NCBI GenBank assembly: GCA_963677595.1
Contig: OY782041.1
Location: 1,984,001-2,048,000, forward strand
Length of the DNA stretch: 64,000 nt
Direction of reading: 5' to 3'
Source: Spirochaetia bacterium
GTDB taxonomy: Bacteria; Spirochaetota; Spirochaetia; CAKZLE01
Shown: piece by piece, positions 1-64,000 of the stretch
How the letters are laid out: every line of letters begins with the position of its first letter
Numbering within the stretch: the first letter of the stretch is position 1
Notes under the pieces: model-generated
What the model saw: the letters and a program-made list of their open reading frames with translations, nothing else
The model's database searches: none
What the model was told of the DNA's origin: nothing
Translations under genes and position numbers: made by a program

Positions 1-1116
1 TCCCAGGTTGCAGGCCCGCTCCCGGTGAAGCCCTGGTTCGGGACCGTTGTCGATCTCCATGAGTTTGAAGGGGAAGCCGGTGGGGGATGCCTTGGTGTCT
101 GTTGAGATCCTCTCCTTCCCCTTGCCCACGATCGAGATGATCCGTTCCTTGATCTCAGGGAAGAATCCTGATTCCCTGCAGAGGGCAAAAGGGGTCCCTG
201 CCTGGATCCCGGCTGCACCGGAGTCCAGTGCCTGCTGCAGTCCTTCAGGACTCCCGTAGGAGCCTGCGAGCCAGAAGGGGATCCCGAGACTTTGCAGTTT
301 ATCCATGTCCACGATGTCACGTTTCCCATAGATCGGCTCTCCCTCATCATCAAGCAGCATCCTGCCGCGAGGAGGTGCATTGTGCCCCCCCGCAGAAGGA
401 CCTTCCACGATGATACCGTCGACAGGGCCGTTTGCCTTGCTGACCATGACTGATGCAAGAAAGTTCGAGGATACGATCGGCAGGAACTTCGGGATCTTGA
501 TCTCGGGCATCTGTATGGTGAAGAGATGCTTCGGGTTGAAGCGGGAGAAGAAGGACTCCTCCTTGCCGGCATCCTCTACATCCAGTCGCATGGAGGTCTC
601 CTCATGACGGGAGAGGTCCCTGATGACTCCCGGGATCTCGATCGGGATGCCAGCCCCCATGATGATGTAATCGACCCCTGCAAGCAGGGCCCCGTAGATC
701 GATGAGAGGGTAGGGAGCTGGAGTTTTGCCAGGTAGTTGATCCCAACCTTCCCGGGGTGCCCCTCCTTTGCCAGCCAGGTCTCGACGAAGTTGGCTGCGA
801 CATTCAGTGCATTGAGCCGGTCATTGTTCTTGATGGTGAAGAACGGGACCCGCTTGAAGGGTGAACGGGAGGATATACCCCCCCTTACGAAATATTCATC
901 TATGATGCGCTTGGCTGTCTCACTGCAGGGGAAGGCTGCCAGGGCACGGCGGACGTTCCCGTCCTGGTCCCCGTTCTGGAGGGTCCTTGTCAGCAGCCGG
1001 TCGAGTCCGGTCCCTGATATGACACCGAGCTGCCCGGCTTGTGAGACTGCCTTTGCAAGCCGCCAGCCGGATACCCCGATGCCCATGCCGCCCTGGATCA
1101 CGAGTGGATTGTTCAT
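1..1116 (-). CDS. Nitronate monooxygenase / FMN-dependent 2-nitropropane dioxygenase family protein (3' end runs off window)
   Basis: Not in the ORF track because it is open-ended. The reverse strand from ATG at 1116 reads MNNPLVIQGGMGIGVSGWRLAKAVSQAGQLGVISGTG..., with later EGPSAGGHNAPPRG and GVQAGT motifs. RBS AGGAG upstream. Confidence 0.85.
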   Translation of the reverse strand, partial: MNNPLVIQGGMGIGVSGWRLAKAVSQAGQLGVISGTGLDRLLTRTLQNGDQDGNVRRALAAFPCSETAKRIIDEYFVRGGISSRSPFKRVPFFTIKNNDRLNALNVAANFVETWLAKEGHPGKVGINYLAKLQLPTLSSIYGALLAGVDYIIMGAGIPIEIPGVIRDLSRHEETSMRLDVEDAGKEESFFSRFNPKHLFTIQMPEIKIPKFLPIVSSNFLASVMVSKANGPVDGIIVEGPSAGGHNAPPRGRMLLDDEGEPIYGKRDIVDMDKLQSLGIPFWLAGSYGSPEGLQQALDSGAAGIQAGTPFALCRESGFFPEIKERIISIVGKGKERISTDTKASPTGFPFKLMEIDNGPEPGLHRERACNLG

Positions 1117-1240
1117 TGCTACTCCTGTGGTACGTGAAAGATGACTCAGGATAGGCGAATAATGAGAATAAGTAAATCCTTAATCTGACAAATTAGAAAT
1201 AAATGTCAATATAACGGGGGTTTTGCTGTGGGGTGCCCTG

Positions 1241-3322
1241 TCAGCCGGCTAGCTTCTTCTTCCTTCCCTGTACGAAGAACAGCAGCCCGTAGAGCAGGAT
1301 CGCAAGAGCCCCGATGAGCATCGACCCGCTTCGTGACCCTGCGGTGAAGCTCAAGGGAACGAGCAGCTTGTCTGCGATGACGTTCGGGATGAGCAGCATG
1401 GTGGTGATGACCAGGAGCAGGATGCTCTCATACCAGCGGACTCTCACCCGCATGTAGGAGAGCGTCAGCGAGGCGAATGCCAGCATGGCGATCAGGCTGG
1501 TGACGAAGACCCACAGCCCGTACCAGACTCGTGTCACTTGATGGAGGATCATGTCGGTATTGAAGATGAATATGAACGGCAGGATCGCCGTCCTGATATC
1601 ATACATGAACCCCTGTACCCCGGTCTTGATCGGGTTCGACTTCGCGATGGCGGCCGCGGCATAGGCGGCAAGGCCCACGGGGGGCGTGTCATCGGCGAGG
1701 ATCCCGAAGAAGAAGACGAAGAGGTGTGCGGCGATGATCGGGAAGACGATCCCGTTTGCTGCCCCGAGCTCCACGATGACCGGTGCGGTCAATGCTGCCA
1801 TGACGATGTAGGTAGCGGTGGTCGGGAGTCCCATGCCCAGGATGAGGCTGGCGAAGGCAGTGATCAGCAGGATCAGGAAGAAGTGCCCGCCGGCGAGGAA
1901 CTCGATCGCCTCGGTGATGATCCCGCCCAGGCCGAAGGTCACGACACCAACGATGATGCCCGCAGTCGCCACAGCGACCCCGATGCCCATCATGTTCTTC
2001 GCACCTGCGACCAATGCATCCCAAATCTGGATGGCTGACTTGATGAGGGCCTGTTTCGGTGACTTGCCCTGCCGTTTCGCATGGTAGAGGTTCTCGATCG
2101 GGATGAGCAGGGCAAGTACGACGATGGCCCTGAAGGCTGCCAAAGCCGGGGAGTGACGCATGACGATCAGCTCGAAGATGAGCATGAGCAGCGGGATCAT
2201 GAAGTGGATGCCGTTTATGAGTGTCGGGAAGAACTTCGGCAGTTCCTCCTTCGGTATCCCTTCGAGCCCGAGTTTGGATGCCTCGAGATGGCTGATGTAC
2301 ATCAGCGCGATATAGGAGATGATAGCGGGGATGGCTGCTGCCTTGATGACCTCCACATACGCGAGGTTGCAGGTCTCGGCGATGATGAAGGCTGCTGCCC
2401 CCATGATCGGCGGCATCAGCTGCCCGTTGGTGCTGCAGGCGACCTCGACGGCCCCTGCCTTGTAGTCCGGGTATCCGACCTTCTTCATCAGCGGGATGGT
2501 GAAGGTGCCGGTGGTCACGGTATTCGCGATACTCGATCCCGATACCATGCCGGTGAGCCCGCTGGCAAGGATCGCGGCCTTTGCAGGCCCGCCCTTGAAC
2601 CTGCCGAGCAGGCTGAAGGCCAGGTCGACGAAGTACCTGCCGGCCCCGGCCTCATTGAGCATAGCCCCGAAGAGGACGAAGAGGAAGACGATGTTCGCCG
2701 ATACGTTGAGCGGGACACCATAGATCCCCTGGGTCGACATGGTCATCTTGCTGATGAACTTGGATATTGAGACGCTCTTGAAGCTGAGCGCATCAGGCAT
2801 GTTCGCAGCGAAGAAGCTGTAGAGGATGAACAGGGTAGCCACGATGGGCAGGGTCAGCCCAAGGGACCTCCTTGCTGCCTCGAGCAGGAAGAGGGTCAAT
2901 AACAGCCCCACGAGGATGTCGCGGGGGAGGGGGATTCCCTGCCGCATGCTGATCCCCTCATAGTCGAGGACGATATAGACGGCGAGCAGGACGGAAACGA
3001 TTGCCAGGAGAAAATCGAAGATGGTATAGGAATCCGTCTTGCTGAAATACTGCAGAAGACGATTCTTCGGTGTCTTCTTGAACATGGGGTTGCAGAGGTA
3101 GACCAGTGCGATGGCGAAGGCGAGGTGCACGGCCCTGATGATCGTGCTGTCCAGAAGGATGAACGAGGAGATCGCCAGCTGGAAGAGGGACCAGGAGACA
3201 GCGATGATCGGGACGATCCATTGCTGCCAGCCGGTCGTCACATGCCGTCTTCCCCCCTCGGCATCTTCTGCGATCTTCTGCGCGGTCTGGATATCCTGGT
3301 CGATGATCTCTTCTTCAGTCAC
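1241..3322 (-). CDS. TRAP (TAXI-type) fused DctQM 4TM/12TM permease
   Basis: 693 aa polytopic protein with GRFKGGPAK, SGSSIANTVTTG, GQLMPPIMGAAAF, LGMGLPTT and TPPV motifs; lies downstream of TAXI binding proteins. Confidence 0.95.
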   Translation of the reverse strand: MTEEEIIDQDIQTAQKIAEDAEGGRRHVTTGWQQWIVPIIAVSWSLFQLAISSFILLDSTIIRAVHLAFAIALVYLCNPMFKKTPKNRLLQYFSKTDSYTIFDFLLAIVSVLLAVYIVLDYEGISMRQGIPLPRDILVGLLLTLFLLEAARRSLGLTLPIVATLFILYSFFAANMPDALSFKSVSISKFISKMTMSTQGIYGVPLNVSANIVFLFVLFGAMLNEAGAGRYFVDLAFSLLGRFKGGPAKAAILASGLTGMVSGSSIANTVTTGTFTIPLMKKVGYPDYKAGAVEVACSTNGQLMPPIMGAAAFIIAETCNLAYVEVIKAAAIPAIISYIALMYISHLEASKLGLEGIPKEELPKFFPTLINGIHFMIPLLMLIFELIVMRHSPALAAFRAIVVLALLIPIENLYHAKRQGKSPKQALIKSAIQIWDALVAGAKNMMGIGVAVATAGIIVGVVTFGLGGIITEAIEFLAGGHFFLILLITAFASLILGMGLPTTATYIVMAALTAPVIVELGAANGIVFPIIAAHLFVFFFGILADDTPPVGLAAYAAAAIAKSNPIKTGVQGFMYDIRTAILPFIFIFNTDMILHQVTRVWYGLWVFVTSLIAMLAFASLTLSYMRVRVRWYESILLLVITTMLLIPNVIADKLLVPLSFTAGSRSGSMLIGALAILLYGLLFFVQGRKKKLAG

Positions 3323-3348
3323 GTGGCACTCCTCATGGTAGGTATGGT

Positions 3349-3371
3349 GACCGGGGGAGCATCCCCCGGTC
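3349..3371 (-). terminator. Stem-loop between TAXI binding protein and permease (terminator/mRNA stabiliser)
   Basis: GACCGGGGGA-gca-TCCCCCGGTC perfect 10-bp stem. Confidence 0.6.
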
Positions 3372-3393
3372 TGTTACAGCCTAAGCAGGCAGC

Positions 3394-4395
3394 CTATTTC
3401 AGGCCTGCTTCCTCATAATACTTCAAGGCACCGGGATGTATAGGAGCGGAGAGTCCTGCGAGCAGGTCCTCTTTCTCCAGGGTCGCATAGGCCGGGTGGA
3501 GTTTCTTGAACTCGTCGAAGTTCTCGAAGACCTCCTTGGTGATGGCATACACGATATCATCCGATACGTTAGCGGAAGTACAGAGAGTAGCCTTCACGCC
3601 GAAAGTAGCGACGTCAGAGGAGTTTGAGGCATTGGGGTAATCGCTCACGGCGATGGTCGATTTTGCGTAGTAGGGGTACTTGGCGATCAGTGCATCGACT
3701 TCTGAGCCCTCGATAGCTACGAAATGTGCTGCCCTTGCACCTGCGGTAGCCTCCTTGAAGGACCCGTTCGGGTGTCCGACCGTGTAGAAGTAAGCATCGA
3801 TCTGCCCGTCCTGGAGTGCCCCGGCAGCCTCGGCAGCCTGGAGCCCTTCAGCCCTGAGGTCGTTCTCATAGTCGATCCCGAAAGCTTCCAGGGCGTCGAG
3901 GGAGTTCCCTCGCTGTCCTGAACCGGGGTTCCCGATATTGACGATCTTTCCCTTCAGGTCCATGAAGCTGTCGATACCTGCATCATCTGCAGCGAGCAGG
4001 GAGACTGACTCGGGATGGATGGAGAATACTGCCCGGAGATCCTTCTGTGCGTTACCGTCCCATTCAGCCATACCGTTGTAGGCCTGGTACTGTCGGTCTG
4101 ACTGTACGATACCGAACTCAAGGTCGCCGGAGATGACAGCATTCACGTTGAATACCGATCCGCCGGTTGACTCTACGGTCGCCTTCAGGTTGTATTCATC
4201 TGATTTCAGGTTCACCATCTTACTGATCGCGCCACCGGTCGGGTAATAGACACCGGTAACACCGCCGGTCCCGATGGTCACGAACTGCTTGCCTGCAGGT
4301 GCACCACTTTCTGATGACCCACCGGCGAACACTGTCCCGCCGACGAACAGCAGGATGATCATGAGGGAGATGAGACTCAACAAACTCTTTTTCAT
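3394..4395 (-). CDS. TAXI family TRAP solute-binding protein (copy 1)
   Basis: TIGTGGVTGVYYPTG, ESTGGSVFN, GNPGSG, PIHPGA motifs. Start moved to ATG 4395 (MKKSLL) behind GGAGG; signal peptide ends VFAGGSSE. Confidence 0.93.
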   Translation of the reverse strand: MKKSLLSLISLMIILLFVGGTVFAGGSSESGAPAGKQFVTIGTGGVTGVYYPTGGAISKMVNLKSDEYNLKATVESTGGSVFNVNAVISGDLEFGIVQSDRQYQAYNGMAEWDGNAQKDLRAVFSIHPESVSLLAADDAGIDSFMDLKGKIVNIGNPGSGQRGNSLDALEAFGIDYENDLRAEGLQAAEAAGALQDGQIDAYFYTVGHPNGSFKEATAGARAAHFVAIEGSEVDALIAKYPYYAKSTIAVSDYPNASNSSDVATFGVKATLCTSANVSDDIVYAITKEVFENFDEFKKLHPAYATLEKEDLLAGLSAPIHPGALKYYEEAGLK

Positions 4396-4585
4396 AGTAT
4401 CCTCCAAAAAATGAATGGTTACCCGACGATCAGGGAATGACAGTCAGGTAGATACAAAAACAACGAGTAACCATTTCTGTATATTTATGCTAATTCTATA
4501 CAATTTGTAACAATCCTGCAAGGGCCTGATAAGCACGTACTGAGTGGGGCAGGATACGGGAGGTGAAGGACGGCCTGGCTGCCGG

Positions 4586-5593
4586 TCAGTAAGAGATGCC
4601 GGCTTCTTTGTAATAGCGTTCAGCTCCCGGGTGGATCGGGGCGGTGAGTCCCGTGAGCAGGTCCTCCTTCTCGAGTACCGCATATGCTGGGTGCAGGGCC
4701 TTGAATGCCTCGAAATTCTCGAAGACCTCTTTCGTGATCGCATAGACGATCTCGTCAGATACCGAAGCCGAGGTGCAGAGGGTCGCCTTCACCCCGAAGG
4801 TGTTCACATCCTCGGTGTTGGATGCGTTCGGGTAGTCTGCTATGCTGATCACCGAGCTGACGTAATAGGGGTTCTCGCTGATCATGGTCTCGATCTCGGG
4901 ACACATGATATCGACGATATGGACATGCCGTGCCCCGGTCGTCGCTTCCTTGAAGGAGCTGTTCGGATGGCCCACGGTATAGAAGTAGGCATCGATCAAC
5001 CCATCCTGCAGGGCACCGGCAGCTTCTGCTGCCTGCATGTTCTCAGCACGGAAATCTGTCTGGTAGTCGATCCCGCAGGCAGTCAGTGCATCGATCGCAT
5101 TGGCCCGCTGCCCGGAACCGGGGTTCCCGATATTGATGATCTTCCCGGCCATGTCCTGGAGGGCATAGATGCCGGAATCATCCGCGGCGACGACCGAGAC
5201 CGACTCCGGATGTATCGAGAAGACCGACCTGAGGTCCTCCTGCGGCAGTCCTTCCCATCTCCCTTCCCCGTGACTGGCCTCGTGCTGGATGTCGGACTGG
5301 ACGATGCCGAACTGGAAGTCACCGGCCATGATGCCGTTCACATTGTAGACCGAACCCCCGGTCGACTCCACAGTCACGCGGAGGTTGTACTCATCACCTT
5401 TCGCATTCACCGTCCTGCTGATAGCCCCGCCGGTGGAGTAGTAGACACCGGTCACTCCGCCGGTCCCGATGGTCACGAACTGCTTCTCTGTAGGTCGCAG
5501 GTTCTTTGCGGCTTCATCTATCTTCGAGCAGCCTGGGATGATGGCCAGGATGATCAGGAGCAGGGACACCGATACCAGTCGGGTTCTTTTCAT
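4586..5593 (-). CDS. TAXI family TRAP solute-binding lipoprotein (copy 2)
   Basis: Same TAXI motifs, clear paralog of 3394-4395; lipobox-like IIPG-C after a hydrophobic signal. Confidence 0.93.
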   Translation of the reverse strand: MKRTRLVSVSLLLIILAIIPGCSKIDEAAKNLRPTEKQFVTIGTGGVTGVYYSTGGAISRTVNAKGDEYNLRVTVESTGGSVYNVNGIMAGDFQFGIVQSDIQHEASHGEGRWEGLPQEDLRSVFSIHPESVSVVAADDSGIYALQDMAGKIINIGNPGSGQRANAIDALTACGIDYQTDFRAENMQAAEAAGALQDGLIDAYFYTVGHPNSSFKEATTGARHVHIVDIMCPEIETMISENPYYVSSVISIADYPNASNTEDVNTFGVKATLCTSASVSDEIVYAITKEVFENFEAFKALHPAYAVLEKEDLLTGLTAPIHPGAERYYKEAGISY

Positions 5594-5734
5594 AGGTTCC
5601 TCCGGCAGTCGGGAACATAAGATCAGTGTTCGGGTAGGGTATACAAGTCATGTTCTCGTAAGATTATATACAGCGTATCATAGGAGGAGTGATAATAACA
5701 TAGCTGGACTGGTGGATTTTTCTGGCTGGGGAGG

Positions 5735-6292
5735 CTAGCTCTCCAGCTCGCGGCGGATGGCACGCAGGGCAGCTTCATCCAAACCCGTGATGGAAGCGAT
5801 GTCATAAAAGGACATGTGCCGCCCCAGCATCCGTCTGGCCATCTCCTCTTGCGCCTCAGCCCAGCCCTGGTTGTATTCCTTGGAGTGAGTATCTGCCTCC
5901 CCTGCAGCTTCCTGCTCTTCTTCAGCTGGAAGTTCTCCATCCTCTATGAGCTGTTTCTTGATAGACAGGATCTGTTCTTCAGAGAATCTCGTGATAGTGA
6001 TGATATCATCGATCAGGTAGTTGTTTCTCAGCAGATACTTGACTCGCTCGACTTTCAGGGCTGCCTGCGCTTCAGGTTCAGCACGCACAAGACCTTCTGC
6101 ATATGCTGCCTCATAGGCTTCCGTTCCCTTTTCCGCAAGTTCTCTAGCATAGGCTTCAGCAAAGCTTTTTATAAAAGCATCATAGAAGGCATCTTCGTAG
6201 ATACCAATCTCCCGAGCTACTGCATCAATCTCTGCCAGTCTCCGTCGCTCTTCATAGTACTCCCATTTTTCCTTCTCACTGATGTGTATCAT
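5735..6292 (-). CDS. Protein homologous to the Rpn C-terminal domain (RpnS-like, two tandem helical repeats)
   Basis: N-terminus MIHISEKEKWEYYEERRRLAEIDAVARE aligns with Rpn MVHVSADEELRYAYVRKSMAELDEAARE. Contains two (EG..A..ML...I..I..ITGL/F..E.I/L) HTH-like repeats. RBS GAGGAGG. Confidence 0.7.
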   Translation of the reverse strand: MIHISEKEKWEYYEERRRLAEIDAVAREIGIYEDAFYDAFIKSFAEAYARELAEKGTEAYEAAYAEGLVRAEPEAQAALKVERVKYLLRNNYLIDDIITITRFSEEQILSIKKQLIEDGELPAEEEQEAAGEADTHSKEYNQGWAEAQEEMARRMLGRHMSFYDIASITGLDEAALRAIRRELES

Positions 6293-6361
6293 TGTTCCAT
6301 TGCCTCCTCGAAGGCCAGATGCTCATCTCTTAAGTTCCTCGACAAGCTGAGCCTCTGGCTT

Positions 6362-7291
6362 CTAGCCCAGGATCTTCAGGACTTCAGCCTCTGTTAAGTC
6401 TGCCACACGTGCGATCATGGATATATCGGAGGATTCAGCCGCAAGCCGCTTGACTGTCGCTTCCTTCTCTTCTTCCTTGCCTTCAGCTTTGCCTTTAGCC
6501 AGGTATGTAGTAGCAGTATCCTCTACGAGTGCCGCCTCACGGGCAGCTTCATCGAGTTCCGCCATACTCTTCCGGACATATGCATACCGGAGCTCTTCAT
6601 CCGCACTTACATGTACCATCTGCTTCATCGCCTCCTCGAAGATCCTGTTCTGATGGGAGAGTTCTTCCAGCCCTTCCAAGTCTTCAGCCCTGAAGAACCT
6701 CGTCCACTGATCCCTCAGGCTTTCGGGATCATCATGGTCCATACGCTTAAGTTCTACGAAGACCATCTCCATGAGGTCCGTGAACTCTGCTTTCGTCTCC
6801 CGGTCATGGAAGGTTATGTGCCGTATATAGGACCTGGTCGTATCCTGCTTCTCTTCGTAGTTCTCTTCGTTCTTCTCTTCTTCCGTCTCTATCAGATTAT
6901 AGCATAATAAGTTCAAGGTTACAGCCCTGCCGGACTTTGCATATCGGTCTCCCCTCTTGATCTGGCTTGAGTAGAGGCGGGCAAGGTAATGCAGGCTGCG
7001 GGGAATGATGTCAAACTCATTGCGGACCTGGATCTCGACATCGATGTGTTCGTTGCCTGCGGTCTTGACCCGCAGGTCAAGGCGGAAGAGCTTGTTATCG
7101 GGGTAATCTCGCTCCTTTTCCGTAGTCATGATCGTGATGTCCTCCGGGCTCTTCGGGGAGATGTCGAGGTAGGCGGTGAGCAGGGAGAGCAGCAGGTCCT
7201 TGTTCTCCTCCTTGGTGAAGATCGCCTTGAAGACGATGTCACTGGTAAGCGGCAGTAAGGTGCTGTTCCCGTACTTGATCTCTTTAAACAT
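6362..7291 (-). CDS. Rpn family recombination-promoting nuclease / PD-(D/E)XK nuclease (PDDEXK_2-like)
   Basis: SDIVFKAIF, RLDLRV, IDVEIQ, RSLHYLARLYSSQ, FVELK motifs and a GKAEGKEE C-terminal tail. Start ATG 7291 after AGGAGG. Confidence 0.9.
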   Translation of the reverse strand: MFKEIKYGNSTLLPLTSDIVFKAIFTKEENKDLLLSLLTAYLDISPKSPEDITIMTTEKERDYPDNKLFRLDLRVKTAGNEHIDVEIQVRNEFDIIPRSLHYLARLYSSQIKRGDRYAKSGRAVTLNLLCYNLIETEEEKNEENYEEKQDTTRSYIRHITFHDRETKAEFTDLMEMVFVELKRMDHDDPESLRDQWTRFFRAEDLEGLEELSHQNRIFEEAMKQMVHVSADEELRYAYVRKSMAELDEAAREAALVEDTATTYLAKGKAEGKEEEKEATVKRLAAESSDISMIARVADLTEAEVLKILG

Positions 7292-7361
7292 GCGGGTTCC
7301 TCCTGTGTTCGTATATCTACTACAAACAGGATTCAGGTCGATTTGATTCAAGAATAAAGAA

Positions 7362-7392
7362 GACCTGTGGAAATTGGGTATTTCCACAGGTC
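7362..7392 (-). terminator. Intrinsic terminator after metA
   Basis: GACCTGTGGAAAT / ATTTCCACAGGTC 13-bp stem followed on the minus strand by TTCTTTATTCTT. Confidence 0.8.
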
Positions 7393-7418
7393 GTTACTGT
7401 ATTGGAAGGTAAAGGAAG

Positions 7419-8318
7419 TCAGATCTCATATGGGGTATCGAGGTAGCACTTCTTGAGCCACTGCAGGAAGAACTCCTGGCCGTGTGAGCGCCAGTTGTTC
7501 ACCGGGTGGTCAATATCGATGTTCACGGGAGGCTGGACGTCGGTCCTGCCTGCGGCTACATCGCGCCGGTACTCCTCGATGAGCCGGTCCGTCCGGTATT
7601 CGGAATGACCGAGGTGCATGAGGAACTTCTCGTCACTGCTCTCGAAGATGGTATACCCGGCATCCTCGTTATAGGCGAGCAGCCTGATATGCCCTTTTGC
7701 GGCCTCTTCCTCCAGTACCTTGTCCGGGATCCCGGAATGCCGGGATTGGGGACACCAGTAGACATCGTCGAGGTCCCCCGTGACCCGGTGGGTCCGGTCG
7801 ATGTTCTTCGTGGGGTAGAGGCCGAAGAGCTTCTTCTCGTAGTTCTGCTTCTCGATCCCGAGGTATTTTGCCAGGGCGAGACCGCCCCAGCAGATGCCCA
7901 GGGTAGCAGCGATATGCTCATGGGCGTAATCGAGGATCCGGGTGAACTCATCCCAGTAGGTGACCTTCTCGAAGGGCATGACCTCGACCGGTGCCCCGGT
8001 GATGATCAGCCCGTCGAAGCCCCTTTCCCGGGTTGCCTCGTCGAAGGTCACATAGTGCTCATCGATATGCTCCCGGTCGCTGCTGGAGTAGGAGTGGGTG
8101 TGGAGCCTGAGGAATACCGGTTCGATCTGGATGATGGACCTGCCCAGCAGGTAGAGCAGGCTGAACTCATAGGTCTCTGCCTTGGGCATGATGTTCAGGA
8201 TGCCGATTCGCAGCGGCCTGATATCCTGCCGGTTCGCCTGCCTGGGGGTTATGCAGTGGACCCTGTGGTCCTGCAGCTGTCTCTCAATATGATACTGTTC
8301 CGGTATGATGATGGACAT
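7419..8318 (-). CDS. metA: Homoserine O-acyltransferase MetA, predicted O-acetyl-specific
   Basis: ILNIMP, DGLIITGAPVE, GICWG, PQSRH, GHSEY motifs. The Glu in TGAPVE is the residue associated with acetyl-CoA specificity; the gene sits next to metY. Confidence 0.93.
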   Translation of the reverse strand: MSIIIPEQYHIERQLQDHRVHCITPRQANRQDIRPLRIGILNIMPKAETYEFSLLYLLGRSIIQIEPVFLRLHTHSYSSSDREHIDEHYVTFDEATRERGFDGLIITGAPVEVMPFEKVTYWDEFTRILDYAHEHIAATLGICWGGLALAKYLGIEKQNYEKKLFGLYPTKNIDRTHRVTGDLDDVYWCPQSRHSGIPDKVLEEEAAKGHIRLLAYNEDAGYTIFESSDEKFLMHLGHSEYRTDRLIEEYRRDVAAGRTDVQPPVNIDIDHPVNNWRSHGQEFFLQWLKKCYLDTPYEI

Positions 8319-8320
8319 GG

Positions 8321-9598
8321 TTACTCCTGGTTCAGTGCCTGGTCGATATCCTCGATGATATCATCGATATGCTCTATCCCGACGGAGAGCCTGATCAGGT
8401 CAGGGGTGATCCCCCCTTCTGCCTGCTGCTCCTCGTTCAACTGGGAATGGGTCGTCGATGCCGGGTGGATCGCCAACGTCTTCGCATCCCCCACATTAGC
8501 CAGGTGTGAGGCCAGCTTCAGGTTGTTGATGAACCGTGATCCTGCCTCCTTCCCGCCCTTCACACCGAAGACTACCATCCCGCCGCAGCCGTTCTCAAGC
8601 AGCCGTCCTGCCGCTTCATAGGCAGGGTCATCGGCAAGGCCGGGGTACCTGACCCAGGAGACCTTCGGGTGGTCTTTTAGGAACTCGGCTGTCTTGAGCG
8701 CATTCTCGCTGTGCCGTTCCATCCTGAGGGCGAGGGTCTCGATCCCCTGCAGGAACATCCAGGCGTTGTCAGGACTGATGCAGGCCCCGAGGTTTCGCAG
8801 GGGTACCAGCCGCATCCTCAGGATGAAGGCGAGGCTGTTCAGGTCCCCGAGGTCATGTGCATACCTGATGTCATGGTAGGAGGCATCCGGCTCGTTGTAG
8901 AGCGTGAACTTCTCGTCGGTCCAGTCGAACTTCCCACTGTCGACCACGATCCCGCCGATCCCGGTCCCGTGACCGCCGATCCATTTGGTCAGGGAGTGGA
9001 TAACGATGTCCGCACCATGCTCGATCGGCCGGATGTGGTAGGGGGTGGTGAAGGTGGAGTCGACTGCCAGCGGCAGGTGGTGCCGCTTCGCCACGGCTGA
9101 GATCGCCTCGAGGTCGGCGATATCAAGTGACGGGTTGCCGATGATCTCGGTATAGATCAGGCGGGTCTTCTCATTGATCGCGGCTTCAAGTGCCCCGATG
9201 TCATTCGGGTTGACGAACCGGACGGTGATGCCCATCTCCGGCAGGATGTTGTTGAACATCGTATAAGTACCGCCGTAGAGGTTGGTCGAGGCCACGACCT
9301 CTTCACCCTTCCGGCAGATATTGATGACCGTGTAGAAGATCGCAGATGTACCCGAAGAGAGGGCGAGAGCGGCAGCGCCCCCCTCGAGGGCGGCTACCCG
9401 TTTTTCCAGGACATCCTGGGTCGGGTTCTGCAGCCTGGTGTAGATGTTTCCCAACTCCTTCAGCGCGAAGAGGTCGGCCGCGTGGTCAGTGTCCTTGAAC
9501 AGGTAGGCGCTTGTCCTGTGTACCGGGACCCCGCAGGAACCCGTCTGGTCGGTCTGGATCCCTGCATGCAGGGCAAGTGTCTCGAATCTATGGCTCAT
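8321..9598 (-). CDS. metY: O-acetylhomoserine aminocarboxypropyltransferase (sulfhydrylase)
   Basis: [24 protein letters not shown] (PLP Lys), [22 protein letters not shown]. Confidence 0.95.
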
Positions 9599-9609
9599 GT
9601 ATTCCTCCG

Positions 9610-10545
9610 TCAGTTGCTTTCCTGGAAGATCCAGGTTGATAAGTATCGCTCCCCGGTGTCGGGAAGGATGACGATAAAGCGTTTCCCCTCATTGGGAATG
9701 GTTTTCGCGACCTCATAGGCGGCAGTCACAGCTGCCCCGGATGAGATGCCTACGAAGAGTCCCTCGGTCTTGGCTAGCTGCCGGGTCATACTGGCGGCTG
9801 ACTCATTCGAGACAGCCTTCACCTCATCGATCAGCCCGATGTCGAGGACCTCAGGGATGAATCCTGCCCCGATACCCTGGATCTTGTGTGGTCCGGGTCC
9901 ATTCCCGGACAGGACCGCGGAATCTTTTGGTTCGACTCCTATGATCTGTATATTCGGGATCGCGTCCTTCAACACAGACCCATTGCCTGAAATAGTCCCT
10001 CCGGTACCGATACCGGCTACAAAGTAGTCGACCTTACCTTCGGTATCCTCAAGGATCTCCACTGCGGTCGTCCTGCGGTGGGTCTCCGGGTTCGCGGGGT
10101 TCGTGAACTGCTGGGGCATGAAGCTTCCCGGGTTCTCAGACACGATCTCCTCCGCCTTCTCGATGGCAGCCTTCATCCCGCCGGCAGCGGGGGTGAGTAC
10201 CAGTTCAGCTCCCAATGCCTTCAGGAGGTTTCGCCGTTCCAGGCTCATCGACTCGGGCATCGTCAGGATGATCCGGTAGCCCCTGGCTGCCGAGATGTAG
10301 GCAAGCCCGACGCCGGTGTTCCCGCTCGTTGGCTCGACGATGAGAGATCCTTTTGTGAGGAGTCCCCTCTTCTCGGCATCCTCGATCATCCCCAGGGCGA
10401 TTCGGTCCTTGACCGAGGCGAGCGGGTTGAAGGACTCGACCTTCGCTATGATCTCGTTACCCGTCTCATCTGATAATGAATTGATCCGGACGAGCGGGGT
10501 CTTCCCGATCAGGTCCGTTATACTTCCTGCTATCCTCATACTCAT
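9610..10545 (-). CDS. cysK: Cysteine synthase A
   Basis: FNPLASVKDR, EPTSGNTG, QQFTNPAN, GIGTGGT, HKIQGIG, PDTGERYLST. Confidence 0.96.
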   Translation of the reverse strand: MSMRIAGSITDLIGKTPLVRINSLSDETGNEIIAKVESFNPLASVKDRIALGMIEDAEKRGLLTKGSLIVEPTSGNTGVGLAYISAARGYRIILTMPESMSLERRNLLKALGAELVLTPAAGGMKAAIEKAEEIVSENPGSFMPQQFTNPANPETHRRTTAVEILEDTEGKVDYFVAGIGTGGTISGNGSVLKDAIPNIQIIGVEPKDSAVLSGNGPGPHKIQGIGAGFIPEVLDIGLIDEVKAVSNESAASMTRQLAKTEGLFVGISSGAAVTAAYEVAKTIPNEGKRFIVILPDTGERYLSTWIFQESN

Positions 10546-10561
10546 CTCCTCTTGTCCTCAC

Positions 10562-11002
10562 CTAGATGACATAGTCGGCCATGAACTCTGAATTCTCCTC
10601 TTTGAGGATCAGATCTTCCAATGTGTATTTCTCAAGGACTTCCCTGATAGCCTGGTAGAGCTCGTTCCATACCGGCTGAGTTGCACAGATACCATTCTTC
10701 GGGCAGTTGGCTTCATTGGTGTCGACGCAGTAGACCGGGACGATGGTGCCCTCTAAAGCCTCGACCACCTGGAGGACGGTGATCGTCGAGGGATGCCGGG
10801 TCAGCTGGTAGCCGCCATGGGCTCCCCTGATGGTCCGTATCAAGCCTGCCGCCTTCAGCGTGATCAGGATGTTCTCGATATAGGAGTCGGGGACCTGCTG
10901 GGTCTCGACGATCTCCTTGCGCTTGATAGGGGCGTTCCCATACCGCTTCGCGATCTCTAATATAGCCCGTGTCCCGTATCTTCCCTTTGTCGATAATCTC
11001 AT
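10562..11002 (-). CDS. Rrf2 family transcriptional regulator (CymR/IscR-like)
   Basis: LSTKGRYG, RGAHGGY wHTH motifs; three C-terminal Cys (CVDTNEANCPKNGIC); first gene of the cysK-metY-metA operon. Confidence 0.92.
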   Translation of the reverse strand: MRLSTKGRYGTRAILEIAKRYGNAPIKRKEIVETQQVPDSYIENILITLKAAGLIRTIRGAHGGYQLTRHPSTITVLQVVEALEGTIVPVYCVDTNEANCPKNGICATQPVWNELYQAIREVLEKYTLEDLILKEENSEFMADYVI

Positions 11003-11042
11003 ACGCCGTCCTTAATGTTTATAAAACTAGTGAACATAATGA

Positions 11043-11071
11043 ACATTACCAATAATCGGGAGAGAAATCAA
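11043..11071 (-). promoter_or_regulatory. Putative sigma70 promoter of the Rrf2-cysK-metY-metA operon
   Basis: Minus strand TTGATT (11071-11066), 17 bp, TAATGT (11048-11043) preceded by TG. Two TGAACAT direct repeats lie just downstream and overlap it. Confidence 0.5.
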
Positions 11072-11090
11072 GAGTCTGACTGAATATTTT

Positions 11091-11654
11091 TTACGAATTT
11101 TCTATGATCGACGAGATCTGGCGTACTGCGGTACGTACGGCGGCGGGGAATGAACTCCCGCTGTCAAAGAAGGGTATCCCCAATGCAGCGCATTGCCCGG
11201 ACATGACCCTGCCTTCCCTGATGAAGTCGCCGAGTATCTTCAGCATCTCCCCATCCGGGGTGTTCACCGTCCAGTCCTCTTCTCGCTGGTAGGCCCTGAT
11301 ATCCTGGAGCTTCTCCTCAGGGCTCATCCCGGGATACCCCAGATAGAGTGCGGGGATGCCGAGAGGTGCGACCTCCCGGTGGTAATCCTCAGGATACAGC
11401 TGGTAGAGGTCCAGGATGAAATCGGATGCCTCATAAGCGAGATGCAGGCAGAAGGAGCGGACGAAGGCTGCGAGGACCGGGCTGAACTCATGGTTGTCAT
11501 CAAGGTGGTGTATCCCGGTTCCAGGATAGAGTTCTTCGAGTGTCGAGATGATGCTGTCCATGGGCACATAGTTGAATCGGGGATAAGCCCGGCAGACCTC
11601 TTTGATGATGGTCGATTTTCCTGAACGTGATGTTCCCGCTACGATGATGGTCAT
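11091..11654 (-). CDS. P-loop NTPase / nucleotide-kinase-like hypothetical protein
   Basis: N-terminal Walker A IVAGTSRSGKST, 187 aa, kinase-like size. Confidence 0.7.
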   Translation of the reverse strand: MTIIVAGTSRSGKSTIIKEVCRAYPRFNYVPMDSIISTLEELYPGTGIHHLDDNHEFSPVLAAFVRSFCLHLAYEASDFILDLYQLYPEDYHREVAPLGIPALYLGYPGMSPEEKLQDIRAYQREEDWTVNTPDGEMLKILGDFIREGRVMSGQCAALGIPFFDSGSSFPAAVRTAVRQISSIIENS

Positions 11655-11686
11655 ATTTCCCCCTGTATGCTTCCTGAAGAAAGTCC

Positions 11687-11741
11687 TTGACGGAACAGGA
11701 AACCTGTTCTACACTTAGTTTGTTCGACGGATAAACTAAGT
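11687..11741 (+). promoter_or_regulatory. sigma70 promoter with overlapping ROK operator
   Basis: TTGACG (11687) -17 bp- TACACT (11710); perfect palindrome ACTTAGTTT-N11-AAACTAAGT (11713-11741) resembling XylR-type ROK operators. Confidence 0.85.
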
Positions 11742-11760
11742 ATAGATGACGGGAGCTGCC

Positions 11761-12951
11761 ATGTCAAGAATCGGTGATAACGAACTGATCAAGAACCTCA
11801 ACTACAAGACCATCCTCGATGCCATCCGCACTGCGGGGGCTATCTCAAGGATCGAACTGTCGAGAAGGACCGGCCTCTCGAGATCCACCTGTTCAGGGAT
11901 CTGCGATCGGATGCTCAGGCAGGGGGTCATCCACGAGACCGGGAAGAGCGACTCCTCCGGCGGGAGGAGGGCGACGCTGCTCGAGATCCAGAACAGGGCG
12001 GGGGTCGTGCTCGGGATGAAGCTGATGGACGGCCTGATTGACGGGGCCGTCGTAGACCTGGAAGGGACGGTACTCAACCACCAGGTGACCACCATCCCCA
12101 GGCACCTGACCCCGGAAGCCTACATCTCGGAGATCGTCGATATCTTCACCGCCATCAGGTCTGCCCATAAGGAGCTGCTCCCCGAGGTCCCGATCCTCGG
12201 GATCGGGGTAGGCATCAGCGGCAGGATCGATGCAGAGCAGGGTATCCTGATCGAGAGTTCTGTCCTGGACTGGAAGGATCTCCCCTTACGGGATCTTCTT
12301 GAGGAGCGATTGAGACTCCCCATCTTCGTGGAGAATGATGTGAACTCCCTCGCATTCGGGGAACGGTTCTTCGGGTCGGGTCGTGACTATGACAACTTCC
12401 TCTGTCTTACCATCGGGGAGGGGATCGGTCTCGGGATCATCCATGATGGGGAACTCTTCTCCGGGAACCATAATTCAGCAGGTGAGATCGGCCATATCAG
12501 GGTATCGCTTGATGCGGATGCGCCGGGATGTGCCTGCGGGAGGAAGGGGTGCCTCGAGGCATATGCCGCAGACCGGGCGATCTTAGCCTCCTATGAGCAG
12601 GCGACAGGCGAAGCCTGCACGATCTCAGAACTGGTAGCCCGGGCCGATGCCCAGGATGCCGATGCGGTTGCAGCCTTCAGGAGGGCAGGGTCCTATCTCG
12701 GGCTCGCGCTCTCGACGACCGTGAACCTCTTCGACCCGCAGGCCGTGATCATCGGCGGGGAGCGGGTGGATGCAGCCGGCCATTTCCTGCAGACGATGAA
12801 GGAGGTCTTCGAAGAGAACTCCGTCTATAACCTCGCCCATGAGGTCGAGCTCATCGTCATGGAACCCTCCAATGACCTCTGGGTCAGGGGGGTTGCCGCC
12901 CTTGCGATCCGGGAGTTCTTTTCCCGAAGTGAATCCTGGGAGGCTCTCTGA
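11761..12951 (+). CDS. ROK family transcriptional repressor
   Basis: N-terminal HTH (ISRIELSRRTGLSRST), ENDVN, GEIGH, CACGRKGCLE Zn motif. Start taken at ATG 11761 after GGGAG. Confidence 0.95.
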   Translation: MSRIGDNELIKNLNYKTILDAIRTAGAISRIELSRRTGLSRSTCSGICDRMLRQGVIHETGKSDSSGGRRATLLEIQNRAGVVLGMKLMDGLIDGAVVDLEGTVLNHQVTTIPRHLTPEAYISEIVDIFTAIRSAHKELLPEVPILGIGVGISGRIDAEQGILIESSVLDWKDLPLRDLLEERLRLPIFVENDVNSLAFGERFFGSGRDYDNFLCLTIGEGIGLGIIHDGELFSGNHNSAGEIGHIRVSLDADAPGCACGRKGCLEAYAADRAILASYEQATGEACTISELVARADAQDADAVAAFRRAGSYLGLALSTTVNLFDPQAVIIGGERVDAAGHFLQTMKEVFEENSVYNLAHEVELIVMEPSNDLWVRGVAALAIREFFSRSESWEAL

Positions 12952-13844
12952 TGTATACCGGATCCAAGCAGCAGACGAGGCAGGCGGTCATCCTGTTCCT
13001 TCTCCCTGCAGCAGCAGCCCTGGCACTCTTCTTCCTCCTCCCGATCCTCGTATCGGCAGTCATGTGCTTCCTGGACTATGACCCCCTCAAAGGCTTCGAG
13101 GCGATCACGTTTGCCGGCCTGGACCATTTCAGGCGGCTCTTCTCAACAGAGGACCTTGCCCAGCAGTTTCGTCATGTGCTCTATTATATGGTGCTCTACA
13201 TCCCGCTCATCCTCATCACCTCCATGTCAGAAGCGCTGGTCCTCAATCGCGATTTCATCGGGAAGAAGATCTACAAGATCCTCTTCTACCTCCCGGTCAT
13301 CTCCTCCTGGGTCGCCGTTGCCCTCATCTGGAAGTGGCTGCTCAACGGCAAATACGGCCTGATCAACAACTGGCTGCTGCTCCTCGGCATCGACGGCCCG
13401 AGCTGGATGACCTCCCAGGTCTGGGCGATGCCGGGGGTAGTCCTGGCGGCAGTCTGGAAGGATACGGGGTATTACGCACTGATCCTGCTCGCAGCCTTGA
13501 AGGGCATCGACAGGACCTACTACGAGGCGGCGAGGATCGATGGGGCAACCGGGTGGCAGCGGTTCAAAGGCATCACGCTCCCGCTGATCTCCCCGACGAT
13601 GTTCCTGCTCGTCATCATCAACGTGATCAACGGGTTCCAGGTCTTCGAGTCGATCTACATCATGACCGACGGCGGTCCTGCAGGGGCGACCCGGGTGCCG
13701 GTGGAGCAGATCTACAAGAATGCATTCACCTATTTCAATATGGGGTATGCCTCGACGATCGCCTGGTCGCTTGCGATCGTGATCTTCATCGTCACGATCG
13801 TCCAATTCAAGTTCCAGGACAGGTGGGTGACCTATGAAGGCTGA
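12951..13844 (+). CDS. Carbohydrate ABC transporter permease (MalF-like)
   Basis: EAA loop YYEAARIDGA, TDGGP, MGYAST; 6 TM. Confidence 0.95.
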   Translation: MYTGSKQQTRQAVILFLLPAAAALALFFLLPILVSAVMCFLDYDPLKGFEAITFAGLDHFRRLFSTEDLAQQFRHVLYYMVLYIPLILITSMSEALVLNRDFIGKKIYKILFYLPVISSWVAVALIWKWLLNGKYGLINNWLLLLGIDGPSWMTSQVWAMPGVVLAAVWKDTGYYALILLAALKGIDRTYYEAARIDGATGWQRFKGITLPLISPTMFLLVIINVINGFQVFESIYIMTDGGPAGATRVPVEQIYKNAFTYFNMGYASTIAWSLAIVIFIVTIVQFKFQDRWVTYEG

Positions 13845-14667
13845 GAAAGATATCAAGCGGATACTCTTCTATACCGCGATCACGCTTATCGCGCTCGCAG
13901 CGCTCGTTCCCTTTCTCTGGATGGTCAGCACCTCCTTCAAGGCACGGGAAGCCATCCACACGATCCCCATCAGGTGGATCCCGAAGGAACCGAGCGTCGA
14001 GGCCTATACCCAGATCTTCAGCCTGAGTAACGTGAACTTCGCGCGGTCGATCCTCAACAGCTTCTATGTCTCGATCCTGCTGACGATCATCCCGCTGCTG
14101 ACCTCGGCCATGGCTGCCTTCGCCTTCGCAAAGCTGGAGTTCAGGGGCAAGAACCTCCTTTTCAGCATCTTCCTCTTCACGATGATGCTCCCCGGGACGA
14201 TCACGATGATCCCGAACTTCATCACATTGAAGAGCCTGGGGCTGCTGAACAGGTACCTTGCCCTGCTGCTCCCTGCCCTGTGCAATGCCTTCGCCATCTT
14301 CTTCATCAGGCAGAACATGATGCGCATCAGCAATGTCTACATCGAGGCAGCCATGATGGACGGGGCATCGCTCTACCGGGTCTTCTGGATGATTATGCTG
14401 CCGCTCTCGAAGCCGGTGCTCTTCACCATGGGGCTCTTCAACTTCATGGGGGCCTGGAACAATTTCCTCTGGCCGCTGATCGTTCTCTCGAACAGGAACA
14501 AGTGGACGCTGCAGCTCGGCCTGGGGAATATGGGAACACAGTTCGGGAACTACCAGCACTACCTGATGGCAGGTTCCCTCATCTCGATCGTGCCGATCGT
14601 CATCGTCTACATCATCGCGCAGAAATATGTGGAAGAAGGGCTCTCCACGGGAGGCCTCAAAGGATAG
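13834..14667 (+). CDS. Carbohydrate ABC transporter permease (MalG-like)
   Basis: IEAAMMDGA, WNNFLWPL, C-terminal GGLKG. Confidence 0.95.
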   Translation: MKAEKDIKRILFYTAITLIALAALVPFLWMVSTSFKAREAIHTIPIRWIPKEPSVEAYTQIFSLSNVNFARSILNSFYVSILLTIIPLLTSAMAAFAFAKLEFRGKNLLFSIFLFTMMLPGTITMIPNFITLKSLGLLNRYLALLLPALCNAFAIFFIRQNMMRISNVYIEAAMMDGASLYRVFWMIMLPLSKPVLFTMGLFNFMGAWNNFLWPLIVLSNRNKWTLQLGLGNMGTQFGNYQHYLMAGSLISIVPIVIVYIIAQKYVEEGLSTGGLKG

Positions 14668-14732
14668 CTTGGCCCCGGACCAATCGATTCCGGATAGAAA
14701 TACCATATGGATTATGGAAAAAGGAGTTAGAA

Positions 14733-15998
14733 ATGAAGAACAGGTATCGAGTACTTGCAGCTGTGCTTATCATATGCTGTACCGCAGTATCGTTGTTCGC
14801 AGCAGGAGCGCAGGAGAAGGACGAGGTCATCACGATCAAGTACAACAACTTCTCAGCAGGGGAGACGAACGCGGAGGTCCTCAAGGAGATGATCGCCATC
14901 TTCGAGGCGGACCATCCGAACATCAGGATCGAGAACGAGGCCATGGGCTACGGGGACAACTACTGGACCCAGCTGGTGACGCGGATCGCCGGCAATGATG
15001 CCCCGGACTGCTTCGAGCTCAACATGGAGAATTTCCTCGCCCATGCTACCAGGGGCTCCCTCCAGCCGCTGGACGGGCTGTTCTCTCAGACCGGGCTTGA
15101 CAAGGATGTCTACAGTGCAGGCCTCCTGGAAGCCGTGAGCTTCAACGGGGAGCTTCAGGCGATCCCCCTGATGTTCTCGACCGTCGTGCTGGTCTACAAC
15201 ATGGACCTCTTCGACCAGGCCGGGGTCGCCTACCCGACCGCTGACTGGACCTGGGCTGACTCACTGGAAGCAGGCAAGAAGATCTCAGCCCTCGGTGATG
15301 ATATCTGGGGTATGTTCAACCCGATCCAGTTCTGGGAGTTCTACAAGGTCTCGCAGCAGAACGGCGGCGGGCTCATGACGCCGGACGGGAAGAAGCTGAC
15401 GATCAACAGCAAGGCGAACGTGGAGACCCTCCAGTACATGCTCGACCGTGTCTACAAGTACGATGTCATGCCCGACAAGGAAGAGCAGGCTGACAGGCCT
15501 GAGTCAGACCTCTTCGTAGAAGGGAAGCTCGGCATGTGGCTCAATGGTGTATGGGCATTCAACGACCTGCAGCAGCGTGCTGATTTCCCCTGGGGAGTCG
15601 AGGTCGAACCAGGCAATACCTCCAAGGCTACCCATTTCTTCGGGAACGTTGGCTGTGTGAGCAAGACGACTGAGCACCCGGAAGAGGCGTTCATGTTCCT
15701 CAACTTCCTGGCATCTGACCCCAGGGCAGTGGATCTTCGCCTTGAGGCGCAGTGGGAACTCCCGACGGTATCAGATCCTGAGATCATGAAGCGCTATATC
15801 GAAGATACCCCGCCGGAGAATAAGATCGCTGTACTCAATTCACTTGACTATGCCGTGAAGCCGCCGGCTCTCGAACAGTTCGCTGAGCTCACGAACATCG
15901 TGAACACCAAGATCGAGATGGCTAGAGACGGTCTTCTTTCTGCGCAGGACGCATTGGACCAGGCACAGAAAGAAGCCGAAGCACAGATCACCCTGTAA
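14733..15998 (+). CDS. Sugar ABC transporter substrate-binding protein
   Basis: True start MKNRYR at 14733 after AGGAG (the track ORF is over-extended); signal ...SLFAAGAQE; YNMDLFDQAG, WTWAD motifs. Confidence 0.93.
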   Translation: MKNRYRVLAAVLIICCTAVSLFAAGAQEKDEVITIKYNNFSAGETNAEVLKEMIAIFEADHPNIRIENEAMGYGDNYWTQLVTRIAGNDAPDCFELNMENFLAHATRGSLQPLDGLFSQTGLDKDVYSAGLLEAVSFNGELQAIPLMFSTVVLVYNMDLFDQAGVAYPTADWTWADSLEAGKKISALGDDIWGMFNPIQFWEFYKVSQQNGGGLMTPDGKKLTINSKANVETLQYMLDRVYKYDVMPDKEEQADRPESDLFVEGKLGMWLNGVWAFNDLQQRADFPWGVEVEPGNTSKATHFFGNVGCVSKTTEHPEEAFMFLNFLASDPRAVDLRLEAQWELPTVSDPEIMKRYIEDTPPENKIAVLNSLDYAVKPPALEQFAELTNIVNTKIEMARDGLLSAQDALDQAQKEAEAQITL

Positions 15999-16023
15999 CC
16001 CAGAAACAGGAACCTGTACTAGA

Positions 16024-16051
16024 GGTGTCCGGATCGCTAAATCCGGGCACC
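16024..16051 (+). terminator. Stem-loop after the binding-protein gene
   Basis: GGTGTCCGGAT / ATCCGGGCACC stem followed by ATTTG. Confidence 0.55.
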
Positions 16052-16063
16052 ATTTGATTACGC

Positions 16064-18565
16064 ATGATAAGGAATGTCCGCATGAATTACAATGACCTAC
16101 AGATCAAGCACGTGCCATTAGGCAATGAACAACCCTATTTTCATCAGCCGTTCGAGCGGATCCCGTGCTACCCGATGCCCGGTAATATAATCATGTTAGG
16201 GGCGGTGGTGACTCCCATGGATGCGGGAGAGACGGTCTCACTGTTCTGGAGGACCTGGCAGTCTGACTCTTTCAACGAGAAGGCTGCCTTCTGCATCGGC
16301 ACGAGCGACAGTGTCGGGAACAGCGGCGGCGACCGGTACTGGATGGCATCCATTCCCAGCATTGGCAAGGATGAGACCTTGGAGTATTTCTTCCGGGTCA
16401 GTTCGGGGAAGGAGACTGTGGAGACGGAGAGGTTTACCTATACCTCAGGGACGAGTGACGGGTTCACCTGTATTGATGCATACTTCCCCTGTAAGGATGC
16501 TATCATCGTCAAGCTGCACTCCCCGATGACTCAGAAGGTACGGTATGTGACTGTGAGGGCAGAGGAAGACCATATCATGACCGAGATCTTCATCGGTGAG
16601 GATGTACCGGCTGGGGTCGGCAGGTATGGGATGCCGGTGGACCATATCCCTCGTGAAGTCAGGATCCCGGGAAGCCGCGCGTCCCTCAAGATCGAGATCA
16701 ATTACCTTCACCTGATCCTGGCTCCGGATACTGAACCGGTCTCCCTGCTAGGCGGGTTCGGCATCAGCTCAATCCTGGTCGGGGATTCAGTCTCTTCCAG
16801 TATGAGCTTCTCCATCGACATGGAGCCTGAAGAGAAGTTCTTCGGGTTCGGTGAACGGTATAACAGGCTCGACCAGCGGGGAGAGGTGCTGAGGAACCTG
16901 GTCTTCGAGCAGTACAAGAACCAGAAGCTGAAGACTTATATGCCGGTCCCGTTCTTCCAGTCGAGCAGGGGCTACGGCCTCTCGATCGACACGGACCGGG
17001 ATGTGAGCTTCGGTCTCAGCGGCGACCGGCTTTGGATTGCTGCCGAGCTTGGGTCTAATACGAGTATTACGCTCCGCTGGTATACAGGCACACCCCTCGA
17101 GATCGCTTCATCCTATGCGAAGAAGCAGCTCTCAGGGCTCGAGGTCCCGGAGTGGGCCTTAGGTCCATGGATGAGCAGCAATGAGTGGAATAGTCAGTCC
17201 AGGGTGCTCTCAGAGGTAAAAACCGGCAATGACCTCGATATTCCGGCTAGCGTCGTAGTGATCGAGGCCTGGAGTGATGAGGCTACCTTCTATATCTGGA
17301 ATGATGCGGAGTATAGGCCGAAGGCCCCGGATGAGCCGATGCTCCTCAGTGACTTCACCTTCCCGGAAGACGGGCTGTGGCCCGACCCGAAGGGGATGAT
17401 CGATGCTCTCCATGCAGATGGGAAGCGGCTTGTCCTCTGGCAGATCCCGGTCGTGAAAGAGTTCAACGAGGATCCGGAAGCGACACCCGAGCAGCAGCGG
17501 CTGGACCAGGAGTATATCGAGGATGCAGGACTCTGCCTCCGGGAGGAGGACGGTTCGGCATACCGGGTACGGCCGGGCTGGTTCTCGAACAGCAGGATGC
17601 CCGACCTCGCTTCATCGAAGGCTAGGGAGTGGTGGTTCTCCAAGCGGTCCTACCTCATGGCTGAGATGGGAGTCGACGGGTTCAAGACAGACGGCGGGGA
17701 GCACATCTGGGGAAGGACTGTCCAGGCCTCACAAGCATATGTCGAGGAATTCGGGAAGAATGTCACGGGTGACACCTTGATCAACTCCTTCCCGATGGAT
17801 TATATCGCCTCCTACCACGAGGCTATGAAGCAGCATGTACCCGACGGGACTGCCCTGACCTTCAGCAGGTCAGGGTATACCGGGGCAGGGGGGTATCCCT
17901 GTCACTGGACGGGAGACCAGGGCTCTACCTGGGATGCCTACCGGGGCGTGATCAATGCCGTGCTCAATGCGAATATATCGGGGATACCGATGATCGGCTG
18001 GGACATCGGCGGCTTCAGTGGTGAGATTCCCACTGCTGAACTCTATCTCAGGTCGACAGCAGCTGCTGTCTTCTCGCCGATCATGCAGTACCATTCCGAG
18101 TTCTACAACCATGTAGAGCCCCACGTGGACAGGACCCCGTGGAACATCGCGAAGCGGTGTGATGCACCGGAGGTGGTCGACATCTACCGGATGTTCGCGA
18201 AACTCCGAATGGCGCTGATCCCCTATATCTCAGGTGAGATCGCCCATGTGAGTGCGACAGGGGAGCCCCTTATGCGGCCGCTCTGGATTGACTCGCCAAA
18301 GGACCAGCGTGCATGGGAGATCGAGGATGAGTACCGGTTCGGCAGGGCACTCCTCATAGCCCCCGTCCTCCACGAAGGGGAGACCGGACGGGAGGTCTAC
18401 CTCCCGGAAGGGAACTGGGAAGATGCCTGGATCGGGGAGAAGGTCACGGGCGGTACGAGTGTCAGGAGGGAAGTCCCGCTCTCGACGATAGCAGTGTTCC
18501 GGGACCTGGATGCCCCCTGGCCGCTGCCTGAGGATCTCTTCAAGCAAGCACGGAAGGAGTTGTAG
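16064..18565 (+). CDS. GH31 glycoside hydrolase, cycloalternan-degrading / 1,3-alpha-isomaltosidase-like
   Basis: GFGERYN, WMSSNEWN, IEAWSDE, DGFKTDGGE (nucleophile), WTGDQ (acid/base), MQYHSE, RTPWN motifs typical of the CtsY/CADE GH31 group; no signal peptide. Confidence 0.85.
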   Translation: MIRNVRMNYNDLQIKHVPLGNEQPYFHQPFERIPCYPMPGNIIMLGAVVTPMDAGETVSLFWRTWQSDSFNEKAAFCIGTSDSVGNSGGDRYWMASIPSIGKDETLEYFFRVSSGKETVETERFTYTSGTSDGFTCIDAYFPCKDAIIVKLHSPMTQKVRYVTVRAEEDHIMTEIFIGEDVPAGVGRYGMPVDHIPREVRIPGSRASLKIEINYLHLILAPDTEPVSLLGGFGISSILVGDSVSSSMSFSIDMEPEEKFFGFGERYNRLDQRGEVLRNLVFEQYKNQKLKTYMPVPFFQSSRGYGLSIDTDRDVSFGLSGDRLWIAAELGSNTSITLRWYTGTPLEIASSYAKKQLSGLEVPEWALGPWMSSNEWNSQSRVLSEVKTGNDLDIPASVVVIEAWSDEATFYIWNDAEYRPKAPDEPMLLSDFTFPEDGLWPDPKGMIDALHADGKRLVLWQIPVVKEFNEDPEATPEQQRLDQEYIEDAGLCLREEDGSAYRVRPGWFSNSRMPDLASSKAREWWFSKRSYLMAEMGVDGFKTDGGEHIWGRTVQASQAYVEEFGKNVTGDTLINSFPMDYIASYHEAMKQHVPDGTALTFSRSGYTGAGGYPCHWTGDQGSTWDAYRGVINAVLNANISGIPMIGWDIGGFSGEIPTAELYLRSTAAAVFSPIMQYHSEFYNHVEPHVDRTPWNIAKRCDAPEVVDIYRMFAKLRMALIPYISGEIAHVSATGEPLMRPLWIDSPKDQRAWEIEDEYRFGRALLIAPVLHEGETGREVYLPEGNWEDAWIGEKVTGGTSVRREVPLSTIAVFRDLDAPWPLPEDLFKQARKEL

Positions 18566-18570
18566 CACCT

Positions 18571-20871
18571 ATGTATTTCAATAAGATACCCCACCCCTAT
18601 AATTTCATCCCATGGGAACAGGCTGATGGATCAACACAGGTCACCCTGAAGGACTTGGGGGAGGATGTGTTCCACATCACCATCAGCGATGATGCAAGGT
18701 GGCCCGGACCACGGTATGAGTCCCTGATCCAGGAGGAGGGGCTCTCGTTCAACGGGGCATCGGACTGTTCCGTCACGATCAATGAGACAGGCTCCCTGGC
18801 TGTCGGCAGGGGTGAGGGGACCCTGCTGGCTCCCTATCCTGCACTGCCTTTCGGAATCCTGAAGGATTCCTGGCTGTGGTGCTTCTCCCTGGAAGACTCC
18901 ATGAGGTTCTACGGTATGGGCGAGAAGAACATCGGGTTCGAGAAATCGGGACTACGGACGAAGTTCTGGAACACCGATGGCTGGGCTGACTTCGCCGATG
19001 AGGAGATCAGGAACGGGGTGACCGACCCTATGTATGCATCATTCCCGATTCTGATCATCCGGAACCGTGAGAGCTGGGCTGCCCTGCTCATACCGACTGC
19101 ATCGCCTGTCTTCATGGATACCGGGGCACGCCAGGTCATAGAGGGGGTGTCGGACACGGGGGCGAATGACCAGTTCTTCTATCTCGGGGCAACAGGGACT
19201 GCCCCGGAGATGTATCTTGTCATTGACGGGGATCCAATATCAATGGTCTCGAAGATTCAGAGACTCTGCGGGGTGACCCCGAGACCGCCGCTCTGGGCGC
19301 TCGGCTACCACCAGTCCAGATGGGGGTATTCGACTTGTGACCACCTGCATGAGCTGGACCAGGAGTTCAGGGAGTGCGGGATCCCCTGTGACGGCCTCTG
19401 GATCGATATCGACTACATGGACGGGTACCGGGTCTTCTCCCTGAATGAGCAGGTCTCACCGGGCCTTGAGGGACACCTGAAGAGACTCAAGGCTAACGGC
19501 AGGAGGGTCGTCCCGATCCTGGACCCGGGAGTGAAGGTCGATCCTGGTTACATGCCCTGTAACGATGGCTTGGATAAGGGAATATTCTGTCAGACTGCTG
19601 AAGGAAGACCATTTGTGGGGTTTGTCTGGCCTGGAGCATCCTACTTCCCGGACTTCTCCAAGGAAGCGGGGCGCACCTGGTGGGCGGCAAAGACAGCGGA
19701 TCTTGCCCGTAAGGGCTTCGAGGGATTCTGGATCGACATGAACGACCCGAGCACCGGGTCGGTTGATCTCGATGATATGCTTTTCAGGGACGGGAGTCTC
19801 CCCCATGCGGCATACCATAATGCCTATGGGCTGGGAATGGCCGAGGCAACAGTGATGGGCCTAAAAGAAGCTAATCCTGGTAATCGTCCCTTCGTCCTAT
19901 CAAGAAGCGGGACGATCGGGAACAGCAGGTTCGGGGCTCTGTGGACCGGGGATAACATCTCGAACTACCACCACCTGAGAAAGAGCCTTGAGATGGTCCT
20001 GAGCCTCTCGGTCTCAGGGCTGCCGTTCGTCGGCTCCGATGTAGGCGGGTTCGGTGGGGATGCTTCCAAGGAGAACTATATCGACTGGTACAAGGCGAAT
20101 TACCTGATGCCCTTCATGCGAAACCACAGTGCGGACGGCACCCGGGAACAGGAACCATGGACCTTCGATGAGGAAGTCCTCCACATCGTGAGGAGCTGCG
20201 TCCGGGCGCGGTACGCCCTGCTCCCCTACCTATACATGCAGTTCATATGGCAGGAGAAGGACGGTATACCGATCGTCAGGCCGATGATCTTCCAGTTCCC
20301 CGATGACCTGCGGTTCGAGGGGAATGCAACACAGTTCATGATCGGGGATGACCTCATGCAAGCTCCCAACCTCAGGGAAGAGAGTCATGGGAAAAACCGG
20401 ACGATCCTCATCCCTGAAGGAGGATGGTTTGACCTGTATGATGGGACATGGATCGAGGGCCCTAGTGAACATAGGATCACAGATGCCGGAGATGCACTCC
20501 ACCTGTTTGCCAGGGGCGGGGCAGTGATCCCGATACTCACCGAACCCGATACCATCGATTCCACGGGGGATATAGATCTCTCGCAAGCCGGGTTCCTGGT
20601 CATAGTTGATGAGGGAACACCAAGGGCAGAATATACCTATCACTATGATGACGGGTTAAGTTTCGCTTACCGGCAAGGCGAAGAGTCAGTGGTAACCCTT
20701 AGGTATCGAATGGAGGGTGCTGGACTGACGGTCGACTGCAGTGACCCTGGAGCCCATATCATGTGTGTCGGGGATATAGCAGGTATGATCGTGAATGGGA
20801 AGGGAACTGAAGTGAAAGAGGGCAGGGTCCCCCTGCCGGGAATGGGGTGTTCTGTCCGTATTCCCGGGTAG
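18571..20871 (+). CDS. GH31 alpha-glucosidase
   Basis: WALGYHQSRWGY, WIDIDYM, WPG, WIDMND (nucleophile), HNAYG, WTGDN (acid/base), GSDVGGF, RNHS. Confidence 0.92.
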   Translation: MYFNKIPHPYNFIPWEQADGSTQVTLKDLGEDVFHITISDDARWPGPRYESLIQEEGLSFNGASDCSVTINETGSLAVGRGEGTLLAPYPALPFGILKDSWLWCFSLEDSMRFYGMGEKNIGFEKSGLRTKFWNTDGWADFADEEIRNGVTDPMYASFPILIIRNRESWAALLIPTASPVFMDTGARQVIEGVSDTGANDQFFYLGATGTAPEMYLVIDGDPISMVSKIQRLCGVTPRPPLWALGYHQSRWGYSTCDHLHELDQEFRECGIPCDGLWIDIDYMDGYRVFSLNEQVSPGLEGHLKRLKANGRRVVPILDPGVKVDPGYMPCNDGLDKGIFCQTAEGRPFVGFVWPGASYFPDFSKEAGRTWWAAKTADLARKGFEGFWIDMNDPSTGSVDLDDMLFRDGSLPHAAYHNAYGLGMAEATVMGLKEANPGNRPFVLSRSGTIGNSRFGALWTGDNISNYHHLRKSLEMVLSLSVSGLPFVGSDVGGFGGDASKENYIDWYKANYLMPFMRNHSADGTREQEPWTFDEEVLHIVRSCVRARYALLPYLYMQFIWQEKDGIPIVRPMIFQFPDDLRFEGNATQFMIGDDLMQAPNLREESHGKNRTILIPEGGWFDLYDGTWIEGPSEHRITDAGDALHLFARGGAVIPILTEPDTIDSTGDIDLSQAGFLVIVDEGTPRAEYTYHYDDGLSFAYRQGEESVVTLRYRMEGAGLTVDCSDPGAHIMCVGDIAGMIVNGKGTEVKEGRVPLPGMGCSVRIPG

Positions 20872-20875
20872 GTGG

Positions 20876-21658
20876 TTATCCTTTAGCCCATTCCCAGGGG
20901 GTGGAGGCGTTCTGGACGCAGTACTTGCCCCCGGTGATTTCGATATCGGTGCCGGTAAAGTACCCGGCTTCGTCTGAAGAAAGGTAGACGATGAGCTTGG
21001 AGAGGTCCTCCGGCTTTCCGAGCCTGTGGAGTGCGACATTCTCGACGTACTTCTCGCCGTTCTCCTTGATGGAATCCTCACTCATCTCGGTCTGGATCAT
21101 CCCGGGGATATACCCGAAGACCCGAATCCCGTAGGGGGCGAAGTTAGCGGCAAGGCTCTTCGTGAGGTTCGATACCCCTGCCTTCGTCATGGCATAGAGG
21201 ACCCCCTGGCTGTGGGGAATCAGGGCAGCATAAGAGGAGGCATTGATGATGACCCCGCCCCTTCCGAGGGTGATCATATGCCGAGCAGCTATTCTTGAGC
21301 CCTCATATACAGCCCTGAGGTTAGTGTTTACGGTAGTATCCCAGTCCTCATCGGTGAAATCGAGTACCTTCTGGTTTATTGCCACTCCGGCATTGTTGAT
21401 CCAGACATCAAGTGCCCCATCCCTTTCCACGATCTTATTTGCCATGTCCTGCATGCCAGCCCTGTCGGTGACATCAAGTGTCCAGCAGGTGATATCGTAT
21501 CCCTGGTCCTGACACCAAGCACTGAACTCGGCATTCCGCTTCTCGTTCCTCCCGCAGACATGGACATGTGCCCCGGCTTTAGCAAATTCGATCGCTATGG
21601 CTTTCCCGATACCGGCTGTTCCGCCGGTGATGACTGCGACCCTGTATGTGTTCTTCAT
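20876..21658 (-). CDS. SDR family NAD(P)-dependent oxidoreductase
   Basis: TGGTAGIG, NNAG, YAMTK, PGMIQT. Confidence 0.93.
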   Translation of the reverse strand: MKNTYRVAVITGGTAGIGKAIAIEFAKAGAHVHVCGRNEKRNAEFSAWCQDQGYDITCWTLDVTDRAGMQDMANKIVERDGALDVWINNAGVAINQKVLDFTDEDWDTTVNTNLRAVYEGSRIAARHMITLGRGGVIINASSYAALIPHSQGVLYAMTKAGVSNLTKSLAANFAPYGIRVFGYIPGMIQTEMSEDSIKENGEKYVENVALHRLGKPEDLSKLIVYLSSDEAGYFTGTDIEITGGKYCVQNASTPWEWAKG

Positions 21659-21755
21659 GGTATTGGTTCCTTTTTCTGTGAGGTTCTATGATCTTGGTGA
21701 AACTCGTAACTTTGTCTAATACCCAGCGTTTCCGAACGTGAGATAGCGTGCCGTA

Positions 21756-22430
21756 TCATTCATCGTATTTTACTAAAGACAGGATACTGTCATTATAGAC
21801 ATTCATGAGATGTTCATCGATATATTTCACGAGGTCAGGGATGTTGTTTTCCTTGATCGCCTCTAAGATCCTATTGTGAGCATCCTGAGCTCGAAGGATA
21901 TTCTCGTCAGTAAACGTATTGGTCCTGAAGAGCTCACTCTGTGCCCTGATGTTCTGGTACATTACCATGAGCCGTGAGTTCTCGGCAAGTTTGAAGATGG
22001 TAAGATGGAAGCGACGGTCATAATGGAGGAACGACTCAAAATCACTCTTTACCTTCTGCTGCCTGGCCTGAGTCTTTTCCAACTGGTCAACCAGTTTGTC
22101 ATGGTTCTTGCTGATAGCAAGTTTGCAGGCGGTCTCTTCCATCATGATACGCAGCTCATATACAGCCTTGACATCTTCCAGGGTAGGTTTATAGACATAG
22201 CTCCCCTTGTTCGGGATGATTGTGACCAGGTGCTCGAGGGACAACCGCTCGATCGCCTTGATCACCGGGGACCTGCTCACGCCAAAGTAGTTCGCCAGGT
22301 CAATGATCTCAAGCCGTTCACCCCACTTGAATTTACCTGTCAGGATGTCTTCCTTGATCTTGTGATAGGCCTGCTGGCTTAATGAGTCGACTTTTAGTGT
22401 TCCAGAAGCTCTCTCTTCCCCTTTTGCCAT
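21756..22430 (-). CDS. GntR family regulator (FCD domain)
   Basis: GVSRSPVIKA wHTH, YELRIMME, DRRFH. Confidence 0.92.
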   Translation of the reverse strand: MAKGEERASGTLKVDSLSQQAYHKIKEDILTGKFKWGERLEIIDLANYFGVSRSPVIKAIERLSLEHLVTIIPNKGSYVYKPTLEDVKAVYELRIMMEETACKLAISKNHDKLVDQLEKTQARQQKVKSDFESFLHYDRRFHLTIFKLAENSRLMVMYQNIRAQSELFRTNTFTDENILRAQDAHNRILEAIKENNIPDLVKYIDEHLMNVYNDSILSLVKYDE

Positions 22431-22549
22431 ACATTACTCGCTTTAAATTTTACAGCAATTATACTATAAACGGCTTATTGAATGCAACATATAGTAACAA
22501 AAGCTGCATGTGTCCCCATTATTGCTCCATTAATCATAGAACTTGTTAA

Positions 22550-22564
22550 ATGCAACATGTTCAT
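22550..22564. promoter_or_regulatory. Putative GntR operator (variant of ATCCAACATGTTGGAT) upstream of gntR
   Basis: ATGCAACATGTTCAT; a half-site ATGCAACAT also occurs at ~22482. Confidence 0.6.
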
Positions 22565-22603
22565 ACCAGATTGGTGTGGTTGTACACATACTCTGGTATG
22601 AAC
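22559..22603 (-). terminator. Inverted repeat downstream of DapA-family gene
   Basis: GTTCATACCAGA ... TCTGGTATGAAC 12-bp arms plus an inner stem. Confidence 0.6.
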
Positions 22604-22621
22604 TTTGCCTGAGCTCTTTCG

Positions 22622-23605
22622 TTATGAGATGATCCCGCATGCTGTGAGAGCAACTTTCAGCTCAGCTACCTCCTCGGTTGTCAGGTTCTCAAGCGGTTCC
22701 CTGACAATACCTCCAGGCTGTCCGGCAAGTTCCATCGATTTCTTCAGGACTGATTGGTATACGGACGTAGCCCTGCCGCCGACTTCCTGCTCGATAGTGG
22801 TGGGAATCCTTCGCTTAGCAACACATCGACCGATGAACTTGTGGTATGGGATCAGTTTGTCCAGCCAGGCCTTCATGGTATCATAGTCTTTCTGCATAGC
22901 GGCATCGTACATCCCGTATGCGATGTCGGGAGCGAAGCAGATAAGCTCTGTCACGAATGACCTGCATCCCAGCAGGGCTTCATAGATGAAATAGATATTC
23001 CCGATGCCGCAGCAGACGGTGAAATCCTCAGGATCTATCTCTTCCATCATCCAATAGGCTTTTTCCATGGTCGTGGCATTCTCTTTCGATGCGATGATGT
23101 TCGGTACCTTCGATAAACGCTGCATGATGTCCACGGGTATCTGCATCTTGGAGGTGCTCGGGTTGTTGTACACCATCACTCCGATATCGAGCTTCTCCGC
23201 GATCTTTGAAAAATGACGGTACAGCCCTTCATCAGCGGTCATCAGGTAATAGGGGTTCGTGATCATCGCACAGTCAATACCCAGGTCCTGGGCTTGCAGG
23301 CTCATATCAATAGAGAGTTTCGTCGCTGCCCGTCCTGTCCCGGCTATGATCGGAACCTTCCCGTTGGCAGTCTCCACGACGGTCTTGATCATTGCGAGGG
23401 ATTCCTCATCGGTCATGGCATAGAATTCTGAAGTACTCCCGGCTATCATGATACAGCCGTCCTTTCCCTCCATCTGTTCCACCGCAAATTGGGCTGTGGC
23501 TCTCATTGCCCCAAGGTCGAGAGATTCATCATCATTGAAGTGGGTTGGAAGCAGCGCAAGCGGCCCCTTGAGTTTCGCCTGCATCTCTTTTGGTGAAAGT
23601 CCCAT
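22622..23605 (-). CDS. DapA/NanA-family Schiff-base lyase (aldolase/dehydratase) #1
   Basis: GSTSEF, NPYY, YNNP, catalytic Lys in ASKEN; paralog of 55845-56825. Confidence 0.9.
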   Translation of the reverse strand: MGLSPKEMQAKLKGPLALLPTHFNDDESLDLGAMRATAQFAVEQMEGKDGCIMIAGSTSEFYAMTDEESLAMIKTVVETANGKVPIIAGTGRAATKLSIDMSLQAQDLGIDCAMITNPYYLMTADEGLYRHFSKIAEKLDIGVMVYNNPSTSKMQIPVDIMQRLSKVPNIIASKENATTMEKAYWMMEEIDPEDFTVCCGIGNIYFIYEALLGCRSFVTELICFAPDIAYGMYDAAMQKDYDTMKAWLDKLIPYHKFIGRCVAKRRIPTTIEQEVGGRATSVYQSVLKKSMELAGQPGGIVREPLENLTTEEVAELKVALTACGIIS

Positions 23606-23679
23606 TCGTTCTGACTCCTTTTAAGAAAAAAGTTCTATCTCCATACATGATGAAGATAGAACTGTATCGTGTAAGAAAA

Positions 23680-24600
23680 TTAGACCAGCTTGATATCAGG
23701 ATAGACCTGCACAAGGCTGTCAAACAGGATCTGCTTGTCATCAGCAGTAAGGTCCACTGCAGGAAGCCGTGGGAGACCGACATCCATTCCCTGCATCTTC
23801 AGGGCATTCTTGATCATCGGCAGCCAGTGCGGATCATCGTTTGCCCGTCGGATATACATGAAGTAGTATGCGATCGGGAGCATCTTCTTCCAGATCTCGA
23901 TTCCCTTCTTCAGGTCCTTCTCTTTGTCGATCGCATCGAACAGCTCGACACAGAGGTCAGGTACCACGTTCGGAAGCCCTGACAGCCATCCGTCAGCACC
24001 GACGCAGAACGCCTCAAGCGGTGAATAGTCATGGCCGTAGAGTACGCTGACAGCGTCTTTGTTGATGTACTTCATGTAATCACATCGCATGGAATCACCA
24101 TGGGCTGCCTTAACAGAATTCACGGCTCCCTCGTCAGCGAGGATCTTGACCTGAGCCGGAGTAAGTTCATATCCAGCGAACCAGGGGTTGTTATATACCA
24201 TGAGAGGTCCGCCCCAGGCCTTGGAAACAGCCCGCAGGTGGTTCATGGCAGCTTCTACATTCGGTTTGTAGTAGAAGGGGAGCAGGCACATTACGCCGTC
24301 AGCCCCGACATCCCGATACTTCTTCACGGTCTCGCATGCGATCTTGGTCGAATACCCGATATAGCCTGCATAGACAGGTACTCGTCCAGCTGCGGCTTCG
24401 ACAGATGTCTTCACGACCTGGACTCGTTCTTCTTCGGTCAATGCAGCTCCCTCACCAGTTGAACCAACGGGAGAGATACCATGTACCCCTTTCCCGATCA
24501 ACCATTCGATGAATTGTTTCTGCCCTTCAAGATCAAGGTTGCCCTGATCGTCGAATACGGTAAGCATTGCGGGGATGATCCCTCTTGGTCCTTTTTCCAT
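23680..24600 (-). CDS. DapA/NanA-family Schiff-base lyase #2
   Basis: GSTGE, PFYY, YNNP, SVKAAHG. Confidence 0.9.
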   Translation of the reverse strand: MEKGPRGIIPAMLTVFDDQGNLDLEGQKQFIEWLIGKGVHGISPVGSTGEGAALTEEERVQVVKTSVEAAAGRVPVYAGYIGYSTKIACETVKKYRDVGADGVMCLLPFYYKPNVEAAMNHLRAVSKAWGGPLMVYNNPWFAGYELTPAQVKILADEGAVNSVKAAHGDSMRCDYMKYINKDAVSVLYGHDYSPLEAFCVGADGWLSGLPNVVPDLCVELFDAIDKEKDLKKGIEIWKKMLPIAYYFMYIRRANDDPHWLPMIKNALKMQGMDVGLPRLPAVDLTADDKQILFDSLVQVYPDIKLV

Positions 24601-24640
24601 ATCCTATCTCCTTAAATATAATGTATACCATGCAACTTGC

Positions 24641-24656
24641 ATCCAACATGTTGGAT
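24641..24656. promoter_or_regulatory. Putative GntR operator, perfect palindrome
   Basis: ATCCAACATGTTGGAT, 40 bp upstream of the leftward dapA-like operon. Confidence 0.8.
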
Positions 24657-24810
24657 ATATCCTAGCACCAAGATTTTGCTTTGTCAATAAAGATTATGCA
24701 TCAACTTTCTTGTGCGATTGCTATATAGTTTACAAATATAGTAACTGATTAGACTTACTGCAGGCTTCCAGGCGGGAAATATTGACATATTGCATAAAGG
24801 AAAGTTTCTA

Positions 24811-24857
24811 TTGACTTATGATATTTTTCATTTATACTTATATCTAACATGTTGGAT
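24811..24857 (+). promoter_or_regulatory. sigma70 promoter plus second GntR operator for the rightward operon
   Basis: TTGACT (24811) -16 bp- TATACT (24833); ATCTAACATGTTGGAT at 24842-24857. Confidence 0.75.
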
Positions 24858-24880
24858 GAAGGATTGGAGGGCCAATACTG

Positions 24881-25966
24881 ATGAGAAACGGAGCACCGCT
24901 CGTCTTAGGAGCAGGTAGGTATGTTCAAGGCCCAGGGTTGCTGGCAACCATTGCGAAGGAAGTATCCTACCTGGGTACGAAAGCAGTGATCCTTGCCGAG
25001 GAACTCCCCTGGGATACATTCAAGGACACCATTACCTCAAGTCTGGAGGATGCTTCAATCCCTTATATAGTGTTCCCGTTTTCCGGGTACTGTTCCGATT
25101 CCGTGACTTCAAAACTTGCAGAGGCAGTGAAGCAGGAAGCTGCTGACCTGGTGATAGGGGTTGGCGGCGGCAAGGCGATGGATGCCGCAAAATGGGGTGC
25201 CTATCAAGCTGGTGTGCAGGTGCTGAACGTGCCTACGACCGTCACGACCTGTGCTGCCTCGGTAACCCTTTGTGTCTTATATGATGACGATGGGGCCATG
25301 AATCGAGTGGAATTCACGGACCGGGCTGTCGGTTGCGTTCTCATTGACACCGACCTGATCGTGAACCAGTGTCCTGCCAGGCATTTTGCCGCAGGGATCG
25401 CCGATGCCCTGGCAAAAGAGCCGGAGATGTACTTCAGTGAGAGGTTTGCCCAGAATTGGGAGGACTCAGTACTGCCGACAGCCGGGGCCCTTGTCAGCCA
25501 GTTCACGGCAAGTGAGTATTTCTCGTATGGATTGCAGGCGCTGGAAGACCTGAAAGCCGGGAAGGTGACCGATGCCGTAGATGACGTCGTTGCTTTGAAT
25601 GTTGTCATGACCGGGCTGGTCTCGAGTTTTGCAAGCGGTGGAAAGCAGCTGGCACTGGCTCACTCCCTGTATGACTGCACCACCATCCTGTTCAAGCCGC
25701 AGCGTGCAAAATACCTGCACGGTGAGATCGTCTCCTGTGGAATACCAATCCAGCTTGCAGTCAACGGCTATGATGAGCAGAGGATCAAGTCGGTGATCGA
25801 ATTCCTGAAGAAGTTAGGTACACCGACGAAGCTCAGCGATATCGAGATAAAACCAACAGAGGAGAATATTGAGACTATCCTCAATTACATGTTCACAACC
25901 ATGGATATAAGGGATACAGCGATGCAGGATCGTATTCGTGAGGGCATTAGGCTGATCTCTCATTGA
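24881..25966 (+). CDS. Glycerol dehydrogenase-like (family III metal-dependent polyol dehydrogenase)
   Basis: RYVQG, GVGGGKAMD, PTT, IADALAK, LAHS, LHGE. Confidence 0.88.
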   Translation: MRNGAPLVLGAGRYVQGPGLLATIAKEVSYLGTKAVILAEELPWDTFKDTITSSLEDASIPYIVFPFSGYCSDSVTSKLAEAVKQEAADLVIGVGGGKAMDAAKWGAYQAGVQVLNVPTTVTTCAASVTLCVLYDDDGAMNRVEFTDRAVGCVLIDTDLIVNQCPARHFAAGIADALAKEPEMYFSERFAQNWEDSVLPTAGALVSQFTASEYFSYGLQALEDLKAGKVTDAVDDVVALNVVMTGLVSSFASGGKQLALAHSLYDCTTILFKPQRAKYLHGEIVSCGIPIQLAVNGYDEQRIKSVIEFLKKLGTPTKLSDIEIKPTEENIETILNYMFTTMDIRDTAMQDRIREGIRLISH

Positions 25967-26020
25967 GATGGGGAGATATAAGTTTTTCATGTTTGAAAGT
26001 TTCTAAGGAGGAAAAACAAG

Positions 26021-27070
26021 ATGGCAAAAAAACTGTTTTTGTGTGTGTTGATCGTGCTCTGCAGTATCTCACTGGTTACTGCCCAGGGACAAGCAGAGAC
26101 CGCATCGAGTGGGTCGGGGATCCAGCCGATGACGATCACCTTCTCACACCCGGATGTCGTTGATCCTAATCAGCATTCTCAGGGTGGGGCGCTGTTCTTC
26201 AAGGACTATATCGAAGAGAAGTCAGGTGGGGCTATCAAGGTCAACATCCAGGGCGGCGGCGCTCTCGGTGGTTCTGCAGAACTGCAGGAGATGGTCATGA
26301 ACAACACGATCCCGAACCATGTCAGTATCGGGCATACTGAGGGTACGATAGCTCCCGTCTTCCCTGATATCCAGGTGCTTACTATTCCATACCTGTTTGA
26401 TGACGTAGATATGGCGCTCGGCATCATGGATGGCCCGTTCGGCGACAAGCTGTTCGACATGCTGGCTGACAAGACCGGTATCAGGGTCCTTGGGGTCTAT
26501 GATAACGGGTTCCGATCCCTCATGAACAATGTCCGGCCGATCCACACCCCGGCAGATGTGAAAGGCCTGAAGATCCGAGTCATGTCGATCAAGTCGCATC
26601 AGGCGATTATCCAGAATCTTGGCGGTATCCCCATCGTTGTTCCATGGTCAGAACTCTATACAGCACTCCAGACCGGCGTTGTTGACGGCTGCGAGAACTC
26701 ACCACCAACCTTGGTGCTTGGCTCACTCCATGAAGTGAATAAGTACCTGACCCTTGATGGTCATGTATATAGCCAGGTTCATGTAATCGTGAATGATGAT
26801 TGGCTGAATGGTCTTCCTGCAGCAAACAAGAAACTGGTCGAGGACGCCTGTGCGGCAACCGGTATAAAGATCAGAGAACTGATGCTTGAAGAGCAGAAGA
26901 TTGCTTTAGGCATCATCGGGGAGCAGTGTGAGATCTATGACCCGACTCCTGCTGAGAAGGCGATGTTCAGGGAAGCAATCCAGGAACCGGTCAAAGGCCT
27001 TATCGCTGAACTCCTTGATACTCCATCGTTGATCGATGAGATCCTGAAATATGCTGAGGAAGCAAGATAA
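26021..27070 (+). CDS. dctP: TRAP transporter substrate-binding protein DctP (system 1)
   Basis: NGFRS, GLKIRVM (carboxylate-binding Arg), ELYTALQTGVVDG. Confidence 0.93.
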   Translation: MAKKLFLCVLIVLCSISLVTAQGQAETASSGSGIQPMTITFSHPDVVDPNQHSQGGALFFKDYIEEKSGGAIKVNIQGGGALGGSAELQEMVMNNTIPNHVSIGHTEGTIAPVFPDIQVLTIPYLFDDVDMALGIMDGPFGDKLFDMLADKTGIRVLGVYDNGFRSLMNNVRPIHTPADVKGLKIRVMSIKSHQAIIQNLGGIPIVVPWSELYTALQTGVVDGCENSPPTLVLGSLHEVNKYLTLDGHVYSQVHVIVNDDWLNGLPAANKKLVEDACAATGIKIRELMLEEQKIALGIIGEQCEIYDPTPAEKAMFREAIQEPVKGLIAELLDTPSLIDEILKYAEEAR

Positions 27071-27157
27071 TAACATCTAATGTGAAGAGGGCCGGGTTCC
27101 CGATGTGTATACAGCGGCAGCCCGGCTTCCTGATCGAATTCAAACGAGGAGCCTTCT

Positions 27158-27739
27158 ATGGGACCAGTGAAACTAAAACATGGCACGATGCCCGATGCAC
27201 ATAAGGAAACAGCAGATGCTTTCAGGCCCAATAGCAAGGTCTCTGCATTCTTCAAATGGGTCGTGCTTATCTGTGAGAAAATTTGCATGACTATCATCAT
27301 CACGCTCCTGGTCCTGGTCTCTGCTGGTATTTTCCTTCGTATGGTGAATATCGGGATACCCTGGGTCGAGGAGGTCTGTCTCTACCTGATGGTCTGGCTC
27401 GGTATGATTGGTGCTGTAATTCTGGTGGTCGAGGAAGGCCATGTGTGTATCACATTCCTGTTTGAGAAGTTCCCGCTCAGAGTACAGTTGACACTCAAGC
27501 TGGTGTTCGAGGCCCTTATGGTCTATGCCCTGGTCATCTATATCAAGTATGGCTGGGTCTATATGGTCAATGGGAAGAAGACGGCATCGACTTCCCTGCC
27601 TATCACACGGATGATCCCAAATGCAGCTATCCCTGTTGGGGCGGTGTTGATGTCGCTCTGTCTGATTCTCCTGATGGTTCGTGATGTCAGGAGGTTCATA
27701 TGGAGTTATACGAACAGAACCTGGGAACGGGAGGAATAG
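27158..27739 (+). CDS. dctQ: TRAP small permease DctQ (system 1)
   Basis: WVEEV, GHV, 4 TM; lies between dctP and dctM. Confidence 0.88.
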   Translation: MGPVKLKHGTMPDAHKETADAFRPNSKVSAFFKWVVLICEKICMTIIITLLVLVSAGIFLRMVNIGIPWVEEVCLYLMVWLGMIGAVILVVEEGHVCITFLFEKFPLRVQLTLKLVFEALMVYALVIYIKYGWVYMVNGKKTASTSLPITRMIPNAAIPVGAVLMSLCLILLMVRDVRRFIWSYTNRTWEREE

Positions 27740-27740
27740 T

Positions 27741-29039
27741 ATGTCACTGATTCTGTCACTTGCGATGTTCATCCTGCTGCTGGGACTGCTGCTCTTCGGC
27801 AGCCCGGTCGCCTATACCATCGGGATCATCGGGACGCTATGGATGCATCTCGGCCAGCTGCCTATCCCGATCATCCCCCAGCGCCTGTTCAACGGCATGA
27901 GCCAGTTCACCCTGATGGCAGTACCGTTCTTCATCCTTGCCGGGAATCTGATGAACTCATCAGGCATAGCCCGGGAACTGGTTTCCTTTGTCAACTTCTT
28001 TCTGGGAAGGTTCAGGGGAGGGCTTGCCCAGGCAAATATCGGGACCAGCCTGATCTTTGCAGGAATCACCGGGGCAGCGATCTCTGATGTCGCGGCGCTC
28101 GGTTCGATCTTCATCCCTGAGATGGAGCGGAACGGGTATTCCCGTTCGTTCTCTTCGGCAGTCACGGCGGCCTCGTCCATTGTGGGGCCGATCATACCGC
28201 CGAGTATCATCATCGTACTCTACAGCTCGGTTACGGGGGTCTCGGTAGGTACGATGTTCATGGCGGCGATCCTGCCGGGTGTAGCGATCGGGCTTACCCA
28301 GATGATCCTTACCTATTTCATCGCACGTAAACGGAACTACCCGAGATACGAGATGGAGAAGATGAGTTTCAAGGCATTCATGGTGGTACTCTCGAGGGCG
28401 ATACTTGCGTTGATCATGCCGGTGATCATCATCGGAGGGGTCGTGTCAGGGATGTTCACCCCGACAGAATCTGCCGCGATCGCAGTACTGTATGCCCTGG
28501 TAGTGGGGAAGTTCGTCTTCAAGAAGATCACGATGAAAGTCTTCCTCGATGACGTCAAAGATACCGTCAGGACGACCGGCATGCTCCTGTTCATCATCGC
28601 TGTCGCCAGTGTCCTCTCCTGGATCCTCAGTTACATCAACCTTCCCGTCATCTTGGCGAACGGCTTGATTGGGATCCTCGGTAATCGATGGCTCGTGTTC
28701 TTTGCGGTAGTGCTGATGCTCATCTTTGTTGGTACCTGGATGGAATCAGGGGCTGCGCTGATCATGCTGGCGCCAGTGTTCTCCCAGGTGCTTGGGGAGC
28801 TCGGGTTCAACCCGATCCATTACGGGGTGGTGATCATCATCACGCTGAACCTCGGCCTGATCACCCCGCCGCTGGGAGTCTGCCTCTTCGCGGTCGCCGG
28901 TGTGGCTCATGAGCGGTTCGAGAAGATCGCGAGGGATATCGTCCCCTACCTGGTAGTGATCATACTGACGATCATCCTGATCGTCATCCTTCCAGACATC
29001 ACATTGTCCCTGCCGAAGCTGTTGGGGATGATCGGATAG
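27741..29039 (+). CDS. dctM: TRAP large permease DctM (system 1)
   Basis: LMAVPFFILAG, GGLA, IIPPS, TPTES, ITPP; start ATG 27741 after GAGG. Confidence 0.95.
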   Translation: MSLILSLAMFILLLGLLLFGSPVAYTIGIIGTLWMHLGQLPIPIIPQRLFNGMSQFTLMAVPFFILAGNLMNSSGIARELVSFVNFFLGRFRGGLAQANIGTSLIFAGITGAAISDVAALGSIFIPEMERNGYSRSFSSAVTAASSIVGPIIPPSIIIVLYSSVTGVSVGTMFMAAILPGVAIGLTQMILTYFIARKRNYPRYEMEKMSFKAFMVVLSRAILALIMPVIIIGGVVSGMFTPTESAAIAVLYALVVGKFVFKKITMKVFLDDVKDTVRTTGMLLFIIAVASVLSWILSYINLPVILANGLIGILGNRWLVFFAVVLMLIFVGTWMESGAALIMLAPVFSQVLGELGFNPIHYGVVIIITLNLGLITPPLGVCLFAVAGVAHERFEKIARDIVPYLVVIILTIILIVILPDITLSLPKLLGMIG

Positions 29040-29166
29040 GGGTGTCCTGGTAGGCAGCGCACCCTGGTTTGGGGTTCTCTGCACATAATAAGATAATTGG
29101 TTGAGGCAAGAATGCTGGAATTTGGCTTTGTGAAAGTCATAAAAAACATGTTAAAGGAGAGTCGAA

Positions 29167-30306
29167 ATGAAGTTCAAAGTGTTTTGTTTGGTGAGCCTGT
29201 TGATCCTTGGATCGTTATCCCTGGTCTTTGCCGGCGGACAGCAGGAAGCTGCTGAGGAATCTGCAGCTCCGGCAGCGACAACAGAGAAGGCAGCAGCGCC
29301 TGCAGCGGTCCCTGTAGATACCGGTAAGACGTATACGTTAAAGTTCAGCTGGTCGGATCCTGTTGATCCCTTGAAACAATCAACGAGTGGGTATGCCCTG
29401 GTTTTCAAGCAGGAACTGGAGAGACTGTCTGGAGGAAGGATTAAGGTTGAGCTCTATCCATCAGGCCAGCTTGGTGACCAGAGATCCTCGACCGAGCAGG
29501 TTGCCCAGGGAACGATCCAGGCATGTAATATCAGTTCCGGTGTCCTGGCATCACTGTATTACCCGAAACTGGAGATCGTTGACATGCCGTTCCTGTTCAG
29601 TTCACGAGCACATGCTGCTGAGTTCCTTGATGTGAATGACAATCCCTTCATGGCAGATATGGCAAAGGATGTTGCAAAGGAGACCGGTATCAAGCTGTTG
29701 AACGTTATCCCCTTCGGTTACCGGAACCTGACAAACAATGTACGTGAGATCAGGACCCCTGCAGATGTGAAGGGTCTCAAGATCCGGACGATGGAAGTCA
29801 CCCCTCATATGAAGTTGATCGAGGCACTCGGTGGCTCTCCTACACCAATCCCGTTCCTGGAAGTCTATACCAGTCTCCAGACGAATGTCGTTGACGGACA
29901 GGAGAACCCACCCCAGATTATCGAGGTCATGCACTTCTATGAAGTACAGAAGTACATGACGATGACTGGCCATGTCATGGGCGTTGGGGCGACCCTGATG
30001 AATGATGAATGGTACCAGGCACTCCCTGCTGACCTGAAAGCAGCGGTTACCGAAGCTGATGCGACTGCTTCTTTGGTTTACAATGGCTTAGGACAAGTCC
30101 TAGATGCCACCTGCGCAGAGTCCCTGATCGAAAAAGGGCTGCAGATCTACAATCCCACACCTGAGGAACGACAGGCATTCAAGGATGCAACTCAGCCATA
30201 CGTACGAGAGTATATGGTTGACCAGCTTGGTGCAGAGTTTGTTGATGGTTTCCTGGCAGCAGTAGAGGCAACAGCCCAAGAGTTTGCTGACGAAGCAGTA
30301 AGATAA
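29167..30306 (+). CDS. dctP: TRAP DctP (system 2) with N-terminal Ala-rich linker
   Basis: FAGGQQE signal end, YPSGQLG, GLKIRTM, LQTNVVDGQEN. Confidence 0.93.
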   Translation: MKFKVFCLVSLLILGSLSLVFAGGQQEAAEESAAPAATTEKAAAPAAVPVDTGKTYTLKFSWSDPVDPLKQSTSGYALVFKQELERLSGGRIKVELYPSGQLGDQRSSTEQVAQGTIQACNISSGVLASLYYPKLEIVDMPFLFSSRAHAAEFLDVNDNPFMADMAKDVAKETGIKLLNVIPFGYRNLTNNVREIRTPADVKGLKIRTMEVTPHMKLIEALGGSPTPIPFLEVYTSLQTNVVDGQENPPQIIEVMHFYEVQKYMTMTGHVMGVGATLMNDEWYQALPADLKAAVTEADATASLVYNGLGQVLDATCAESLIEKGLQIYNPTPEERQAFKDATQPYVREYMVDQLGAEFVDGFLAAVEATAQEFADEAVR

Positions 30307-30326
30307 TAGAGCGAATCAAGAAGATC

Positions 30327-30364
30327 GGGATGCCTGGTAGGAGAATCCTCTTACCAGGTATCCC
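30327..30364 (+). terminator. Stem-loop after dctP (system 2)
   Basis: GGGATGCCTGGTAGGAG / CTCTTACCAGGTATCCC long stem. Confidence 0.65.
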
Positions 30365-30385
30365 CCTCATTGTTGGAGCATACGT

Positions 30386-30886
30386 ATGAGCAAAACAAAA
30401 AAGTCCCCATTTATAGTAATTGTCGAGATCCTCTCCAGTGGTTGTCTTGCAGTCATGTTTATCATTGTGATGCTTGGGATACTGACTCGCTATGTCATGG
30501 TCCGTCCTTTGTTCTGGACTGCCGAGCTTTCACGGTACCTGATGATCTATATGGTATTCATTGGAGGAGCGCTCTCATTCAGGAATGAGAAACACCCCTC
30601 ATTGAATTTCGTGATAGATAAGCTGCCGAAGAAGTATCGGCAAGTGTGGGACTTAGTCATTGATGTCTTTGTTTTGGTCGTGCTGTGTGTGTTCATGTAT
30701 GCCGGGTGGCATATGATCTCACAGAAACTTGTCGGGCGGACCCCCGCATTGCGTGTCTCGTATAGGTTCATCTATCTAGCGATCCCCCTCGGGGGGCTTA
30801 CTATGACCATCGAGACTATTTTGAGGATGATAGGTCGGGTGAAGAAGATCCTGAATCCGCCTGTAGAATCTGCAGAGTTACAGTAA
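30386..30886 (+). CDS. dctQ: TRAP DctQ (system 2)
   Basis: WTAELSRYL, HPSL, TPAL, YLAIPLG. Confidence 0.9.
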   Translation: MSKTKKSPFIVIVEILSSGCLAVMFIIVMLGILTRYVMVRPLFWTAELSRYLMIYMVFIGGALSFRNEKHPSLNFVIDKLPKKYRQVWDLVIDVFVLVVLCVFMYAGWHMISQKLVGRTPALRVSYRFIYLAIPLGGLTMTIETILRMIGRVKKILNPPVESAELQ

Positions 30887-30899
30887 AGGGGTAGAGCAT

Positions 30900-32189
30900 A
30901 TGAGCTTAGAATTGATAGTTTTGTTAACCGTGTTCGTGGTTCTCATGTTCTCAGGAACGCCTCTCTCATTCTCGATGCTGCTGAGCAGTGCGATCTATCT
31001 GCTCATGAGTGGGCAGCCGCTCTATATCCTTGCACACAGGATCTTCACCGGTATCGACACGTTCACCCTGATGGCAATACCGTTCTTCATATTGGCCGCG
31101 GAACTGATGGTCATCTCCGGTACCGCCGAGAAACTTCTCAGGTTCACGAATGTCCTCGTTGGTAGGTTCCATGGCGGACTCGCATATGTGAACATCCTGG
31201 CAAGTATGCTGTTCGGGGGCTGTTCCGGTTCGGCGATAGCCGATGTGGCAGGTTTGGGTATCCTGGAGATCGACATGATGGAAGAGGGCGGGTATGACCG
31301 GCCCTTCAGTACTGCACTGACCATCAGTTCCTCGATTCAGGGGCCATTGATCCCGCCGAGTATCATGATGGTGCTGATCGGGGCAACGACTGGTACCTCG
31401 ATCGGGGCCCTGCTGATCGGTGCTGCCATACCCGGCGTCCTTGTCGGGCTGGCACAGATCCTTGTGGTCTTCGTGATGGGGAAACGGAAAGGGTTCCCCG
31501 TATCCACGATCGTGTACACCCACAAAGAGAAGGTGATGGCCCTGTTTGCCGCGATCCCGTTCATGCTCATGCCGATCATCATCCTTGGCGGTATCCTGGG
31601 AGGTTTTGTTACCCCCACCGAGGCATCTGCCCTTGCTGTGGCATATGGGCTGCTCCTGGTCCTCATATTCGGGAGGAAGACGGTAAAGCTCAGGGACTTG
31701 AGAAGACTGCTCTATAATTCCGTGATCGTAGCAGCCAGTATCCTGCTGCTGTCCGGGGCTTCGAACATCTTCGGCTGGATCCTGTCAACGGAGCAGGTCC
31801 CTATGATGCTGTCAAACGGCCTGATGTCCATCACGAACAGTAAATACCTCATCCTCACGATCATCATGGTATTCCTGCTGGTCTGGGGGATGTTGATGGA
31901 CAGCCTCCCGGCGATCCTGATCCTGTCCCCGATCCTTTTCCCCATAGCCACGAAGATCGGTCTGGACCCGATACATTTCGGTGTCCTGCTTGGATTCAAC
32001 CTGATCGTGGGATTGATCACTCCTCCGTATGGGGCTGCGCTGTTCACCGGTACGATCATCAGCGGGCTTCCCATGGAGAAACTTACCCGGGCACTGCTGC
32101 CGTTCATCCTGGCTAGTATTGCGATCCTTTTCCTGGTCGTATACGTACCGGGTATCGTGATGTTCATACCGCACCTGGTAGGACTATAG
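30900..32189 (+). CDS. dctM: TRAP DctM (system 2)
   Basis: LMAIPFF, GGLAYVN, SGSAIAD, IPPS, TPTEA, ITPPYG. Confidence 0.95.
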   Translation: MSLELIVLLTVFVVLMFSGTPLSFSMLLSSAIYLLMSGQPLYILAHRIFTGIDTFTLMAIPFFILAAELMVISGTAEKLLRFTNVLVGRFHGGLAYVNILASMLFGGCSGSAIADVAGLGILEIDMMEEGGYDRPFSTALTISSSIQGPLIPPSIMMVLIGATTGTSIGALLIGAAIPGVLVGLAQILVVFVMGKRKGFPVSTIVYTHKEKVMALFAAIPFMLMPIIILGGILGGFVTPTEASALAVAYGLLLVLIFGRKTVKLRDLRRLLYNSVIVAASILLLSGASNIFGWILSTEQVPMMLSNGLMSITNSKYLILTIIMVFLLVWGMLMDSLPAILILSPILFPIATKIGLDPIHFGVLLGFNLIVGLITPPYGAALFTGTIISGLPMEKLTRALLPFILASIAILFLVVYVPGIVMFIPHLVGL

Positions 32190-32215
32190 AATAGATCAAG
32201 GTAGGGAAGATAGAG

Positions 32216-33493
32216 ATGAAGACGTTGTTACAATCTGGCTCCATGAGTGAAGAGCTGGTAATTGAGGATACGCACCTTGCAGGGGTCATGCAGCCTGATT
32301 ATTCAACCGGGTTCGCTGTCCTCACTGACCAGCAGATACTGCAAGCCATAGATACCCCCATAGGATGCGGGAGGCTGGAGGATCGGGTGTCTCCAGCATC
32401 TCAGATCACAATAGTTGTTGATGATGCTACACGCCCAACCCCTTCAGCGAAGATACTTGCTATTCTGCTGGATAAACTAGATGGGCTTGGGGTCCAGAAA
32501 GCACAGACGAGGATACATATAGCCACTGGGCTTCACCGGGACCCTACCGAAGCCGAGATCGAACGGATCCTGGGGACGAAGGTGTTGGGGGATTATACGT
32601 TCAGCATCAATGATGCCCGCAACGCCGAGACGAATACGTTCGTGGGAACGGTTGGGTCCAAGGAGATCCACGTGAATAGCGTGGTAGCCGGGGCAGATCT
32701 TGTCATCACGATAGGCATGGTGAAATCTCATGCCTTTGCCGGCTTCACCGGAGGTGCGAAGAGTATCCTCCCCGGCTGCTCGAGCCGGAGGACGATTCAC
32801 GAGAACCACTGCTTCAGCAATATTGAGTATCCAAACAGTTGCCTGGGATCCTGCGAGTTGAGCACTTCCCGCCAGGAGATGGAAGCTGCAGCACGGCTCA
32901 TAGACCCGTTCATCATCAATGTCGTCCTGGATGCAGACAAGAACATAATCTTCGCCTCTTCCGGTGATGTGATCGCTGCCCACAGGGCTGCCGTAGAATT
33001 CTATGAACCGATCGCTTCTCAGGAGATAGAGGGCTTCATCGATATCGCATTCATATCAGGGGGATTGGTCGGGGGGATAAATTTCTATCAGGCGCTGTTC
33101 GGGTTCAATGTGGTAAAGACCACGAAACGGCCGATCCTGAAGCATAAGGGGATCGTGATCCTCTATGCCGAATGTTCAGAGGGATCCGGGTCAGCCCTGT
33201 TCGAGCAGAAGATGTCCGAGTTCGATACCCCTGAAGAGATCTTGGATAACCTGGAGAACGGTGAATCCTATGATGACCAATGGGCTGTGCAGTTCCTGGC
33301 GACTGTGGTGCGGGATATGAACGTCTATGTTGTCTCCAGCGGGATCAGCCCGGAAGTGGCCCGGAAACTGAAGATCAGGCGATTCGATACCGCCGCAGAG
33401 GCCTATGCGGAAGCTGTAGCACAAAGCCCGAAAGATTATCGGGTGGGTTTGATCGAGAACCCTGATGTGCTGGTGTTGAACCGGTCTGTATAG
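32216..33493 (+). CDS. LarA-family nickel-pincer 2-hydroxyacid racemase/epimerase #1
   Basis: DDATRP, GLHR, SHAFAGFTGGAKS, NH, AEC.EG.G, DQW motifs of the lactate racemase family. Confidence 0.9.
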   Translation: MKTLLQSGSMSEELVIEDTHLAGVMQPDYSTGFAVLTDQQILQAIDTPIGCGRLEDRVSPASQITIVVDDATRPTPSAKILAILLDKLDGLGVQKAQTRIHIATGLHRDPTEAEIERILGTKVLGDYTFSINDARNAETNTFVGTVGSKEIHVNSVVAGADLVITIGMVKSHAFAGFTGGAKSILPGCSSRRTIHENHCFSNIEYPNSCLGSCELSTSRQEMEAAARLIDPFIINVVLDADKNIIFASSGDVIAAHRAAVEFYEPIASQEIEGFIDIAFISGGLVGGINFYQALFGFNVVKTTKRPILKHKGIVILYAECSEGSGSALFEQKMSEFDTPEEILDNLENGESYDDQWAVQFLATVVRDMNVYVVSSGISPEVARKLKIRRFDTAAEAYAEAVAQSPKDYRVGLIENPDVLVLNRSV

Positions 33494-33514
33494 AGCCGGG
33501 GTGGATCCCATACG

Positions 33515-33556
33515 AAAAGAAAGGCAGGACCTTCAAGGGGACTCCTGCCTTTTTGT
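33515..33556. terminator. Possible bidirectional terminator/attenuator after larA-like #1
   Basis: AAAAGAAAGGCAGGA...TCCTGCCTTTTT. Confidence 0.55.
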
Positions 33557-33581
33557 CGGTTCAGTCTGGAAGGATATATTG

Positions 33582-34538
33582 ATGGTGAAAGCACTGGTGA
33601 CCGTACAGATGAGTGATGCCCAAAAAACGAGATTGAAGCGATTCAGGGATGATGTGGACCTGGTCTATGTTACAGGCGGCAAGCAGATCTCAGAGGAGAT
33701 CGGGGATGCTGAGATCATCATAGGGAACCCACCTGCAGAGGTGCTGTCTGGGGCAAAAGCGTTGAAGTGGATGCAGCTTATAACTGCAGGTTCGGACGGA
33801 TACCTGCAGAAAGGATTTCTTTCGAAAGATGTGATCCTGACCAATGCAAGCGGTGCGTATGGTATCGCCCAGGCAGAATTCATGCTGGCTATGCTGTTCT
33901 CGTTGATGAAGAAACTGCATAGGTACCGAGATAACCAGATGAACGCCCAGTGGCATGATGAAGGGACAGAGCTCATGCTCAGAGGATCCACGGTTCTCAT
34001 GCTGGGGCTGGGCGATATCGGGACAGAGTTCACGAGGCTGCTGAAAGCGTTCGGCTGCTATGTGATCGGGGTGCGAAGAGACCCTGAAAGAGTACATGCA
34101 TTCGCTGATGAAGTCCATGCTGTCGATGACCTTGACCAGCTCATTCCCCGCGCCGATATCATCGCGATGGTGCTTCCAGCATCACCCGAGACGGTCAATA
34201 CCTTGAGCAGGGAGAGGATCTCGCTTATGAAACAGGGCGCCATTGTGGTGAATACCGGGAGAGGGAAGACGGTTGATAACGAAGCGCTCTGTGATGCAGT
34301 CGAGCAGGGGAGGATCGCAGGTGCTGCCCTGGACGTCTATGACCCTGAACCGATCCCTCCCGGGCACAGGATCTGGAAGATGAGGGAGATCCTCATAACC
34401 CCGCATATCGCAGGCAGTGACCTTGTTCCGCTCACCAATGCAAGGATCTTTGATGTGATCGAGCAGAACCTTTCAGCATACCTGCATAACCAGCCTTTAG
34501 CGAACATCGTGGACCGCACTGTCTATGAGTTCGTATGA
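33582..34538 (+). CDS. D-isomer-specific 2-hydroxyacid dehydrogenase
   Basis: GLGDIG, NTGRG, ALDVYDPEP, TPHIAG; start ATG 33582 after AGGA. Confidence 0.92.
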   Translation: MVKALVTVQMSDAQKTRLKRFRDDVDLVYVTGGKQISEEIGDAEIIIGNPPAEVLSGAKALKWMQLITAGSDGYLQKGFLSKDVILTNASGAYGIAQAEFMLAMLFSLMKKLHRYRDNQMNAQWHDEGTELMLRGSTVLMLGLGDIGTEFTRLLKAFGCYVIGVRRDPERVHAFADEVHAVDDLDQLIPRADIIAMVLPASPETVNTLSRERISLMKQGAIVVNTGRGKTVDNEALCDAVEQGRIAGAALDVYDPEPIPPGHRIWKMREILITPHIAGSDLVPLTNARIFDVIEQNLSAYLHNQPLANIVDRTVYEFV

Positions 34539-34559
34539 AGCTGCTGCCTGGAGGAGTGA

Positions 34560-35846
34560 ATGGCTATAGGGAACATGATGAAAGAGATCGATGTATATGT
34601 TGAGGCTCACCGTACGGATCTCCTGGACTTCTTATCGGCATATATAGCACATGAATCCATAAACCCGGACCTGGCAAACCAAAGAAGAAGATCTGATTGT
34701 CATCTATGGCTCAAAGAGGAGTTAGAACGACTGCAGATCTTTGACGCAGTCGATCACTGGGAGACTGGCGAGCTCTTCTCTAACCTGGTGGCCGTCAAGA
34801 GGGGGCAGTCTGATGAACCGATCCTCTTCTGCGGGCATTCCGACACGGTCCCGGTAACCGAGAGCCAGCTGCAGGAGTGGGACCCTGATAAGGGTCCCTG
34901 GTCGGGGAAGATTCTGGACGGGAAGGTCTTCGGCCGCGGATCCTGTGATATGAAATCAGGAGGGGCTGGTGCCCTGATGGCCGCAAAAGTCCTTTCAGAC
35001 TTGGGTTTCCCGTTGGCACGGGACTCCTATTTTGGTTTTGTCATGTCTGAGGAGTCTGGCAATCGCACCTGCGGTGTCGACTCGATCCTTGAGAGAGGTT
35101 ACTCTGCACGATCGGCAGTAAGTATGGAACCCACGAATTTGAAGATCATCCCCGTGATCCAGGGTGAGTTCTATTTCAAGATAACGATCCGTGGTAAGAG
35201 TTCTTCTATCGCTTCAAGGCATCTTTCGATCTATCCACAGGGGCTGGATGTAGGGGGTCAGCCGGGAGTGAATGCGATCGACCTGATGCAGGATGTACTG
35301 CAAGAGTTGAGACAGCTGGAGAGGCAGCTGGGGTTGTTTACCCATCATGAGCTGCTGCCGCCTGGGACTGCAACAATCAACATCTCAGGCATCGAGAGCA
35401 AGGGGATCTTCTCTGCCCTGGCAGAAGAGTGTTCCGTTGTAGGAAGCATGCTGTACAGCCCTTCGATGTCACAGGAGGAAGCGGTGTCAGAATTCAAGCA
35501 TGCAATCGCCCGTGTGACCGGGCGGGACTGGTGGCTGAGGGCCCATCCTCCGGAGATAGAGATCCCGTATCTCCTTCCTGAGAAACCGCCGGTGAACATC
35601 CCGAAAGACCACTGGCTATGCAGGAAGTTTGAGGAGAGCCTCAGGGCTTGTGGCCTGGCGAAAGCGTATGATGCCAGGGTCAGCACGACAGATGGGAACT
35701 ATCTTGCTGATCACGGGATCGATGTGGTCACCTTCGGCCCCGGGGCAGGCCATATGGGTATGCATGGCTGTAATGAGTATATTCCCGTCGAGGACTACCT
35801 GGATGCGATCAGGGTCTATGCGGGTTTTCTGGTCGCAGAAAGCTGA
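34560..35846 (+). CDS. M20 family metallo-hydrolase (ArgE/DapE-like deacylase)
   Basis: GHSDTVP, GRGSCDMK, EESG, EPT, HGCNE. Confidence 0.9.
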   Translation: MAIGNMMKEIDVYVEAHRTDLLDFLSAYIAHESINPDLANQRRRSDCHLWLKEELERLQIFDAVDHWETGELFSNLVAVKRGQSDEPILFCGHSDTVPVTESQLQEWDPDKGPWSGKILDGKVFGRGSCDMKSGGAGALMAAKVLSDLGFPLARDSYFGFVMSEESGNRTCGVDSILERGYSARSAVSMEPTNLKIIPVIQGEFYFKITIRGKSSSIASRHLSIYPQGLDVGGQPGVNAIDLMQDVLQELRQLERQLGLFTHHELLPPGTATINISGIESKGIFSALAEECSVVGSMLYSPSMSQEEAVSEFKHAIARVTGRDWWLRAHPPEIEIPYLLPEKPPVNIPKDHWLCRKFEESLRACGLAKAYDARVSTTDGNYLADHGIDVVTFGPGAGHMGMHGCNEYIPVEDYLDAIRVYAGFLVAES

Positions 35847-35893
35847 AGAATCTAAAAAGGATATAGTGGTCTCTTACAGGAGGGGAAGTTCTA

Positions 35894-36853
35894 ATGGGGT
35901 TGAAGGTTCTTATAACATTGACAGAGAAAGAGTATGACCTGGTAAGCAGTCATATGATGAAAGATTTCCAGGAAAAGGGAGTTGAGGTCGTAGCAAGTTT
36001 CTCGAATGCAAAACTGACAGAGGAACAGATCATCGACCTGGTCAAGGATGTCGATGGGTATATATTCGGGCTGGAAGATATAACCAGAAATGTTCTTACG
36101 AGCGGTAAGCGACTCAAGGTTGTCTGTAAGCATGGGATCGGTACTGATAATGTTGACAAACTGGCTGCTAAAGAACTGGGGATCATGGTGACCAACTGCC
36201 CGGGCCTGAACAGCCTTGCGGTGGCTGAGTTGGTCGTTGCCTCCATGATCGGCCTGGCTCGGGATATCCCAGGGATTGACCGGGCTATGAAGGATGGAGT
36301 CTGGGAATCTGACCTCGGGACCGAGATAACTTCAAAGACTCTGGGAGTGATCGGCCTTGGGCATGTCGGGAAGAATATCCTGAAGCTTCTTTCTGGTTTT
36401 GACATGAACATCCTCGTCCATGATATCTATCGGGATGATAACCTGGCCAGGGAATATGGGTTCCACTATGCAGAGCTGGAACAGATCTATACCCAGGCAG
36501 ATTATATATCGGTGAATATACCGCTTACCGATGAGACGAGGAATCTCATCACATTACGGGTGCTGAAGATGATGAAGCCGAATGTATCGATCATCAATAT
36601 GGCAAGGGGTGGTATCGTGAATGAGCAAGATCTGCTGACAGCCCTGAACCAGGGAATCATCAGCGGGGCGGCAATAGATGCATTTGCCGAAGAGCCGACG
36701 AAGTCATTCGACTTGGTGCACCACCCCAGGGTCATTGCCTTTCCCCACATTGGAGCCTCTACCGAGGAGGCGACGGTGAGGATCGGGAGTTGCGCGTTCC
36801 AGAACATCTATAATGTCATAACCGGGAAAGAGCCGGTATACAGGGTTATATGA
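35894..36853 (+). CDS. D-2-hydroxyacid dehydrogenase (phosphoglycerate dehydrogenase-like, no ACT domain)
   Basis: GIGTDNVD, AVAE, GLGHVG, NMARG, EEP, PHIGAST. Confidence 0.92.
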   Translation: MGLKVLITLTEKEYDLVSSHMMKDFQEKGVEVVASFSNAKLTEEQIIDLVKDVDGYIFGLEDITRNVLTSGKRLKVVCKHGIGTDNVDKLAAKELGIMVTNCPGLNSLAVAELVVASMIGLARDIPGIDRAMKDGVWESDLGTEITSKTLGVIGLGHVGKNILKLLSGFDMNILVHDIYRDDNLAREYGFHYAELEQIYTQADYISVNIPLTDETRNLITLRVLKMMKPNVSIINMARGGIVNEQDLLTALNQGIISGAAIDAFAEEPTKSFDLVHHPRVIAFPHIGASTEEATVRIGSCAFQNIYNVITGKEPVYRVI

Positions 36854-36908
36854 ATATTCATATTTGAACTCTATTTTGAAGGATCATCCATTGAAGGAGT
36901 AAGATTAT

Positions 36909-37841
36909 ATGAGAAAGAAAGTTGAAGGTATCGTGCCGGTCATGATCACCCCGTTCACCGAAGATAACAGGATAGACTATGCCAGCCTCGAGCGGCTGGT
37001 CGAGTGGTATATCGAGAAGGGCTCGGATGCCCTGTTCGCCGTCTGCCAGTCAAGCGAGATGCAGTTTCTCTCTCTCGAGGAACGCTCCAGCCTGGCCAAG
37101 ACTGTGGTAACGATGGTGGACGGCCGTATTCCGGTCGTCGCGAGCGGTCACATCAGCAATGACCCCTATGATCAGGTCCAGGAACTGACTGCTGCGGCGG
37201 AGTCAGGTGCAGACGGGGTCGTGCTCGTCTCCAACCACCTCGATCCCCATAACCGGGGAACGGAGACCTTCCTCGGGAACTTGAAATGGCTACTGGAAAA
37301 GCTCCCGAAGGATATCCCGCTGGGAGTGTATGAATGTCCCGCTCCCTACCGGCGGCTCATCACAGATGATGAGATGAAGTTCATGGCCGATACCGGGCGG
37401 TTCCTCTTTATCAAGGATGTCTCCTGCGACCTGGAGACGGTGAAGAGACGGGTAGAGATCTCGAGGAAATCGGGGATGGCGATCCTCAACGCCAATGCGG
37501 CGATCGCCTGGGATGCCATGAAGGCAGGGTCCCGCGGGTTCAACGGCGTGCTCGCCAACCTCCACCCGGACCTCTACAAGTGGCTCTACACAAAGTGGCA
37601 GACCTATCCGGAGATGGCGAAGGAGCTTGCCTCCTTCCTCGTGCTTGCTGCCTGTACGGAATCGTATGGGTATCCGGTGATTGCGAAGATGTACCACAAG
37701 AGGATCGGTAACTTCGAGACGATCAAGTCCAGGACGATCACCTATGACGTGCATGAGAAAGTCTGGGCTATCGAACCCCTGCTCGATAACCTCATCGAAG
37801 GAGCCGAGATCTGGAGAGAACGGCTGAAAGCCCTGGTGTAG
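36909..37841 (+). CDS. DapA/NanA-family Schiff-base lyase #3 (CQSSEM variant)
   Basis: VPVMITPF, AVCQSSEM in place of GTTGE, YECP, Lys in IKDVSCD. Confidence 0.88.
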   Translation: MRKKVEGIVPVMITPFTEDNRIDYASLERLVEWYIEKGSDALFAVCQSSEMQFLSLEERSSLAKTVVTMVDGRIPVVASGHISNDPYDQVQELTAAAESGADGVVLVSNHLDPHNRGTETFLGNLKWLLEKLPKDIPLGVYECPAPYRRLITDDEMKFMADTGRFLFIKDVSCDLETVKRRVEISRKSGMAILNANAAIAWDAMKAGSRGFNGVLANLHPDLYKWLYTKWQTYPEMAKELASFLVLAACTESYGYPVIAKMYHKRIGNFETIKSRTITYDVHEKVWAIEPLLDNLIEGAEIWRERLKALV

Positions 37842-37865
37842 CTGTTGGGCTGGATTATGGGTGAT

Positions 37866-38477
37866 TTAACCTGTGCACAGACTCTTCAACAGGAACTCCC
37901 TGCAGTAGGCAAGGGCTTCTTCGACCAGGTCGAACTCTGCTGATGAGATGTTCCAGTCGAGGAAGAGTCCCCGTATCGCGCGATTGAACCAGGAGGCGAG
38001 GGTATGGGCATCCGGGTGGGGTATGAACTCACCGGAGGCCTGGCCTTCTTCGATGATCTCCTCGATGAAGGTATGCCAGAAGCGGCTTTCGTCAATGATA
38101 GCCTTATCGGAACCCCCATTGATCACCTGGTTGGCATAGAGGATCTTGAGCATATCATTGCCGATGATGTCCCTGACGTAGTGCATCTGGTAGCGGGTGA
38201 ATTCCATGAGCTTCTCAGATGCACTGTCCAGTTCCCGTATCTGGTCCTCGAGGCTCCGGTAGTAATGGTCGATCGTCCAGAACTCCTCCACGATGATATC
38301 GCTCTTCGTGGAGAAGTAGGTGTAGAAGCTCCCCTTCGAGGTCCCGGCATAAGTCGTGATCTCCTCGATGGTCACACGGTCGAAACCTTTCTGCTTGAAC
38401 AAGGTCAGGGCACTCTCGAAGATGAGCTCCTTGGTACGCTCTGCTTTCGTCTTGCCCTGGATCCTTGTCTTTGCCAT
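37866..38477 (-). CDS. TetR/AcrR family regulator
   Basis: LFKQKGF, TIEEI, GTSKGSFYTYF. Confidence 0.93.
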   Translation of the reverse strand: MAKTRIQGKTKAERTKELIFESALTLFKQKGFDRVTIEEITTYAGTSKGSFYTYFSTKSDIIVEEFWTIDHYYRSLEDQIRELDSASEKLMEFTRYQMHYVRDIIGNDMLKILYANQVINGGSDKAIIDESRFWHTFIEEIIEEGQASGEFIPHPDAHTLASWFNRAIRGLFLDWNISSAEFDLVEEALAYCREFLLKSLCTG

Positions 38478-38485
38478 GAGAGGTA

Positions 38486-39910
38486 CTACTCCTGCATCCT
38501 GATGATCTTTCCCGGGTTCATGATCAGCAGCGGGTCAAGGGCCTTCTTCAGGCTCCAGTAGAGGTCATGCTCTGCCTTGGGGATAACCTCCTCGAGGAAC
38601 TCCCTCCGCTTGAGCCCGATCCCGTGTTCACCGCTGATCTTGCCGCCGAGTTCTCCCACAATAAAAGCATATAGTTCCCGTAAAATCAATGGTTCGATCT
38701 CGAGCCAATGCTCCATGGTGCTCGCCGGGTTCTTTACCAGGGTCGCGTGGAGGTTCCCGTCGCCGGCATGTCCATAGCAGGGGATGGTGACGTCATACTT
38801 CTCTGACAGCCTGGTGAGCTCCGGTATGACATCAGGGATGGAGCCGATCGGCACCACGACATCCTCGAGACTCTGCTCGGGGCTGTAGACCTTGATGGCC
38901 TCCGCTATATTCCTTCGTACTGCCCAGATCCGCTCCTGGGTGTTTCGGTCCTCTGCGATATAGACCTCCATGGCCCCGTGCTTCTCGCAGAGGTCCCCGA
39001 CGATGATCATCTCCTGCTCTACCTGCTTCTCGTTCGTCCCGTCGAGCTCGATGAGCAGCAGCGCCCCGACCCCGTCGATGGGAAGGGTCTCGTTGAGGTA
39101 GGAGCAGGCCATCTCCGTCGATTTCCTGTCCATGAACTCGATGCTCGTCGGGATGATCCCCTGCCGCATGATCAGTGGCACGACATTGATCGCCTCCTCG
39201 GCAGTCCTGAAGGGGACGAGCAGGTCTGCCTTCTCCTTCGGGATCCCAAGCAGCTTGATCGTCACCTTGGTGATGATGCCCAGCGTTCCCTCTGACCCGA
39301 TATACAGCTGTTTCAGGTCATAGCCGCTGACATCCTTCGTGACCTTTCCCCCGAGATTCAGGATCTCTCCCTGGGGAGTGACCACCTCCATGCCCAGGAC
39401 ATACCGGCCGGTGACGCCGTACTTCACGGCCTTCCCGCCTCCCGCGTTCTCGGCGACGTTACCGCCGAGGAAGCAGGTCTCGAGGCTCATCGGATAGCCG
39501 GCGAAGACCAGCCCGTATGACTTCAGCTGCTCATTGAGCTCGTTGGTGATGATCCCTGCTTCCGCGACGACGCAGAGGTTCTTCTCGTCGACCTCGATGA
39601 CCTTGTTCATCTTCTCGACCGAGAGGACGATCCCTCCCAGCAGGGGGATCGCCCCTCCGGAGAGACCTGAGCCGGCACCCCTCGGGGTCACCGGGATCCG
39701 TTCCTTCGTCGCGAGCTTCATGATCTCGGCAATCTGTTCAGTCGTCTCCGGGGTCACCACGACCTCGGGCATATGGGCATAGAGCTCAACAGAGGTCTCG
39801 TCATGGCTGTAGCCCTCCATCCTGTCTGTCTCGGTGATCACATTCTTCTTTCCCAGTATCCCGTAGAGAGCCTCTACTATATGCTCAGTCACTTTCCCAT
39901 AGCAGTTCAT
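38486..39910 (-). CDS. FAD-linked 2-hydroxyacid dehydrogenase (LctD/GlcD-like, ETF-coupled)
   Basis: TPRGAGSGLSGG, GGNVAENAGG, KDVSGYDL, GSEGTLG, GHAGDGNLH, SGEHGIG, MNPGK. Confidence 0.92.
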   Translation of the reverse strand: MNCYGKVTEHIVEALYGILGKKNVITETDRMEGYSHDETSVELYAHMPEVVVTPETTEQIAEIMKLATKERIPVTPRGAGSGLSGGAIPLLGGIVLSVEKMNKVIEVDEKNLCVVAEAGIITNELNEQLKSYGLVFAGYPMSLETCFLGGNVAENAGGGKAVKYGVTGRYVLGMEVVTPQGEILNLGGKVTKDVSGYDLKQLYIGSEGTLGIITKVTIKLLGIPKEKADLLVPFRTAEEAINVVPLIMRQGIIPTSIEFMDRKSTEMACSYLNETLPIDGVGALLLIELDGTNEKQVEQEMIIVGDLCEKHGAMEVYIAEDRNTQERIWAVRRNIAEAIKVYSPEQSLEDVVVPIGSIPDVIPELTRLSEKYDVTIPCYGHAGDGNLHATLVKNPASTMEHWLEIEPLILRELYAFIVGELGGKISGEHGIGLKRREFLEEVIPKAEHDLYWSLKKALDPLLIMNPGKIIRMQE

Positions 39911-40905
39911 TACTTTGCCTCCCGCTCTGAAAGCCTTCTCTGGAGTTCAGGGACTATGGCGAACAGGTCCCCCACGATGGCGAAGTCGGCTACTTCCATG
40001 ATGTTGGCATGCTCATCGTTGTTGATAGCCACGATATGTTCCGAGGTCTTCATGCCTGCAAGGTGCTGTACTGCCCCTGAGATTCCGATCCCGATGTAGA
40101 GCTCGGGGGATATTGTCTTCCCGGAGAGCCCGATCTGGTGCGGGTAGCTTGCCCAGCCGCGGTCGACCGCGTCCCTTGAAGCTCCTACCTGGCCGCCGAG
40201 GGAGTGGGCGAGGTCGTCGATCATCTTGAAGTTGTCCCGCTTCTTCATGCCTCTCCCGCCTGCCACGACGATGTCGGCCTCCTCGATTGAGACGAAATCA
40301 CCCTGGTCCACATCAAGTCCCAGGATCCTCACCCGGTCGTCGAACCAGTCGTCGACCCAGGGGATCTCCTTGACCAGGCCGCTCCTGGTCGTGTCCGGGG
40401 GCAGCGGCCGCATCGACTTCGGCCGAACGGTAGACATCTGCGGCCTGTGGTCCGGGGTCTTGATCGTTGCCATGATGTTGCCCCCGATAGCGGGCCTCGT
40501 CTGCAGGAGGTTCCCGGTCTCCTTCTCGATCGCCAGTTCCGTGCAGTCTGCCGTGAGGCCTGCATGGAGCTTGACGGCAAGGTAGGGGAGGATCGTCCTT
40601 CCCGCTGTGGTAGCTCCTGCGAGGAAGACGTTGGGTGTATAGGTCTCGGCAAGGTCTTTGAGGATCGCTGCCTGGGTCTGGCACTCCACCTCCGCGAGGC
40701 AGGGATGGTTCACGTAATACACGATGTCAGCCCCATGGTGGATCAGCCTGTCCAGCTCGCTGTCAGGTATGCTGTCTCCCATGACGATGGCGCAAAGGTT
40801 CCCTTCCAGGTCATCTGCAAGTGCCTTTCCCCTGGCGAGGAGCTCGAAGGAGACCTCTTTCAGTTTTCCGTTATGCTGTTCTGCATATATCCATACATCT
40901 TTCAT
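39910..40905 (-). CDS. etfA: Electron transfer flavoprotein alpha subunit
   Basis: GLTADCT, TRPAIGGN, AGGRG, GASR, QIGLSG, GISGAVQH, AINND. Confidence 0.95.
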   Translation of the reverse strand: MKDVWIYAEQHNGKLKEVSFELLARGKALADDLEGNLCAIVMGDSIPDSELDRLIHHGADIVYYVNHPCLAEVECQTQAAILKDLAETYTPNVFLAGATTAGRTILPYLAVKLHAGLTADCTELAIEKETGNLLQTRPAIGGNIMATIKTPDHRPQMSTVRPKSMRPLPPDTTRSGLVKEIPWVDDWFDDRVRILGLDVDQGDFVSIEEADIVVAGGRGMKKRDNFKMIDDLAHSLGGQVGASRDAVDRGWASYPHQIGLSGKTISPELYIGIGISGAVQHLAGMKTSEHIVAINNDEHANIMEVADFAIVGDLFAIVPELQRRLSEREAK

Positions 40906-40906
40906 A

Positions 40907-41716
40907 CTACATACCCTTCCTTAGGAGATCCTGTTCCCCGAGATAGGCAAGGAGCTTGTCCACTGCCTCCCTGACCGACTGGTCATCCTCAGCCCTCACG
41001 ACGGTGCAGGACCGGGTGACCGTGGGGGTCGCGATCTTCACGACCTTGGTAGGGGAGCCCTTGAGCCCGATAAACTCCATATTGACCTCAAGGTCATCGA
41101 CGCCCCAGACGGGGATGTCCATGGCCATCGCCCGCTTCTTGCCCCGGAGGGTCGGGAGTCGCGGTATCGCCACTTCCTTGACTACTGTGAGGACAGCTGG
41201 GAGGGAAGCCTCCACCTTCTGGTAGCCCTCCTCGATGAGCCGGTCCACCTGGATGGTCTTATCGGTGATCCTTCCCAAGTGGGCGACATAGGAGACGACA
41301 CTCATGTCGAGCCAGGAGGCGATCCCGGGCCCGACCTGGCCGGTATCGCCGTCAGTGGCACGCTCTCCGGCTATGATGAGGTCGACGGGGAACAGTCTCT
41401 TGATCGCGGAGGCGATGGTGTAGGAGGTAGCCCAGGTGTCGGCTCCCCCGAACTTCCTGTCGGACAGCTGCACGGCTGCATCGCAGCCCATGGCTATCGC
41501 CTCCTTGAGTACCTTGATGGAACTCGGCGGTCCCATGGTCACCGCGGTGATCGTCGCTCCGATCCGGTCCTTGATCTGCAGGGCAGACTCAAGGGCATAG
41601 AGGTCCAGCGGGTTCACGATCGACTCGGACCCGATCCTGATCATGGTGCCGGTCTCCCGGTCCATCTGGACATTGCTGGTCTCCGGGACCTGTTTTATGG
41701 GGACTACGATATGCAT
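40907..41716 (-). CDS. etfB: Electron transfer flavoprotein beta subunit
   Basis: IKQVP, NPLD, MGP, GADT, DGDTGQV, GLKGSPT. Confidence 0.95.
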   Translation of the reverse strand: MHIVVPIKQVPETSNVQMDRETGTMIRIGSESIVNPLDLYALESALQIKDRIGATITAVTMGPPSSIKVLKEAIAMGCDAAVQLSDRKFGGADTWATSYTIASAIKRLFPVDLIIAGERATDGDTGQVGPGIASWLDMSVVSYVAHLGRITDKTIQVDRLIEEGYQKVEASLPAVLTVVKEVAIPRLPTLRGKKRAMAMDIPVWGVDDLEVNMEFIGLKGSPTKVVKIATPTVTRSCTVVRAEDDQSVREAVDKLLAYLGEQDLLRKGM

Positions 41717-41739
41717 AGAGTGGTCTCCTTATGATGAAT

Positions 41740-41797
41740 TACCATGATGGTACGACAGAAATATGGAGACGTCAAGAAAAAAATGACTGTGGTCATT
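41740..41797 (-). promoter_or_regulatory. Promoter and palindromes upstream of etfB-etfA-lctD-tetR
   Basis: Minus strand TTGACG (41775-41770) -17 bp- TACCAT (41752-41747); palindromes TACCAT-G-ATGGTA (41740-41752) and AATGAC-TGTG-GTCATT (41782-41797). Confidence 0.6.
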
Positions 41798-42151
41798 AAA
41801 AAGTGCCAATGATTTGATTTTACCGTGGTCAATAGGCATCCGGATAAGCAATCATTGAATTTGGTGTGTGCTAAAAATAGAATTTGTTTTGTGGGTTGTT
41901 CGCTTGCATATTGAACTTTACGTTCAAGTATTCAATAAACTGGGCCTGACTGTTCTATAACACCGAAGGGATGTGTTGTGATGAGAAGTTGGTATTTCTT
42001 GTAAAAGAATGCATTAAAAGAAATTACTTGTAATCGTCAGTAAGCCGTACATGCTCATGGCTCGAACAAGGGGTTTGTAGGGCATCATTCTCCAACACTT
42101 CGATCGAAAAAACTGCAGATTATAATGAAGTGGAAAACTGAAAGAAATTAG

Positions 42152-42190
42152 TTGACAACTCAAATTTTGTGCCTTAGTCTGTTATCAGAC
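42152..42190 (+). promoter_or_regulatory. sigma70 promoter with FadR-type operator
   Basis: TTGACA (42152) -17 bp- TAGTCT (42175), overlapped by GTCTGTTATCAGAC (42177-42190). Confidence 0.8.
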
Positions 42191-42206
42191 AATTTGAGGG
42201 GCGTTG

Positions 42207-42908
42207 ATGAAAGCCGTAGTTAGAAGATCGATAATCGACCAGGTCCTGGAACAGATACAGCAGATGATCTCCTCGGAAGGGTATGAAGCAGGGATGAAGC
42301 TTCCCCCCGAGGTCGAGATGTGCAGGATCCTGGGAGTGAGCAGGTCTACGGTGAGAGAAGCCTTCAGGATGCTTCAGGCGATGGATTACGTGGAGATCAA
42401 GCAGGGCAGGGGTGCGTTCGTGAAGAACAAGCAGCCGAACAGCCCGGAGACGATCAAGCAATGGTTCGGGGAGAATGCCCCGCAGTTGAACGACTTCATG
42501 GATGTTCGCCTTGCCCTGGAGACCCTTGCCTTGAAGATAGCCGTCAAGCAGGCGACAGAGGAAGAGATCCTCAGGCTGTATGAGATCGAAAGGAGTTTTG
42601 AGCAGGCAGTCGAGGAACGGGATGTCATGTATATGGCGCAGTATGATGAAGACTTCCATAGTGAAATCGTGGCGATGACGCACAATACGCTGATGATCAA
42701 TATCTATCAGCTCGTCGTTCATGAATTCAAGAAGTACCGGAACAAGGCCTTCGCGTTGGAACGGTACGCGTCAAATGCGGTGGAACCGCATGGACATATC
42801 CTTCAGGCGATCAGGGACCGGGATGAGAGGCTCGGGGTACTGTATACCGAGGATCACCTGAAGATATCGAAACGGGATATGGAACTGGCTGCTCGGGAAG
42901 AGAAGTGA
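42207..42908 (+). CDS. FadR/GntR family regulator (paralog A)
   Basis: KLPPE, GVSRSTVREA, QGRGAFV, FCD domain with DEDFH. Confidence 0.94.
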   Translation: MKAVVRRSIIDQVLEQIQQMISSEGYEAGMKLPPEVEMCRILGVSRSTVREAFRMLQAMDYVEIKQGRGAFVKNKQPNSPETIKQWFGENAPQLNDFMDVRLALETLALKIAVKQATEEEILRLYEIERSFEQAVEERDVMYMAQYDEDFHSEIVAMTHNTLMINIYQLVVHEFKKYRNKAFALERYASNAVEPHGHILQAIRDRDERLGVLYTEDHLKISKRDMELAAREEK

Positions 42909-42921
42909 GTTTTTTATAGTA

Positions 42922-42943
42922 ATTTGTCTGATACCAGACAAAT
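42922..42943. promoter_or_regulatory. FadR-type operator
   Basis: ATTTGTCTG-ATAC-CAGACAAAT palindrome. Confidence 0.8.
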
Positions 42944-43913
42944 CTGTCGTGTAGCGGCAGGTAACCCCCAATAACATCAATCATAAGGAGATATGAGATG
43001 TTCAATAAAGACACATACGGCAAGATCTTAGTCCCGGTAGTGACCCCCTTCAAAGAGAACGGGGACGTGGACTATGAAGGGATGGTGCAGATCGGCGAGA
43101 AGCTGCTTGAGAAGGGCTGGGCCGATTCATTCATCCTGACAGGGACCACCGGCGAGTTCCACACGATGACGAGCGAAGAGCGGATCAAGATCTTCCAGAC
43201 GATGTATGACGCATTCAAGGGACGGATCCCTATCATCGCAGGGACCGGAGCCCCCTCGACACGAGAGACGATCAAGCTGACGAAGGCAGCCGAGGAGATC
43301 GGGTACGAGACGGTGATGGTGGTAGCCCCCTACTACACAAGGCCGTCACAGGCAGAGATCAAGAACCACTACCAGCTCGTAGCGCGCGCAGTGAAGGTCG
43401 ATATCCTGATCTACAACATCCCGATCTTCACAGGGGTGAACACCTCACCTGAGATCGTGGCCGAGCTGGCGAAAGAGCCGAACATCGTGGGTCTGAAGGA
43501 AGAGGCTGAGCTGAATGCGAAGCAGATGACCGAGTTTATCAACGTGACACCGGATGATTTCATCATCTACAACGGAGATGACACGATGGTATTAGAGTCC
43601 TTCGTACAGGGATACGAGCGGATCGGCGGCGTGATCAGCGGCGGGGCGCACCTGGTAGGTGACCAGATCCGTGAGATGATCGACTGCCTGCATGAGGGGA
43701 AGGTGCAGGAAGCATCAGTGATCCAGCGACGGCTGCTGCCGTTGTACCGGATCATGGGACAGGGCGGGAGGACGAACCCGGTCTGTCTGATCAAGGATGC
43801 GATGAGGATGGTAGGCTATCCTGCAGGCTACCCGAGACTGCCGATGCTCCCCGGGACTGAGGAAGAGGTGAAGAACGTACGTGAGCTGATGATCAAGGTC
43901 GGCGCACTGAAGG
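42926..43913 (+). repeat. 988-bp direct repeat, copy 1 (operator + RBS + dapA-like gene)
   Basis: Matches 54848-55835 at offset 11922; the only differences I found are GTATTA vs GTGCTG near 43591. Confidence 0.93.
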
Positions 43914-43918
43914 CATAA
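42998..43918 (+). CDS. DapA/NanA-family Schiff-base lyase #4
   Basis: GTTGEF, APYY, YNIPIFTG, GLKEE. Confidence 0.92.
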   Translation: MFNKDTYGKILVPVVTPFKENGDVDYEGMVQIGEKLLEKGWADSFILTGTTGEFHTMTSEERIKIFQTMYDAFKGRIPIIAGTGAPSTRETIKLTKAAEEIGYETVMVVAPYYTRPSQAEIKNHYQLVARAVKVDILIYNIPIFTGVNTSPEIVAELAKEPNIVGLKEEAELNAKQMTEFINVTPDDFIIYNGDDTMVLESFVQGYERIGGVISGGAHLVGDQIREMIDCLHEGKVQEASVIQRRLLPLYRIMGQGGRTNPVCLIKDAMRMVGYPAGYPRLPMLPGTEEEVKNVRELMIKVGALKA

Positions 43919-44034
43919 GACGTCCCCCATCCAGCGATAGGGGCTATTAGGCCGGGCAGAAAAGAGAAACCCTCCTGCCCGGACCCATGAATAGGAAACG
44001 ACAGCAGATGGCTGTTGTCCGAATGAGGAAGATA

Positions 44035-44916
44035 ATGAAAGATACGCTGAGAGGGCTGATCACACCGATCGTCACCCCTTTTACGGAACAAGGTGATATC
44101 GACGAAGCCCTGTTCATCAAGGAAGTCGAGTACCTGATCGCTGCAGGTGTACATGGCCTGAGTCCCGGCGGGAGTACCGGTGAGGGAGCCTTCCTGACCG
44201 CCGCAGAGATAGCACGGCTGGTGGAATTGACGAAGGAGCTTAATACGAAAGGCCTGCCGATCGTGGCCGGAGTGATCAAGAATTCCACAAGGGATGCCGT
44301 TGAGTCGGGACTGGCCGCAAAAGCAGCCGGTGCCGATGCCCTGATGGTCACCCCTGCCTCCTATAACATCCTGGTACCGGATGACGACGGGAACTATGAT
44401 TTCTATAAGCAGATCTCCGATGCCGTGGACCTGCCTATCGTGATCTACAATGTCGTGCCCCAGAACGAGATCTCTACCGACCTGTTCATCAGGCTCTCGG
44501 AGATCAAGAACGTCGTCGGCATCAAGCAGAGTGTGGGAACGGTGAAGTCCCTCTATGACAAGATCCTGTTCTCCGATTCGTCCATGCTCACCTACGGGGC
44601 ACAGGATGACATGCTGTTCACCTGTTTCGAATTAGGTGCTGATGGTGCGATAGCGGCAATCCTGACCCTGTTCCCTGAGATCTGTGTCCAGATGTGGGAC
44701 TGCGCTCAGAGCGGTGACCACAAGACCGGACTCGAGCTGCAGAACAGGATCTACCCGGTATGGCAGAAGATCATCGGGCCGCATTTCCCGAGAAGGATCA
44801 AGATCGCCCTTGCCCAGCTGGGCAGGAATCCCGGGCTGACACGCAGCCCGATCACCAAGGCTACGCCTAAAGAGATTGAGGAGATCTCCAAGGCGATGGA
44901 TGCCTTCAACGCTTAG
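44035..44916 (+). CDS. DapA/NanA-family Schiff-base lyase #5
   Basis: GGSTGEG, YNVVP, GIKQS; start MKDTL at 44035 after GAGG. Confidence 0.9.
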   Translation: MKDTLRGLITPIVTPFTEQGDIDEALFIKEVEYLIAAGVHGLSPGGSTGEGAFLTAAEIARLVELTKELNTKGLPIVAGVIKNSTRDAVESGLAAKAAGADALMVTPASYNILVPDDDGNYDFYKQISDAVDLPIVIYNVVPQNEISTDLFIRLSEIKNVVGIKQSVGTVKSLYDKILFSDSSMLTYGAQDDMLFTCFELGADGAIAAILTLFPEICVQMWDCAQSGDHKTGLELQNRIYPVWQKIIGPHFPRRIKIALAQLGRNPGLTRSPITKATPKEIEEISKAMDAFNA

Positions 44917-44978
44917 GTTTCTAACAGATTGTAATCTGTGTATAGTTTTTGTCTTTAAACGATTTAGGAGGTCGAAGA

Positions 44979-46199
44979 ATGAAGAAACGAATCACAAGTG
45001 TAGTTGTGCTGGTACTGTTGCTGGCAGCACTCGTCCAAGTGTCCGCAGCGGATCCTATTGTCATCAAGATGGCATTCACTGACTCTGCCATGACAACGAT
45101 CGGTGATAACAAACTGCCGCACCCATCTTACGCTGCCATGCTGGCGTTCCAGAACTCAGTACAGAAAGCTTCTGGTGGTAAGATCGTAGCTGAACTCTAC
45201 CCTGGTGGTGTCCTTGGGGATGCCAACTCGAATATGGAGCAGATCCTGACTGGGCAGCTCCAGTGCGCTACCCCGGCTGACGGTGCTGTAGCTCCGTTCT
45301 ATGAGAACATCCAGGCGTTCGCTATCCCCTATCTCTTCAAAGATGCATCCCAGGCTTATGACCTGCTCGACAGTGATGTAGCTACTGAGATCTTCGAGGA
45401 TATGGCAGCAACCAGCGGATTCCGTATCCTTGCAGCGTATGATAACGGCGGTTTCAGGAACTTCAGTAACAGTAAGCGTGTGGTCAAGTCTGCCGCTGAT
45501 ATGGAAGGACTCAAGATCCGGACCATGGATATCACAGCACATATGGAGATGGTCAAGACTCTTGGCGCGGCTCCTACCCCAATCGCATTCCTCGAGCTCT
45601 ACAGTGCACTCCAGACTGGCGTCGTGGACGGGCAGGAGAACTCCGCAATCACCACGCTCTCAGCATCACTGCAGGAAGTCCAGGACTACTATACCCTTGA
45701 TGGCCACATGCTTGGGATCGCGTACCTGGTCATCGGGGAGGAATTCTTCCAGGGCCTTACTCCTGAACTGCAGGAGAGTGTACTTCGGGCTGGTAACGAG
45801 GCTGAGATTGCTGCACGAGGGGCAGTCAGGGCGTATGAGTCCCTGGCATTGGCAGCCCTTGCTGAAGGCGGGATGAATATCTACTCACCGACAGCTGCAG
45901 AGATGGAGACCTTCAAGGTCAGCCAGGCACCAGTCATCAAGTACCTGAAAGAGAACATCAATCCTGATTATGTAGATGCAGTCCTTGGCTATGTCGAGAA
46001 CTATGACAACAGGGACGCGGTAGCTGCAGCTGCACCAGCTGCGACAGTCGCCGCAACGACCACTGCCCCTGCTGCAGCCCCTGCTGCACAGGCAGTTGCA
46101 CCGGAGAAGAGCAGCAATACCCTGACGATCATCCTGATCGCGGTGATTGCACTCCTCGTGGCATACATTGTCTACAAGTCAGTGAAGAAGAAAAGCTGA
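44979..46199 (+). CDS. dctP: TRAP DctP (system 3) with C-terminal Ala/Pro/Thr linker and membrane anchor
   Basis: YPGGVLG, GLKIRTM, ELYSALQTGVVDGQEN; tail ...APAAAPAAQAVAPEKSSNTLTIILIAVIALLVAYIVYKSVKKKS. Start ATG 44979 after AGGAGG. Confidence 0.92.
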   Translation: MKKRITSVVVLVLLLAALVQVSAADPIVIKMAFTDSAMTTIGDNKLPHPSYAAMLAFQNSVQKASGGKIVAELYPGGVLGDANSNMEQILTGQLQCATPADGAVAPFYENIQAFAIPYLFKDASQAYDLLDSDVATEIFEDMAATSGFRILAAYDNGGFRNFSNSKRVVKSAADMEGLKIRTMDITAHMEMVKTLGAAPTPIAFLELYSALQTGVVDGQENSAITTLSASLQEVQDYYTLDGHMLGIAYLVIGEEFFQGLTPELQESVLRAGNEAEIAARGAVRAYESLALAALAEGGMNIYSPTAAEMETFKVSQAPVIKYLKENINPDYVDAVLGYVENYDNRDAVAAAAPAATVAATTTAPAAAPAAQAVAPEKSSNTLTIILIAVIALLVAYIVYKSVKKKS

Positions 46200-46213
46200 T
46201 CATTGAACTGAAA

Positions 46214-46248
46214 TGAGAAGGACCGGATTGTATCCGGTCCTTCATCTC
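46214..46248 (+). terminator. Stem-loop after dctP (system 3)
   Basis: GAAGGACCGGAT-tgt-ATCCGGTCCTTC. Confidence 0.65.
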
Positions 46249-46494
46249 GGTGTACCTGGCGAAACTGGCAAGCCTTGTTCTTGAGGGAGTTCTCCCCATA
46301 CTGCATGTCAGAATGGCTTCCAGGTACAATGAAACGTGTGTTTTCAGGAAGAATTGATTAAAAAGTAATTGCTGGAAGAAGCAGTGTGTTTTTCCCTGTC
46401 CTGCTGATTCTGATATAGAATAGGGAAGCAGGGCAGCGGGGGTATGGTGAATGCCTCTGCATGAGAAAAAAGTCCGGGATTCGGAGGTTGTGTT

Positions 46495-46992
46495 GTGAAC
46501 GAGATTATAGAAGATTATTATTCCTTGACAGGTCTGTTGGATAAACTCTTTAAACATATATCTATTCTGCTCATGGGGGTGATGACGCTGACAGTACTGC
46601 TGCAGATCCTGTTCCGGTATATCATGAAAGCCCCATTGATCTGGACTGAGGAGCTCTCGAGGTACCTGATGATCTGGATGGCGTTCATCGCCGCATCCTC
46701 GATCATCCGTAATTGGGAATCCATCAGTGTTGACTTGTTCGTCGGCAAGCTGAGTCCGAACGTGCAGTTCTATATCAAGCTATTCAATAAGATCGTGGTG
46801 TTCGCTTTCTGCCTGCTAATCTTCATCATCAGCCTCAGGATCTATCCGAAGGTAAGTGCCAGCCAGAAAGCCCCTGCGCTGAGGATCAACATGCTGATCC
46901 CGCAATCGGGTGTGATCATCGGGATGCTGCTGATGACTCTGCAGACTATCTCCGCGATTATCCTTGATTTCAAGAGAAGGTACCAGAAATGA
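46495..46992 (+). CDS. dctQ: TRAP DctQ (system 3)
   Basis: WTEELSRYLMIW, APAL; GTG start after GGAGG. Confidence 0.88.
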   Translation: MNEIIEDYYSLTGLLDKLFKHISILLMGVMTLTVLLQILFRYIMKAPLIWTEELSRYLMIWMAFIAASSIIRNWESISVDLFVGKLSPNVQFYIKLFNKIVVFAFCLLIFIISLRIYPKVSASQKAPALRINMLIPQSGVIIGMLLMTLQTISAIILDFKRRYQK

Positions 46993-48278
46993 TTGAGTTC
47001 GTTGTAGCGTTCGTTTTACTTATCGTGTTGCTGTTTATTGAGATACCTATTGCTTTCTCGATCGGGATGGCATCTCTCGTCTATATGGTGATAACCGACG
47101 CAGGAAATATCCTTGTTGCACCGTTGAGGATCTTTGCCGGGCTGAACTCGTTCATCCTCATGGCTATCCCACTGTTCATCTTCGCTGCGGAGATCATGAT
47201 CCGTTCGAAGATATCAAAGAAGATGTTCACCTTCATATCGCTATCGATCGGTCGGTTCCAGGGAGGCCTGGCATATGTGAATGTCCTGGCCAGTACGGTA
47301 TTCGGGAGTATTGCCGGTGCGGCCCTCTCTGATATCGCGGGACTGGGGAAGATCGAGATCGACGCGATGAAGGAGGACGGGTATGAGCCGAACTTCGCCT
47401 GTGCCATAACCGCGGCATCGGCGATCCAAAGCCCGATCATCCCGCCAAGCAACATCGCGATCCTGTACGGCGGGGTCATGAGTCTCTCGGTCGGAGCCCT
47501 CTTCATAGCTGGGGTCATCCCCGGCTTGCTGCTTGCCCTGGGACAGTTCGCCTATATCAAGGTCATGTCAAAGAAGATAAACCTCCCGCGACATACTGAG
47601 GTGTTCACGAAGAAGGAGCGACTGCAGATCATCCGTGACGGGCTGATCGCCATGCTGATGCCGGTCATCATCCTTGGGGGGATCCTCGGCGGGCTGGTCA
47701 CACCGACGGAGTCTGCCGCTGTCGCGGTACTCTATGCCTTGGTCGTCTCACATTTCGTCTTTCATAACCTGACGTTCAAAGATATCAAGGAGAGCATGTG
47801 GGTATCGGCGAAGATCTCGGCTAATCTCTTCCTGATCATCTCATTCTCGACGATCTTCGCTTGGGCTCTAGGTATGCAGAAGGTCCCAGACCAGATAGCC
47901 GCCCTCATGCTGAGGATCAGCGAGAATCCGTACATCCTCCTGCTGATCGTGAATGTGTTCCTGATCATCGTCGGTATGTGGATGGAGACAGGAGCGGCAG
48001 TACTGCTGTTTGCCCCGATCCTGGCACCGGTCATGTACAAGGTGGGGATACACCCCATCCATTTTGCCATGGTGATGCTCATCAACCTGACCGTAGGGCT
48101 GATCACCCCGCCGGTCGGGGTCGTGCTCTATGCCACCACCTCGGTCGGGAATGTCAAGTTCGAGGATCTGGTACGGAAGATCCTGCCGCTGGTGCTGCTT
48201 GGGATGCTAGTGGTACTGCTGGTGACGTTCTTCCCTGAATTGACCTTGTTCCTGCCGAGACTGGCAGGGCTGGTGTGA
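46989..48278 (+). CDS. dctM: TRAP DctM (system 3)
   Basis: LMAIPLF, GGLAYVN, IIPPS, TPTES, ITPPVG. Confidence 0.95.
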   Translation: MIEFVVAFVLLIVLLFIEIPIAFSIGMASLVYMVITDAGNILVAPLRIFAGLNSFILMAIPLFIFAAEIMIRSKISKKMFTFISLSIGRFQGGLAYVNVLASTVFGSIAGAALSDIAGLGKIEIDAMKEDGYEPNFACAITAASAIQSPIIPPSNIAILYGGVMSLSVGALFIAGVIPGLLLALGQFAYIKVMSKKINLPRHTEVFTKKERLQIIRDGLIAMLMPVIILGGILGGLVTPTESAAVAVLYALVVSHFVFHNLTFKDIKESMWVSAKISANLFLIISFSTIFAWALGMQKVPDQIAALMLRISENPYILLLIVNVFLIIVGMWMETGAAVLLFAPILAPVMYKVGIHPIHFAMVMLINLTVGLITPPVGVVLYATTSVGNVKFEDLVRKILPLVLLGMLVVLLVTFFPELTLFLPRLAGLV

Positions 48279-48318
48279 TACAGTGAGAGCAGAAATCATA
48301 TGGTGTAAAGTGTAGGAG

Positions 48319-49605
48319 ATGAGAATGAAGATTAATGCATATTCCGGTTCCATGAGAGAATCGCTTGAGATAGAGGACAGCCTGGTCATTGGCTATGCCG
48401 TGCAGGATGATTCTACGGCTCATGAGCCATTTACCCTCGAGATGATCGAGCAGGCTATCGACCGTCCGGTGGGAAAGGAGAGGATCGAGGAGTCTGTCGG
48501 TCCGGATACCTCGGTTGCGATCATCGTTGATGACGCAACCAGGCCGACCCCTACCAGTGCTATCCTGCCGATCGTCCTGAAGAAGCTCTACCGTGCTGGG
48601 GTCACGAAAGAGCATATCTGCATCACGATCGGTACCGGTCTGCACAGGGACACGACAGTCGAAGAGAAGAAGAAGATCCTCGGAGAAGCCATATACGAGG
48701 AATTCGATGTGATCGACAATGCCGGGCGGGACAATACCCAGTTCACCTATGTCGGTACGAATTCCTACGGGCTGGACATCAATATCAACAACAGGGTCGC
48801 TGATGCGGATTATGTCATCACCATCGGCATGGTAAAATCCCACGCGTTCGCCGGGTTCACCGGCGGGGCGAAGAGTATCCTGCCGGCGGTATCGAACCAG
48901 AGTACCGTCCATGGGAACCACTGCTTTGACAATATCGAGTACCCGCAGGGGATCCTGGGTTCCTGTGACCGGAGTGTCGCCAGGCTGGGGATGGAAGAGG
49001 CTGCCAGGTTCGTCGATCCCTACATTATCAATGTCGTCCTTGATAAGCAGGGCAATGTGGTACATCTCTCTGCAGGTGATGTGGTCTTTGCCCATCGGAA
49101 GGCTGTGGCCTTCTATATGGGGGACTCCGAGAAGCTCCTTGATACCACAGCAGATATTGCCATCATCTACGGCGGACTTGCAGGGAGTATCAACCTGTAC
49201 CAGGGGTTGTTCGGTTGTAATGTTGTCAAGACGACTGAGCGACCGATCCTGCAGAAAGGCGGGACCGCGATCATCTACGCTGAATGTGCCCAGGGACTGG
49301 GGACCCATCTCTTCGAGGAGATGATGCCGAAGTTCGACACTCCTGCAGAGGTCCTGGCACATTTGAAATCACATCCAGTCATAGATGACCAGTGGGCTGT
49401 GCAGTTCCTCTGCTCGTTTCTTGAGGACTTGGATATCTACCTGGTATCTTCCACGATCTCCGATGAGACTGCAGAGGTCCTGCGGATCAAACCGTTCAAG
49501 ACACTGGAAGAGGCTCTCAAGCAGGCAACGGCAAAGTATGAAAAACCGAAAGTAGCAATCATCGAGAATCCCGACGGGTTGATCGTCAACCTCAGGGAAG
49601 CTTGA
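48319..49605 (+). CDS. LarA-family nickel-pincer racemase/epimerase #2 (paralog of 32216-33493)
   Basis: DDATRPTP, GLHR, KSHAFAGFTGGAKS, GNHC, DQW. Confidence 0.9.
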   Translation: MRMKINAYSGSMRESLEIEDSLVIGYAVQDDSTAHEPFTLEMIEQAIDRPVGKERIEESVGPDTSVAIIVDDATRPTPTSAILPIVLKKLYRAGVTKEHICITIGTGLHRDTTVEEKKKILGEAIYEEFDVIDNAGRDNTQFTYVGTNSYGLDININNRVADADYVITIGMVKSHAFAGFTGGAKSILPAVSNQSTVHGNHCFDNIEYPQGILGSCDRSVARLGMEEAARFVDPYIINVVLDKQGNVVHLSAGDVVFAHRKAVAFYMGDSEKLLDTTADIAIIYGGLAGSINLYQGLFGCNVVKTTERPILQKGGTAIIYAECAQGLGTHLFEEMMPKFDTPAEVLAHLKSHPVIDDQWAVQFLCSFLEDLDIYLVSSTISDETAEVLRIKPFKTLEEALKQATAKYEKPKVAIIENPDGLIVNLREA

Positions 49606-49640
49606 AGATCTCTACGATAACCAGAAACAAGCAACTGAAT

Positions 49641-49677
49641 TACCTGTCCCTGCCCATCGGGGCGGCAGGGACAGGTA
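49641..49677 (+). terminator. Stem-loop after larA-like #2
   Basis: TACCTGTCCCTGCC ... GGCAGGGACAGGTA 14-bp stem. Confidence 0.65.
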
Positions 49678-49743
49678 TCCTTGCTTTCACAGCCCCTGAG
49701 CCTGGATGCATGTGTTGTCTTGCTGGATCCTGGAGGCAGTGAT

Positions 49744-51045
49744 ATGAATCAGAACGGAAGTAAGAACGCACGAAGAGATGGCATGGTCGCAGCGATCCTG
49801 GAGAAGACCGAGCTCCCGAGGATGTGCCGTGTCAGGCAGTCCTTTGACGATACCCATATAGCACAGCTTGAGGATGAGGTGCGAATCCAGCTCAAGCGCC
49901 CCGGGACGTTGGATAGGGTCATGCCTGGGCAGTCCATTGCCGTCACTGCGGGCAGCAGGGGCGTCGCTGACATCGCACGCATCCTGAGGACGGTAGTCGA
50001 TGAGATCCGGCGTGTCGGGGGACACCCCTTCGTGATACCTGCCATGGGAAGCCATGGCGGGGCTGTTGCGACTGGGCAGCTGGGGATCCTGCGCGGGTAT
50101 GGTATCACGGAAGAGTCTATGGGATGCCCAATCAGGGCAACTATGGATACAGTCCAGATTGGGACGGCAGGGAATGGTATGCCGGTGCGGATCGACGCGA
50201 ATGCTGCCGAGGCCGACGGGATCGTCGTTATCGGTAGAATTGCAAGCCATACATCTTTTCACGGCAGCCATGAGAGCGGGCTGATGAAGATGGTCACGAT
50301 CGGCCTGGGGAAACAGTACGGTGCGGAGATCTGCCATGAACAGGGTTTCGGGAAGATGGAGCGAAACATCGTCTCGATAGCACGGGAGACGATCGCTTCG
50401 GGACGGATCCTGTTCGGACTTGGGATCATTGAGAACGCCTATAACCAGACAAAGCAGCTTGCCTCAGTTCCCGCGGAGCTGATCGAGGCAGAGGAGCCGG
50501 GACTGCTGAAGGAAGCGAAATCCTGCAAGGCGTCGCTTCTTGTCAAGGATATCGACGTACTGGTCGTGGACGAGGCAGGGAAGAATATCAGCGGGGAGGG
50601 GATGGACCCCAATGTCACCGGACGATGGAGTACCCCATTCGCTTCAGGTGGACCTGAGATCCAGCGGATCGCCCTCCTGGATCTGACCGATGGATCCCAT
50701 GGGAATGCCGGCGGGTTCGGGATGGCCGATTTCTCCACACAGCGGGCATTCGACAAGATGGACTTTGACCAGACGTATCCCAACATCCTCACCCCGACCG
50801 TGATCAGGCCGGGCATGATCCCGATCATCATGGCTAATGATGAGCTTGCGATCAAGGCTGCCATCCAGACATGCAATGGGATCGATAAGGAGAACCCGCG
50901 GGTCATACGTATCAGGAATACCAAGAAGCTCAATGAGATCCTGGTGTCGGAAGCGCTTGTGGAAGAAGTCCTGGGGACTCCCGGCATGGAGATGCTGGGA
51001 GACCCTGCATATATGCAGTTTGACGGGGATGGGAACCTGGTGTAA
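49744..51045 (+). CDS. LarA/DUF2088-family protein #3 (divergent subgroup)
   Basis: TAGSRG, PAMGSHGG, ASHTSF, SGLMKM, ICH, GKNISG.GMD motifs; start ATG 49744 after GGAGG. Confidence 0.78.
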   Translation: MNQNGSKNARRDGMVAAILEKTELPRMCRVRQSFDDTHIAQLEDEVRIQLKRPGTLDRVMPGQSIAVTAGSRGVADIARILRTVVDEIRRVGGHPFVIPAMGSHGGAVATGQLGILRGYGITEESMGCPIRATMDTVQIGTAGNGMPVRIDANAAEADGIVVIGRIASHTSFHGSHESGLMKMVTIGLGKQYGAEICHEQGFGKMERNIVSIARETIASGRILFGLGIIENAYNQTKQLASVPAELIEAEEPGLLKEAKSCKASLLVKDIDVLVVDEAGKNISGEGMDPNVTGRWSTPFASGGPEIQRIALLDLTDGSHGNAGGFGMADFSTQRAFDKMDFDQTYPNILTPTVIRPGMIPIIMANDELAIKAAIQTCNGIDKENPRVIRIRNTKKLNEILVSEALVEEVLGTPGMEMLGDPAYMQFDGDGNLV

Positions 51046-51095
51046 GGGTTACTGGTCCATGCATGATATGGCTTATATGATATGAGAGGTGTACG

Positions 51096-52586
51096 ATGGA
51101 CGATGCATTCAGGGTCATTCACCCCAAGGACAATGTCGGGGTAGCAGGACGAGCCTTGAAACAGGGCGAGACGATCCAGGTTGGTGGAGCGAAAGTAACC
51201 CTGCTCTCTGATGTGCCCATCCGGCATAAGTTCGCACTACACGCCCTTACAGCAGGGGAGCAGGTCATCAAATACGGGGAAGTTATCGGCAGGGTGAGGC
51301 AGGCTGTCGAAACCGGGGCTTATCTTCATACGGATGAGATCGAGACGACCCTCTCCGGGATCATCGACTACACATACCATCCGGTACCAAAGCGAAAGCT
51401 GCGGGTGCCGGAGAGCAGGACGTTCATGGGGTATCGTCGTGAGGATGGGTCCGTTGGGACACGGAACGAGATCTGGATCGTGAATACCGTAGGGTGTGTG
51501 AACACGACTGCCAGGAACCTCGCACGGGCTGCGACTGAAGAGTTCGGGCATCTGGTGGACGGGGTGTATGCGTTCCCCCATGTCTATGGCTGTTCCCAGC
51601 TTGGTGAGGACCTCCTGTCATCACAGCGGATCCTGGCCGGTATGGTGAAACACCCGAATGCAGCAGGGGTCCTGGTGCTGAGCCTTGGGTGTGAACGGAA
51701 CAATATACCAGAATTCAGGAAGGTCCTGGGGCCGGTGGATGAGACCCGGGTGAAATTCCTGGTCACGCAGGAATCAGAAGATGAGATGGAGGATGGGCTT
51801 GCCCTTATCGGCGAACTGGCAGGGTGTGCTTCCTCTTGTGAGAGGACTGAAGTACCAGTCTCTGAGCTCAAGGTCGGGTTGAAGTGTGGTGCATCGGATG
51901 GATTCTCCGGGGTGACGGCAAACCCCCTGACCGGGGCGGTGTCAGACCTCATAACGAGTGCGGGCGGGATAACCATCCTTACCGAGATCTCCGAGATGTT
52001 CGGGGCGGAGCAGGTCCTGATGAATCGCAGCAGGGATCGTGACGTGTTCGACAAGATGGTCTCGATGATCAATGATTTCAAGATGCATTACCTGAAGTAC
52101 GGCCAGCGGATCGACGAGAACCCGTCACCAGGCAACCTGGCAGGGGGGATCTCTACCTGCGAGGAGAAGTCGGTCGGCTGTATACAGAAAGGCGGAAGGG
52201 GGCCGGTAGCGGATGTACTTCGTTACGGGGAGCAGGCGAGTGTCCCGGGATTGAACATCCTTTCGGGACCGGGTGATGACATGATCGCGATCACGGCCCT
52301 GATGGCAGCCGGCTGTCAGGTGATCCTCTTCACTACCGGGAACGGGAACCCGCTTGGGGCCCCGGTCCCGACGATCAAGATATCAAGTAATACCTCGTTG
52401 TTCCAGAGAAAGGGGAACTGGATCGATTTTGATGCAGGCGTGCTCCTCTCAGGTGCATCCATGGAGACGGAGGCAGATAGCCTCTATGCCCTGGTACTCT
52501 CCGTTGCTTCAGGTGAGGTCCTGACCTTGAACGAGATCAACGGGTACCGGGATATCGCGATGGTGAAGGATGGAGTGACTACGTAG
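51096..52586 (+). CDS. uxaA: Altronate dehydratase family (SAF + GD_AH domain)
   Basis: IHPKDNV, HKFA, KYG, GTRNEIW, HVYGCSQ, LGCE, KCG.SDGFSG, NPSPGN, FTTG.G. Confidence 0.9.
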   Translation: MDDAFRVIHPKDNVGVAGRALKQGETIQVGGAKVTLLSDVPIRHKFALHALTAGEQVIKYGEVIGRVRQAVETGAYLHTDEIETTLSGIIDYTYHPVPKRKLRVPESRTFMGYRREDGSVGTRNEIWIVNTVGCVNTTARNLARAATEEFGHLVDGVYAFPHVYGCSQLGEDLLSSQRILAGMVKHPNAAGVLVLSLGCERNNIPEFRKVLGPVDETRVKFLVTQESEDEMEDGLALIGELAGCASSCERTEVPVSELKVGLKCGASDGFSGVTANPLTGAVSDLITSAGGITILTEISEMFGAEQVLMNRSRDRDVFDKMVSMINDFKMHYLKYGQRIDENPSPGNLAGGISTCEEKSVGCIQKGGRGPVADVLRYGEQASVPGLNILSGPGDDMIAITALMAAGCQVILFTTGNGNPLGAPVPTIKISSNTSLFQRKGNWIDFDAGVLLSGASMETEADSLYALVLSVASGEVLTLNEINGYRDIAMVKDGVTT

Positions 52587-52619
52587 CGGGGAGGCCGAAG
52601 GAAAGTTATCGCATGCTAG

Positions 52620-52660
52620 TTGACAACTGGTATCATGTAGCATAGTTTGGTATCATGCTA
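52620..52660 (+). promoter_or_regulatory. Promoter of FadR paralog B with degenerate operator
   Basis: TTGACA (52620) -17 bp- TAGTTT (52643); TGGTATCATG repeated at 52628 and 52648; homologous to the 42152 promoter. Confidence 0.6.
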
Positions 52661-52674
52661 GGTGAGAGGTAGCG

Positions 52675-53376
52675 ATGAAAGCCGTAGAACGAAGGTCGAT
52701 AATCGACCAGGTACTGGAACAGATGAAGAAGATGATCGCCTCGGAAGAGTATGAAGCAGGGATGAAGCTTCCTCCCGAGGTCGAGATGTGCAGGATCCTG
52801 GGAGTGAGCAGGTCTACGGTGAGGGAAGCCTTTAGGATGCTTCAGGCGATGGATTACGTGGAGATCAAGCAGGGACGTGGTGCGTTCGTGAAGAACAAGC
52901 AGCCGAACAGTCCTGAGACGATCAAGGAGTGGTTCGGGGAGAATGCACCGAAACTCAACGATTTCATGGATGTCCGTCTTGCCCTGGAAACCCTTGCCCT
53001 GAAGATAGCCGTGAAGCAGGCGACAGAAGAAGAGATCAGTAAATTGAAGGAGATCGAAGAGAGTTTCGAACAGGCTGTCAAGGACGGTGATGTCCCTTTC
53101 ATGGCGCAGTATGATGAGGACTTTCATAGTGAGCTCGTGGCGATGACACACAACGCGCTCATGATCAATATCTACCAGCTGGTAGTGCGGGAGTTCAAGA
53201 AGTACCGGAACAAGGCTTTTGCGATCCAGAAGAATGCTTCCCATGCAGTTGGGCCCCATAAGCACATATACGGGGCTATCAGGGACCGGGACGAGAAACT
53301 CGGGGTGATGTACATCGAGGACCACCTGAAGATATCGAAGAGGGATATGGAACTGGCTGCCCGGGAAGACCAGTAA
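52675..53376 (+). CDS. FadR/GntR family regulator (paralog B)
   Basis: 34 differences in 233 aa versus 42207-42908 by my count; HTH identical. Confidence 0.94.
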   Translation: MKAVERRSIIDQVLEQMKKMIASEEYEAGMKLPPEVEMCRILGVSRSTVREAFRMLQAMDYVEIKQGRGAFVKNKQPNSPETIKEWFGENAPKLNDFMDVRLALETLALKIAVKQATEEEISKLKEIEESFEQAVKDGDVPFMAQYDEDFHSELVAMTHNALMINIYQLVVREFKKYRNKAFAIQKNASHAVGPHKHIYGAIRDRDEKLGVMYIEDHLKISKRDMELAAREDQ

Positions 53377-53529
53377 CCCTCCTGCAGCTTGACCATACGT
53401 TTGAATATCCCATCTCACGCCTGAGCATGAATCCCATATATCTTCATATCCTCTAATAATCTGTCGGGCATGGATTCTGTCAGGATAGCATCATCGAGAA
53501 AAAGATAAAAATTTATTTAAAAAAAACAT

Positions 53530-53578
53530 TTGACAAATCAGGAAATCAGTACGACAATTGAAAGGTACTACAATTGAA
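53530..53578 (+). promoter_or_regulatory. Promoter with tandem 14-bp direct repeats upstream of another FadR-type gene
   Basis: TTGACA (53530) -17 bp- GACAAT (53553); GTACGACAATTGAA (53549) and GTACTACAATTGAA (53565). Confidence 0.65.
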
Positions 53579-53607
53579 CATTAGAACAAGAGGCGTAAGA
53601 GAATACG

Positions 53608-54303
53608 ATGTCTTTTCAGAAGCTGAGATTTGAGAAAGTGACTCTACGGGATACGATTGCTGAGAAGCTCGAAGAAATGATCCTGAATGAAGAACTCAAG
53701 GTAGGAAGCAAGATCCCCTCTGAGCTGGAACTCGCTGAATCGTTCGGGGTGAGCAGGAATATCCTCCGGGAAGCCCTGAATATCCTGAAGGAGCGTGGGA
53801 TCATCTCCGGGAAAGCCGGTGACGGGACCTATGTCGTACGGCCCGAACCGGTGATCCTGACGCGCATGGTAGGGCGTCTCGTCCAGCTGAGCGATCTGAG
53901 TTATGAGAACATCTTCGATCTCAGGTTGTCGCTCGAAGTCCTCTCTGCAGGGCTTGCGGCAGTACATGCGACTGAAGAGGATCTGATGATCCTTGATGAG
54001 ATCATCACCGATATGAAGAGAAGCATGCTGGACAGCTCGAAGTATTCAGAGGTGGTGTTCCACTTCCACCTCGCAGTTGCAGCAGCATCGAAGAATCCGC
54101 TTATCCCGTCGATCATGGAACCGCTGCAGACTGCCCTGCTTGAGATATTCACCGGAGGGTATATCGAGGAGCGGGGGAGTAAGGCTGAGTTGGTTGACGA
54201 GCATGAGAGGATCCTTGTCCTCATTCGCAATAAAGACCGGGATGGTGTGGAACGGCTTATGAAGGAGCATATCCTTAATTCAAAGAGGAAGGTTATCAAG
54301 TAG
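53608..54303 (+). CDS. FadR/GntR family regulator
   Basis: KIPSE, GVSRNILREA, GDGTYV, FHLAVA..SKN. Confidence 0.93.
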   Translation: MSFQKLRFEKVTLRDTIAEKLEEMILNEELKVGSKIPSELELAESFGVSRNILREALNILKERGIISGKAGDGTYVVRPEPVILTRMVGRLVQLSDLSYENIFDLRLSLEVLSAGLAAVHATEEDLMILDEIITDMKRSMLDSSKYSEVVFHFHLAVAAASKNPLIPSIMEPLQTALLEIFTGGYIEERGSKAELVDEHERILVLIRNKDRDGVERLMKEHILNSKRKVIK

Positions 54304-54767
54304 GAAATCAACTTTGCGTAGCAGAACGGTATATTCAGGAGGGGATGCATGAAAAGAGGTCTGGCTTCTTTTTACTGGTTGTAGTCCGTAAGGCCCTGTA
54401 CGTAAGGATAGCGATATAAAGGTGTAGTGTATAACGATTTCATTAAAAATGACTGAGGTCAAAAAATATACTAAATTATGTAGATATGATGAGTTTGTAC
54501 CTAGGATCCAGGTTGTAAGGAATGGCAGCTGTGTACGATCCTGGTCTTAAGAAGAGTTCCAGTCGGTGAGGATTCGGCAGTGGTAAGAGGTTTAACAGGA
54601 GTATTTGCTGGAATGCTTGATGGTGGTTGATGATAATTGCTAATAATATAACTAGATATATAATTCGTTCAGCTATTCGGCTGATAGGTCGGGTGTTGTA
54701 TGTGGCTTTGTGACAATCTGTGCATATAGGGTATGCAGATTGACAGGTGTAAAACAAAAAAAATATG

Positions 54768-54861
54768 TTGACAGATGGGAATATGTGCTTTAGTCTGTTA
54801 TCAGACAATTGATACAGCGCAGCTAGCTGGGCATGTCCTGGTTCTGCGTCTGATACCAGAC
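54768..54861 (+). promoter_or_regulatory. sigma70 promoter with two FadR-type operators
   Basis: TTGACA (54768) -17 bp- TAGTCT (54791); GTCTGTTATCAGAC (54793) and GTCTGATACCAGAC (54848). Confidence 0.8.
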
Positions 54862-55835
54862 AAATCTGTCGTGTAGCGGCAGGTAACCCCCAATAACATC
54901 AATCATAAGGAGATATGAGATGTTCAATAAAGACACATACGGCAAGATCTTAGTCCCGGTAGTGACCCCCTTCAAAGAGAACGGGGACGTGGACTATGAA
55001 GGGATGGTGCAGATCGGCGAGAAGCTGCTTGAGAAGGGCTGGGCCGATTCATTCATCCTGACAGGGACCACCGGCGAGTTCCACACGATGACGAGCGAAG
55101 AGCGGATCAAGATCTTCCAGACGATGTATGACGCATTCAAGGGACGGATCCCTATCATCGCAGGGACCGGAGCCCCCTCGACACGAGAGACGATCAAGCT
55201 GACGAAGGCAGCCGAGGAGATCGGGTACGAGACGGTGATGGTGGTAGCCCCCTACTACACAAGGCCGTCACAGGCAGAGATCAAGAACCACTACCAGCTC
55301 GTAGCGCGCGCAGTGAAGGTCGATATCCTGATCTACAACATCCCGATCTTCACAGGGGTGAACACCTCACCTGAGATCGTGGCCGAGCTGGCGAAAGAGC
55401 CGAACATCGTGGGTCTGAAGGAAGAGGCTGAGCTGAATGCGAAGCAGATGACCGAGTTTATCAACGTGACACCGGATGATTTCATCATCTACAACGGAGA
55501 TGACACGATGGTGCTGGAGTCCTTCGTACAGGGATACGAGCGGATCGGCGGCGTGATCAGCGGCGGGGCGCACCTGGTAGGTGACCAGATCCGTGAGATG
55601 ATCGACTGCCTGCATGAGGGGAAGGTGCAGGAAGCATCAGTGATCCAGCGACGGCTGCTGCCGTTGTACCGGATCATGGGACAGGGCGGGAGGACGAACC
55701 CGGTCTGTCTGATCAAGGATGCGATGAGGATGGTAGGCTATCCTGCAGGCTACCCGAGACTGCCGATGCTCCCCGGGACTGAGGAAGAGGTGAAGAACGT
55801 ACGTGAGCTGATGATCAAGGTCGGCGCACTGAAGG
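54848..55835 (+). repeat. 988-bp direct repeat, copy 2
   Basis: Near-identical to 42926-43913. Confidence 0.93.
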
Positions 55836-55840
55836 AGTAG
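54920..55840 (+). CDS. DapA/NanA-family lyase #6 (duplicate of #4)
   Basis: Protein identical to 42998-43918 except the last residue (E vs A). Confidence 0.92.
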   Translation: MFNKDTYGKILVPVVTPFKENGDVDYEGMVQIGEKLLEKGWADSFILTGTTGEFHTMTSEERIKIFQTMYDAFKGRIPIIAGTGAPSTRETIKLTKAAEEIGYETVMVVAPYYTRPSQAEIKNHYQLVARAVKVDILIYNIPIFTGVNTSPEIVAELAKEPNIVGLKEEAELNAKQMTEFINVTPDDFIIYNGDDTMVLESFVQGYERIGGVISGGAHLVGDQIREMIDCLHEGKVQEASVIQRRLLPLYRIMGQGGRTNPVCLIKDAMRMVGYPAGYPRLPMLPGTEEEVKNVRELMIKVGALKE

Positions 55841-55844
55841 TGGA

Positions 55845-56825
55845 ATGGGACTGAAACCACAGGAGATGATCAAGAAGCTCAAAGGGCCTCTCACGATATT
55901 CCCGACCCATTTCAAGGATAACGGGGATCTCGACCTCGATGCGATGCGTGTCTCTGCGGAGTATGCGAAGGAAGTCTATAAAGGGCATGACGGCTGTATG
56001 ATGATAGCCGGCAGTACCAGTGAGTTCTATGCGATGACCGATGAGGAGTCGTTGGCTATGATCAAGACGGTCGCTGACGTGCTGGGAGGATCCGTCCCCC
56101 TGATCGTTGGTACCGGCCGAGCCGCTACACGATTGTCGATAGACATGAGCGTGAAAGCCCAGGACCTGGGCATCGACATGGCGATGATCACCAACCCCTA
56201 CTACATGCATGTGACCGAGGATGGGCTCTACCGCCACTTCTCGCAGATAGCTGAGAAGCTCGATATCGGGGTGATGATCTATGACAACCCGACGACGAGC
56301 AAGATCGCTATCCCCCCGCACCTGATGCAGCGGCTCTCGAAGGTGCCGAACATCATCGGGGTGAAGGAGAATACCACCAGTATCGAGAACTACTACTGGA
56401 TGACGAAGGTCGTGGATCCTGCTGATATGGTCATCACCTGCGGGATCGGTCACCTGACCTATATGTTCGAGGCTCCGCTGGGAGTCCCGGCATTCGTCTC
56501 GGAACTCGTCTGCTTCGCACCGAAGATCGCGTTCGCGATCTACGATGCGGCAGTAGCGAAAGATTACGCGGAAATGAGGCGACAGCTTGACCTGCTGGTA
56601 CCGTACCATCGGTTCGTAGCAGGCTGTGTCGCGAGAAGGAGTATCCCCACTATCCTCGGACAGGAATGGGGAGGAAAGGCCACCTCCGTCTACCAGTCGA
56701 TCCTCAAGAAGGCGATGGAACTGGTAGGACTTCCTGGTGGCATCGTAAGAGAACCGTTAGAGAATATTACCGATGCGGAAGTTGCAGAGCTAAAGAGTGT
56801 CCTGCACTCCATCGGGATAATTTAA
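55845..56825 (+). CDS. DapA/NanA-family lyase #7 (paralog of #1)
   Basis: GSTSEFYAMTDEES, NPYY, YDNP, GVKEN. Confidence 0.9.
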   Translation: MGLKPQEMIKKLKGPLTIFPTHFKDNGDLDLDAMRVSAEYAKEVYKGHDGCMMIAGSTSEFYAMTDEESLAMIKTVADVLGGSVPLIVGTGRAATRLSIDMSVKAQDLGIDMAMITNPYYMHVTEDGLYRHFSQIAEKLDIGVMIYDNPTTSKIAIPPHLMQRLSKVPNIIGVKENTTSIENYYWMTKVVDPADMVITCGIGHLTYMFEAPLGVPAFVSELVCFAPKIAFAIYDAAVAKDYAEMRRQLDLLVPYHRFVAGCVARRSIPTILGQEWGGKATSVYQSILKKAMELVGLPGGIVREPLENITDAEVAELKSVLHSIGII

Positions 56826-56837
56826 TTAAGGAGAAGG

Positions 56838-57809
56838 ATGATGAAAAGACTTTTCGTTCTGTTGATGGTGCTTGCTATGGCAGCTCCAATGGTGTTCGCT
56901 CAGGGTGCTGCTGAGGCAGCTGATGAGTTTCCTACGGAACCGATCAAGCTGATCGTTCCCTGGTCAGCCGGCGGTGGTACTGATGCTATTGCCCGTGCAT
57001 TGGCAAAATCAGGTGAGAAGCACCTTGGTGTACCTGTCGTTGTAGAGAACAAGCCTGGTGGAACCGGTGCTGTAGGCCTTGGAGAGACGGTGAAGGCAAA
57101 ACCAGATGGGTATACCCTTGCTGTACTGCCTGTTGAGCTGAGCTTCCTGAAGGATTCCGGGATCTACCCGTTCGACTTCACGAACTTCACACGGATCATG
57201 AACCTCAACACAGACCCCTCTGCCCTGACTGTGAAGGCAGATGCTCCCTGGAACACCCTGGCTGAGTTCGTCGCTTATGCTGAAGCTAATCCTGGTGCGA
57301 TCAAGATCGGTCACTCAGGAACCGGTATGCTGTGGCACCTCGCAGCTGCATCCCTCGCGCTTGAGACTGGGACTGAGTACACCTATGTTCCGTTCAACGG
57401 AGCTGCAGACGCTATCGCAAGTGTCCTTGGTGACAACATCGATGCAGTCACAGTAAGTGGTGCTGAGGTATCAGCCCAGGTACGTGCCGGCGAGATGAAG
57501 ATCCTTGCAGTATTCGGTGACAGCCGAATGGAAATCTTCCCGGATGTCAAGACTGCTAAAGAGCAGGGATTTGATGTCGTCGTCAACACCTTCCGGGGAC
57601 TCGGTGGTCCTGCAGGCATCCCTGAAGATCGAGTGAAGATCCTCCATGAAGGGTTCAAGGCGATGATGGAAGAACCTGAGTTCATCAAGGTCATCAGCAA
57701 CATGGGTCTCGGTATCGATTACCGAAGCACTGATGATTACTATGCACTGACTGATGATACTGCTGCCAGGTTGGCTCCAGTACTTGAAAGTCTCTTGGAA
57801 ATCCAGTAA
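56838..57809 (+). CDS. tctC: Tripartite tricarboxylate transporter binding protein (Bug/TctC)
   Basis: IVPWSAGGGTD, VENKPGGTG, PDGYTL, VPFNG. Confidence 0.94.
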   Translation: MMKRLFVLLMVLAMAAPMVFAQGAAEAADEFPTEPIKLIVPWSAGGGTDAIARALAKSGEKHLGVPVVVENKPGGTGAVGLGETVKAKPDGYTLAVLPVELSFLKDSGIYPFDFTNFTRIMNLNTDPSALTVKADAPWNTLAEFVAYAEANPGAIKIGHSGTGMLWHLAAASLALETGTEYTYVPFNGAADAIASVLGDNIDAVTVSGAEVSAQVRAGEMKILAVFGDSRMEIFPDVKTAKEQGFDVVVNTFRGLGGPAGIPEDRVKILHEGFKAMMEEPEFIKVISNMGLGIDYRSTDDYYALTDDTAARLAPVLESLLEIQ

Positions 57810-57822
57810 GCGTGTTCAGATA

Positions 57823-57857
57823 GGGTTTTGCTCCGGCTGTATGCCGGGGCAAAGTCC
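57823..57857 (+). terminator. Stem-loop after tctC
   Basis: GGGTTTTGCTCCGGC / GCCGGGGCAAAGTCC. Confidence 0.55.
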
Positions 57858-57875
57858 TATAATAAGGATTGATAC

Positions 57876-58382
57876 ATGAAGTATACACGAAAAGTTGCCT
57901 TGGAGATCGGAATCAATATCCTGTTCATCATGATCGCTGTCGGGATGTTCGCTGTCTCAGGCAATTATAAATTTGTCCGGGGGACCCTCATCGGGGCGAG
58001 GACCTTCCCGATCCTGATCGGGGGGATCATGTCTGTATTTGCCCTCGTCAATATCACGGTCGCATTGAGACGGGAAGCTCCCCAGGACGAGGAGCTGGAT
58101 GTTGAGGAAGATATCGACGAGTCTTCAACAGGCAGGTTCAATGAGTGGCTGCGGAAGTACCGAGTGGGTGCAGCCATCGGCCTGATGGTGATCTATTATC
58201 TGCTGCTGCTGTCTGTCGGCTTCATCGTCGCGACCCTGATCTTCCTGCCAGCAATGCTGTATATCGTTGAGTACAGGAAATGGACGCATGTTGCCCTCGT
58301 GACGGTCATCGGTGTCGCATTTCTCTATGTCGCATTCAAGATCCTGCTTGGAGTACCGCTCCCACAGTCACCGCTATTCTAA
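57876..58382 (+). CDS. tctB: TctB small membrane subunit
   Basis: 4 TM, G.R.FP, GFIVAT, C-terminal LGVPLP. Confidence 0.88.
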   Translation: MKYTRKVALEIGINILFIMIAVGMFAVSGNYKFVRGTLIGARTFPILIGGIMSVFALVNITVALRREAPQDEELDVEEDIDESSTGRFNEWLRKYRVGAAIGLMVIYYLLLLSVGFIVATLIFLPAMLYIVEYRKWTHVALVTVIGVAFLYVAFKILLGVPLPQSPLF

Positions 58383-58396
58383 GGAGAATCAGCACA

Positions 58397-59881
58397 ATGT
58401 TAAATTACCTGTTTGATGGATTCGGTTTTCTATTCACGACGATGGCAGCTCCCGCACTCATGGCTGGAGTGGTACTTGGGATCATCCTCGGAGTCCTCCC
58501 TGGTCTCACTGCAACGATGGGAATTGCGCTTCTCATCCCATTGACCTACTACGTTTCGCCAAGTATTGGATTATCGATGCTCATCGGTATCTTCGCCGGG
58601 GGGATCTATGGTGGGTCAGTTTCAGCCATCCTGCTGAAGACGCCGGGGACTCCTGCCGCAGGGGCGACCCTCCTTGACGGATATCCCCTGGCACAGAGCG
58701 GCCATGCCGGCAAGGCGATCGCTATCGCCACGATCTCAAGTGCGATCGGGGGACTGATCGGGGCCCTCATCCTCTCGTTCCTTGCACCGCAGATCGCGAA
58801 GATCGCTGTGAAGTTCGGGCCACCGGAATATGTACTTCTCGGTGTCTACGGCTTGACGATGATCTCCTTCGTTTCGGGAAAATCCCTGATCCGGGGCCTG
58901 TTTGCCGGATGTATCGGCCTGCTGATCTCGACGTTCGGGATCGACCCGATCACCAGTGTCCCCCGATTCACCTTCGGGACGCTCAACCTCCTTACCGGGT
59001 TCGAGCTGCTTCCCATCCTCATCGGGATCTTCGCGATGTCCCAGGCCATAGAGGGTGTGCGTGACTCAAGGAAGATAGCACCCCCGCAAGTCAAGCTGAC
59101 CAGCGTCGGGATCTCGATCAAGGAATTCCTGCGCATTCTGCCGCATATCGTGAAGAGTGCGTTCATCGGGACCTTCGTAGGGGCAGTCCCCGGGACCGGT
59201 ACTGATATAGCAGCATTCCTCTCCTATGGTGAGGCTAAGCGGTCCTCGAAACACCCCGAAGAGTTCGGAACCGGTGCCCTTGAAGGGGTGGCGGCACCGG
59301 AAGCCGGGAATAACGCCTGTGTGAACGGGGCAATGATTCCTATGTTTACGCTCGGAATCCCAGGGGAGGCGGCGACTGCAGTCATCCTCGGGGGACTCAT
59401 GGTCCTCGGTCTCCAGCCTGGTCCGCTCCTGTTCACCGATTCACCTGATGTGATCTATACGGTGTTCGCCAGTACGATCACATCCAACCTGTTCATGATC
59501 GTTTTGGGTATCCTCGGAGCACGGTTCTTTGCCAAGGTCCTGTCGCTTCCGAAGAGTGTCATCGTCTCATTCATCTTTGTCTTCTCGGTTCTGGGAGCCT
59601 ATTCGATGAGGAACAGCATGTTCGACATCATCGTCATGATGAGTGCCGGTCTGCTGGGGTATATCTTCTCTGTTATCGATTACCCCGTACCCCCAGTGCT
59701 GCTGGGAGTGATCCTCGGGCCGCTGGTAGAGTCGAATCTTGGAAGGACGCTGCTGGTATCAGACGGGAACCTGACGATCTTCTTCAAGCGCCCGATCTCG
59801 ATATTCTTCATCCTGATCATCGTGGGCACTATCAGTTCGAATGTGTACAAACACTTTAAAGCAAAGCGGACTTCCGCCTGA
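58397..59881 (+). CDS. tctA: TctA large membrane subunit
   Basis: GVLPGL, YGGS, PGTP, DGYP, APEAGNNA, TLGIPG, GLQPGP; start ATG 58397 after AGGAG. Confidence 0.94.
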   Translation: MLNYLFDGFGFLFTTMAAPALMAGVVLGIILGVLPGLTATMGIALLIPLTYYVSPSIGLSMLIGIFAGGIYGGSVSAILLKTPGTPAAGATLLDGYPLAQSGHAGKAIAIATISSAIGGLIGALILSFLAPQIAKIAVKFGPPEYVLLGVYGLTMISFVSGKSLIRGLFAGCIGLLISTFGIDPITSVPRFTFGTLNLLTGFELLPILIGIFAMSQAIEGVRDSRKIAPPQVKLTSVGISIKEFLRILPHIVKSAFIGTFVGAVPGTGTDIAAFLSYGEAKRSSKHPEEFGTGALEGVAAPEAGNNACVNGAMIPMFTLGIPGEAATAVILGGLMVLGLQPGPLLFTDSPDVIYTVFASTITSNLFMIVLGILGARFFAKVLSLPKSVIVSFIFVFSVLGAYSMRNSMFDIIVMMSAGLLGYIFSVIDYPVPPVLLGVILGPLVESNLGRTLLVSDGNLTIFFKRPISIFFILIIVGTISSNVYKHFKAKRTSA

Positions 59882-59911
59882 AGGAACCGCAGACTCAAGG
59901 AGAAATAAAAG

Positions 59912-60739
59912 ATGAAAGATACGTTATTCAGTGTGGAAGGCAAAGTAGCCATCGTTACCGGGGCCCTCGGACAGCTTGGGGCACAGTTCGCGAACGAACT
60001 GCTGAGCCGGGGCGCCAAGGTCGCTGTCTTTGGGAGGACCCTGCGACAGGGGTCGATAGAAAGCCTCTACACAAAAGAGGATCGGGATGCAGGGAATGTG
60101 ACCTTCCATCAGGTCGATATCGCCGATAAAGCGAGCATTACCAAAGGTGTCTCAGAAGTGGTCTCCAATTTTGGAGTCCCCCACATCCTGGTGAACAATG
60201 CCGGGATCGATACACAGCCGAGTGCACCGCCCGAGGTGTCCGGACCCTTCGAAAAGTTCCCGGAGGAAGTATTCCGTGAGGTCGTTGATGTGAACCTTAC
60301 CGGGACATTCCTGATGATCCAGGCTGTCGGAGCCCTCATGGCTGAAGAAGGGCGAGGCTCTATCATCAACATCGGGTCGATCTACGGCATGCTCTCCCCG
60401 GTACAGGATATCTACGCGTACAAGGCAGAGAAGACCGGGGTCCCCTTCATCAAGCCAGTCGCATACTCCGCCGCGAAATCGGGTCTCTATAACCTAACAC
60501 GATACTGCGCTACCTACTGGGGAAAGAAGGGCGTTCGTGTGAACATACTCTCTCCAAGCGGGGTATTCCGTGATACGCAGGATGCTGAGTTCCAGAAGAA
60601 CTACTGTAACCGTATCCCTATCGGCAGGATGGCTAGGTCTGAGGAGTATAACGGAGCGATCATCTTCCTCGCTTCCGATGCATCGATCTATATGACCGGG
60701 GCGAACCTGGTGATGGACGGTGGTTGGACCGCATGGTAG
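59912..60739 (+). CDS. SDR family oxidoreductase
   Basis: TGALGQLG, NNAG, GSIYG..SP...IY, YSAAK, MTGANL.MDGGWTAW. Confidence 0.92.
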   Translation: MKDTLFSVEGKVAIVTGALGQLGAQFANELLSRGAKVAVFGRTLRQGSIESLYTKEDRDAGNVTFHQVDIADKASITKGVSEVVSNFGVPHILVNNAGIDTQPSAPPEVSGPFEKFPEEVFREVVDVNLTGTFLMIQAVGALMAEEGRGSIINIGSIYGMLSPVQDIYAYKAEKTGVPFIKPVAYSAAKSGLYNLTRYCATYWGKKGVRVNILSPSGVFRDTQDAEFQKNYCNRIPIGRMARSEEYNGAIIFLASDASIYMTGANLVMDGGWTAW

Positions 60740-61623
60740 CTTCAGGAACGAATCCCCTGAGTGGGATCTATTCAGCACTCATCACCCCGATGGATGCTGG
60801 GGAGCAGGTCAATATCCCGGTCCTGCGCGAGATCGTGGAATACCAGATCCAGAAGGGGGTGGAGGGGTTCTACTGCTGCGGCTCATCAGGGGAAGCACTG
60901 CTGCTTTCCCATGAGGAACGCGAGTTGATCGTCAAGACCGTCGCTGAACAGGTGGCAGGAAGGGTCCCCGTCATTGCCCATGTGGGCACGCTCAGGACCC
61001 GGGATACCGTGATGCTTGCCCGGCGTGCCATAGATGACGGGGCATCTGCGGTCTCGATGATCCCTCCTTACTACTACAAATTCTCACAGACTGAGATCCT
61101 CGGTTACTATGAGGATGTGGTCGCCGAAGCGAAGGTCCCGGTCATCATCTATAATATCCCGCAATTCACGGGGATCTCATTCACCAAGGAGAATGCCGGA
61201 TCTCTGCTGGAAAGGGAAGAGGTGATAGGCGTCAAGCACACATCCTCCGACCTGTACGGGCTGGAGCGGATGAAGAGTGCATTCCCTGACAAGCTCTATT
61301 TCAATGGGTTTGATGAGACCTTCCTCTCTGCGCTCTCAGCAGGTGCGGATTCTGCGATAGGGACTACGGTCAACCTGTTTGCCCCGCGATTCACGAAGAT
61401 CCGTGACCTGTTCAAGGCAGGGAACATAGTGGAAGCCCAGGTCGAGCAGACCAAGGCGAATACCTGTGTGGAACTGCTGGTAAAACATGGGATCTTCAAC
61501 GGGGTGAAATATGCACTTACCCTGCAGGGATTCGAGAGCGGGTCCTGCAGGGCTCCCTTCAAACCCCTTACAGCTGAAGCGAAGGAAGAGATCGCACAGC
61601 TGATGAACGAGTACAGCCTGTAA
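60733..61623 (+). CDS. N-acetylneuraminate lyase-like DapA/NanA family member #8
   Basis: GIYSALITP, GSSGE, IAHVG, PPYYY, YNIP, KHTS, NGFDE, AIGTT.N; the most NanA-like of the eight. Confidence 0.85.
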   Translation: MVASGTNPLSGIYSALITPMDAGEQVNIPVLREIVEYQIQKGVEGFYCCGSSGEALLLSHEERELIVKTVAEQVAGRVPVIAHVGTLRTRDTVMLARRAIDDGASAVSMIPPYYYKFSQTEILGYYEDVVAEAKVPVIIYNIPQFTGISFTKENAGSLLEREEVIGVKHTSSDLYGLERMKSAFPDKLYFNGFDETFLSALSAGADSAIGTTVNLFAPRFTKIRDLFKAGNIVEAQVEQTKANTCVELLVKHGIFNGVKYALTLQGFESGSCRAPFKPLTAEAKEEIAQLMNEYSL

Positions 61624-61636
61624 CCACATGTAACAG

Positions 61637-61662
61637 CCTGATACGGGTCGTCCCGTATCAGG
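61637..61662 (+). terminator. Terminator of the tct/nanA-like operon
   Basis: CCTGATACGGG-tcgt-CCCGTATCAGG followed by CCCGTTCTTT. Confidence 0.7.
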
Positions 61663-61812
61663 CCCGTTCTTTCATACCACGGTTCCCAAGTCCTTTCTTG
61701 GCTTGGAAGATGCTATCGAACAGAGTAGAGACAACAAAAACCCCCTTTAGAACTGCGTTATTCGCTGACAAGGGGTAAAACCACTATTTGTCAAGAAGTA
61801 TATGCATAAATA

Positions 61813-61841
61813 TTGACTAATTGTCTGATATCAGATATTTT
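61813..61841 (+). promoter_or_regulatory. Promoter with FadR-type operator upstream of small ORF
   Basis: TTGACT (61813) -17 bp- TATTTT (61836); TGTCTGATATCAGATA (61822-61837) covers the spacer. Confidence 0.65.
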
Positions 61842-61876
61842 ATCGATAAATATTTATATTTTCGAGGTGTTGGCAG

Positions 61877-62044
61877 ATGGCACAGAAAGGCAAGAAGAAA
61901 CAGCGTATCGGAAGTGCATTAGCAAGTTTCGGTAAATCCAGCAGAAACTGGCTGGCAAGTTCTTTCAGGGACGCTTTGAAGGACGAGGCTAAGAACGACC
62001 AAGATAGGGATGTGGTTGGTTCGTATCGGTATTACGGACTATAG
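61877..62044 (+). CDS. Small hypothetical protein, 55 aa
   Basis: MAQKGKKKQRIGSALASFGKSSRNWLASSFRDALKDEAKNDQDRDVVGSYRYYGL; RBS GAGGTG 7 nt upstream, own promoter and terminator; absent from the ORF track. Confidence 0.65.
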   Translation: MAQKGKKKQRIGSALASFGKSSRNWLASSFRDALKDEAKNDQDRDVVGSYRYYGL

Positions 62045-62061
62045 AGCAAGGAAGAGCATTG

Positions 62062-62087
62062 CCCACGGGATTGACCGTGGGTTTTTT
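62062..62087 (+). terminator. Intrinsic terminator after small ORF
   Basis: CCCACGG-gattga-CCGTGGG-TTTTTT. Confidence 0.8.
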
Positions 62088-62092
62088 ATAGG

Positions 62093-62851
62093 TCACCCAT
62101 ACTGCTTGATGAACAGGTTGATGATGGTTGCAGCCACTACCAGGATGAAGAAGATCCTGATGAACTTCGTCCCCCGTGTTATGACGAGGTGGGTCCCGAC
62201 CCAGGAGCCGGCGAACTGTCCTGCCCCCATGAGCAGTCCCACTGCTATGATGACCTTCCCCGAGAAGAGGAACACGATCAATGATATGATGTTGCTCGTG
62301 AAGTTCATGGCCTTGGTGGCAGCTGTCGCCTTCTTGAGGTTGTAGCCGGCGAGGGTAGCCAGCGCGATGGTCCAGAAAGAGCCTGTCCCGGGGCCGAAGA
62401 AGCCGTCATAGAACCCGAGCAGTAAGCCGAAGCAGATGAAGAGCAGGGGTTCTGCCATTTTCCTCGGTGTATCCTCTGCCCCCAGTTTAGGGCTGGCGAT
62501 CGTGTAGATGAGGAGGGCGAGGAGCACGAAGGGGATGACCTTGCTCAAGGCGCTCGCATCCACCCTCTGGATCAGCAGTGCCCCTGTGGTCGCTCCGATT
62601 GCGGTGAATACGATACCTATGAACACCCTCCGTAATGAGACCAGCCCGCTGTGGCGGTAGCGCATCATCGAGGTGAAGGACCCGAAGGAGGCCTGCAGCT
62701 TGTTGGTGGCGATCGCCGCATGGGGCGGGATGCCCACCGAGAGCAGGACCGGCATGCTGATGATGCCGCCGCCTCCGGCGATGGCATCGACCAGCCCGGA
62801 GAGGGCTGCACCGAGAAAGAGCATAAGGTACTGATACACTGTAAGATCCAT
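62093..62851 (-). CDS. TSUP (TauE/SafE, YfcA-like) membrane protein
   Basis: VDAIAGGGG, ATNKLQ, GFYDGFFGPGTG, NFTSN. Confidence 0.93.
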   Translation of the reverse strand: MDLTVYQYLMLFLGAALSGLVDAIAGGGGIISMPVLLSVGIPPHAAIATNKLQASFGSFTSMMRYRHSGLVSLRRVFIGIVFTAIGATTGALLIQRVDASALSKVIPFVLLALLIYTIASPKLGAEDTPRKMAEPLLFICFGLLLGFYDGFFGPGTGSFWTIALATLAGYNLKKATAATKAMNFTSNIISLIVFLFSGKVIIAVGLLMGAGQFAGSWVGTHLVITRGTKFIRIFFILVVAATIINLFIKQYG

Positions 62852-62912
62852 GACACACCTCTGAAGACAATACAGTATCAGTAGCCTGTTTTCCGGAATT
62901 AATCAAGGAAGC

Positions 62913-63584
62913 TCATAACTCTTTTTTCCTGAATATCCTGATAGAGACGATGTAGCTGATGCTGAAGACCAGGAGGGCGATGAGTAAGAGCGTGGTATTC
63001 CTCTGCGGTACTGACCAGGAGGTATACCAGGCTATGATCCTGTCAAGCAGGTTCGGCCCGTCATCCGCGGAGGCGAGCATGAGAATGAACCCCACCTGCA
63101 GTGCGACTCCCAGCCCGACGAGCCCGATCAGGAAGTACTTCACGACCAGCACCCCGAACCGCAGGTAGAAGGGAACCAGGAGTGAAATGAACATCATGCC
63201 CGTGATAATCCGTACCGCATCGAGGGGATCCACTACTCCCCGCGTCAGGGGGAGGAAGCCGCTGCTGAAGATGAGCGTGAATACCGCAGTCGAAGCCGCC
63301 CCGAAGAGGGTGCCGAGAAGGAGCAGCAGCATCTTCTCATGGACGACCGCATCCCGTTCTACCGGGAGGCTCATGAGGAAACGGTAGGTCTTAGCCTTGT
63401 CGGACTTGAAGCTCCCGGAGATGACCAGGAAGCCGACCATGATGCTCGAGAAGACGAATATGAAGGATACATCGGGGGCTTCGCCCAAGATCGAGAAGAG
63501 GATGAAGAACAGCAGGCTGTAGAGCCCGTAGAAGGGCAGTATCTTCCTCTGGCTGAGGAAATCCTTAGTCAGCAGTGTTCTCAT
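62913..63584 (-). CDS. ABC-2 type exporter permease
   Basis: Start MRTLLTKDF at 63584 after GGAGG; SLPV.R..VV.EK motif; multiple TM. Confidence 0.82.
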   Translation of the reverse strand: MRTLLTKDFLSQRKILPFYGLYSLLFFILFSILGEAPDVSFIFVFSSIMVGFLVISGSFKSDKAKTYRFLMSLPVERDAVVHEKMLLLLLGTLFGAASTAVFTLIFSSGFLPLTRGVVDPLDAVRIITGMMFISLLVPFYLRFGVLVVKYFLIGLVGLGVALQVGFILMLASADDGPNLLDRIIAWYTSWSVPQRNTTLLLIALLVFSISYIVSIRIFRKKEL

Positions 63585-63999
63585 ATGCAGTACCTCCCTG
63601 TGAATAGATGAAGAGATCTTCGATCGTGGGTCGCTCGAAGACTGCCTTCGGACCGAGCAGTCCCTTGAGCCTGACGGGATCTGCCGTGAGCCCGACGAAG
63701 CTGTAGGGGTGCTCTTCACAGCCGATGAACTGTTCCCTGATATCATCGGTGACGGCTGCTGGGTCGCACCGGCAGAGGGCATACTCCTCCCTGAGTTCCT
63801 CGATGCTGACCTGCTTCACGAGTTTCCCGGCATCGAGTACGGCTATATGGTCAGCGATCTGCTCCAGGTCGCTCGTGATATGGGTCGAGATGATGATCGT
63901 CCGGTGTTCTCTCATCATCTCCCTGCGGAGCAGGTCATACAGTTCCTTCCTGACGAGCGGGTCCAGCCCGGAGCTCGGCTCATCCATGATGAGCAGTTC
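63565..63999 (-). CDS. ABC transporter ATP-binding protein (C-terminal part, 5' end outside window)
   Basis: Walker B/D-loop LLIMDEPSSGLD, H-loop ISTH. Confidence 0.92.
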   Translation of the reverse strand, partial: ELLIMDEPSSGLDPLVRKELYDLLRREMMREHRTIIISTHITSDLEQIADHIAVLDAGKLVKQVSIEELREEYALCRCDPAAVTDDIREQFIGCEEHPYSFVGLTADPVRLKGLLGPKAVFERPTIEDLFIYSQGGTAYENTAD

Positions 64000-64000
64000 C

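What the first reader, a model, noticed from the sequence alone, without database searches (positions are those of the whole stretch)
5735..7291. Rpn nuclease followed by a free-standing duplicate of its own C-terminus (candidate externalised RpnS antitoxin, tandem-domain)
Seen: inside Rpn, TTC GAG GAG GCG ATG AAG CAG ATG GTA CAT (FEEAMKQMVH, ~6640-6610) contains a strong GAGGAGG Shine-Dalgarno ahead of internal ATGs. The DNA after the Rpn stop repeats this segment (GAG GAA CTT...TTC GAG GAG GCA ATG GAA CA ATG ATA CAC) with single-base indels that destroy the upstream frame but keep the SD. This creates a separate 185-aa gene, with an M-E-Q-stop mini-ORF overlapping its start as ATGA. The gene begins with a homolog of the Rpn tail and carries two copies of the terminal helical/HTH repeat. 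Established: in enterobacterial Rpn (YhgA-like) proteins, a C-terminal fragment (RpnS) translated from an internal start inhibits the toxic full-length nuclease, which acts in phage defence. Inference: this locus may encode an intragenic RpnS plus a second, diverged stand-alone RpnS, giving an antitoxin array or a snapshot of a nested antitoxin becoming its own gene.
Basis: partly seen in the sequence, partly recalled or inferred. Interest (0 to 1): 0.75.

Follow-up and report, generated by a model that had tools for sequence, protein, structure and literature searches.

The report
Competence-linked Rpn toxin, mismatched spare antitoxin
A predicted DNA-cutting toxin gene is followed by a separate copy of its antitoxin-type tail, an arrangement already known from E. 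coli, but this copy is closer to a different toxin copy than to its neighbour, and all eight toxin copies in the genome share an upstream motif with the DNA-uptake genes, so they are likely switched on during natural transformation.

Summary
7291-6362 is an Rpn-family nuclease (PF12784/TIGR01784) with a strong internal SD and ATG at M225. 6292-5735 is an intact 185-aa tail-only ORF with tetrad repeats and two helical caps; the second cap matches E. coli RpnA-S (7TH0). An independent contig confirms the indels.

The headline idea is already published: Zhong 2023 describes downstream second RpnS genes (ypaA and others). Four of seven intact rpn loci here have one.

Two things differ from the published cases. 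(1) The ORF is not a copy of its neighbour's current tail: it groups with paralog D (AU test rejects the cognate grouping, p=0.0125), and its end is found fused to an Rpn elsewhere. It is likely a non-cognate spare left by tail swapping. (2) All eight rpn genes carry a TGAATCA-N15-TGTT promoter-like motif that otherwise marks comEC, comF-like, dprA, radC, recA, ssb and recQ-like genes, and it recurs at rpn and com genes of relatives. The nuclease is therefore likely competence-induced.

Expression, toxicity, binding and regulation are untested. Verdict: new variant of a known system.

The parts
7362..7392 (-). Terminator-like hairpin after metA, upstream of the rpn cassette
   Evidence: 13-bp stem plus T tail
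7325..7351 (-). Promoter-like motif TTGAATCA-N15-TGTT shared by all 8 rpn genes and by comEC, comF-like, dprA, radC, recA, ssb and recQ-like genes
6362..7291 (-). rpnL, 309-aa Rpn-family PD-(D/E)XK nuclease
   Evidence: PF12784 140 bits; TIGR01784 110 bits, cut-off 52; D18, D72, E86, R98 invariant in 19 homologs; model pLDDT 79.7
6631..6637 (-). Internal Shine-Dalgarno GAGGAGG
   Evidence: dG -14.6 against the genome's own 16S tail
6362..6619 (-). Predicted intragenic RpnS, 85 aa from M225
   Evidence: translation not shown
6293..6361 (-). Non-coding remnant of the sequence upstream of an RpnS start, with +1/-1 indels, SD at 6309-6303 and M-E-Q-stop mini-ORF at 6300-6289
   Evidence: indels confirmed
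5735..6292 (-). ORF2: free-standing 185-aa RpnS-type ORF
   Evidence: SD dG -11.6; TIGR01784 weak, two stretches; open frame in 0 of 5000 shuffles; 2 cluster members
6200..6292 (-). ORF2 head (aa 1-31), closest to paralog D's RpnS head
   Evidence: 18/35 aa vs D, 14/35 vs neighbour; AU p=0.0125
6074..6199 (-). ORF2 four-residue repeat expansion (aa 32-73)
   Evidence: 9 of 11 hydrophobic in one phase; 0 of 10000 shuffles
5942..6073 (-). ORF2 first three-helix cap (about aa 74-117)
5738..5896 (-). ORF2 second three-helix cap (aa 133-185), RpnA-S-like; its last 20 aa also end protein P0008, an Rpn fragment from another contig
   Evidence: 7TH0 Z 6.0, rmsd 1.1, 46/46; hhalign 96%, E 2.5e-9

Best explanation
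The locus is an inserted Rpn cassette: a PD-(D/E)XK nuclease gene with a predicted internal antitoxin (RpnS, from M225), likely transcribed from a competence-regulon promoter, followed by a non-cognate RpnS-type gene likely left behind when the upstream gene's tail was replaced by recombination with a paralog. Mechanism: (1) When DNA-uptake genes are induced, the shared upstream motif would raise full-length RpnL (inferred from the motif). (2) The internally started RpnS would bind the long C-terminal helix and keep its own nuclease off (by analogy to Zhong 2023). (3) ORF2 probably cannot neutralise its neighbour, because the head is only 40% identical and carries about 10 tetrads. Shown: anatomy, insertion, SDs, phylogeny of heads, mosaic tails, motif distribution. 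Inferred: expression, induction, inhibition, what ORF2 binds.
For: metA abuts the TAXI gene with no rpn in 3 of 4 family relatives that have metA. Internal SD of -10 or stronger in 60 of 79 relative Rpn genes vs 63 of 494 control ORFs. The ORF2 head pairs with D at 100/98, while the E, F and G copies pair with their own genes; AU rejects the cognate grouping, p=0.0125; pS 0.70 vs pN 0.30 against D. Paralogs W, A, B and D are mostly 88-100% identical per 50-nt window over the first 600 nt (with dips to 70-78%) but switch at nt 600 (D) or about 800 (B), and C and D keep a remnant of the W cap after their stops. P0010 has a D head with a W cap; P0008 has a W head ending in ORF2's last 20 aa. Motif: 19 sites in the genome vs 0 in a shuffled Mb; the joint PWM gives 23 hits at 15 bits or more vs 2 in the shuffled genome. 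Non-rpn sites precede ssb, RecQ-family, dprA, radC, recA, ComF-like and comEC genes; lexA has none. The motif sits at a matching offset before orthologs in family relatives and upstream of 15 of 78 relative rpn genes vs 0 in coding controls and 0.6 in shuffles.
Against: No RNA or ribosome data. The predicted RpnS starts about 40 aa before the tetrads (32 in ORF2), not 8-20 as in Zhong 2023. No full-length Rpn with an ORF2-like head was found, so a cognate target is not shown to exist. The tree rests on 105 nt with long branches. The non-rpn training sites were first found with an rpn-derived pattern, so the PWM ranking is not independent. Across 19 more distant genomes, rpn and com-gene motif presence did not agree significantly (3/3/2/11, p=0.26), and the motif was not seen at rpn genes of several families. 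No ComM over cut-off and no ComEA were found, and the regulator is unidentified. Z 6.0 is middling for a small helical domain and is tied with a TrpR-like HTH.
Confidence: 0.5

Rival explanations
1. ORF2 is an old cognate second antitoxin (ypaA-like RpnSs) that still binds and dampens the adjacent RpnL.
For: Same position and SD as published RpnSs genes. The SD region FEEAM matches the neighbour rather than D, and locus A keeps a decayed copy of the same junction. Head positions S5, R11 and D23 are conserved.
Against: The head groups with D. One extra tetrad abolishes inhibition in RpnC, and ORF2 has many more. The cognate copies at E, F and G are 88-99% identical in the head, this one 54%.
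Confidence: 0.2
2. ORF2 is a functionless relic of tail duplication and swapping, kept open by chance or by recent origin, and the mini-ORF reduces its translation.
For: No close homolog among 1044 candidates or 1.84 billion representatives. Equivalent downstream copies at locus A and L049 have decayed. Tail-only copies are rare in relatives, 1 of 76.
Against: 185 codons stay open while the adjacent non-coding part took indels; SD kept at -11.6; synonymous changes exceed non-synonymous; intact in a second assembly.
Confidence: 0.2
3. The shared upstream motif marks a LexA-independent DNA-damage or general stress regulon rather than competence, and Rpn acts in anti-phage abortive infection as in E. 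coli.
For: recA, ssb, recQ-like and radC also serve repair. Sites also precede a LuxR regulator, an MqsA-type TA pair and uncharacterised exported proteins. Anti-phage activity is shown for RpnP2. ComM and ComEA were not found.
Against: comEC, ComF-like and dprA are transformation genes (established knowledge) and all carry the motif. The locus lies among methionine and TRAP genes; 0 of 5 proteins tested hit PADLOC. This rival concerns the trigger only and is compatible with the ORF2 reading.
Confidence: 0.25
4. The indels are sequencing errors in a second, truncated rpn gene.
For: One indel lies in a short A run.
Against: A 41x contig is identical across the region. There is no nuclease-domain remnant: homology starts about 60 nt before the ATG, as at loci E and F.
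Confidence: 0.02

Closest known systems
Rpn intragenic toxin-antitoxin systems, RpnL/RpnS (Zhong et al. 2023, PMC10400941)
   Same: PD-(D/E)XK domain, internal SD and start, tetrad repeats in a long helix, three-helix C-terminal cap like 7TH0, many paralogs, sporadic insertion.
   Different: PF12784 rather than PF04754; predicted RpnS of 85 aa with an extra ~35-aa head; not beside defence genes; shared competence-type upstream motif (the paper has 0 mentions of competence or transformation).
Downstream rpnSs genes (ypaA/RpnESs, RpnCSs, RpnFSs, RpnP1Ss)
   Same: Separate tail-only gene right after rpn with its own SD. The paper also notes loss by deletion or by fusion to the N-terminal domain.
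   Different: The published RpnCSs and RpnESs cluster with their upstream gene; this one does not. It has two caps and about 10 tetrads (185 aa vs about 50). No DUF4351/PF14261 hit.
Competence-regulated TA pairs: H. influenzae toxTA, E. coli hicAB (bioRxiv 10.1101/330480)
   Same: A toxin gene placed under the host's competence promoter, with a separate internal route to antitoxin.
   Different: Unrelated toxins; CRP-S/Sxy sites, which the paper says are confined to a gammaproteobacterial clade. Here the motif has the -35/-10 shape of an alternative-sigma promoter (shape recalled, not tested).
Orphan toxin-tip/immunity cassettes of polymorphic toxins such as CdiA-CT/CdiI (recalled, no call)
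   Same: Non-cognate downstream module that can recombine into the upstream gene.
   Different: Here the module is only the regulatory tail; the nuclease domain is the constant part and nothing is exported.

Membership tests
Rpn RpnL/RpnS system | Rpn-family PD-(D/E)XK domain | tested here: met
   TIGR01784 110 bits over cut-off 52; PF12784 140 bits
Rpn RpnL/RpnS system | Catalytic acidic/Gln residues intact | tested here: met
   D18, D72, E86, R98 invariant and Q88 at 90% or more in 19 homologs; correspondence to RpnP2 D14/E86/Q88 is inferred, not aligned
Rpn RpnL/RpnS system | Internal SD and in-frame start before the C-terminal domain | tested here: met
   dG -14.6 at M225; same position in 7 of 7 intact paralogs; 0.7% of 5027 internal ATGs reach -12
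Rpn RpnL/RpnS system | Variable four-residue repeats in the long helix | tested here: met
   W vs A differ by one tetrad, B vs C by two; helix 232-286; ORF2 periodicity
Rpn RpnL/RpnS system | Repeats begin 8-20 aa after the RpnS Met | tested here: not met
   About 40 aa in the window Rpn and 32 in ORF2; the nearer M243 has a weak SD, -3.5
Rpn RpnL/RpnS system | RpnA-S three-helix fold at the C-terminus | tested here: met
   ORF2 133-178 vs 7TH0: Z 6.0, rmsd 1.1, 46/46, tied first of 48161; Rpn profile hits 7TH0 at E 0.048; both are modest scores
Rpn RpnL/RpnS system | RpnS is translated, RpnL is toxic, RpnS inhibits it | not testable with these tools
Rpn RpnL/RpnS system | Phage protection / defence-gene neighbourhood | tested here: inconclusive
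   Neighbours are metA and TAXI/TRAP genes; 0 of 5 proteins hit PADLOC; the rest of the window was not scanned
YhgA-like PF04754 (Transposase_31) | PF04754 domain | tested here: not met
   Not listed at E<=1; PF12784 instead
Downstream rpnSs gene (ypaA type) | Separate tail-only ORF with own SD directly after rpn | tested here: met
Downstream rpnSs gene (ypaA type) | Clusters with the upstream gene's own RpnS | tested here: not met
   Groups with D at 100/98; AU p=0.0125
Downstream rpnSs gene (ypaA type) | Protein is expressed | not testable with these tools
   No RNA data
Competence regulon member | Shares a promoter motif with comEC, comF, dprA, radC, recA, ssb | tested here: met
Competence regulon member | Genome has the full uptake machine (ComEA, pilus, ComM) | tested here: inconclusive
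   ComEC present; the HHH_3 hit lies in a 724-aa ORF, not a ComEA-sized one; ComM not over cut-off; pilus not searched
Competence regulon member | Co-induction by a known regulator | not testable with these tools
   One ECF-sized sigma factor at genome 133316-133846 is a candidate; no motif directly upstream of it
Insertion sequence / transposase | Terminal inverted repeats and target duplication | tested here: inconclusive
   No flanking inverted repeat among 15 pairs; target duplication not tested, as the empty sites are too diverged

The most novel reading that the evidence does not exclude
In these spirochaetes Rpn nucleases are wired into the natural-transformation regulon and form a polymorphic self/non-self system. 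Each nuclease is induced during DNA uptake and held off by its own tail. Tails are shuffled among paralogs, and non-cognate tail-only genes such as ORF2 act as orphan immunity against, and as donors for, Rpn alleles arriving by transformation.
Probability: 0.22. Interest if true: 0.82.

Novelty: new variant of a known kind. Interest (0 to 1): 0.55.

Why it matters
The trigger that releases RpnL is named as unresolved in both Zhong 2023 and Koonin's commentary, and the family's role is split between 'recombination-promoting' and 'anti-phage'. A promoter motif shared with comEC, comF, dprA, radC, recA and ssb gives a direct, testable trigger: transcriptional induction of RpnL during competence. 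It also outlines a candidate competence regulon in spirochaetes. A non-cognate downstream RpnS allows a simple test of whether these systems keep orphan antitoxins. The tail-only downstream gene by itself is already known and of low interest.

Tried and rejected
Sequencing error: rejected. Recent self-duplication: rejected. A permissive DNA alignment of the whole tail against the whole downstream region was not above shuffles (169.5 vs mean 164); only the ~135-nt head is significant. Foldseek gave no hit at E<=0.001. Searches for a cognate full-length partner of ORF2 found none: metagenome contigs, 0 of 595 pattern hits; longer proteins, none among 7993; representatives, self plus 2 weak hits; the 'shorter' length class was not searched. 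No RNA holder was listed, which says nothing on expression. The sigma-70 scan found 3 sites vs 1.9 expected and no internal promoter for RpnS. A strict fixed-spacer pattern found 2 of 63 relative rpn and 1 of 61 com sites; the spacer was relaxed after seeing the data. The G029 variant shared by dprA and 4 of 5 rpn was seen by eye; the relaxed pattern caught only 1 of 5 and not dprA. The Atlas gave only unnamed spirochaete clusters for one motif-bearing gene. Earlier scan findings: none returned. Sinha 2009 (E. coli Sxy regulon) is not held.

Full report
1. Observation. The window is G000:C1:1984001-2048000 of a 4.33-Mb single-contig genome; the titled relatives are Spirochaetales/Sphaerochaetaceae. 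ORF 7291-6362 (-) is 309 aa and scores PF12784 140 bits and TIGR01784 110 bits. ORF2, 6292-5735 (-), is 185 aa, with a weak two-stretch TIGR01784 match (22 bits) and 17/47 identity to the Rpn tail. The DNA just after the Rpn stop repeats the region around FEEAMKQMVH (D13). The local score of 56 was reached by 0 of 500 dinucleotide shuffles. A 961-nt contig of run X1 (depth 41) matches 5423-6383 with no difference; run X2, from another study, has short contigs inside ORF2. A second assembly has the protein with one substitution.

2. Internal start. With the genome's own 16S tail, M225 (6619) has an SD of -14.6 kcal/mol and ORF2's ATG -11.6; 0.7% of 5027 internal ATGs reach -12. In all 7 intact paralogs the best internal SD is at this same position. 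In relatives, 60 of 79 Rpn genes have an internal SD of -10 or better, against 63 of 494 control ORFs (many relatives are kin). This predicts an 85-aa RpnS. Against the published pattern, the tetrads begin about 40 aa after this Met, not 8-20.

3. What ORF2 is. A single-sequence model (pLDDT 62.9) shows a long helix and two three-helix modules. Residues 133-178 align to E. coli RpnA-S (7TH0) over 46 of 46 residues, rmsd 1.1, Z 6.0, tied first of 48161 chains with a TrpR-like HTH; Foldseek found nothing at E<=0.001. The Rpn profile hits 7TH0 weakly by sequence, E 0.048. The second cap matches the RpnS profile at 96%. Residues 32-73 have four-residue periodicity, reached by 0 of 10000 shuffles. 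Codon use equals that of the RpnS segment (CAI 0.60 each), and the frame stayed open in 0 of 5000 shuffles.

4. Already known. Zhong et al. report RpnS as a separate downstream gene (ypaA, shown to be made; rpnCSs; SI Fig. S3 adds RpnFSs and RpnP1Ss), arising by local duplication and lost by deletion or fusion. Koonin's commentary notes it too. This genome has 8 rpn loci. W (window), E, F and G have a tail-only ORF, 4 of 7 intact loci; A has a decayed one; C is interrupted. Among 76 relative loci with at least 400 nt downstream (3 more dropped as too short), 1 has a cognate tail-only copy, 1 a cap remnant and 4 whole or truncated gene repeats.

5. What differs: ORF2 is non-cognate. Over the first 35 codons the E, F and G copies match their own genes at 92, 101 and 104 of 105 nt. 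ORF2 matches its neighbour at 57 and paralog D at 65 (14 vs 18 aa). The tree joins ORF2 with D at 100/98 (13 rows; the near-identical A, B and C heads left out; long-branch warning). The AU test rejects ORF2 with W (p=0.0125), and pS 0.70 exceeds pN 0.30 against D. Tails are exchanged among near-identical nuclease domains: D diverges from W at nt 600 and B at about 800, and C and D carry a leftover W cap after their stops. P0010 joins a D head to a W cap, and P0008 joins a W head to ORF2's last 20 residues. Since one extra tetrad abolishes inhibition in RpnC, ORF2 is unlikely to inhibit its neighbour (inference). Against this: the SD region itself resembles W, and no full-length Rpn with an ORF2-like head was found.

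6. Context. metA is followed directly by the TAXI gene in 3 of 4 family relatives that have metA (1 of 5 had no metA hit), so the cassette is an insertion. No PADLOC hit in 5 proteins tested.

7. All 8 rpn genes, including lineages only 38-44% identical, have (T)TGAATCA-N15-TGTT shortly before the start (window 7351-7325). The pattern finds 19 sites in the genome and 0 in a shuffled Mb; a PWM finds 23 at 15 bits or more vs 2 in the shuffled genome. The non-rpn sites precede ssb (and a truncated copy), a RecQ-family helicase, dprA, radC, recA and a ComF-like gene (below the curated cut-off), comEC at a lower score, 14.8, and also a LuxR regulator, an MqsA-type pair and three uncharacterised exported proteins. 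lexA has none. A PWM from six com/repair genes scores 8 of 8 rpn at 20-33 bits; 21 of 2897 upstream regions reach 12, the true sites included. In family relatives, recA 4 of 4, dprA 2 of 4, radC 2 of 4 and comF 1 of 5 reach 12, with all five comF sites at the same offset (4 truncated or partial loci left out). The 3 of 53 relative rpn genes reaching 12 are the three closest. The training sites were found with an rpn-derived pattern, so the independent evidence is which genes carry the motif and its conservation at orthologs. Further out, a relaxed, post-hoc pattern occurs before 15 of 78 rpn genes (12 of 36 genomes; coding 0, reversed 0, opposite strand 3, shuffled 0.6) and 7 of 61 com genes. 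G008, G186 and G172 have it at both, but agreement over 19 genomes is not significant (p=0.26) and several families lack it. The -35/N16/-10 shape resembles alternative-sigma promoters (recalled); the genome has one ECF-sized sigma factor, with no site directly upstream. ComM and ComEA were not found.

8. Literature on the link. 'Competence', 'Sxy' and 'transformation' have 0 hits in Zhong's main text; 'competence', 'Sxy' and 'CRP-S' have 0 in Kingston 2017; 'Rpn' has 0 in a 2025 review. Searches for Rpn family + competence + comEC + upregulated, and for ECF sigma + competence + dprA + Treponema, gave 0 papers; rpnA + Sxy gave one unrelated listing; no listed paper contained yhgA. I recall, unverified, that E. 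coli's Sxy regulon (Sinha 2009, not held) may include predicted transposase genes of this family; if so, the link is partly known for E. coli and this would be an independent case with another regulator. Competence-regulated TA pairs exist (toxTA, hicAB).

9. What I read. Zhong bioRxiv 10.1101/2023.05.02.539157: parts 1-3 of 4. PMC10400941: passages, SI PDF part 4 of 4, supplement searches; Dataset S1, which lists separate RpnS genes and may bear on novelty, was too large to read, and figures were not seen. PMC10400984: whole text. PMC5350276, PMC3330819, PMC12378983 and 10.1101/330480: passages only.

10. Verdict. Real feature; the core arrangement is known; it is a new variant in having a non-cognate, double-capped tail gene and a competence-type promoter. 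The best mechanism (confidence 0.5) is competence-induced RpnL, held by its internal RpnS, with ORF2 as spare antitoxin and tail donor. Interest 0.55; the bold reading has probability 0.22 and interest 0.82.

Noticed in passing
G000:C1 sites at 3568084+, 3869529-, 4089729-, 1097187+, 3849927-, 2891763+, 374155+: Candidate spirochaete competence regulon: one promoter-like motif before comEC, ComF-like, dprA, radC, recA, ssb and RecQ-family genes; for comF and radC the ATG lies about 10 nt after the motif, suggesting near-leaderless mRNAs.
   Followed up: yes
G000:C1 2708777-, 138848-, 2893745-, 149894-, 3040660+: The motif also precedes three uncharacterised exported proteins (700, 380, 319 aa), a LuxR-type regulator and an MqsA-type TA pair; the first three are candidate new competence genes.
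   Followed up: partly
G000:C1 133316-133846 (-) and 132670-133329 (-): Sole ECF-sized sigma factor, followed by an anti-sigma-like gene (zinc-binding-like N-terminus, read by eye); candidate reader of the motif.
   Followed up: partly
G000:C1 849421+, 615397+, 326618+: Three more rpn loci with near-identical downstream tail-only copies that differ from their parents in tetrad number; at 326618 the duplication frameshifts the parent's last residues.
   Followed up: yes
G000:C1 1075931-1077022 (+): rpn paralog C is interrupted by a stop and an insert, leaving a 217-aa C-terminal ORF; similar N-truncated proteins occur in other assemblies (P0008, P0010).
   Followed up: partly
G000:C1 1166458-1166512: A second copy of the metA terminator hairpin and the start of the motif, next to a decayed piece resembling the end of metA in reverse orientation.
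   Followed up: no
window 3394-4407 and 4586-5593 (-): Two tandem paralogous TAXI-type TRAP solute-binding genes before a fused TRAP permease; the pair is also seen in relatives.
   Followed up: partly
L029-L125 (relatives): Internal SD plus start about 85-120 aa from the end is near-universal in spirochaete PF12784 genes, but its position differs by clade, about 15 residues further upstream in most other families.
   Followed up: partly
G000:C1 2879932 (+): Truncated duplicate of the ssb promoter and first codons, interrupted by unrelated DNA.
   Followed up: no

Follow-up and report, generated by a model that had tools for sequence, protein, structure and literature searches.

Three overlapping gene cassettes in a spirochaete suggest a non-phosphorylative route for keto-deoxy acids of a type not yet described

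Introduction

Why does a spirochaete hold eight DapA-fold lyase genes, three LarA-family genes and four carboxylate transporters within about 41 kb, and what might they degrade? We examined this region (20876..62087; coordinates refer to the window, the whole 64,000-nt stretch analysed) in its one-contig host genome, G000. An earlier note had read it as one integrated, kinase-independent toolkit of three modules, A to C. Our own tentative reading is of three overlapping cassettes, probably acquired separately, that would import sugar acids and cleave them non-phosphorylatively to pyruvate and an aldose, most likely a pentose.

Gene content of the region

The earlier inventory stands, with intact open reading frames wherever it claimed them. 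The region encodes eight proteins matching PF00701 (DHDPS family), three Lar_N proteins, three DctPQM (TRAP) transporters, one TctCBA transporter, a GldA-like Fe-ADH and two D-2-hydroxyacid dehydrogenases, together with M20 and UxaA-family proteins, two SDRs, four GntR/FCD regulators, a TetR regulator and EtfBA with an FAD oxidase. As had been claimed, sugar-acid kinases are absent: in a scan of 42 proteins, none of the 38 island ORFs fell in a kinase family. Eight of the genome's 20 PF00701 matches fall within 40 kb, against a maximum of five in 20,000 random placements, and the five family relatives have two to four matches each. Signs of an island in the mobile-element sense were not found: composition is ordinary (GC 0.53-0.54 vs 0.546 +/- 0.037 per 20 kb genome-wide), no tRNA was found and none of the 38 ORFs encodes an integrase or transposase. 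Yet LarA2-type and Dap2-type genes were found in none of the five family relatives.

Module A and the genes between A and B are arranged as follows.

20876..21658, minus: SDR1, short-chain dehydrogenase (PF00106/PF13561)
21756..22430, minus: GntR_A, module A regulator; divergent pair with Dap2 orthologues in 4/4 related loci
22551..24860, unstranded: three operator-like palindromes of CAACATGTTG type (at 22551, 24642, 24843)
22622..23605, minus: Dap1, from an uncharacterised DapA-fold subfamily of 65 clusters; scores under the KdgD and DapA cut-offs
23680..24600, minus: Dap2, second DapA-fold subfamily
24881..25966, plus: GldA-like Fe-ADH; scores highest with the glycerol dehydrogenase and glycolaldehyde reductase models, reaching the cut-off of neither
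26021..29039, plus: TRAP transporter 1 (DctP1-Q1-M1)
29167..32189, plus: TRAP transporter 2 (DctP2-Q2-M2)
32216..33493, plus: LarA1, subfamily without Lys298 and with Lys at position 172
33501..34538, plus: HDH1, D-2-hydroxyacid dehydrogenase family
34560..35846, plus: M20 ArgE/DapE-like amidohydrolase
35894..36853, plus: HDH2, D-2-hydroxyacid dehydrogenase family
36909..37841, plus: Dap3, divergent DapA-fold protein; the genome holds an 88% paralogue at another locus
37866..41716, minus: TetR and etfB-etfA-FAD oxidase (LctD/GlcD-like), present once in the genome, own regulator

Modules B and C follow.

42176..42191, unstranded: B/C operator palindrome (TGTCTG-N4-CAGACA type), ahead of GntR_B
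42204..42908, plus: GntR_B (FadR type), 85% identical to GntR_C1
42925..42940, unstranded: B/C operator, ahead of Dap4
42998..43918, plus: Dap4, above the TIGR00674 DapA cut-off, without Arg138; duplicate of Dap6
43987..44916, plus: Dap5, DapA-fold subfamily recurring with Dap4-type genes
44949..48278, plus: TRAP transporter 3 (DctP3-Q3-M3)
48319..49605, plus: LarA2, same Lys298-less subfamily as LarA1 (K173, F298 in its own ORF numbering)
49681..51045, plus: LarA3, LarAH group 22, uncharacterised (NF052515; PMC7583248 Table S3)
51096..52586, plus: UxaA/GarD-family dehydratase, single chain
52675..54303, plus: GntR_C1 and GntR_C2 regulators
54792..54862, unstranded: two B/C operators (at 54792, 54847), ahead of Dap6
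54920..55840, plus: Dap6, duplicate of Dap4
55845..56825, plus: Dap7, Dap1 subfamily, separate clade
56838..59881, plus: TctC-TctB-TctA transporter
59912..60739, plus: SDR2
60724..61623, plus: Dap8, NanA-like
61822..61837, unstranded: fifth B/C operator, after Dap8 and upstream of a 55-codon ORF at 61877

Three cassettes and two operators

On the evidence of their predicted operators, modules B and C are one regulon and module A has another operator. The B/C operator has five copies genome-wide, every one in this region, and three of the ten genome matches to the CAACATGTTG-type palindrome (one mismatch allowed) sit in module A; the latter palindrome also lies between GntR_A and Dap2 in 4/4 related loci. 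In quick trees the members of the Dap1/Dap7 pair (65% identical) and of the LarA1/LarA2 pair fall in separate clades, and module C is complete by itself in four other loci (L001, L090, L093, L094; 48-92% identity per gene). Separate operators, separate clades and a module C that stands alone elsewhere argue against one integrated toolkit and for overlapping cassettes, probably acquired separately. What survives of the shared plan is the joint recurrence of these protein families in other phyla. Module C, as a correction to the earlier note, has two GntR genes.

The count of eight lyases is correct for genes, which amount to seven different sequences because Dap4 and Dap6 are one duplicated gene. 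The two differ at 3 of 988 nt (99.7% DNA identity), and the short-read unitig covering them has a depth of 95, twice the ~48-52 of its flanks.

The lyases and their likely substrates

All eight lyases score above the PF00701 cut-off and retain the Schiff-base Lys and the equivalent of Tyr133. Arg138, a residue expected in DapA (4-hydroxy-tetrahydrodipicolinate synthase), has no equivalent in any of them; the DHDPS with the highest score in the genome, at 4306534, does have it. These residues agree with the Schiff-base lyase chemistry proposed earlier, and the lyases quite probably act on 2-keto-3-deoxy sugar acids. Dap4/6 exceed the TIGR00674 (DapA) cut-off (247 > 206) although they lack Arg138.

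The predicted model of Dap1 fits the (beta/alpha)8 DHDPS/NAL fold. KdgD (5-dehydro-4-deoxyglucarate dehydratase) resembles this subfamily in that its model NF002958 ranks top or second for Dap1 and Dap7, with nearly full coverage of Dap1, and in that KdgD structures are among the fold matches of the Dap1 model (TM 0.83). However, the scores (137.7 and 139.2 bits) do not reach the cut-off of 278, DapA structures score equally and identity is 22%. Dap8 is closest to NanA: it passes NF003164 (313 > 281) and falls short of TIGR00683 (266 < 382), its best PDB matches are all NanA (E 2e-60), and a retro-aldol cleavage to pyruvate and an aldose is proposed for it too. Unlike NanA systems, the region has no nanK, nanE or nagA among its 38 ORFs. 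Kdo aldolase activity is given as EC 4.1.2.23 in the available passages of PMC12199768, and no publication that names a gene cluster for Kdo catabolism turned up in our literature search.

Carboxylate-binding motifs are present in 3/3 DctP proteins, as the earlier note had said of the DctP Arg. Each carries a pair of conserved Arg motifs together with the Phe/Trp and Asn of the carboxylate site, features that do not in themselves identify the ligand. The best DctP2 structure matches include sialic-acid binders, and TRAP2 is the transporter conserved elsewhere with Dap4-type lyases and LarA1/2-type genes (DctM 60-82% identical).

Non-phosphorylative 2-keto-3-deoxy acid pathways that use DHDPS/NAL-family aldolases include the L-fucose route in anaerobes, the archaeal KDG aldolase and E. 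coli YagE/YjhH. The region shares with them the DapA fold, the Schiff-base Lys, the lack of Arg138, a carboxylate transporter, dehydratase and dehydrogenase neighbours and an aldehyde reductase. It differs in that no island lyase reaches any such NCBIfam cut-off, and in bringing five uncharacterised subfamilies together with LarA genes and pentose-salvage neighbours. No matching pathway was found in our literature search, in line with the earlier note, and we regard the region as encoding a form of non-phosphorylative keto-deoxy acid catabolism that has not been described before.

Neighboring genes point to a pentose product

Among 84 loci of the Dap1/7 family the commonest partners are Dap4/6-type lyases (28), D-2-hydroxyacid dehydrogenases (16), TRAP transporters (14), SDRs (11) and TctCBA (7), followed by Dap8 (5), GldA (4), Dap5 (4) and LarA (3); Dap2, Dap3, M20 and UxaA occur in none. 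Pentose-salvage genes adjoin these lyases in at least five unrelated locus types. FucI lies beside family lyases in four loci, a FucI-type isomerase with a pentulose kinase above cut-off (TIGR01315, 611 > 409) in two, a ribokinase-like PfkB immediately follows the lyase in nine, and D-lyxose isomerase is a neighbor in two. In L261 a ribokinase above cut-off stands beside Dap2 and TRAP genes. A single run in L259 joins Dap4-type, Dap5-type, amino-acid ABC, aminotransferase, ribokinase-like and KpsF-like SIS genes, the last two below cut-off (281 < 300 and 132 < 204). Homologues of FucI (61%) and lyxose isomerase (58%) are encoded elsewhere in the host genome, in which neither the KpsF-like nor the aminotransferase genes of L259 have a match. 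Since the kinases of related loci would act downstream of cleavage, the term 'kinase-independent' is apt for the cleavage step only.

These neighbors favor pyruvate plus a pentose, and thus Kdo-type C8 acids over C6 aldonates. By analogy with the related loci, a C8 skeleton for the Dap4/5/1/7 group is an open possibility that we put forward with reserve. Sources of Kdo-type acids are LPS, plant pectin and algal walls. In the scheme we propose, (1) TRAP and TctC systems would import the sugar-acid carboxylate; (2) 2-hydroxy or 2-amino forms would be converted to the 2-oxo acid, by LarA, dehydrogenases or Etf-LctD here and by aminotransferases in other hosts; (3) Dap4/6, Dap5, Dap1/7, Dap2 and Dap8 would use retro-aldol cleavage or C4 elimination on different stereoisomers or chain lengths; (4) salvage of the pentose would take place in trans, for example through the FucI homologue encoded outside the region, while the GldA-like enzyme would reduce short aldehydes; and (5) the nickel-pincer cofactor would be scavenged from the community or made by another route. 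The routes to the 2-oxo acid are interchangeable in related loci (HDH 16, Ldh_2 5, aminotransferase with amino-acid ABC 5). Several points weigh against this scheme. The neighbors of family relatives at 40-60% identity need not reflect the substrate of G000, and a pentose suits UxaA and the GldA-like reductase less well than C5-C6 aldonates and short aldehydes do. In L205 and L170 the minimal conserved unit, GntR-Dap4-TRAP2-LarA, includes no dehydrogenase. Kdo itself is not a possible LarA substrate, as ulosonates lack a hydrogen at C2; LarA would need a reduced form or some other compound. The absence of Dap2, Dap3, M20 and UxaA from the 84 loci and the sub-threshold scores in L259 also count against it.

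A LarA subfamily without Lys298

The LarA superfamily includes LAR, MAR, HGR, GntE and HHR (PMC7583248, PMC11770544, PMC11851776), and K298 of LarA is a catalytic, carboxylate-binding residue (PMC7583248, PMC11851776). LarA1 and LarA2, which match Lar_N strongly, share with the superfamily the fold (the LarA2 predicted structure has a TM of 0.92 to 5HUQ) and the catalytic D72, H108 and H174, the cofactor-binding R75, K184 and H200, and Y294, all invariant in 38/38 members of their family. In contrast, K298 is absent from all 38 (Phe in 35) and present in 40/40 other LarAs of the class, and Lys at position 172 occurs in 38/38 vs 0/40. Specificity residues 175/176/358/359 read A,F,W,A, matching no published group, and the best LarAH scores (296 and 318 bits vs 500) are below all cut-offs; the characterised groups compared were LAR, MAR, LarAH10, GntE and HGR. 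By these alignments LarA1/2 belong to an uncharacterised LarA subfamily without Lys298 and with a new invariant Lys172. LarA3, weak in Lar_N, belongs to group 22 (NF052515, 521 > 400 bits). An epimerisation step by LarA is doubtful given the missing Lys298, the lack of any characterised LarA signature and a genome without larB, larC and larE.

As the available passages of PMC13524815 describe it, NphT is a nickel-pincer hydride shuttle acting on neutral sugars (such as arabinose, ribose and galactose), with an aldo-keto reductase fold and encoded beside larBCE, whereas here the fold is that of LarA and larBCE is missing. A Lys172/Phe298 LarA that lacks the carboxylate-binding lysine might take as its substrate the neutral pentose that Dap4 would set free as an aldolase, replacing FucI or KpsF, which we judge quite unlikely.

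The principal alternative is that C5-C6 aldonates or 3-deoxy-aldonates of the metasaccharinate type are epimerised at C2 by LarA, converted by HDH, Etf-LctD and UxaA to KDG/KDP-type acids and cleaved to pyruvate and glyceraldehyde or glycolaldehyde, which the GldA-like enzyme reduces. UxaA, both 2-hydroxyacid dehydrogenases, Etf-LctD and the GldA-like gene are all in the region, Ala at position 175 gives LarA1/2 a roomier pocket than that of lactate racemase, group-22 LarAs lie near SDR, dehydratase and TRAP genes, and the interchangeable 2-oxo acid routes noted above also suit it. But neither the GntE signature (E,V,A,H) nor Lys298 is found in LarA1/2, the genome has no larB/C/E, a KdgK-like gene elsewhere (named by sequence inspection) could take KDG without these lyases, the repeated pentose-salvage neighbors are left unexplained and we found no published report of such a pathway. 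We consider it unlikely as a pathway; metasaccharinate-type substrates as such are possible.

Supply of the nickel-pincer cofactor

No larB, larC or larE was found in the one-contig genome despite its eight LarA-family genes, and the larBCE slot of the five family relatives is occupied in G000 by a sugar ABC cassette. With known cofactor genes missing, the cofactor would have to come from neighbors or another route. Of the 138 good genomes in the class that carry LarA, 86 have no larC, as is true of 20 of the 40 near-closed ones, and larB and larE were also below cut-off in the four larC-negative near-closed genomes tested. D72, R75, H108, H174, K184, H200 and K298 are kept in 20/20 LarAs of larC-negative genomes. 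The genomes with a Lys172-type LarA (G000, G380, G435, G475, G032 and G399, G032 being 69% complete) lack larC in five of six cases. A search for an importer candidate marking larC-negative LarA loci found none. In the literature passages available, the pattern discussed is the reverse of G000, larBCE without larA. We lean slightly towards LarAs that are active with an outside or alternative cofactor. The combined proposal, of a cofactor traded like a vitamin or made by another route in about half of LarA spirochaetes, a Kdo-type route and a Lys172/Phe298 LarA acting on pentose, is doubtful as a whole.

Alternatively, the region might be a heap of partly redundant cassettes in a gene-hoarding genome (20 DHDPS-family genes, eight LarA-family genes and ~17 DctM homologues), with independent lyase modules and LarAs inactive since larBCE was replaced. 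Because larC is present in all five family relatives, its loss in G000 may be recent and the LarAs idle, and the terminal branch of LarA1 is long (0.71 vs median 0.16, quick tree). Set against this, the three island LarA ORFs are intact with their cofactor-binding residues kept, and both the larC-negative genomes, with their conserved catalytic residues, and the Lys172-type genomes described above count against loss of function. We hold this reading improbable. Very improbable as substrates are C3 sulfonates, hydroxylated amino acids and further 4-hydroxy-2-oxo acids. In their favor, amino-acid ABC and aminotransferase genes flank lyases in L004, L095, L097, L099, L100, L259 and L262, and the region has the M20 amidohydrolase and a following TauE-family gene. 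Against them, most of those loci also have FucI, ribokinase-like or KpsF-like genes, and the best DctP2 structure matches include sialic-acid binders. The TauE-family gene after module C is on the opposite strand, outside the operator-marked operon, and is not a recurring neighbor.

The region offers concrete candidates for work on seven subfamilies that are still uncharacterised, five of the DapA fold and two of LarA, and the shared regulators and transporters make ligand screening direct. Were the C8 reading true, it would name genes for Kdo-type acid recycling in anaerobic communities, and the distribution of larBCE and larC makes cofactor salvage testable. Another assembly, 31 kb longer, holds an identical Dap1 protein.

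Gene content and setting of the region

The reading that we prefer, although tentatively, is that the region's stacked cassettes would split Kdo-type C8 acids, and also reduced or aminated derivatives of these, without phosphorylation, and that its LarAs would rely on an outside or alternative cofactor supply. The region would then work much as known keto-deoxy acid aldolase pathways do. The handles used below belong to three modules.

21.7-37.8 kb: module A (regulator GntR_A, lyases Dap1-Dap3, LarA1)
42.2-52.6 kb: module B (regulator GntR_B, lyases Dap4 and Dap5, LarA2 and LarA3)
52.7-61.6 kb: module C (regulators GntR_C1 and GntR_C2, lyases Dap6-Dap8, transporter TctCBA)

An ORF list and family scans, covering 42 proteins of which 38 lie inside the region, confirmed every gene named in the earlier note, and the absence of a kinase that it had described was borne out in the family scans of the region's proteins. 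The source genome (G000) is a single contig of 4,325,376 bases with 0 Ns and is 95.4% complete. The names attached to homologues and related loci make a spirochaete the probable host. It carries 20 DHDPS-family genes, 8 of them inside 40 kb, compared with a maximum of 5 in 20,000 random placements, and the five family relatives have 2-4 apiece. LarA2-type and Dap2-type genes were found in none of these five relatives. Because the base composition of the region is ordinary and it contains no tRNA or integrase, the term 'island' previously applied to it holds in the lineage-specific sense and not in that of a mobile element.

Directly left of the region, window positions 11746-20871 encode a ROK regulator and a sugar ABC transporter and also hold two GH31 genes, one of which has an N-terminus resembling Lmo2446; this is probably a separate alpha-glucan unit. 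Elsewhere in the window are a pair of TAXI-type binding proteins, 72% identical in DNA, with a fused DctM (1241-5593) and a PD-(D/E)XK transposase-like gene (PF12784; 6362-7387) adjoining Cys/Met genes. The C-terminus of the TRAP binding protein DctP3 (45900-46199) comprises an Ala/Thr-rich linker and then a hydrophobic segment, which from its sequence is likely to be a membrane anchor, unusual for a DctP.

Duplication, operators and origin of the modules

Dap4 and Dap6 differ at 3 positions in 988 nt. In X1, a run possibly from the source sample, the repeat forms one 988-nt unitig at depth 95 with flanks at 48-52, and the duplication is therefore real. Other pairs have diverged further (GntR_B/GntR_C1 85% identity, Dap1/Dap7 65%, LarA1/LarA2 52%). 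Most of modules B and C is present in a related strain from another study (X2 and X3, one sample).

A palindrome of the type TGTCTG-N4-CAGACA has 5 genomic sites when one mismatch is allowed, every one of them in modules B and C. With two mismatches allowed, 9 of the 16 related loci that were tested contain it, and 1.2 Mb of unrelated DapA loci do not. The motif of module A is weaker and differs from this palindrome. It lies between the GntR_A and Dap2 orthologues in 4/4 loci, and 3 of its 10 genome matches are in module A. In quick trees, starred branches separate Dap1 from Dap7 (40 rows) and likewise LarA1 from LarA2 (38 rows). Module C stands complete on its own in 4 of the 84 loci compared below and is almost complete in L089. 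From the operators, the trees and the standalone module C, modules B and C are thus one regulon, and the overlapping gene sets of modules A and C seem to have been acquired separately. The fifth B/C operator and a sequence resembling a promoter are directly followed by a 55-codon ORF (61877-62044, + strand), for which neither the loci compared nor the rest of the genome offered a convincing homologue.

The lyases and their likely substrates

All eight region lyases retain the Schiff-base Lys as well as an equivalent of Tyr133. None of them has Arg138, a residue present in the genome's own DapA. Measured against known families, only Dap8 and LarA3 exceed a non-DapA cut-off, Dap8 (alone among the lyases) doing so in one of two NanA models, NF003164; it has no nan partner genes. 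The family of Dap1 and Dap7 comprises 65 clusters, and its structural model (pLDDT 90.9) matches DapA, KdgD and YagE similarly, so that Foldseek with the Dap1 model did not separate the three. A PDB sequence search with Dap1-Dap5 returned only distant DapA-type matches and no clue to the ligand, and the ESM Atlas only generic DHDPS and LarA clusters. The Dap3-type subfamily has five further members in the genome (G000:C1:1781471, 1882308, 3325550, 3331670 and 3395433), two of which are nearly identical and lie 6 kb from each other.

More can be drawn from the neighbours of related lyases. We compared 84 Dap1/7-family loci, 4 from one contig scan (the true members in 80 loci among the matches listed) and the best 80 of 308. 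Partners, whose counts are not independent since close kin are frequent, were Dap4/6-type lyases (28), 2-hydroxyacid dehydrogenases (16), TRAP (14), SDR (11), TctCBA (7), Dap8 (5), GldA (4), Dap5 (4) and LarA (3); Dap2, Dap3, M20 and UxaA appear in 0/84. Routes to a 2-oxo acid vary by host and include dehydrogenases, Ldh_2 (5 loci), FAD oxidases, and an aminotransferase with an amino-acid ABC transporter (5 loci). Pentose-salvage genes recur: ribokinase-like PfkB (9 loci), FucI (4), a FucI-type isomerase accompanied by a pentulose kinase that exceeds its cut-off (2) and D-lyxose isomerase (2). One locus (L259) has Dap4-type, Dap5-type, amino-acid ABC, aminotransferase, ribokinase-like and KpsF-like genes in one run, the last two below cut-off. 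From these neighbours we infer that the lyase products may be pyruvate and a pentose, which would make the substrate a C8 3-deoxy-octulosonate such as Kdo.

A funnel for C5-C6 acids is the strongest competitor, if an unlikely one: the region's UxaA and GldA-like gene fit such acids, and for that reason the modules may span more than one chain length. Literature searches on isosaccharinate, metasaccharinate, Dha and Kdo yielded no matching pathway. L137 (7997-12145) and about 12 loci like it share an unvarying gene run (HAD-like, 2-hydroxyacid dehydrogenase, Dap7-like and ribokinase-like) set amid housekeeping genes (EF-P-like and ClpP-like, named by inspection), which suggests that the run has a core role in this lineage.

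LarA enzymes and the missing cofactor genes

The genome has 8 Lar_N matches and none to LarC (PF01969) or LarB (NF033503); the LarE model gives 3 weak matches of 23-35 bits, against 150. Neither tblastn with LarB, LarE and LarC of two relatives (E 1e-3) nor a profile of 12 LarC sequences (E 1) found a match. This absence of larB, larC and larE refers to the one-contig assembly; one 31 kb longer also exists. All five family relatives have larC. In two relatives the slot (L187:7350-14332, L188:5764-12706) holds larB-larE-larC and an ABC transporter; the flanking genes are 7 kb apart in G000, and between them (G000:C1:3532900-3540220) lies a cassette of LacI, hydrolase and sugar ABC genes, named by sequence inspection.

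The same combination is widespread. In samples of the class whose related genomes are not independent, Lar_N is found in 280 of 401 genomes and LarC in 108; at E 1e-30 or better Lar_N is found in 195, 74 of them with LarC. LarC is missing in 86 of the 138 such Lar_N genomes whose completeness is 90% or more and contamination 5% or less, and in 20 of the 40 with at most 10 contigs. In 4/4 larC-negative genomes tested, larB and larE were below cut-off too (positive control, G001). We consider it improbable that the LarAs are idle relics. Several near-closed genomes (e.g. G043, G069, G114 and G370) have 4-7 LarA genes and no larC.

When 20 LarA loci of larC-negative genomes were set against 20 of larC-positive ones, no genuine gene family proved specific to the former and no candidate cofactor importer came to light; the clusters counted 3 versus 0 stemmed from few close-kin loci and resembled shadow ORFs. 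We found no literature on larA without larBCE, though the 2014 lar survey may already count such cases; the accessible parts of PMC11796402, PMC13524815 and PMC12611868 deal with larBCE in the absence of larA or with other subjects.

The LarA2 model has the LarA fold (pLDDT 94.2, TM 0.92 to 5HUQ). Of 39 LarA1/2 homologues, 38 entered the alignment (one fragment excluded), and all of these keep D72, R75, H108, H174, K184, H200 and Y294. None of the 38 has K298, and 35 carry Phe there. At position 172, where L. plantarum LarA has Glu, all 38 have Lys. Of 40 other LarAs of the class, all have K298 and none Lys172. The accessible parts of PMC7583248 and PMC11851776 describe K298 as catalytic and binding the substrate carboxylate, and their authors consider that groups lacking it may perform other hydride chemistry. 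The specificity letters of LarA1/2 (A,F,W,A) fit no set in the accessible part of PMC11770544. Lys172 may stand in for K298; alternatively, the substrate may be one that has no carboxylate. Non-sugar substrates for the region as a whole we regard as very unlikely. Sulfonates (TauE, UxaA, Tct) were also considered and given low odds.

LarA3 belongs to LarAH group 22, of unknown function, found in SDR, dehydratase and TRAP contexts (PMC7583248 supplement). LarA2 had no match in plasmids. A LarA1/2-subfamily gene follows a DctP2-type TRAP in four loci (L168, L170, L204 and L205), two of which (L170 and L205) have a Dap4-type gene nearby and no dehydrogenase within that unit. In 13 of the 84 Dap1/7-family loci (e.g. 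L003:8001-9014, L104:15182-16198) a protein of the URO-D fold (PF01208; unmatched in NCBIfam at 1e-25) is encoded after TRAP genes or before lyases, the slot of the Lys172 LarA in spirochaete loci, and may be its functional stand-in.
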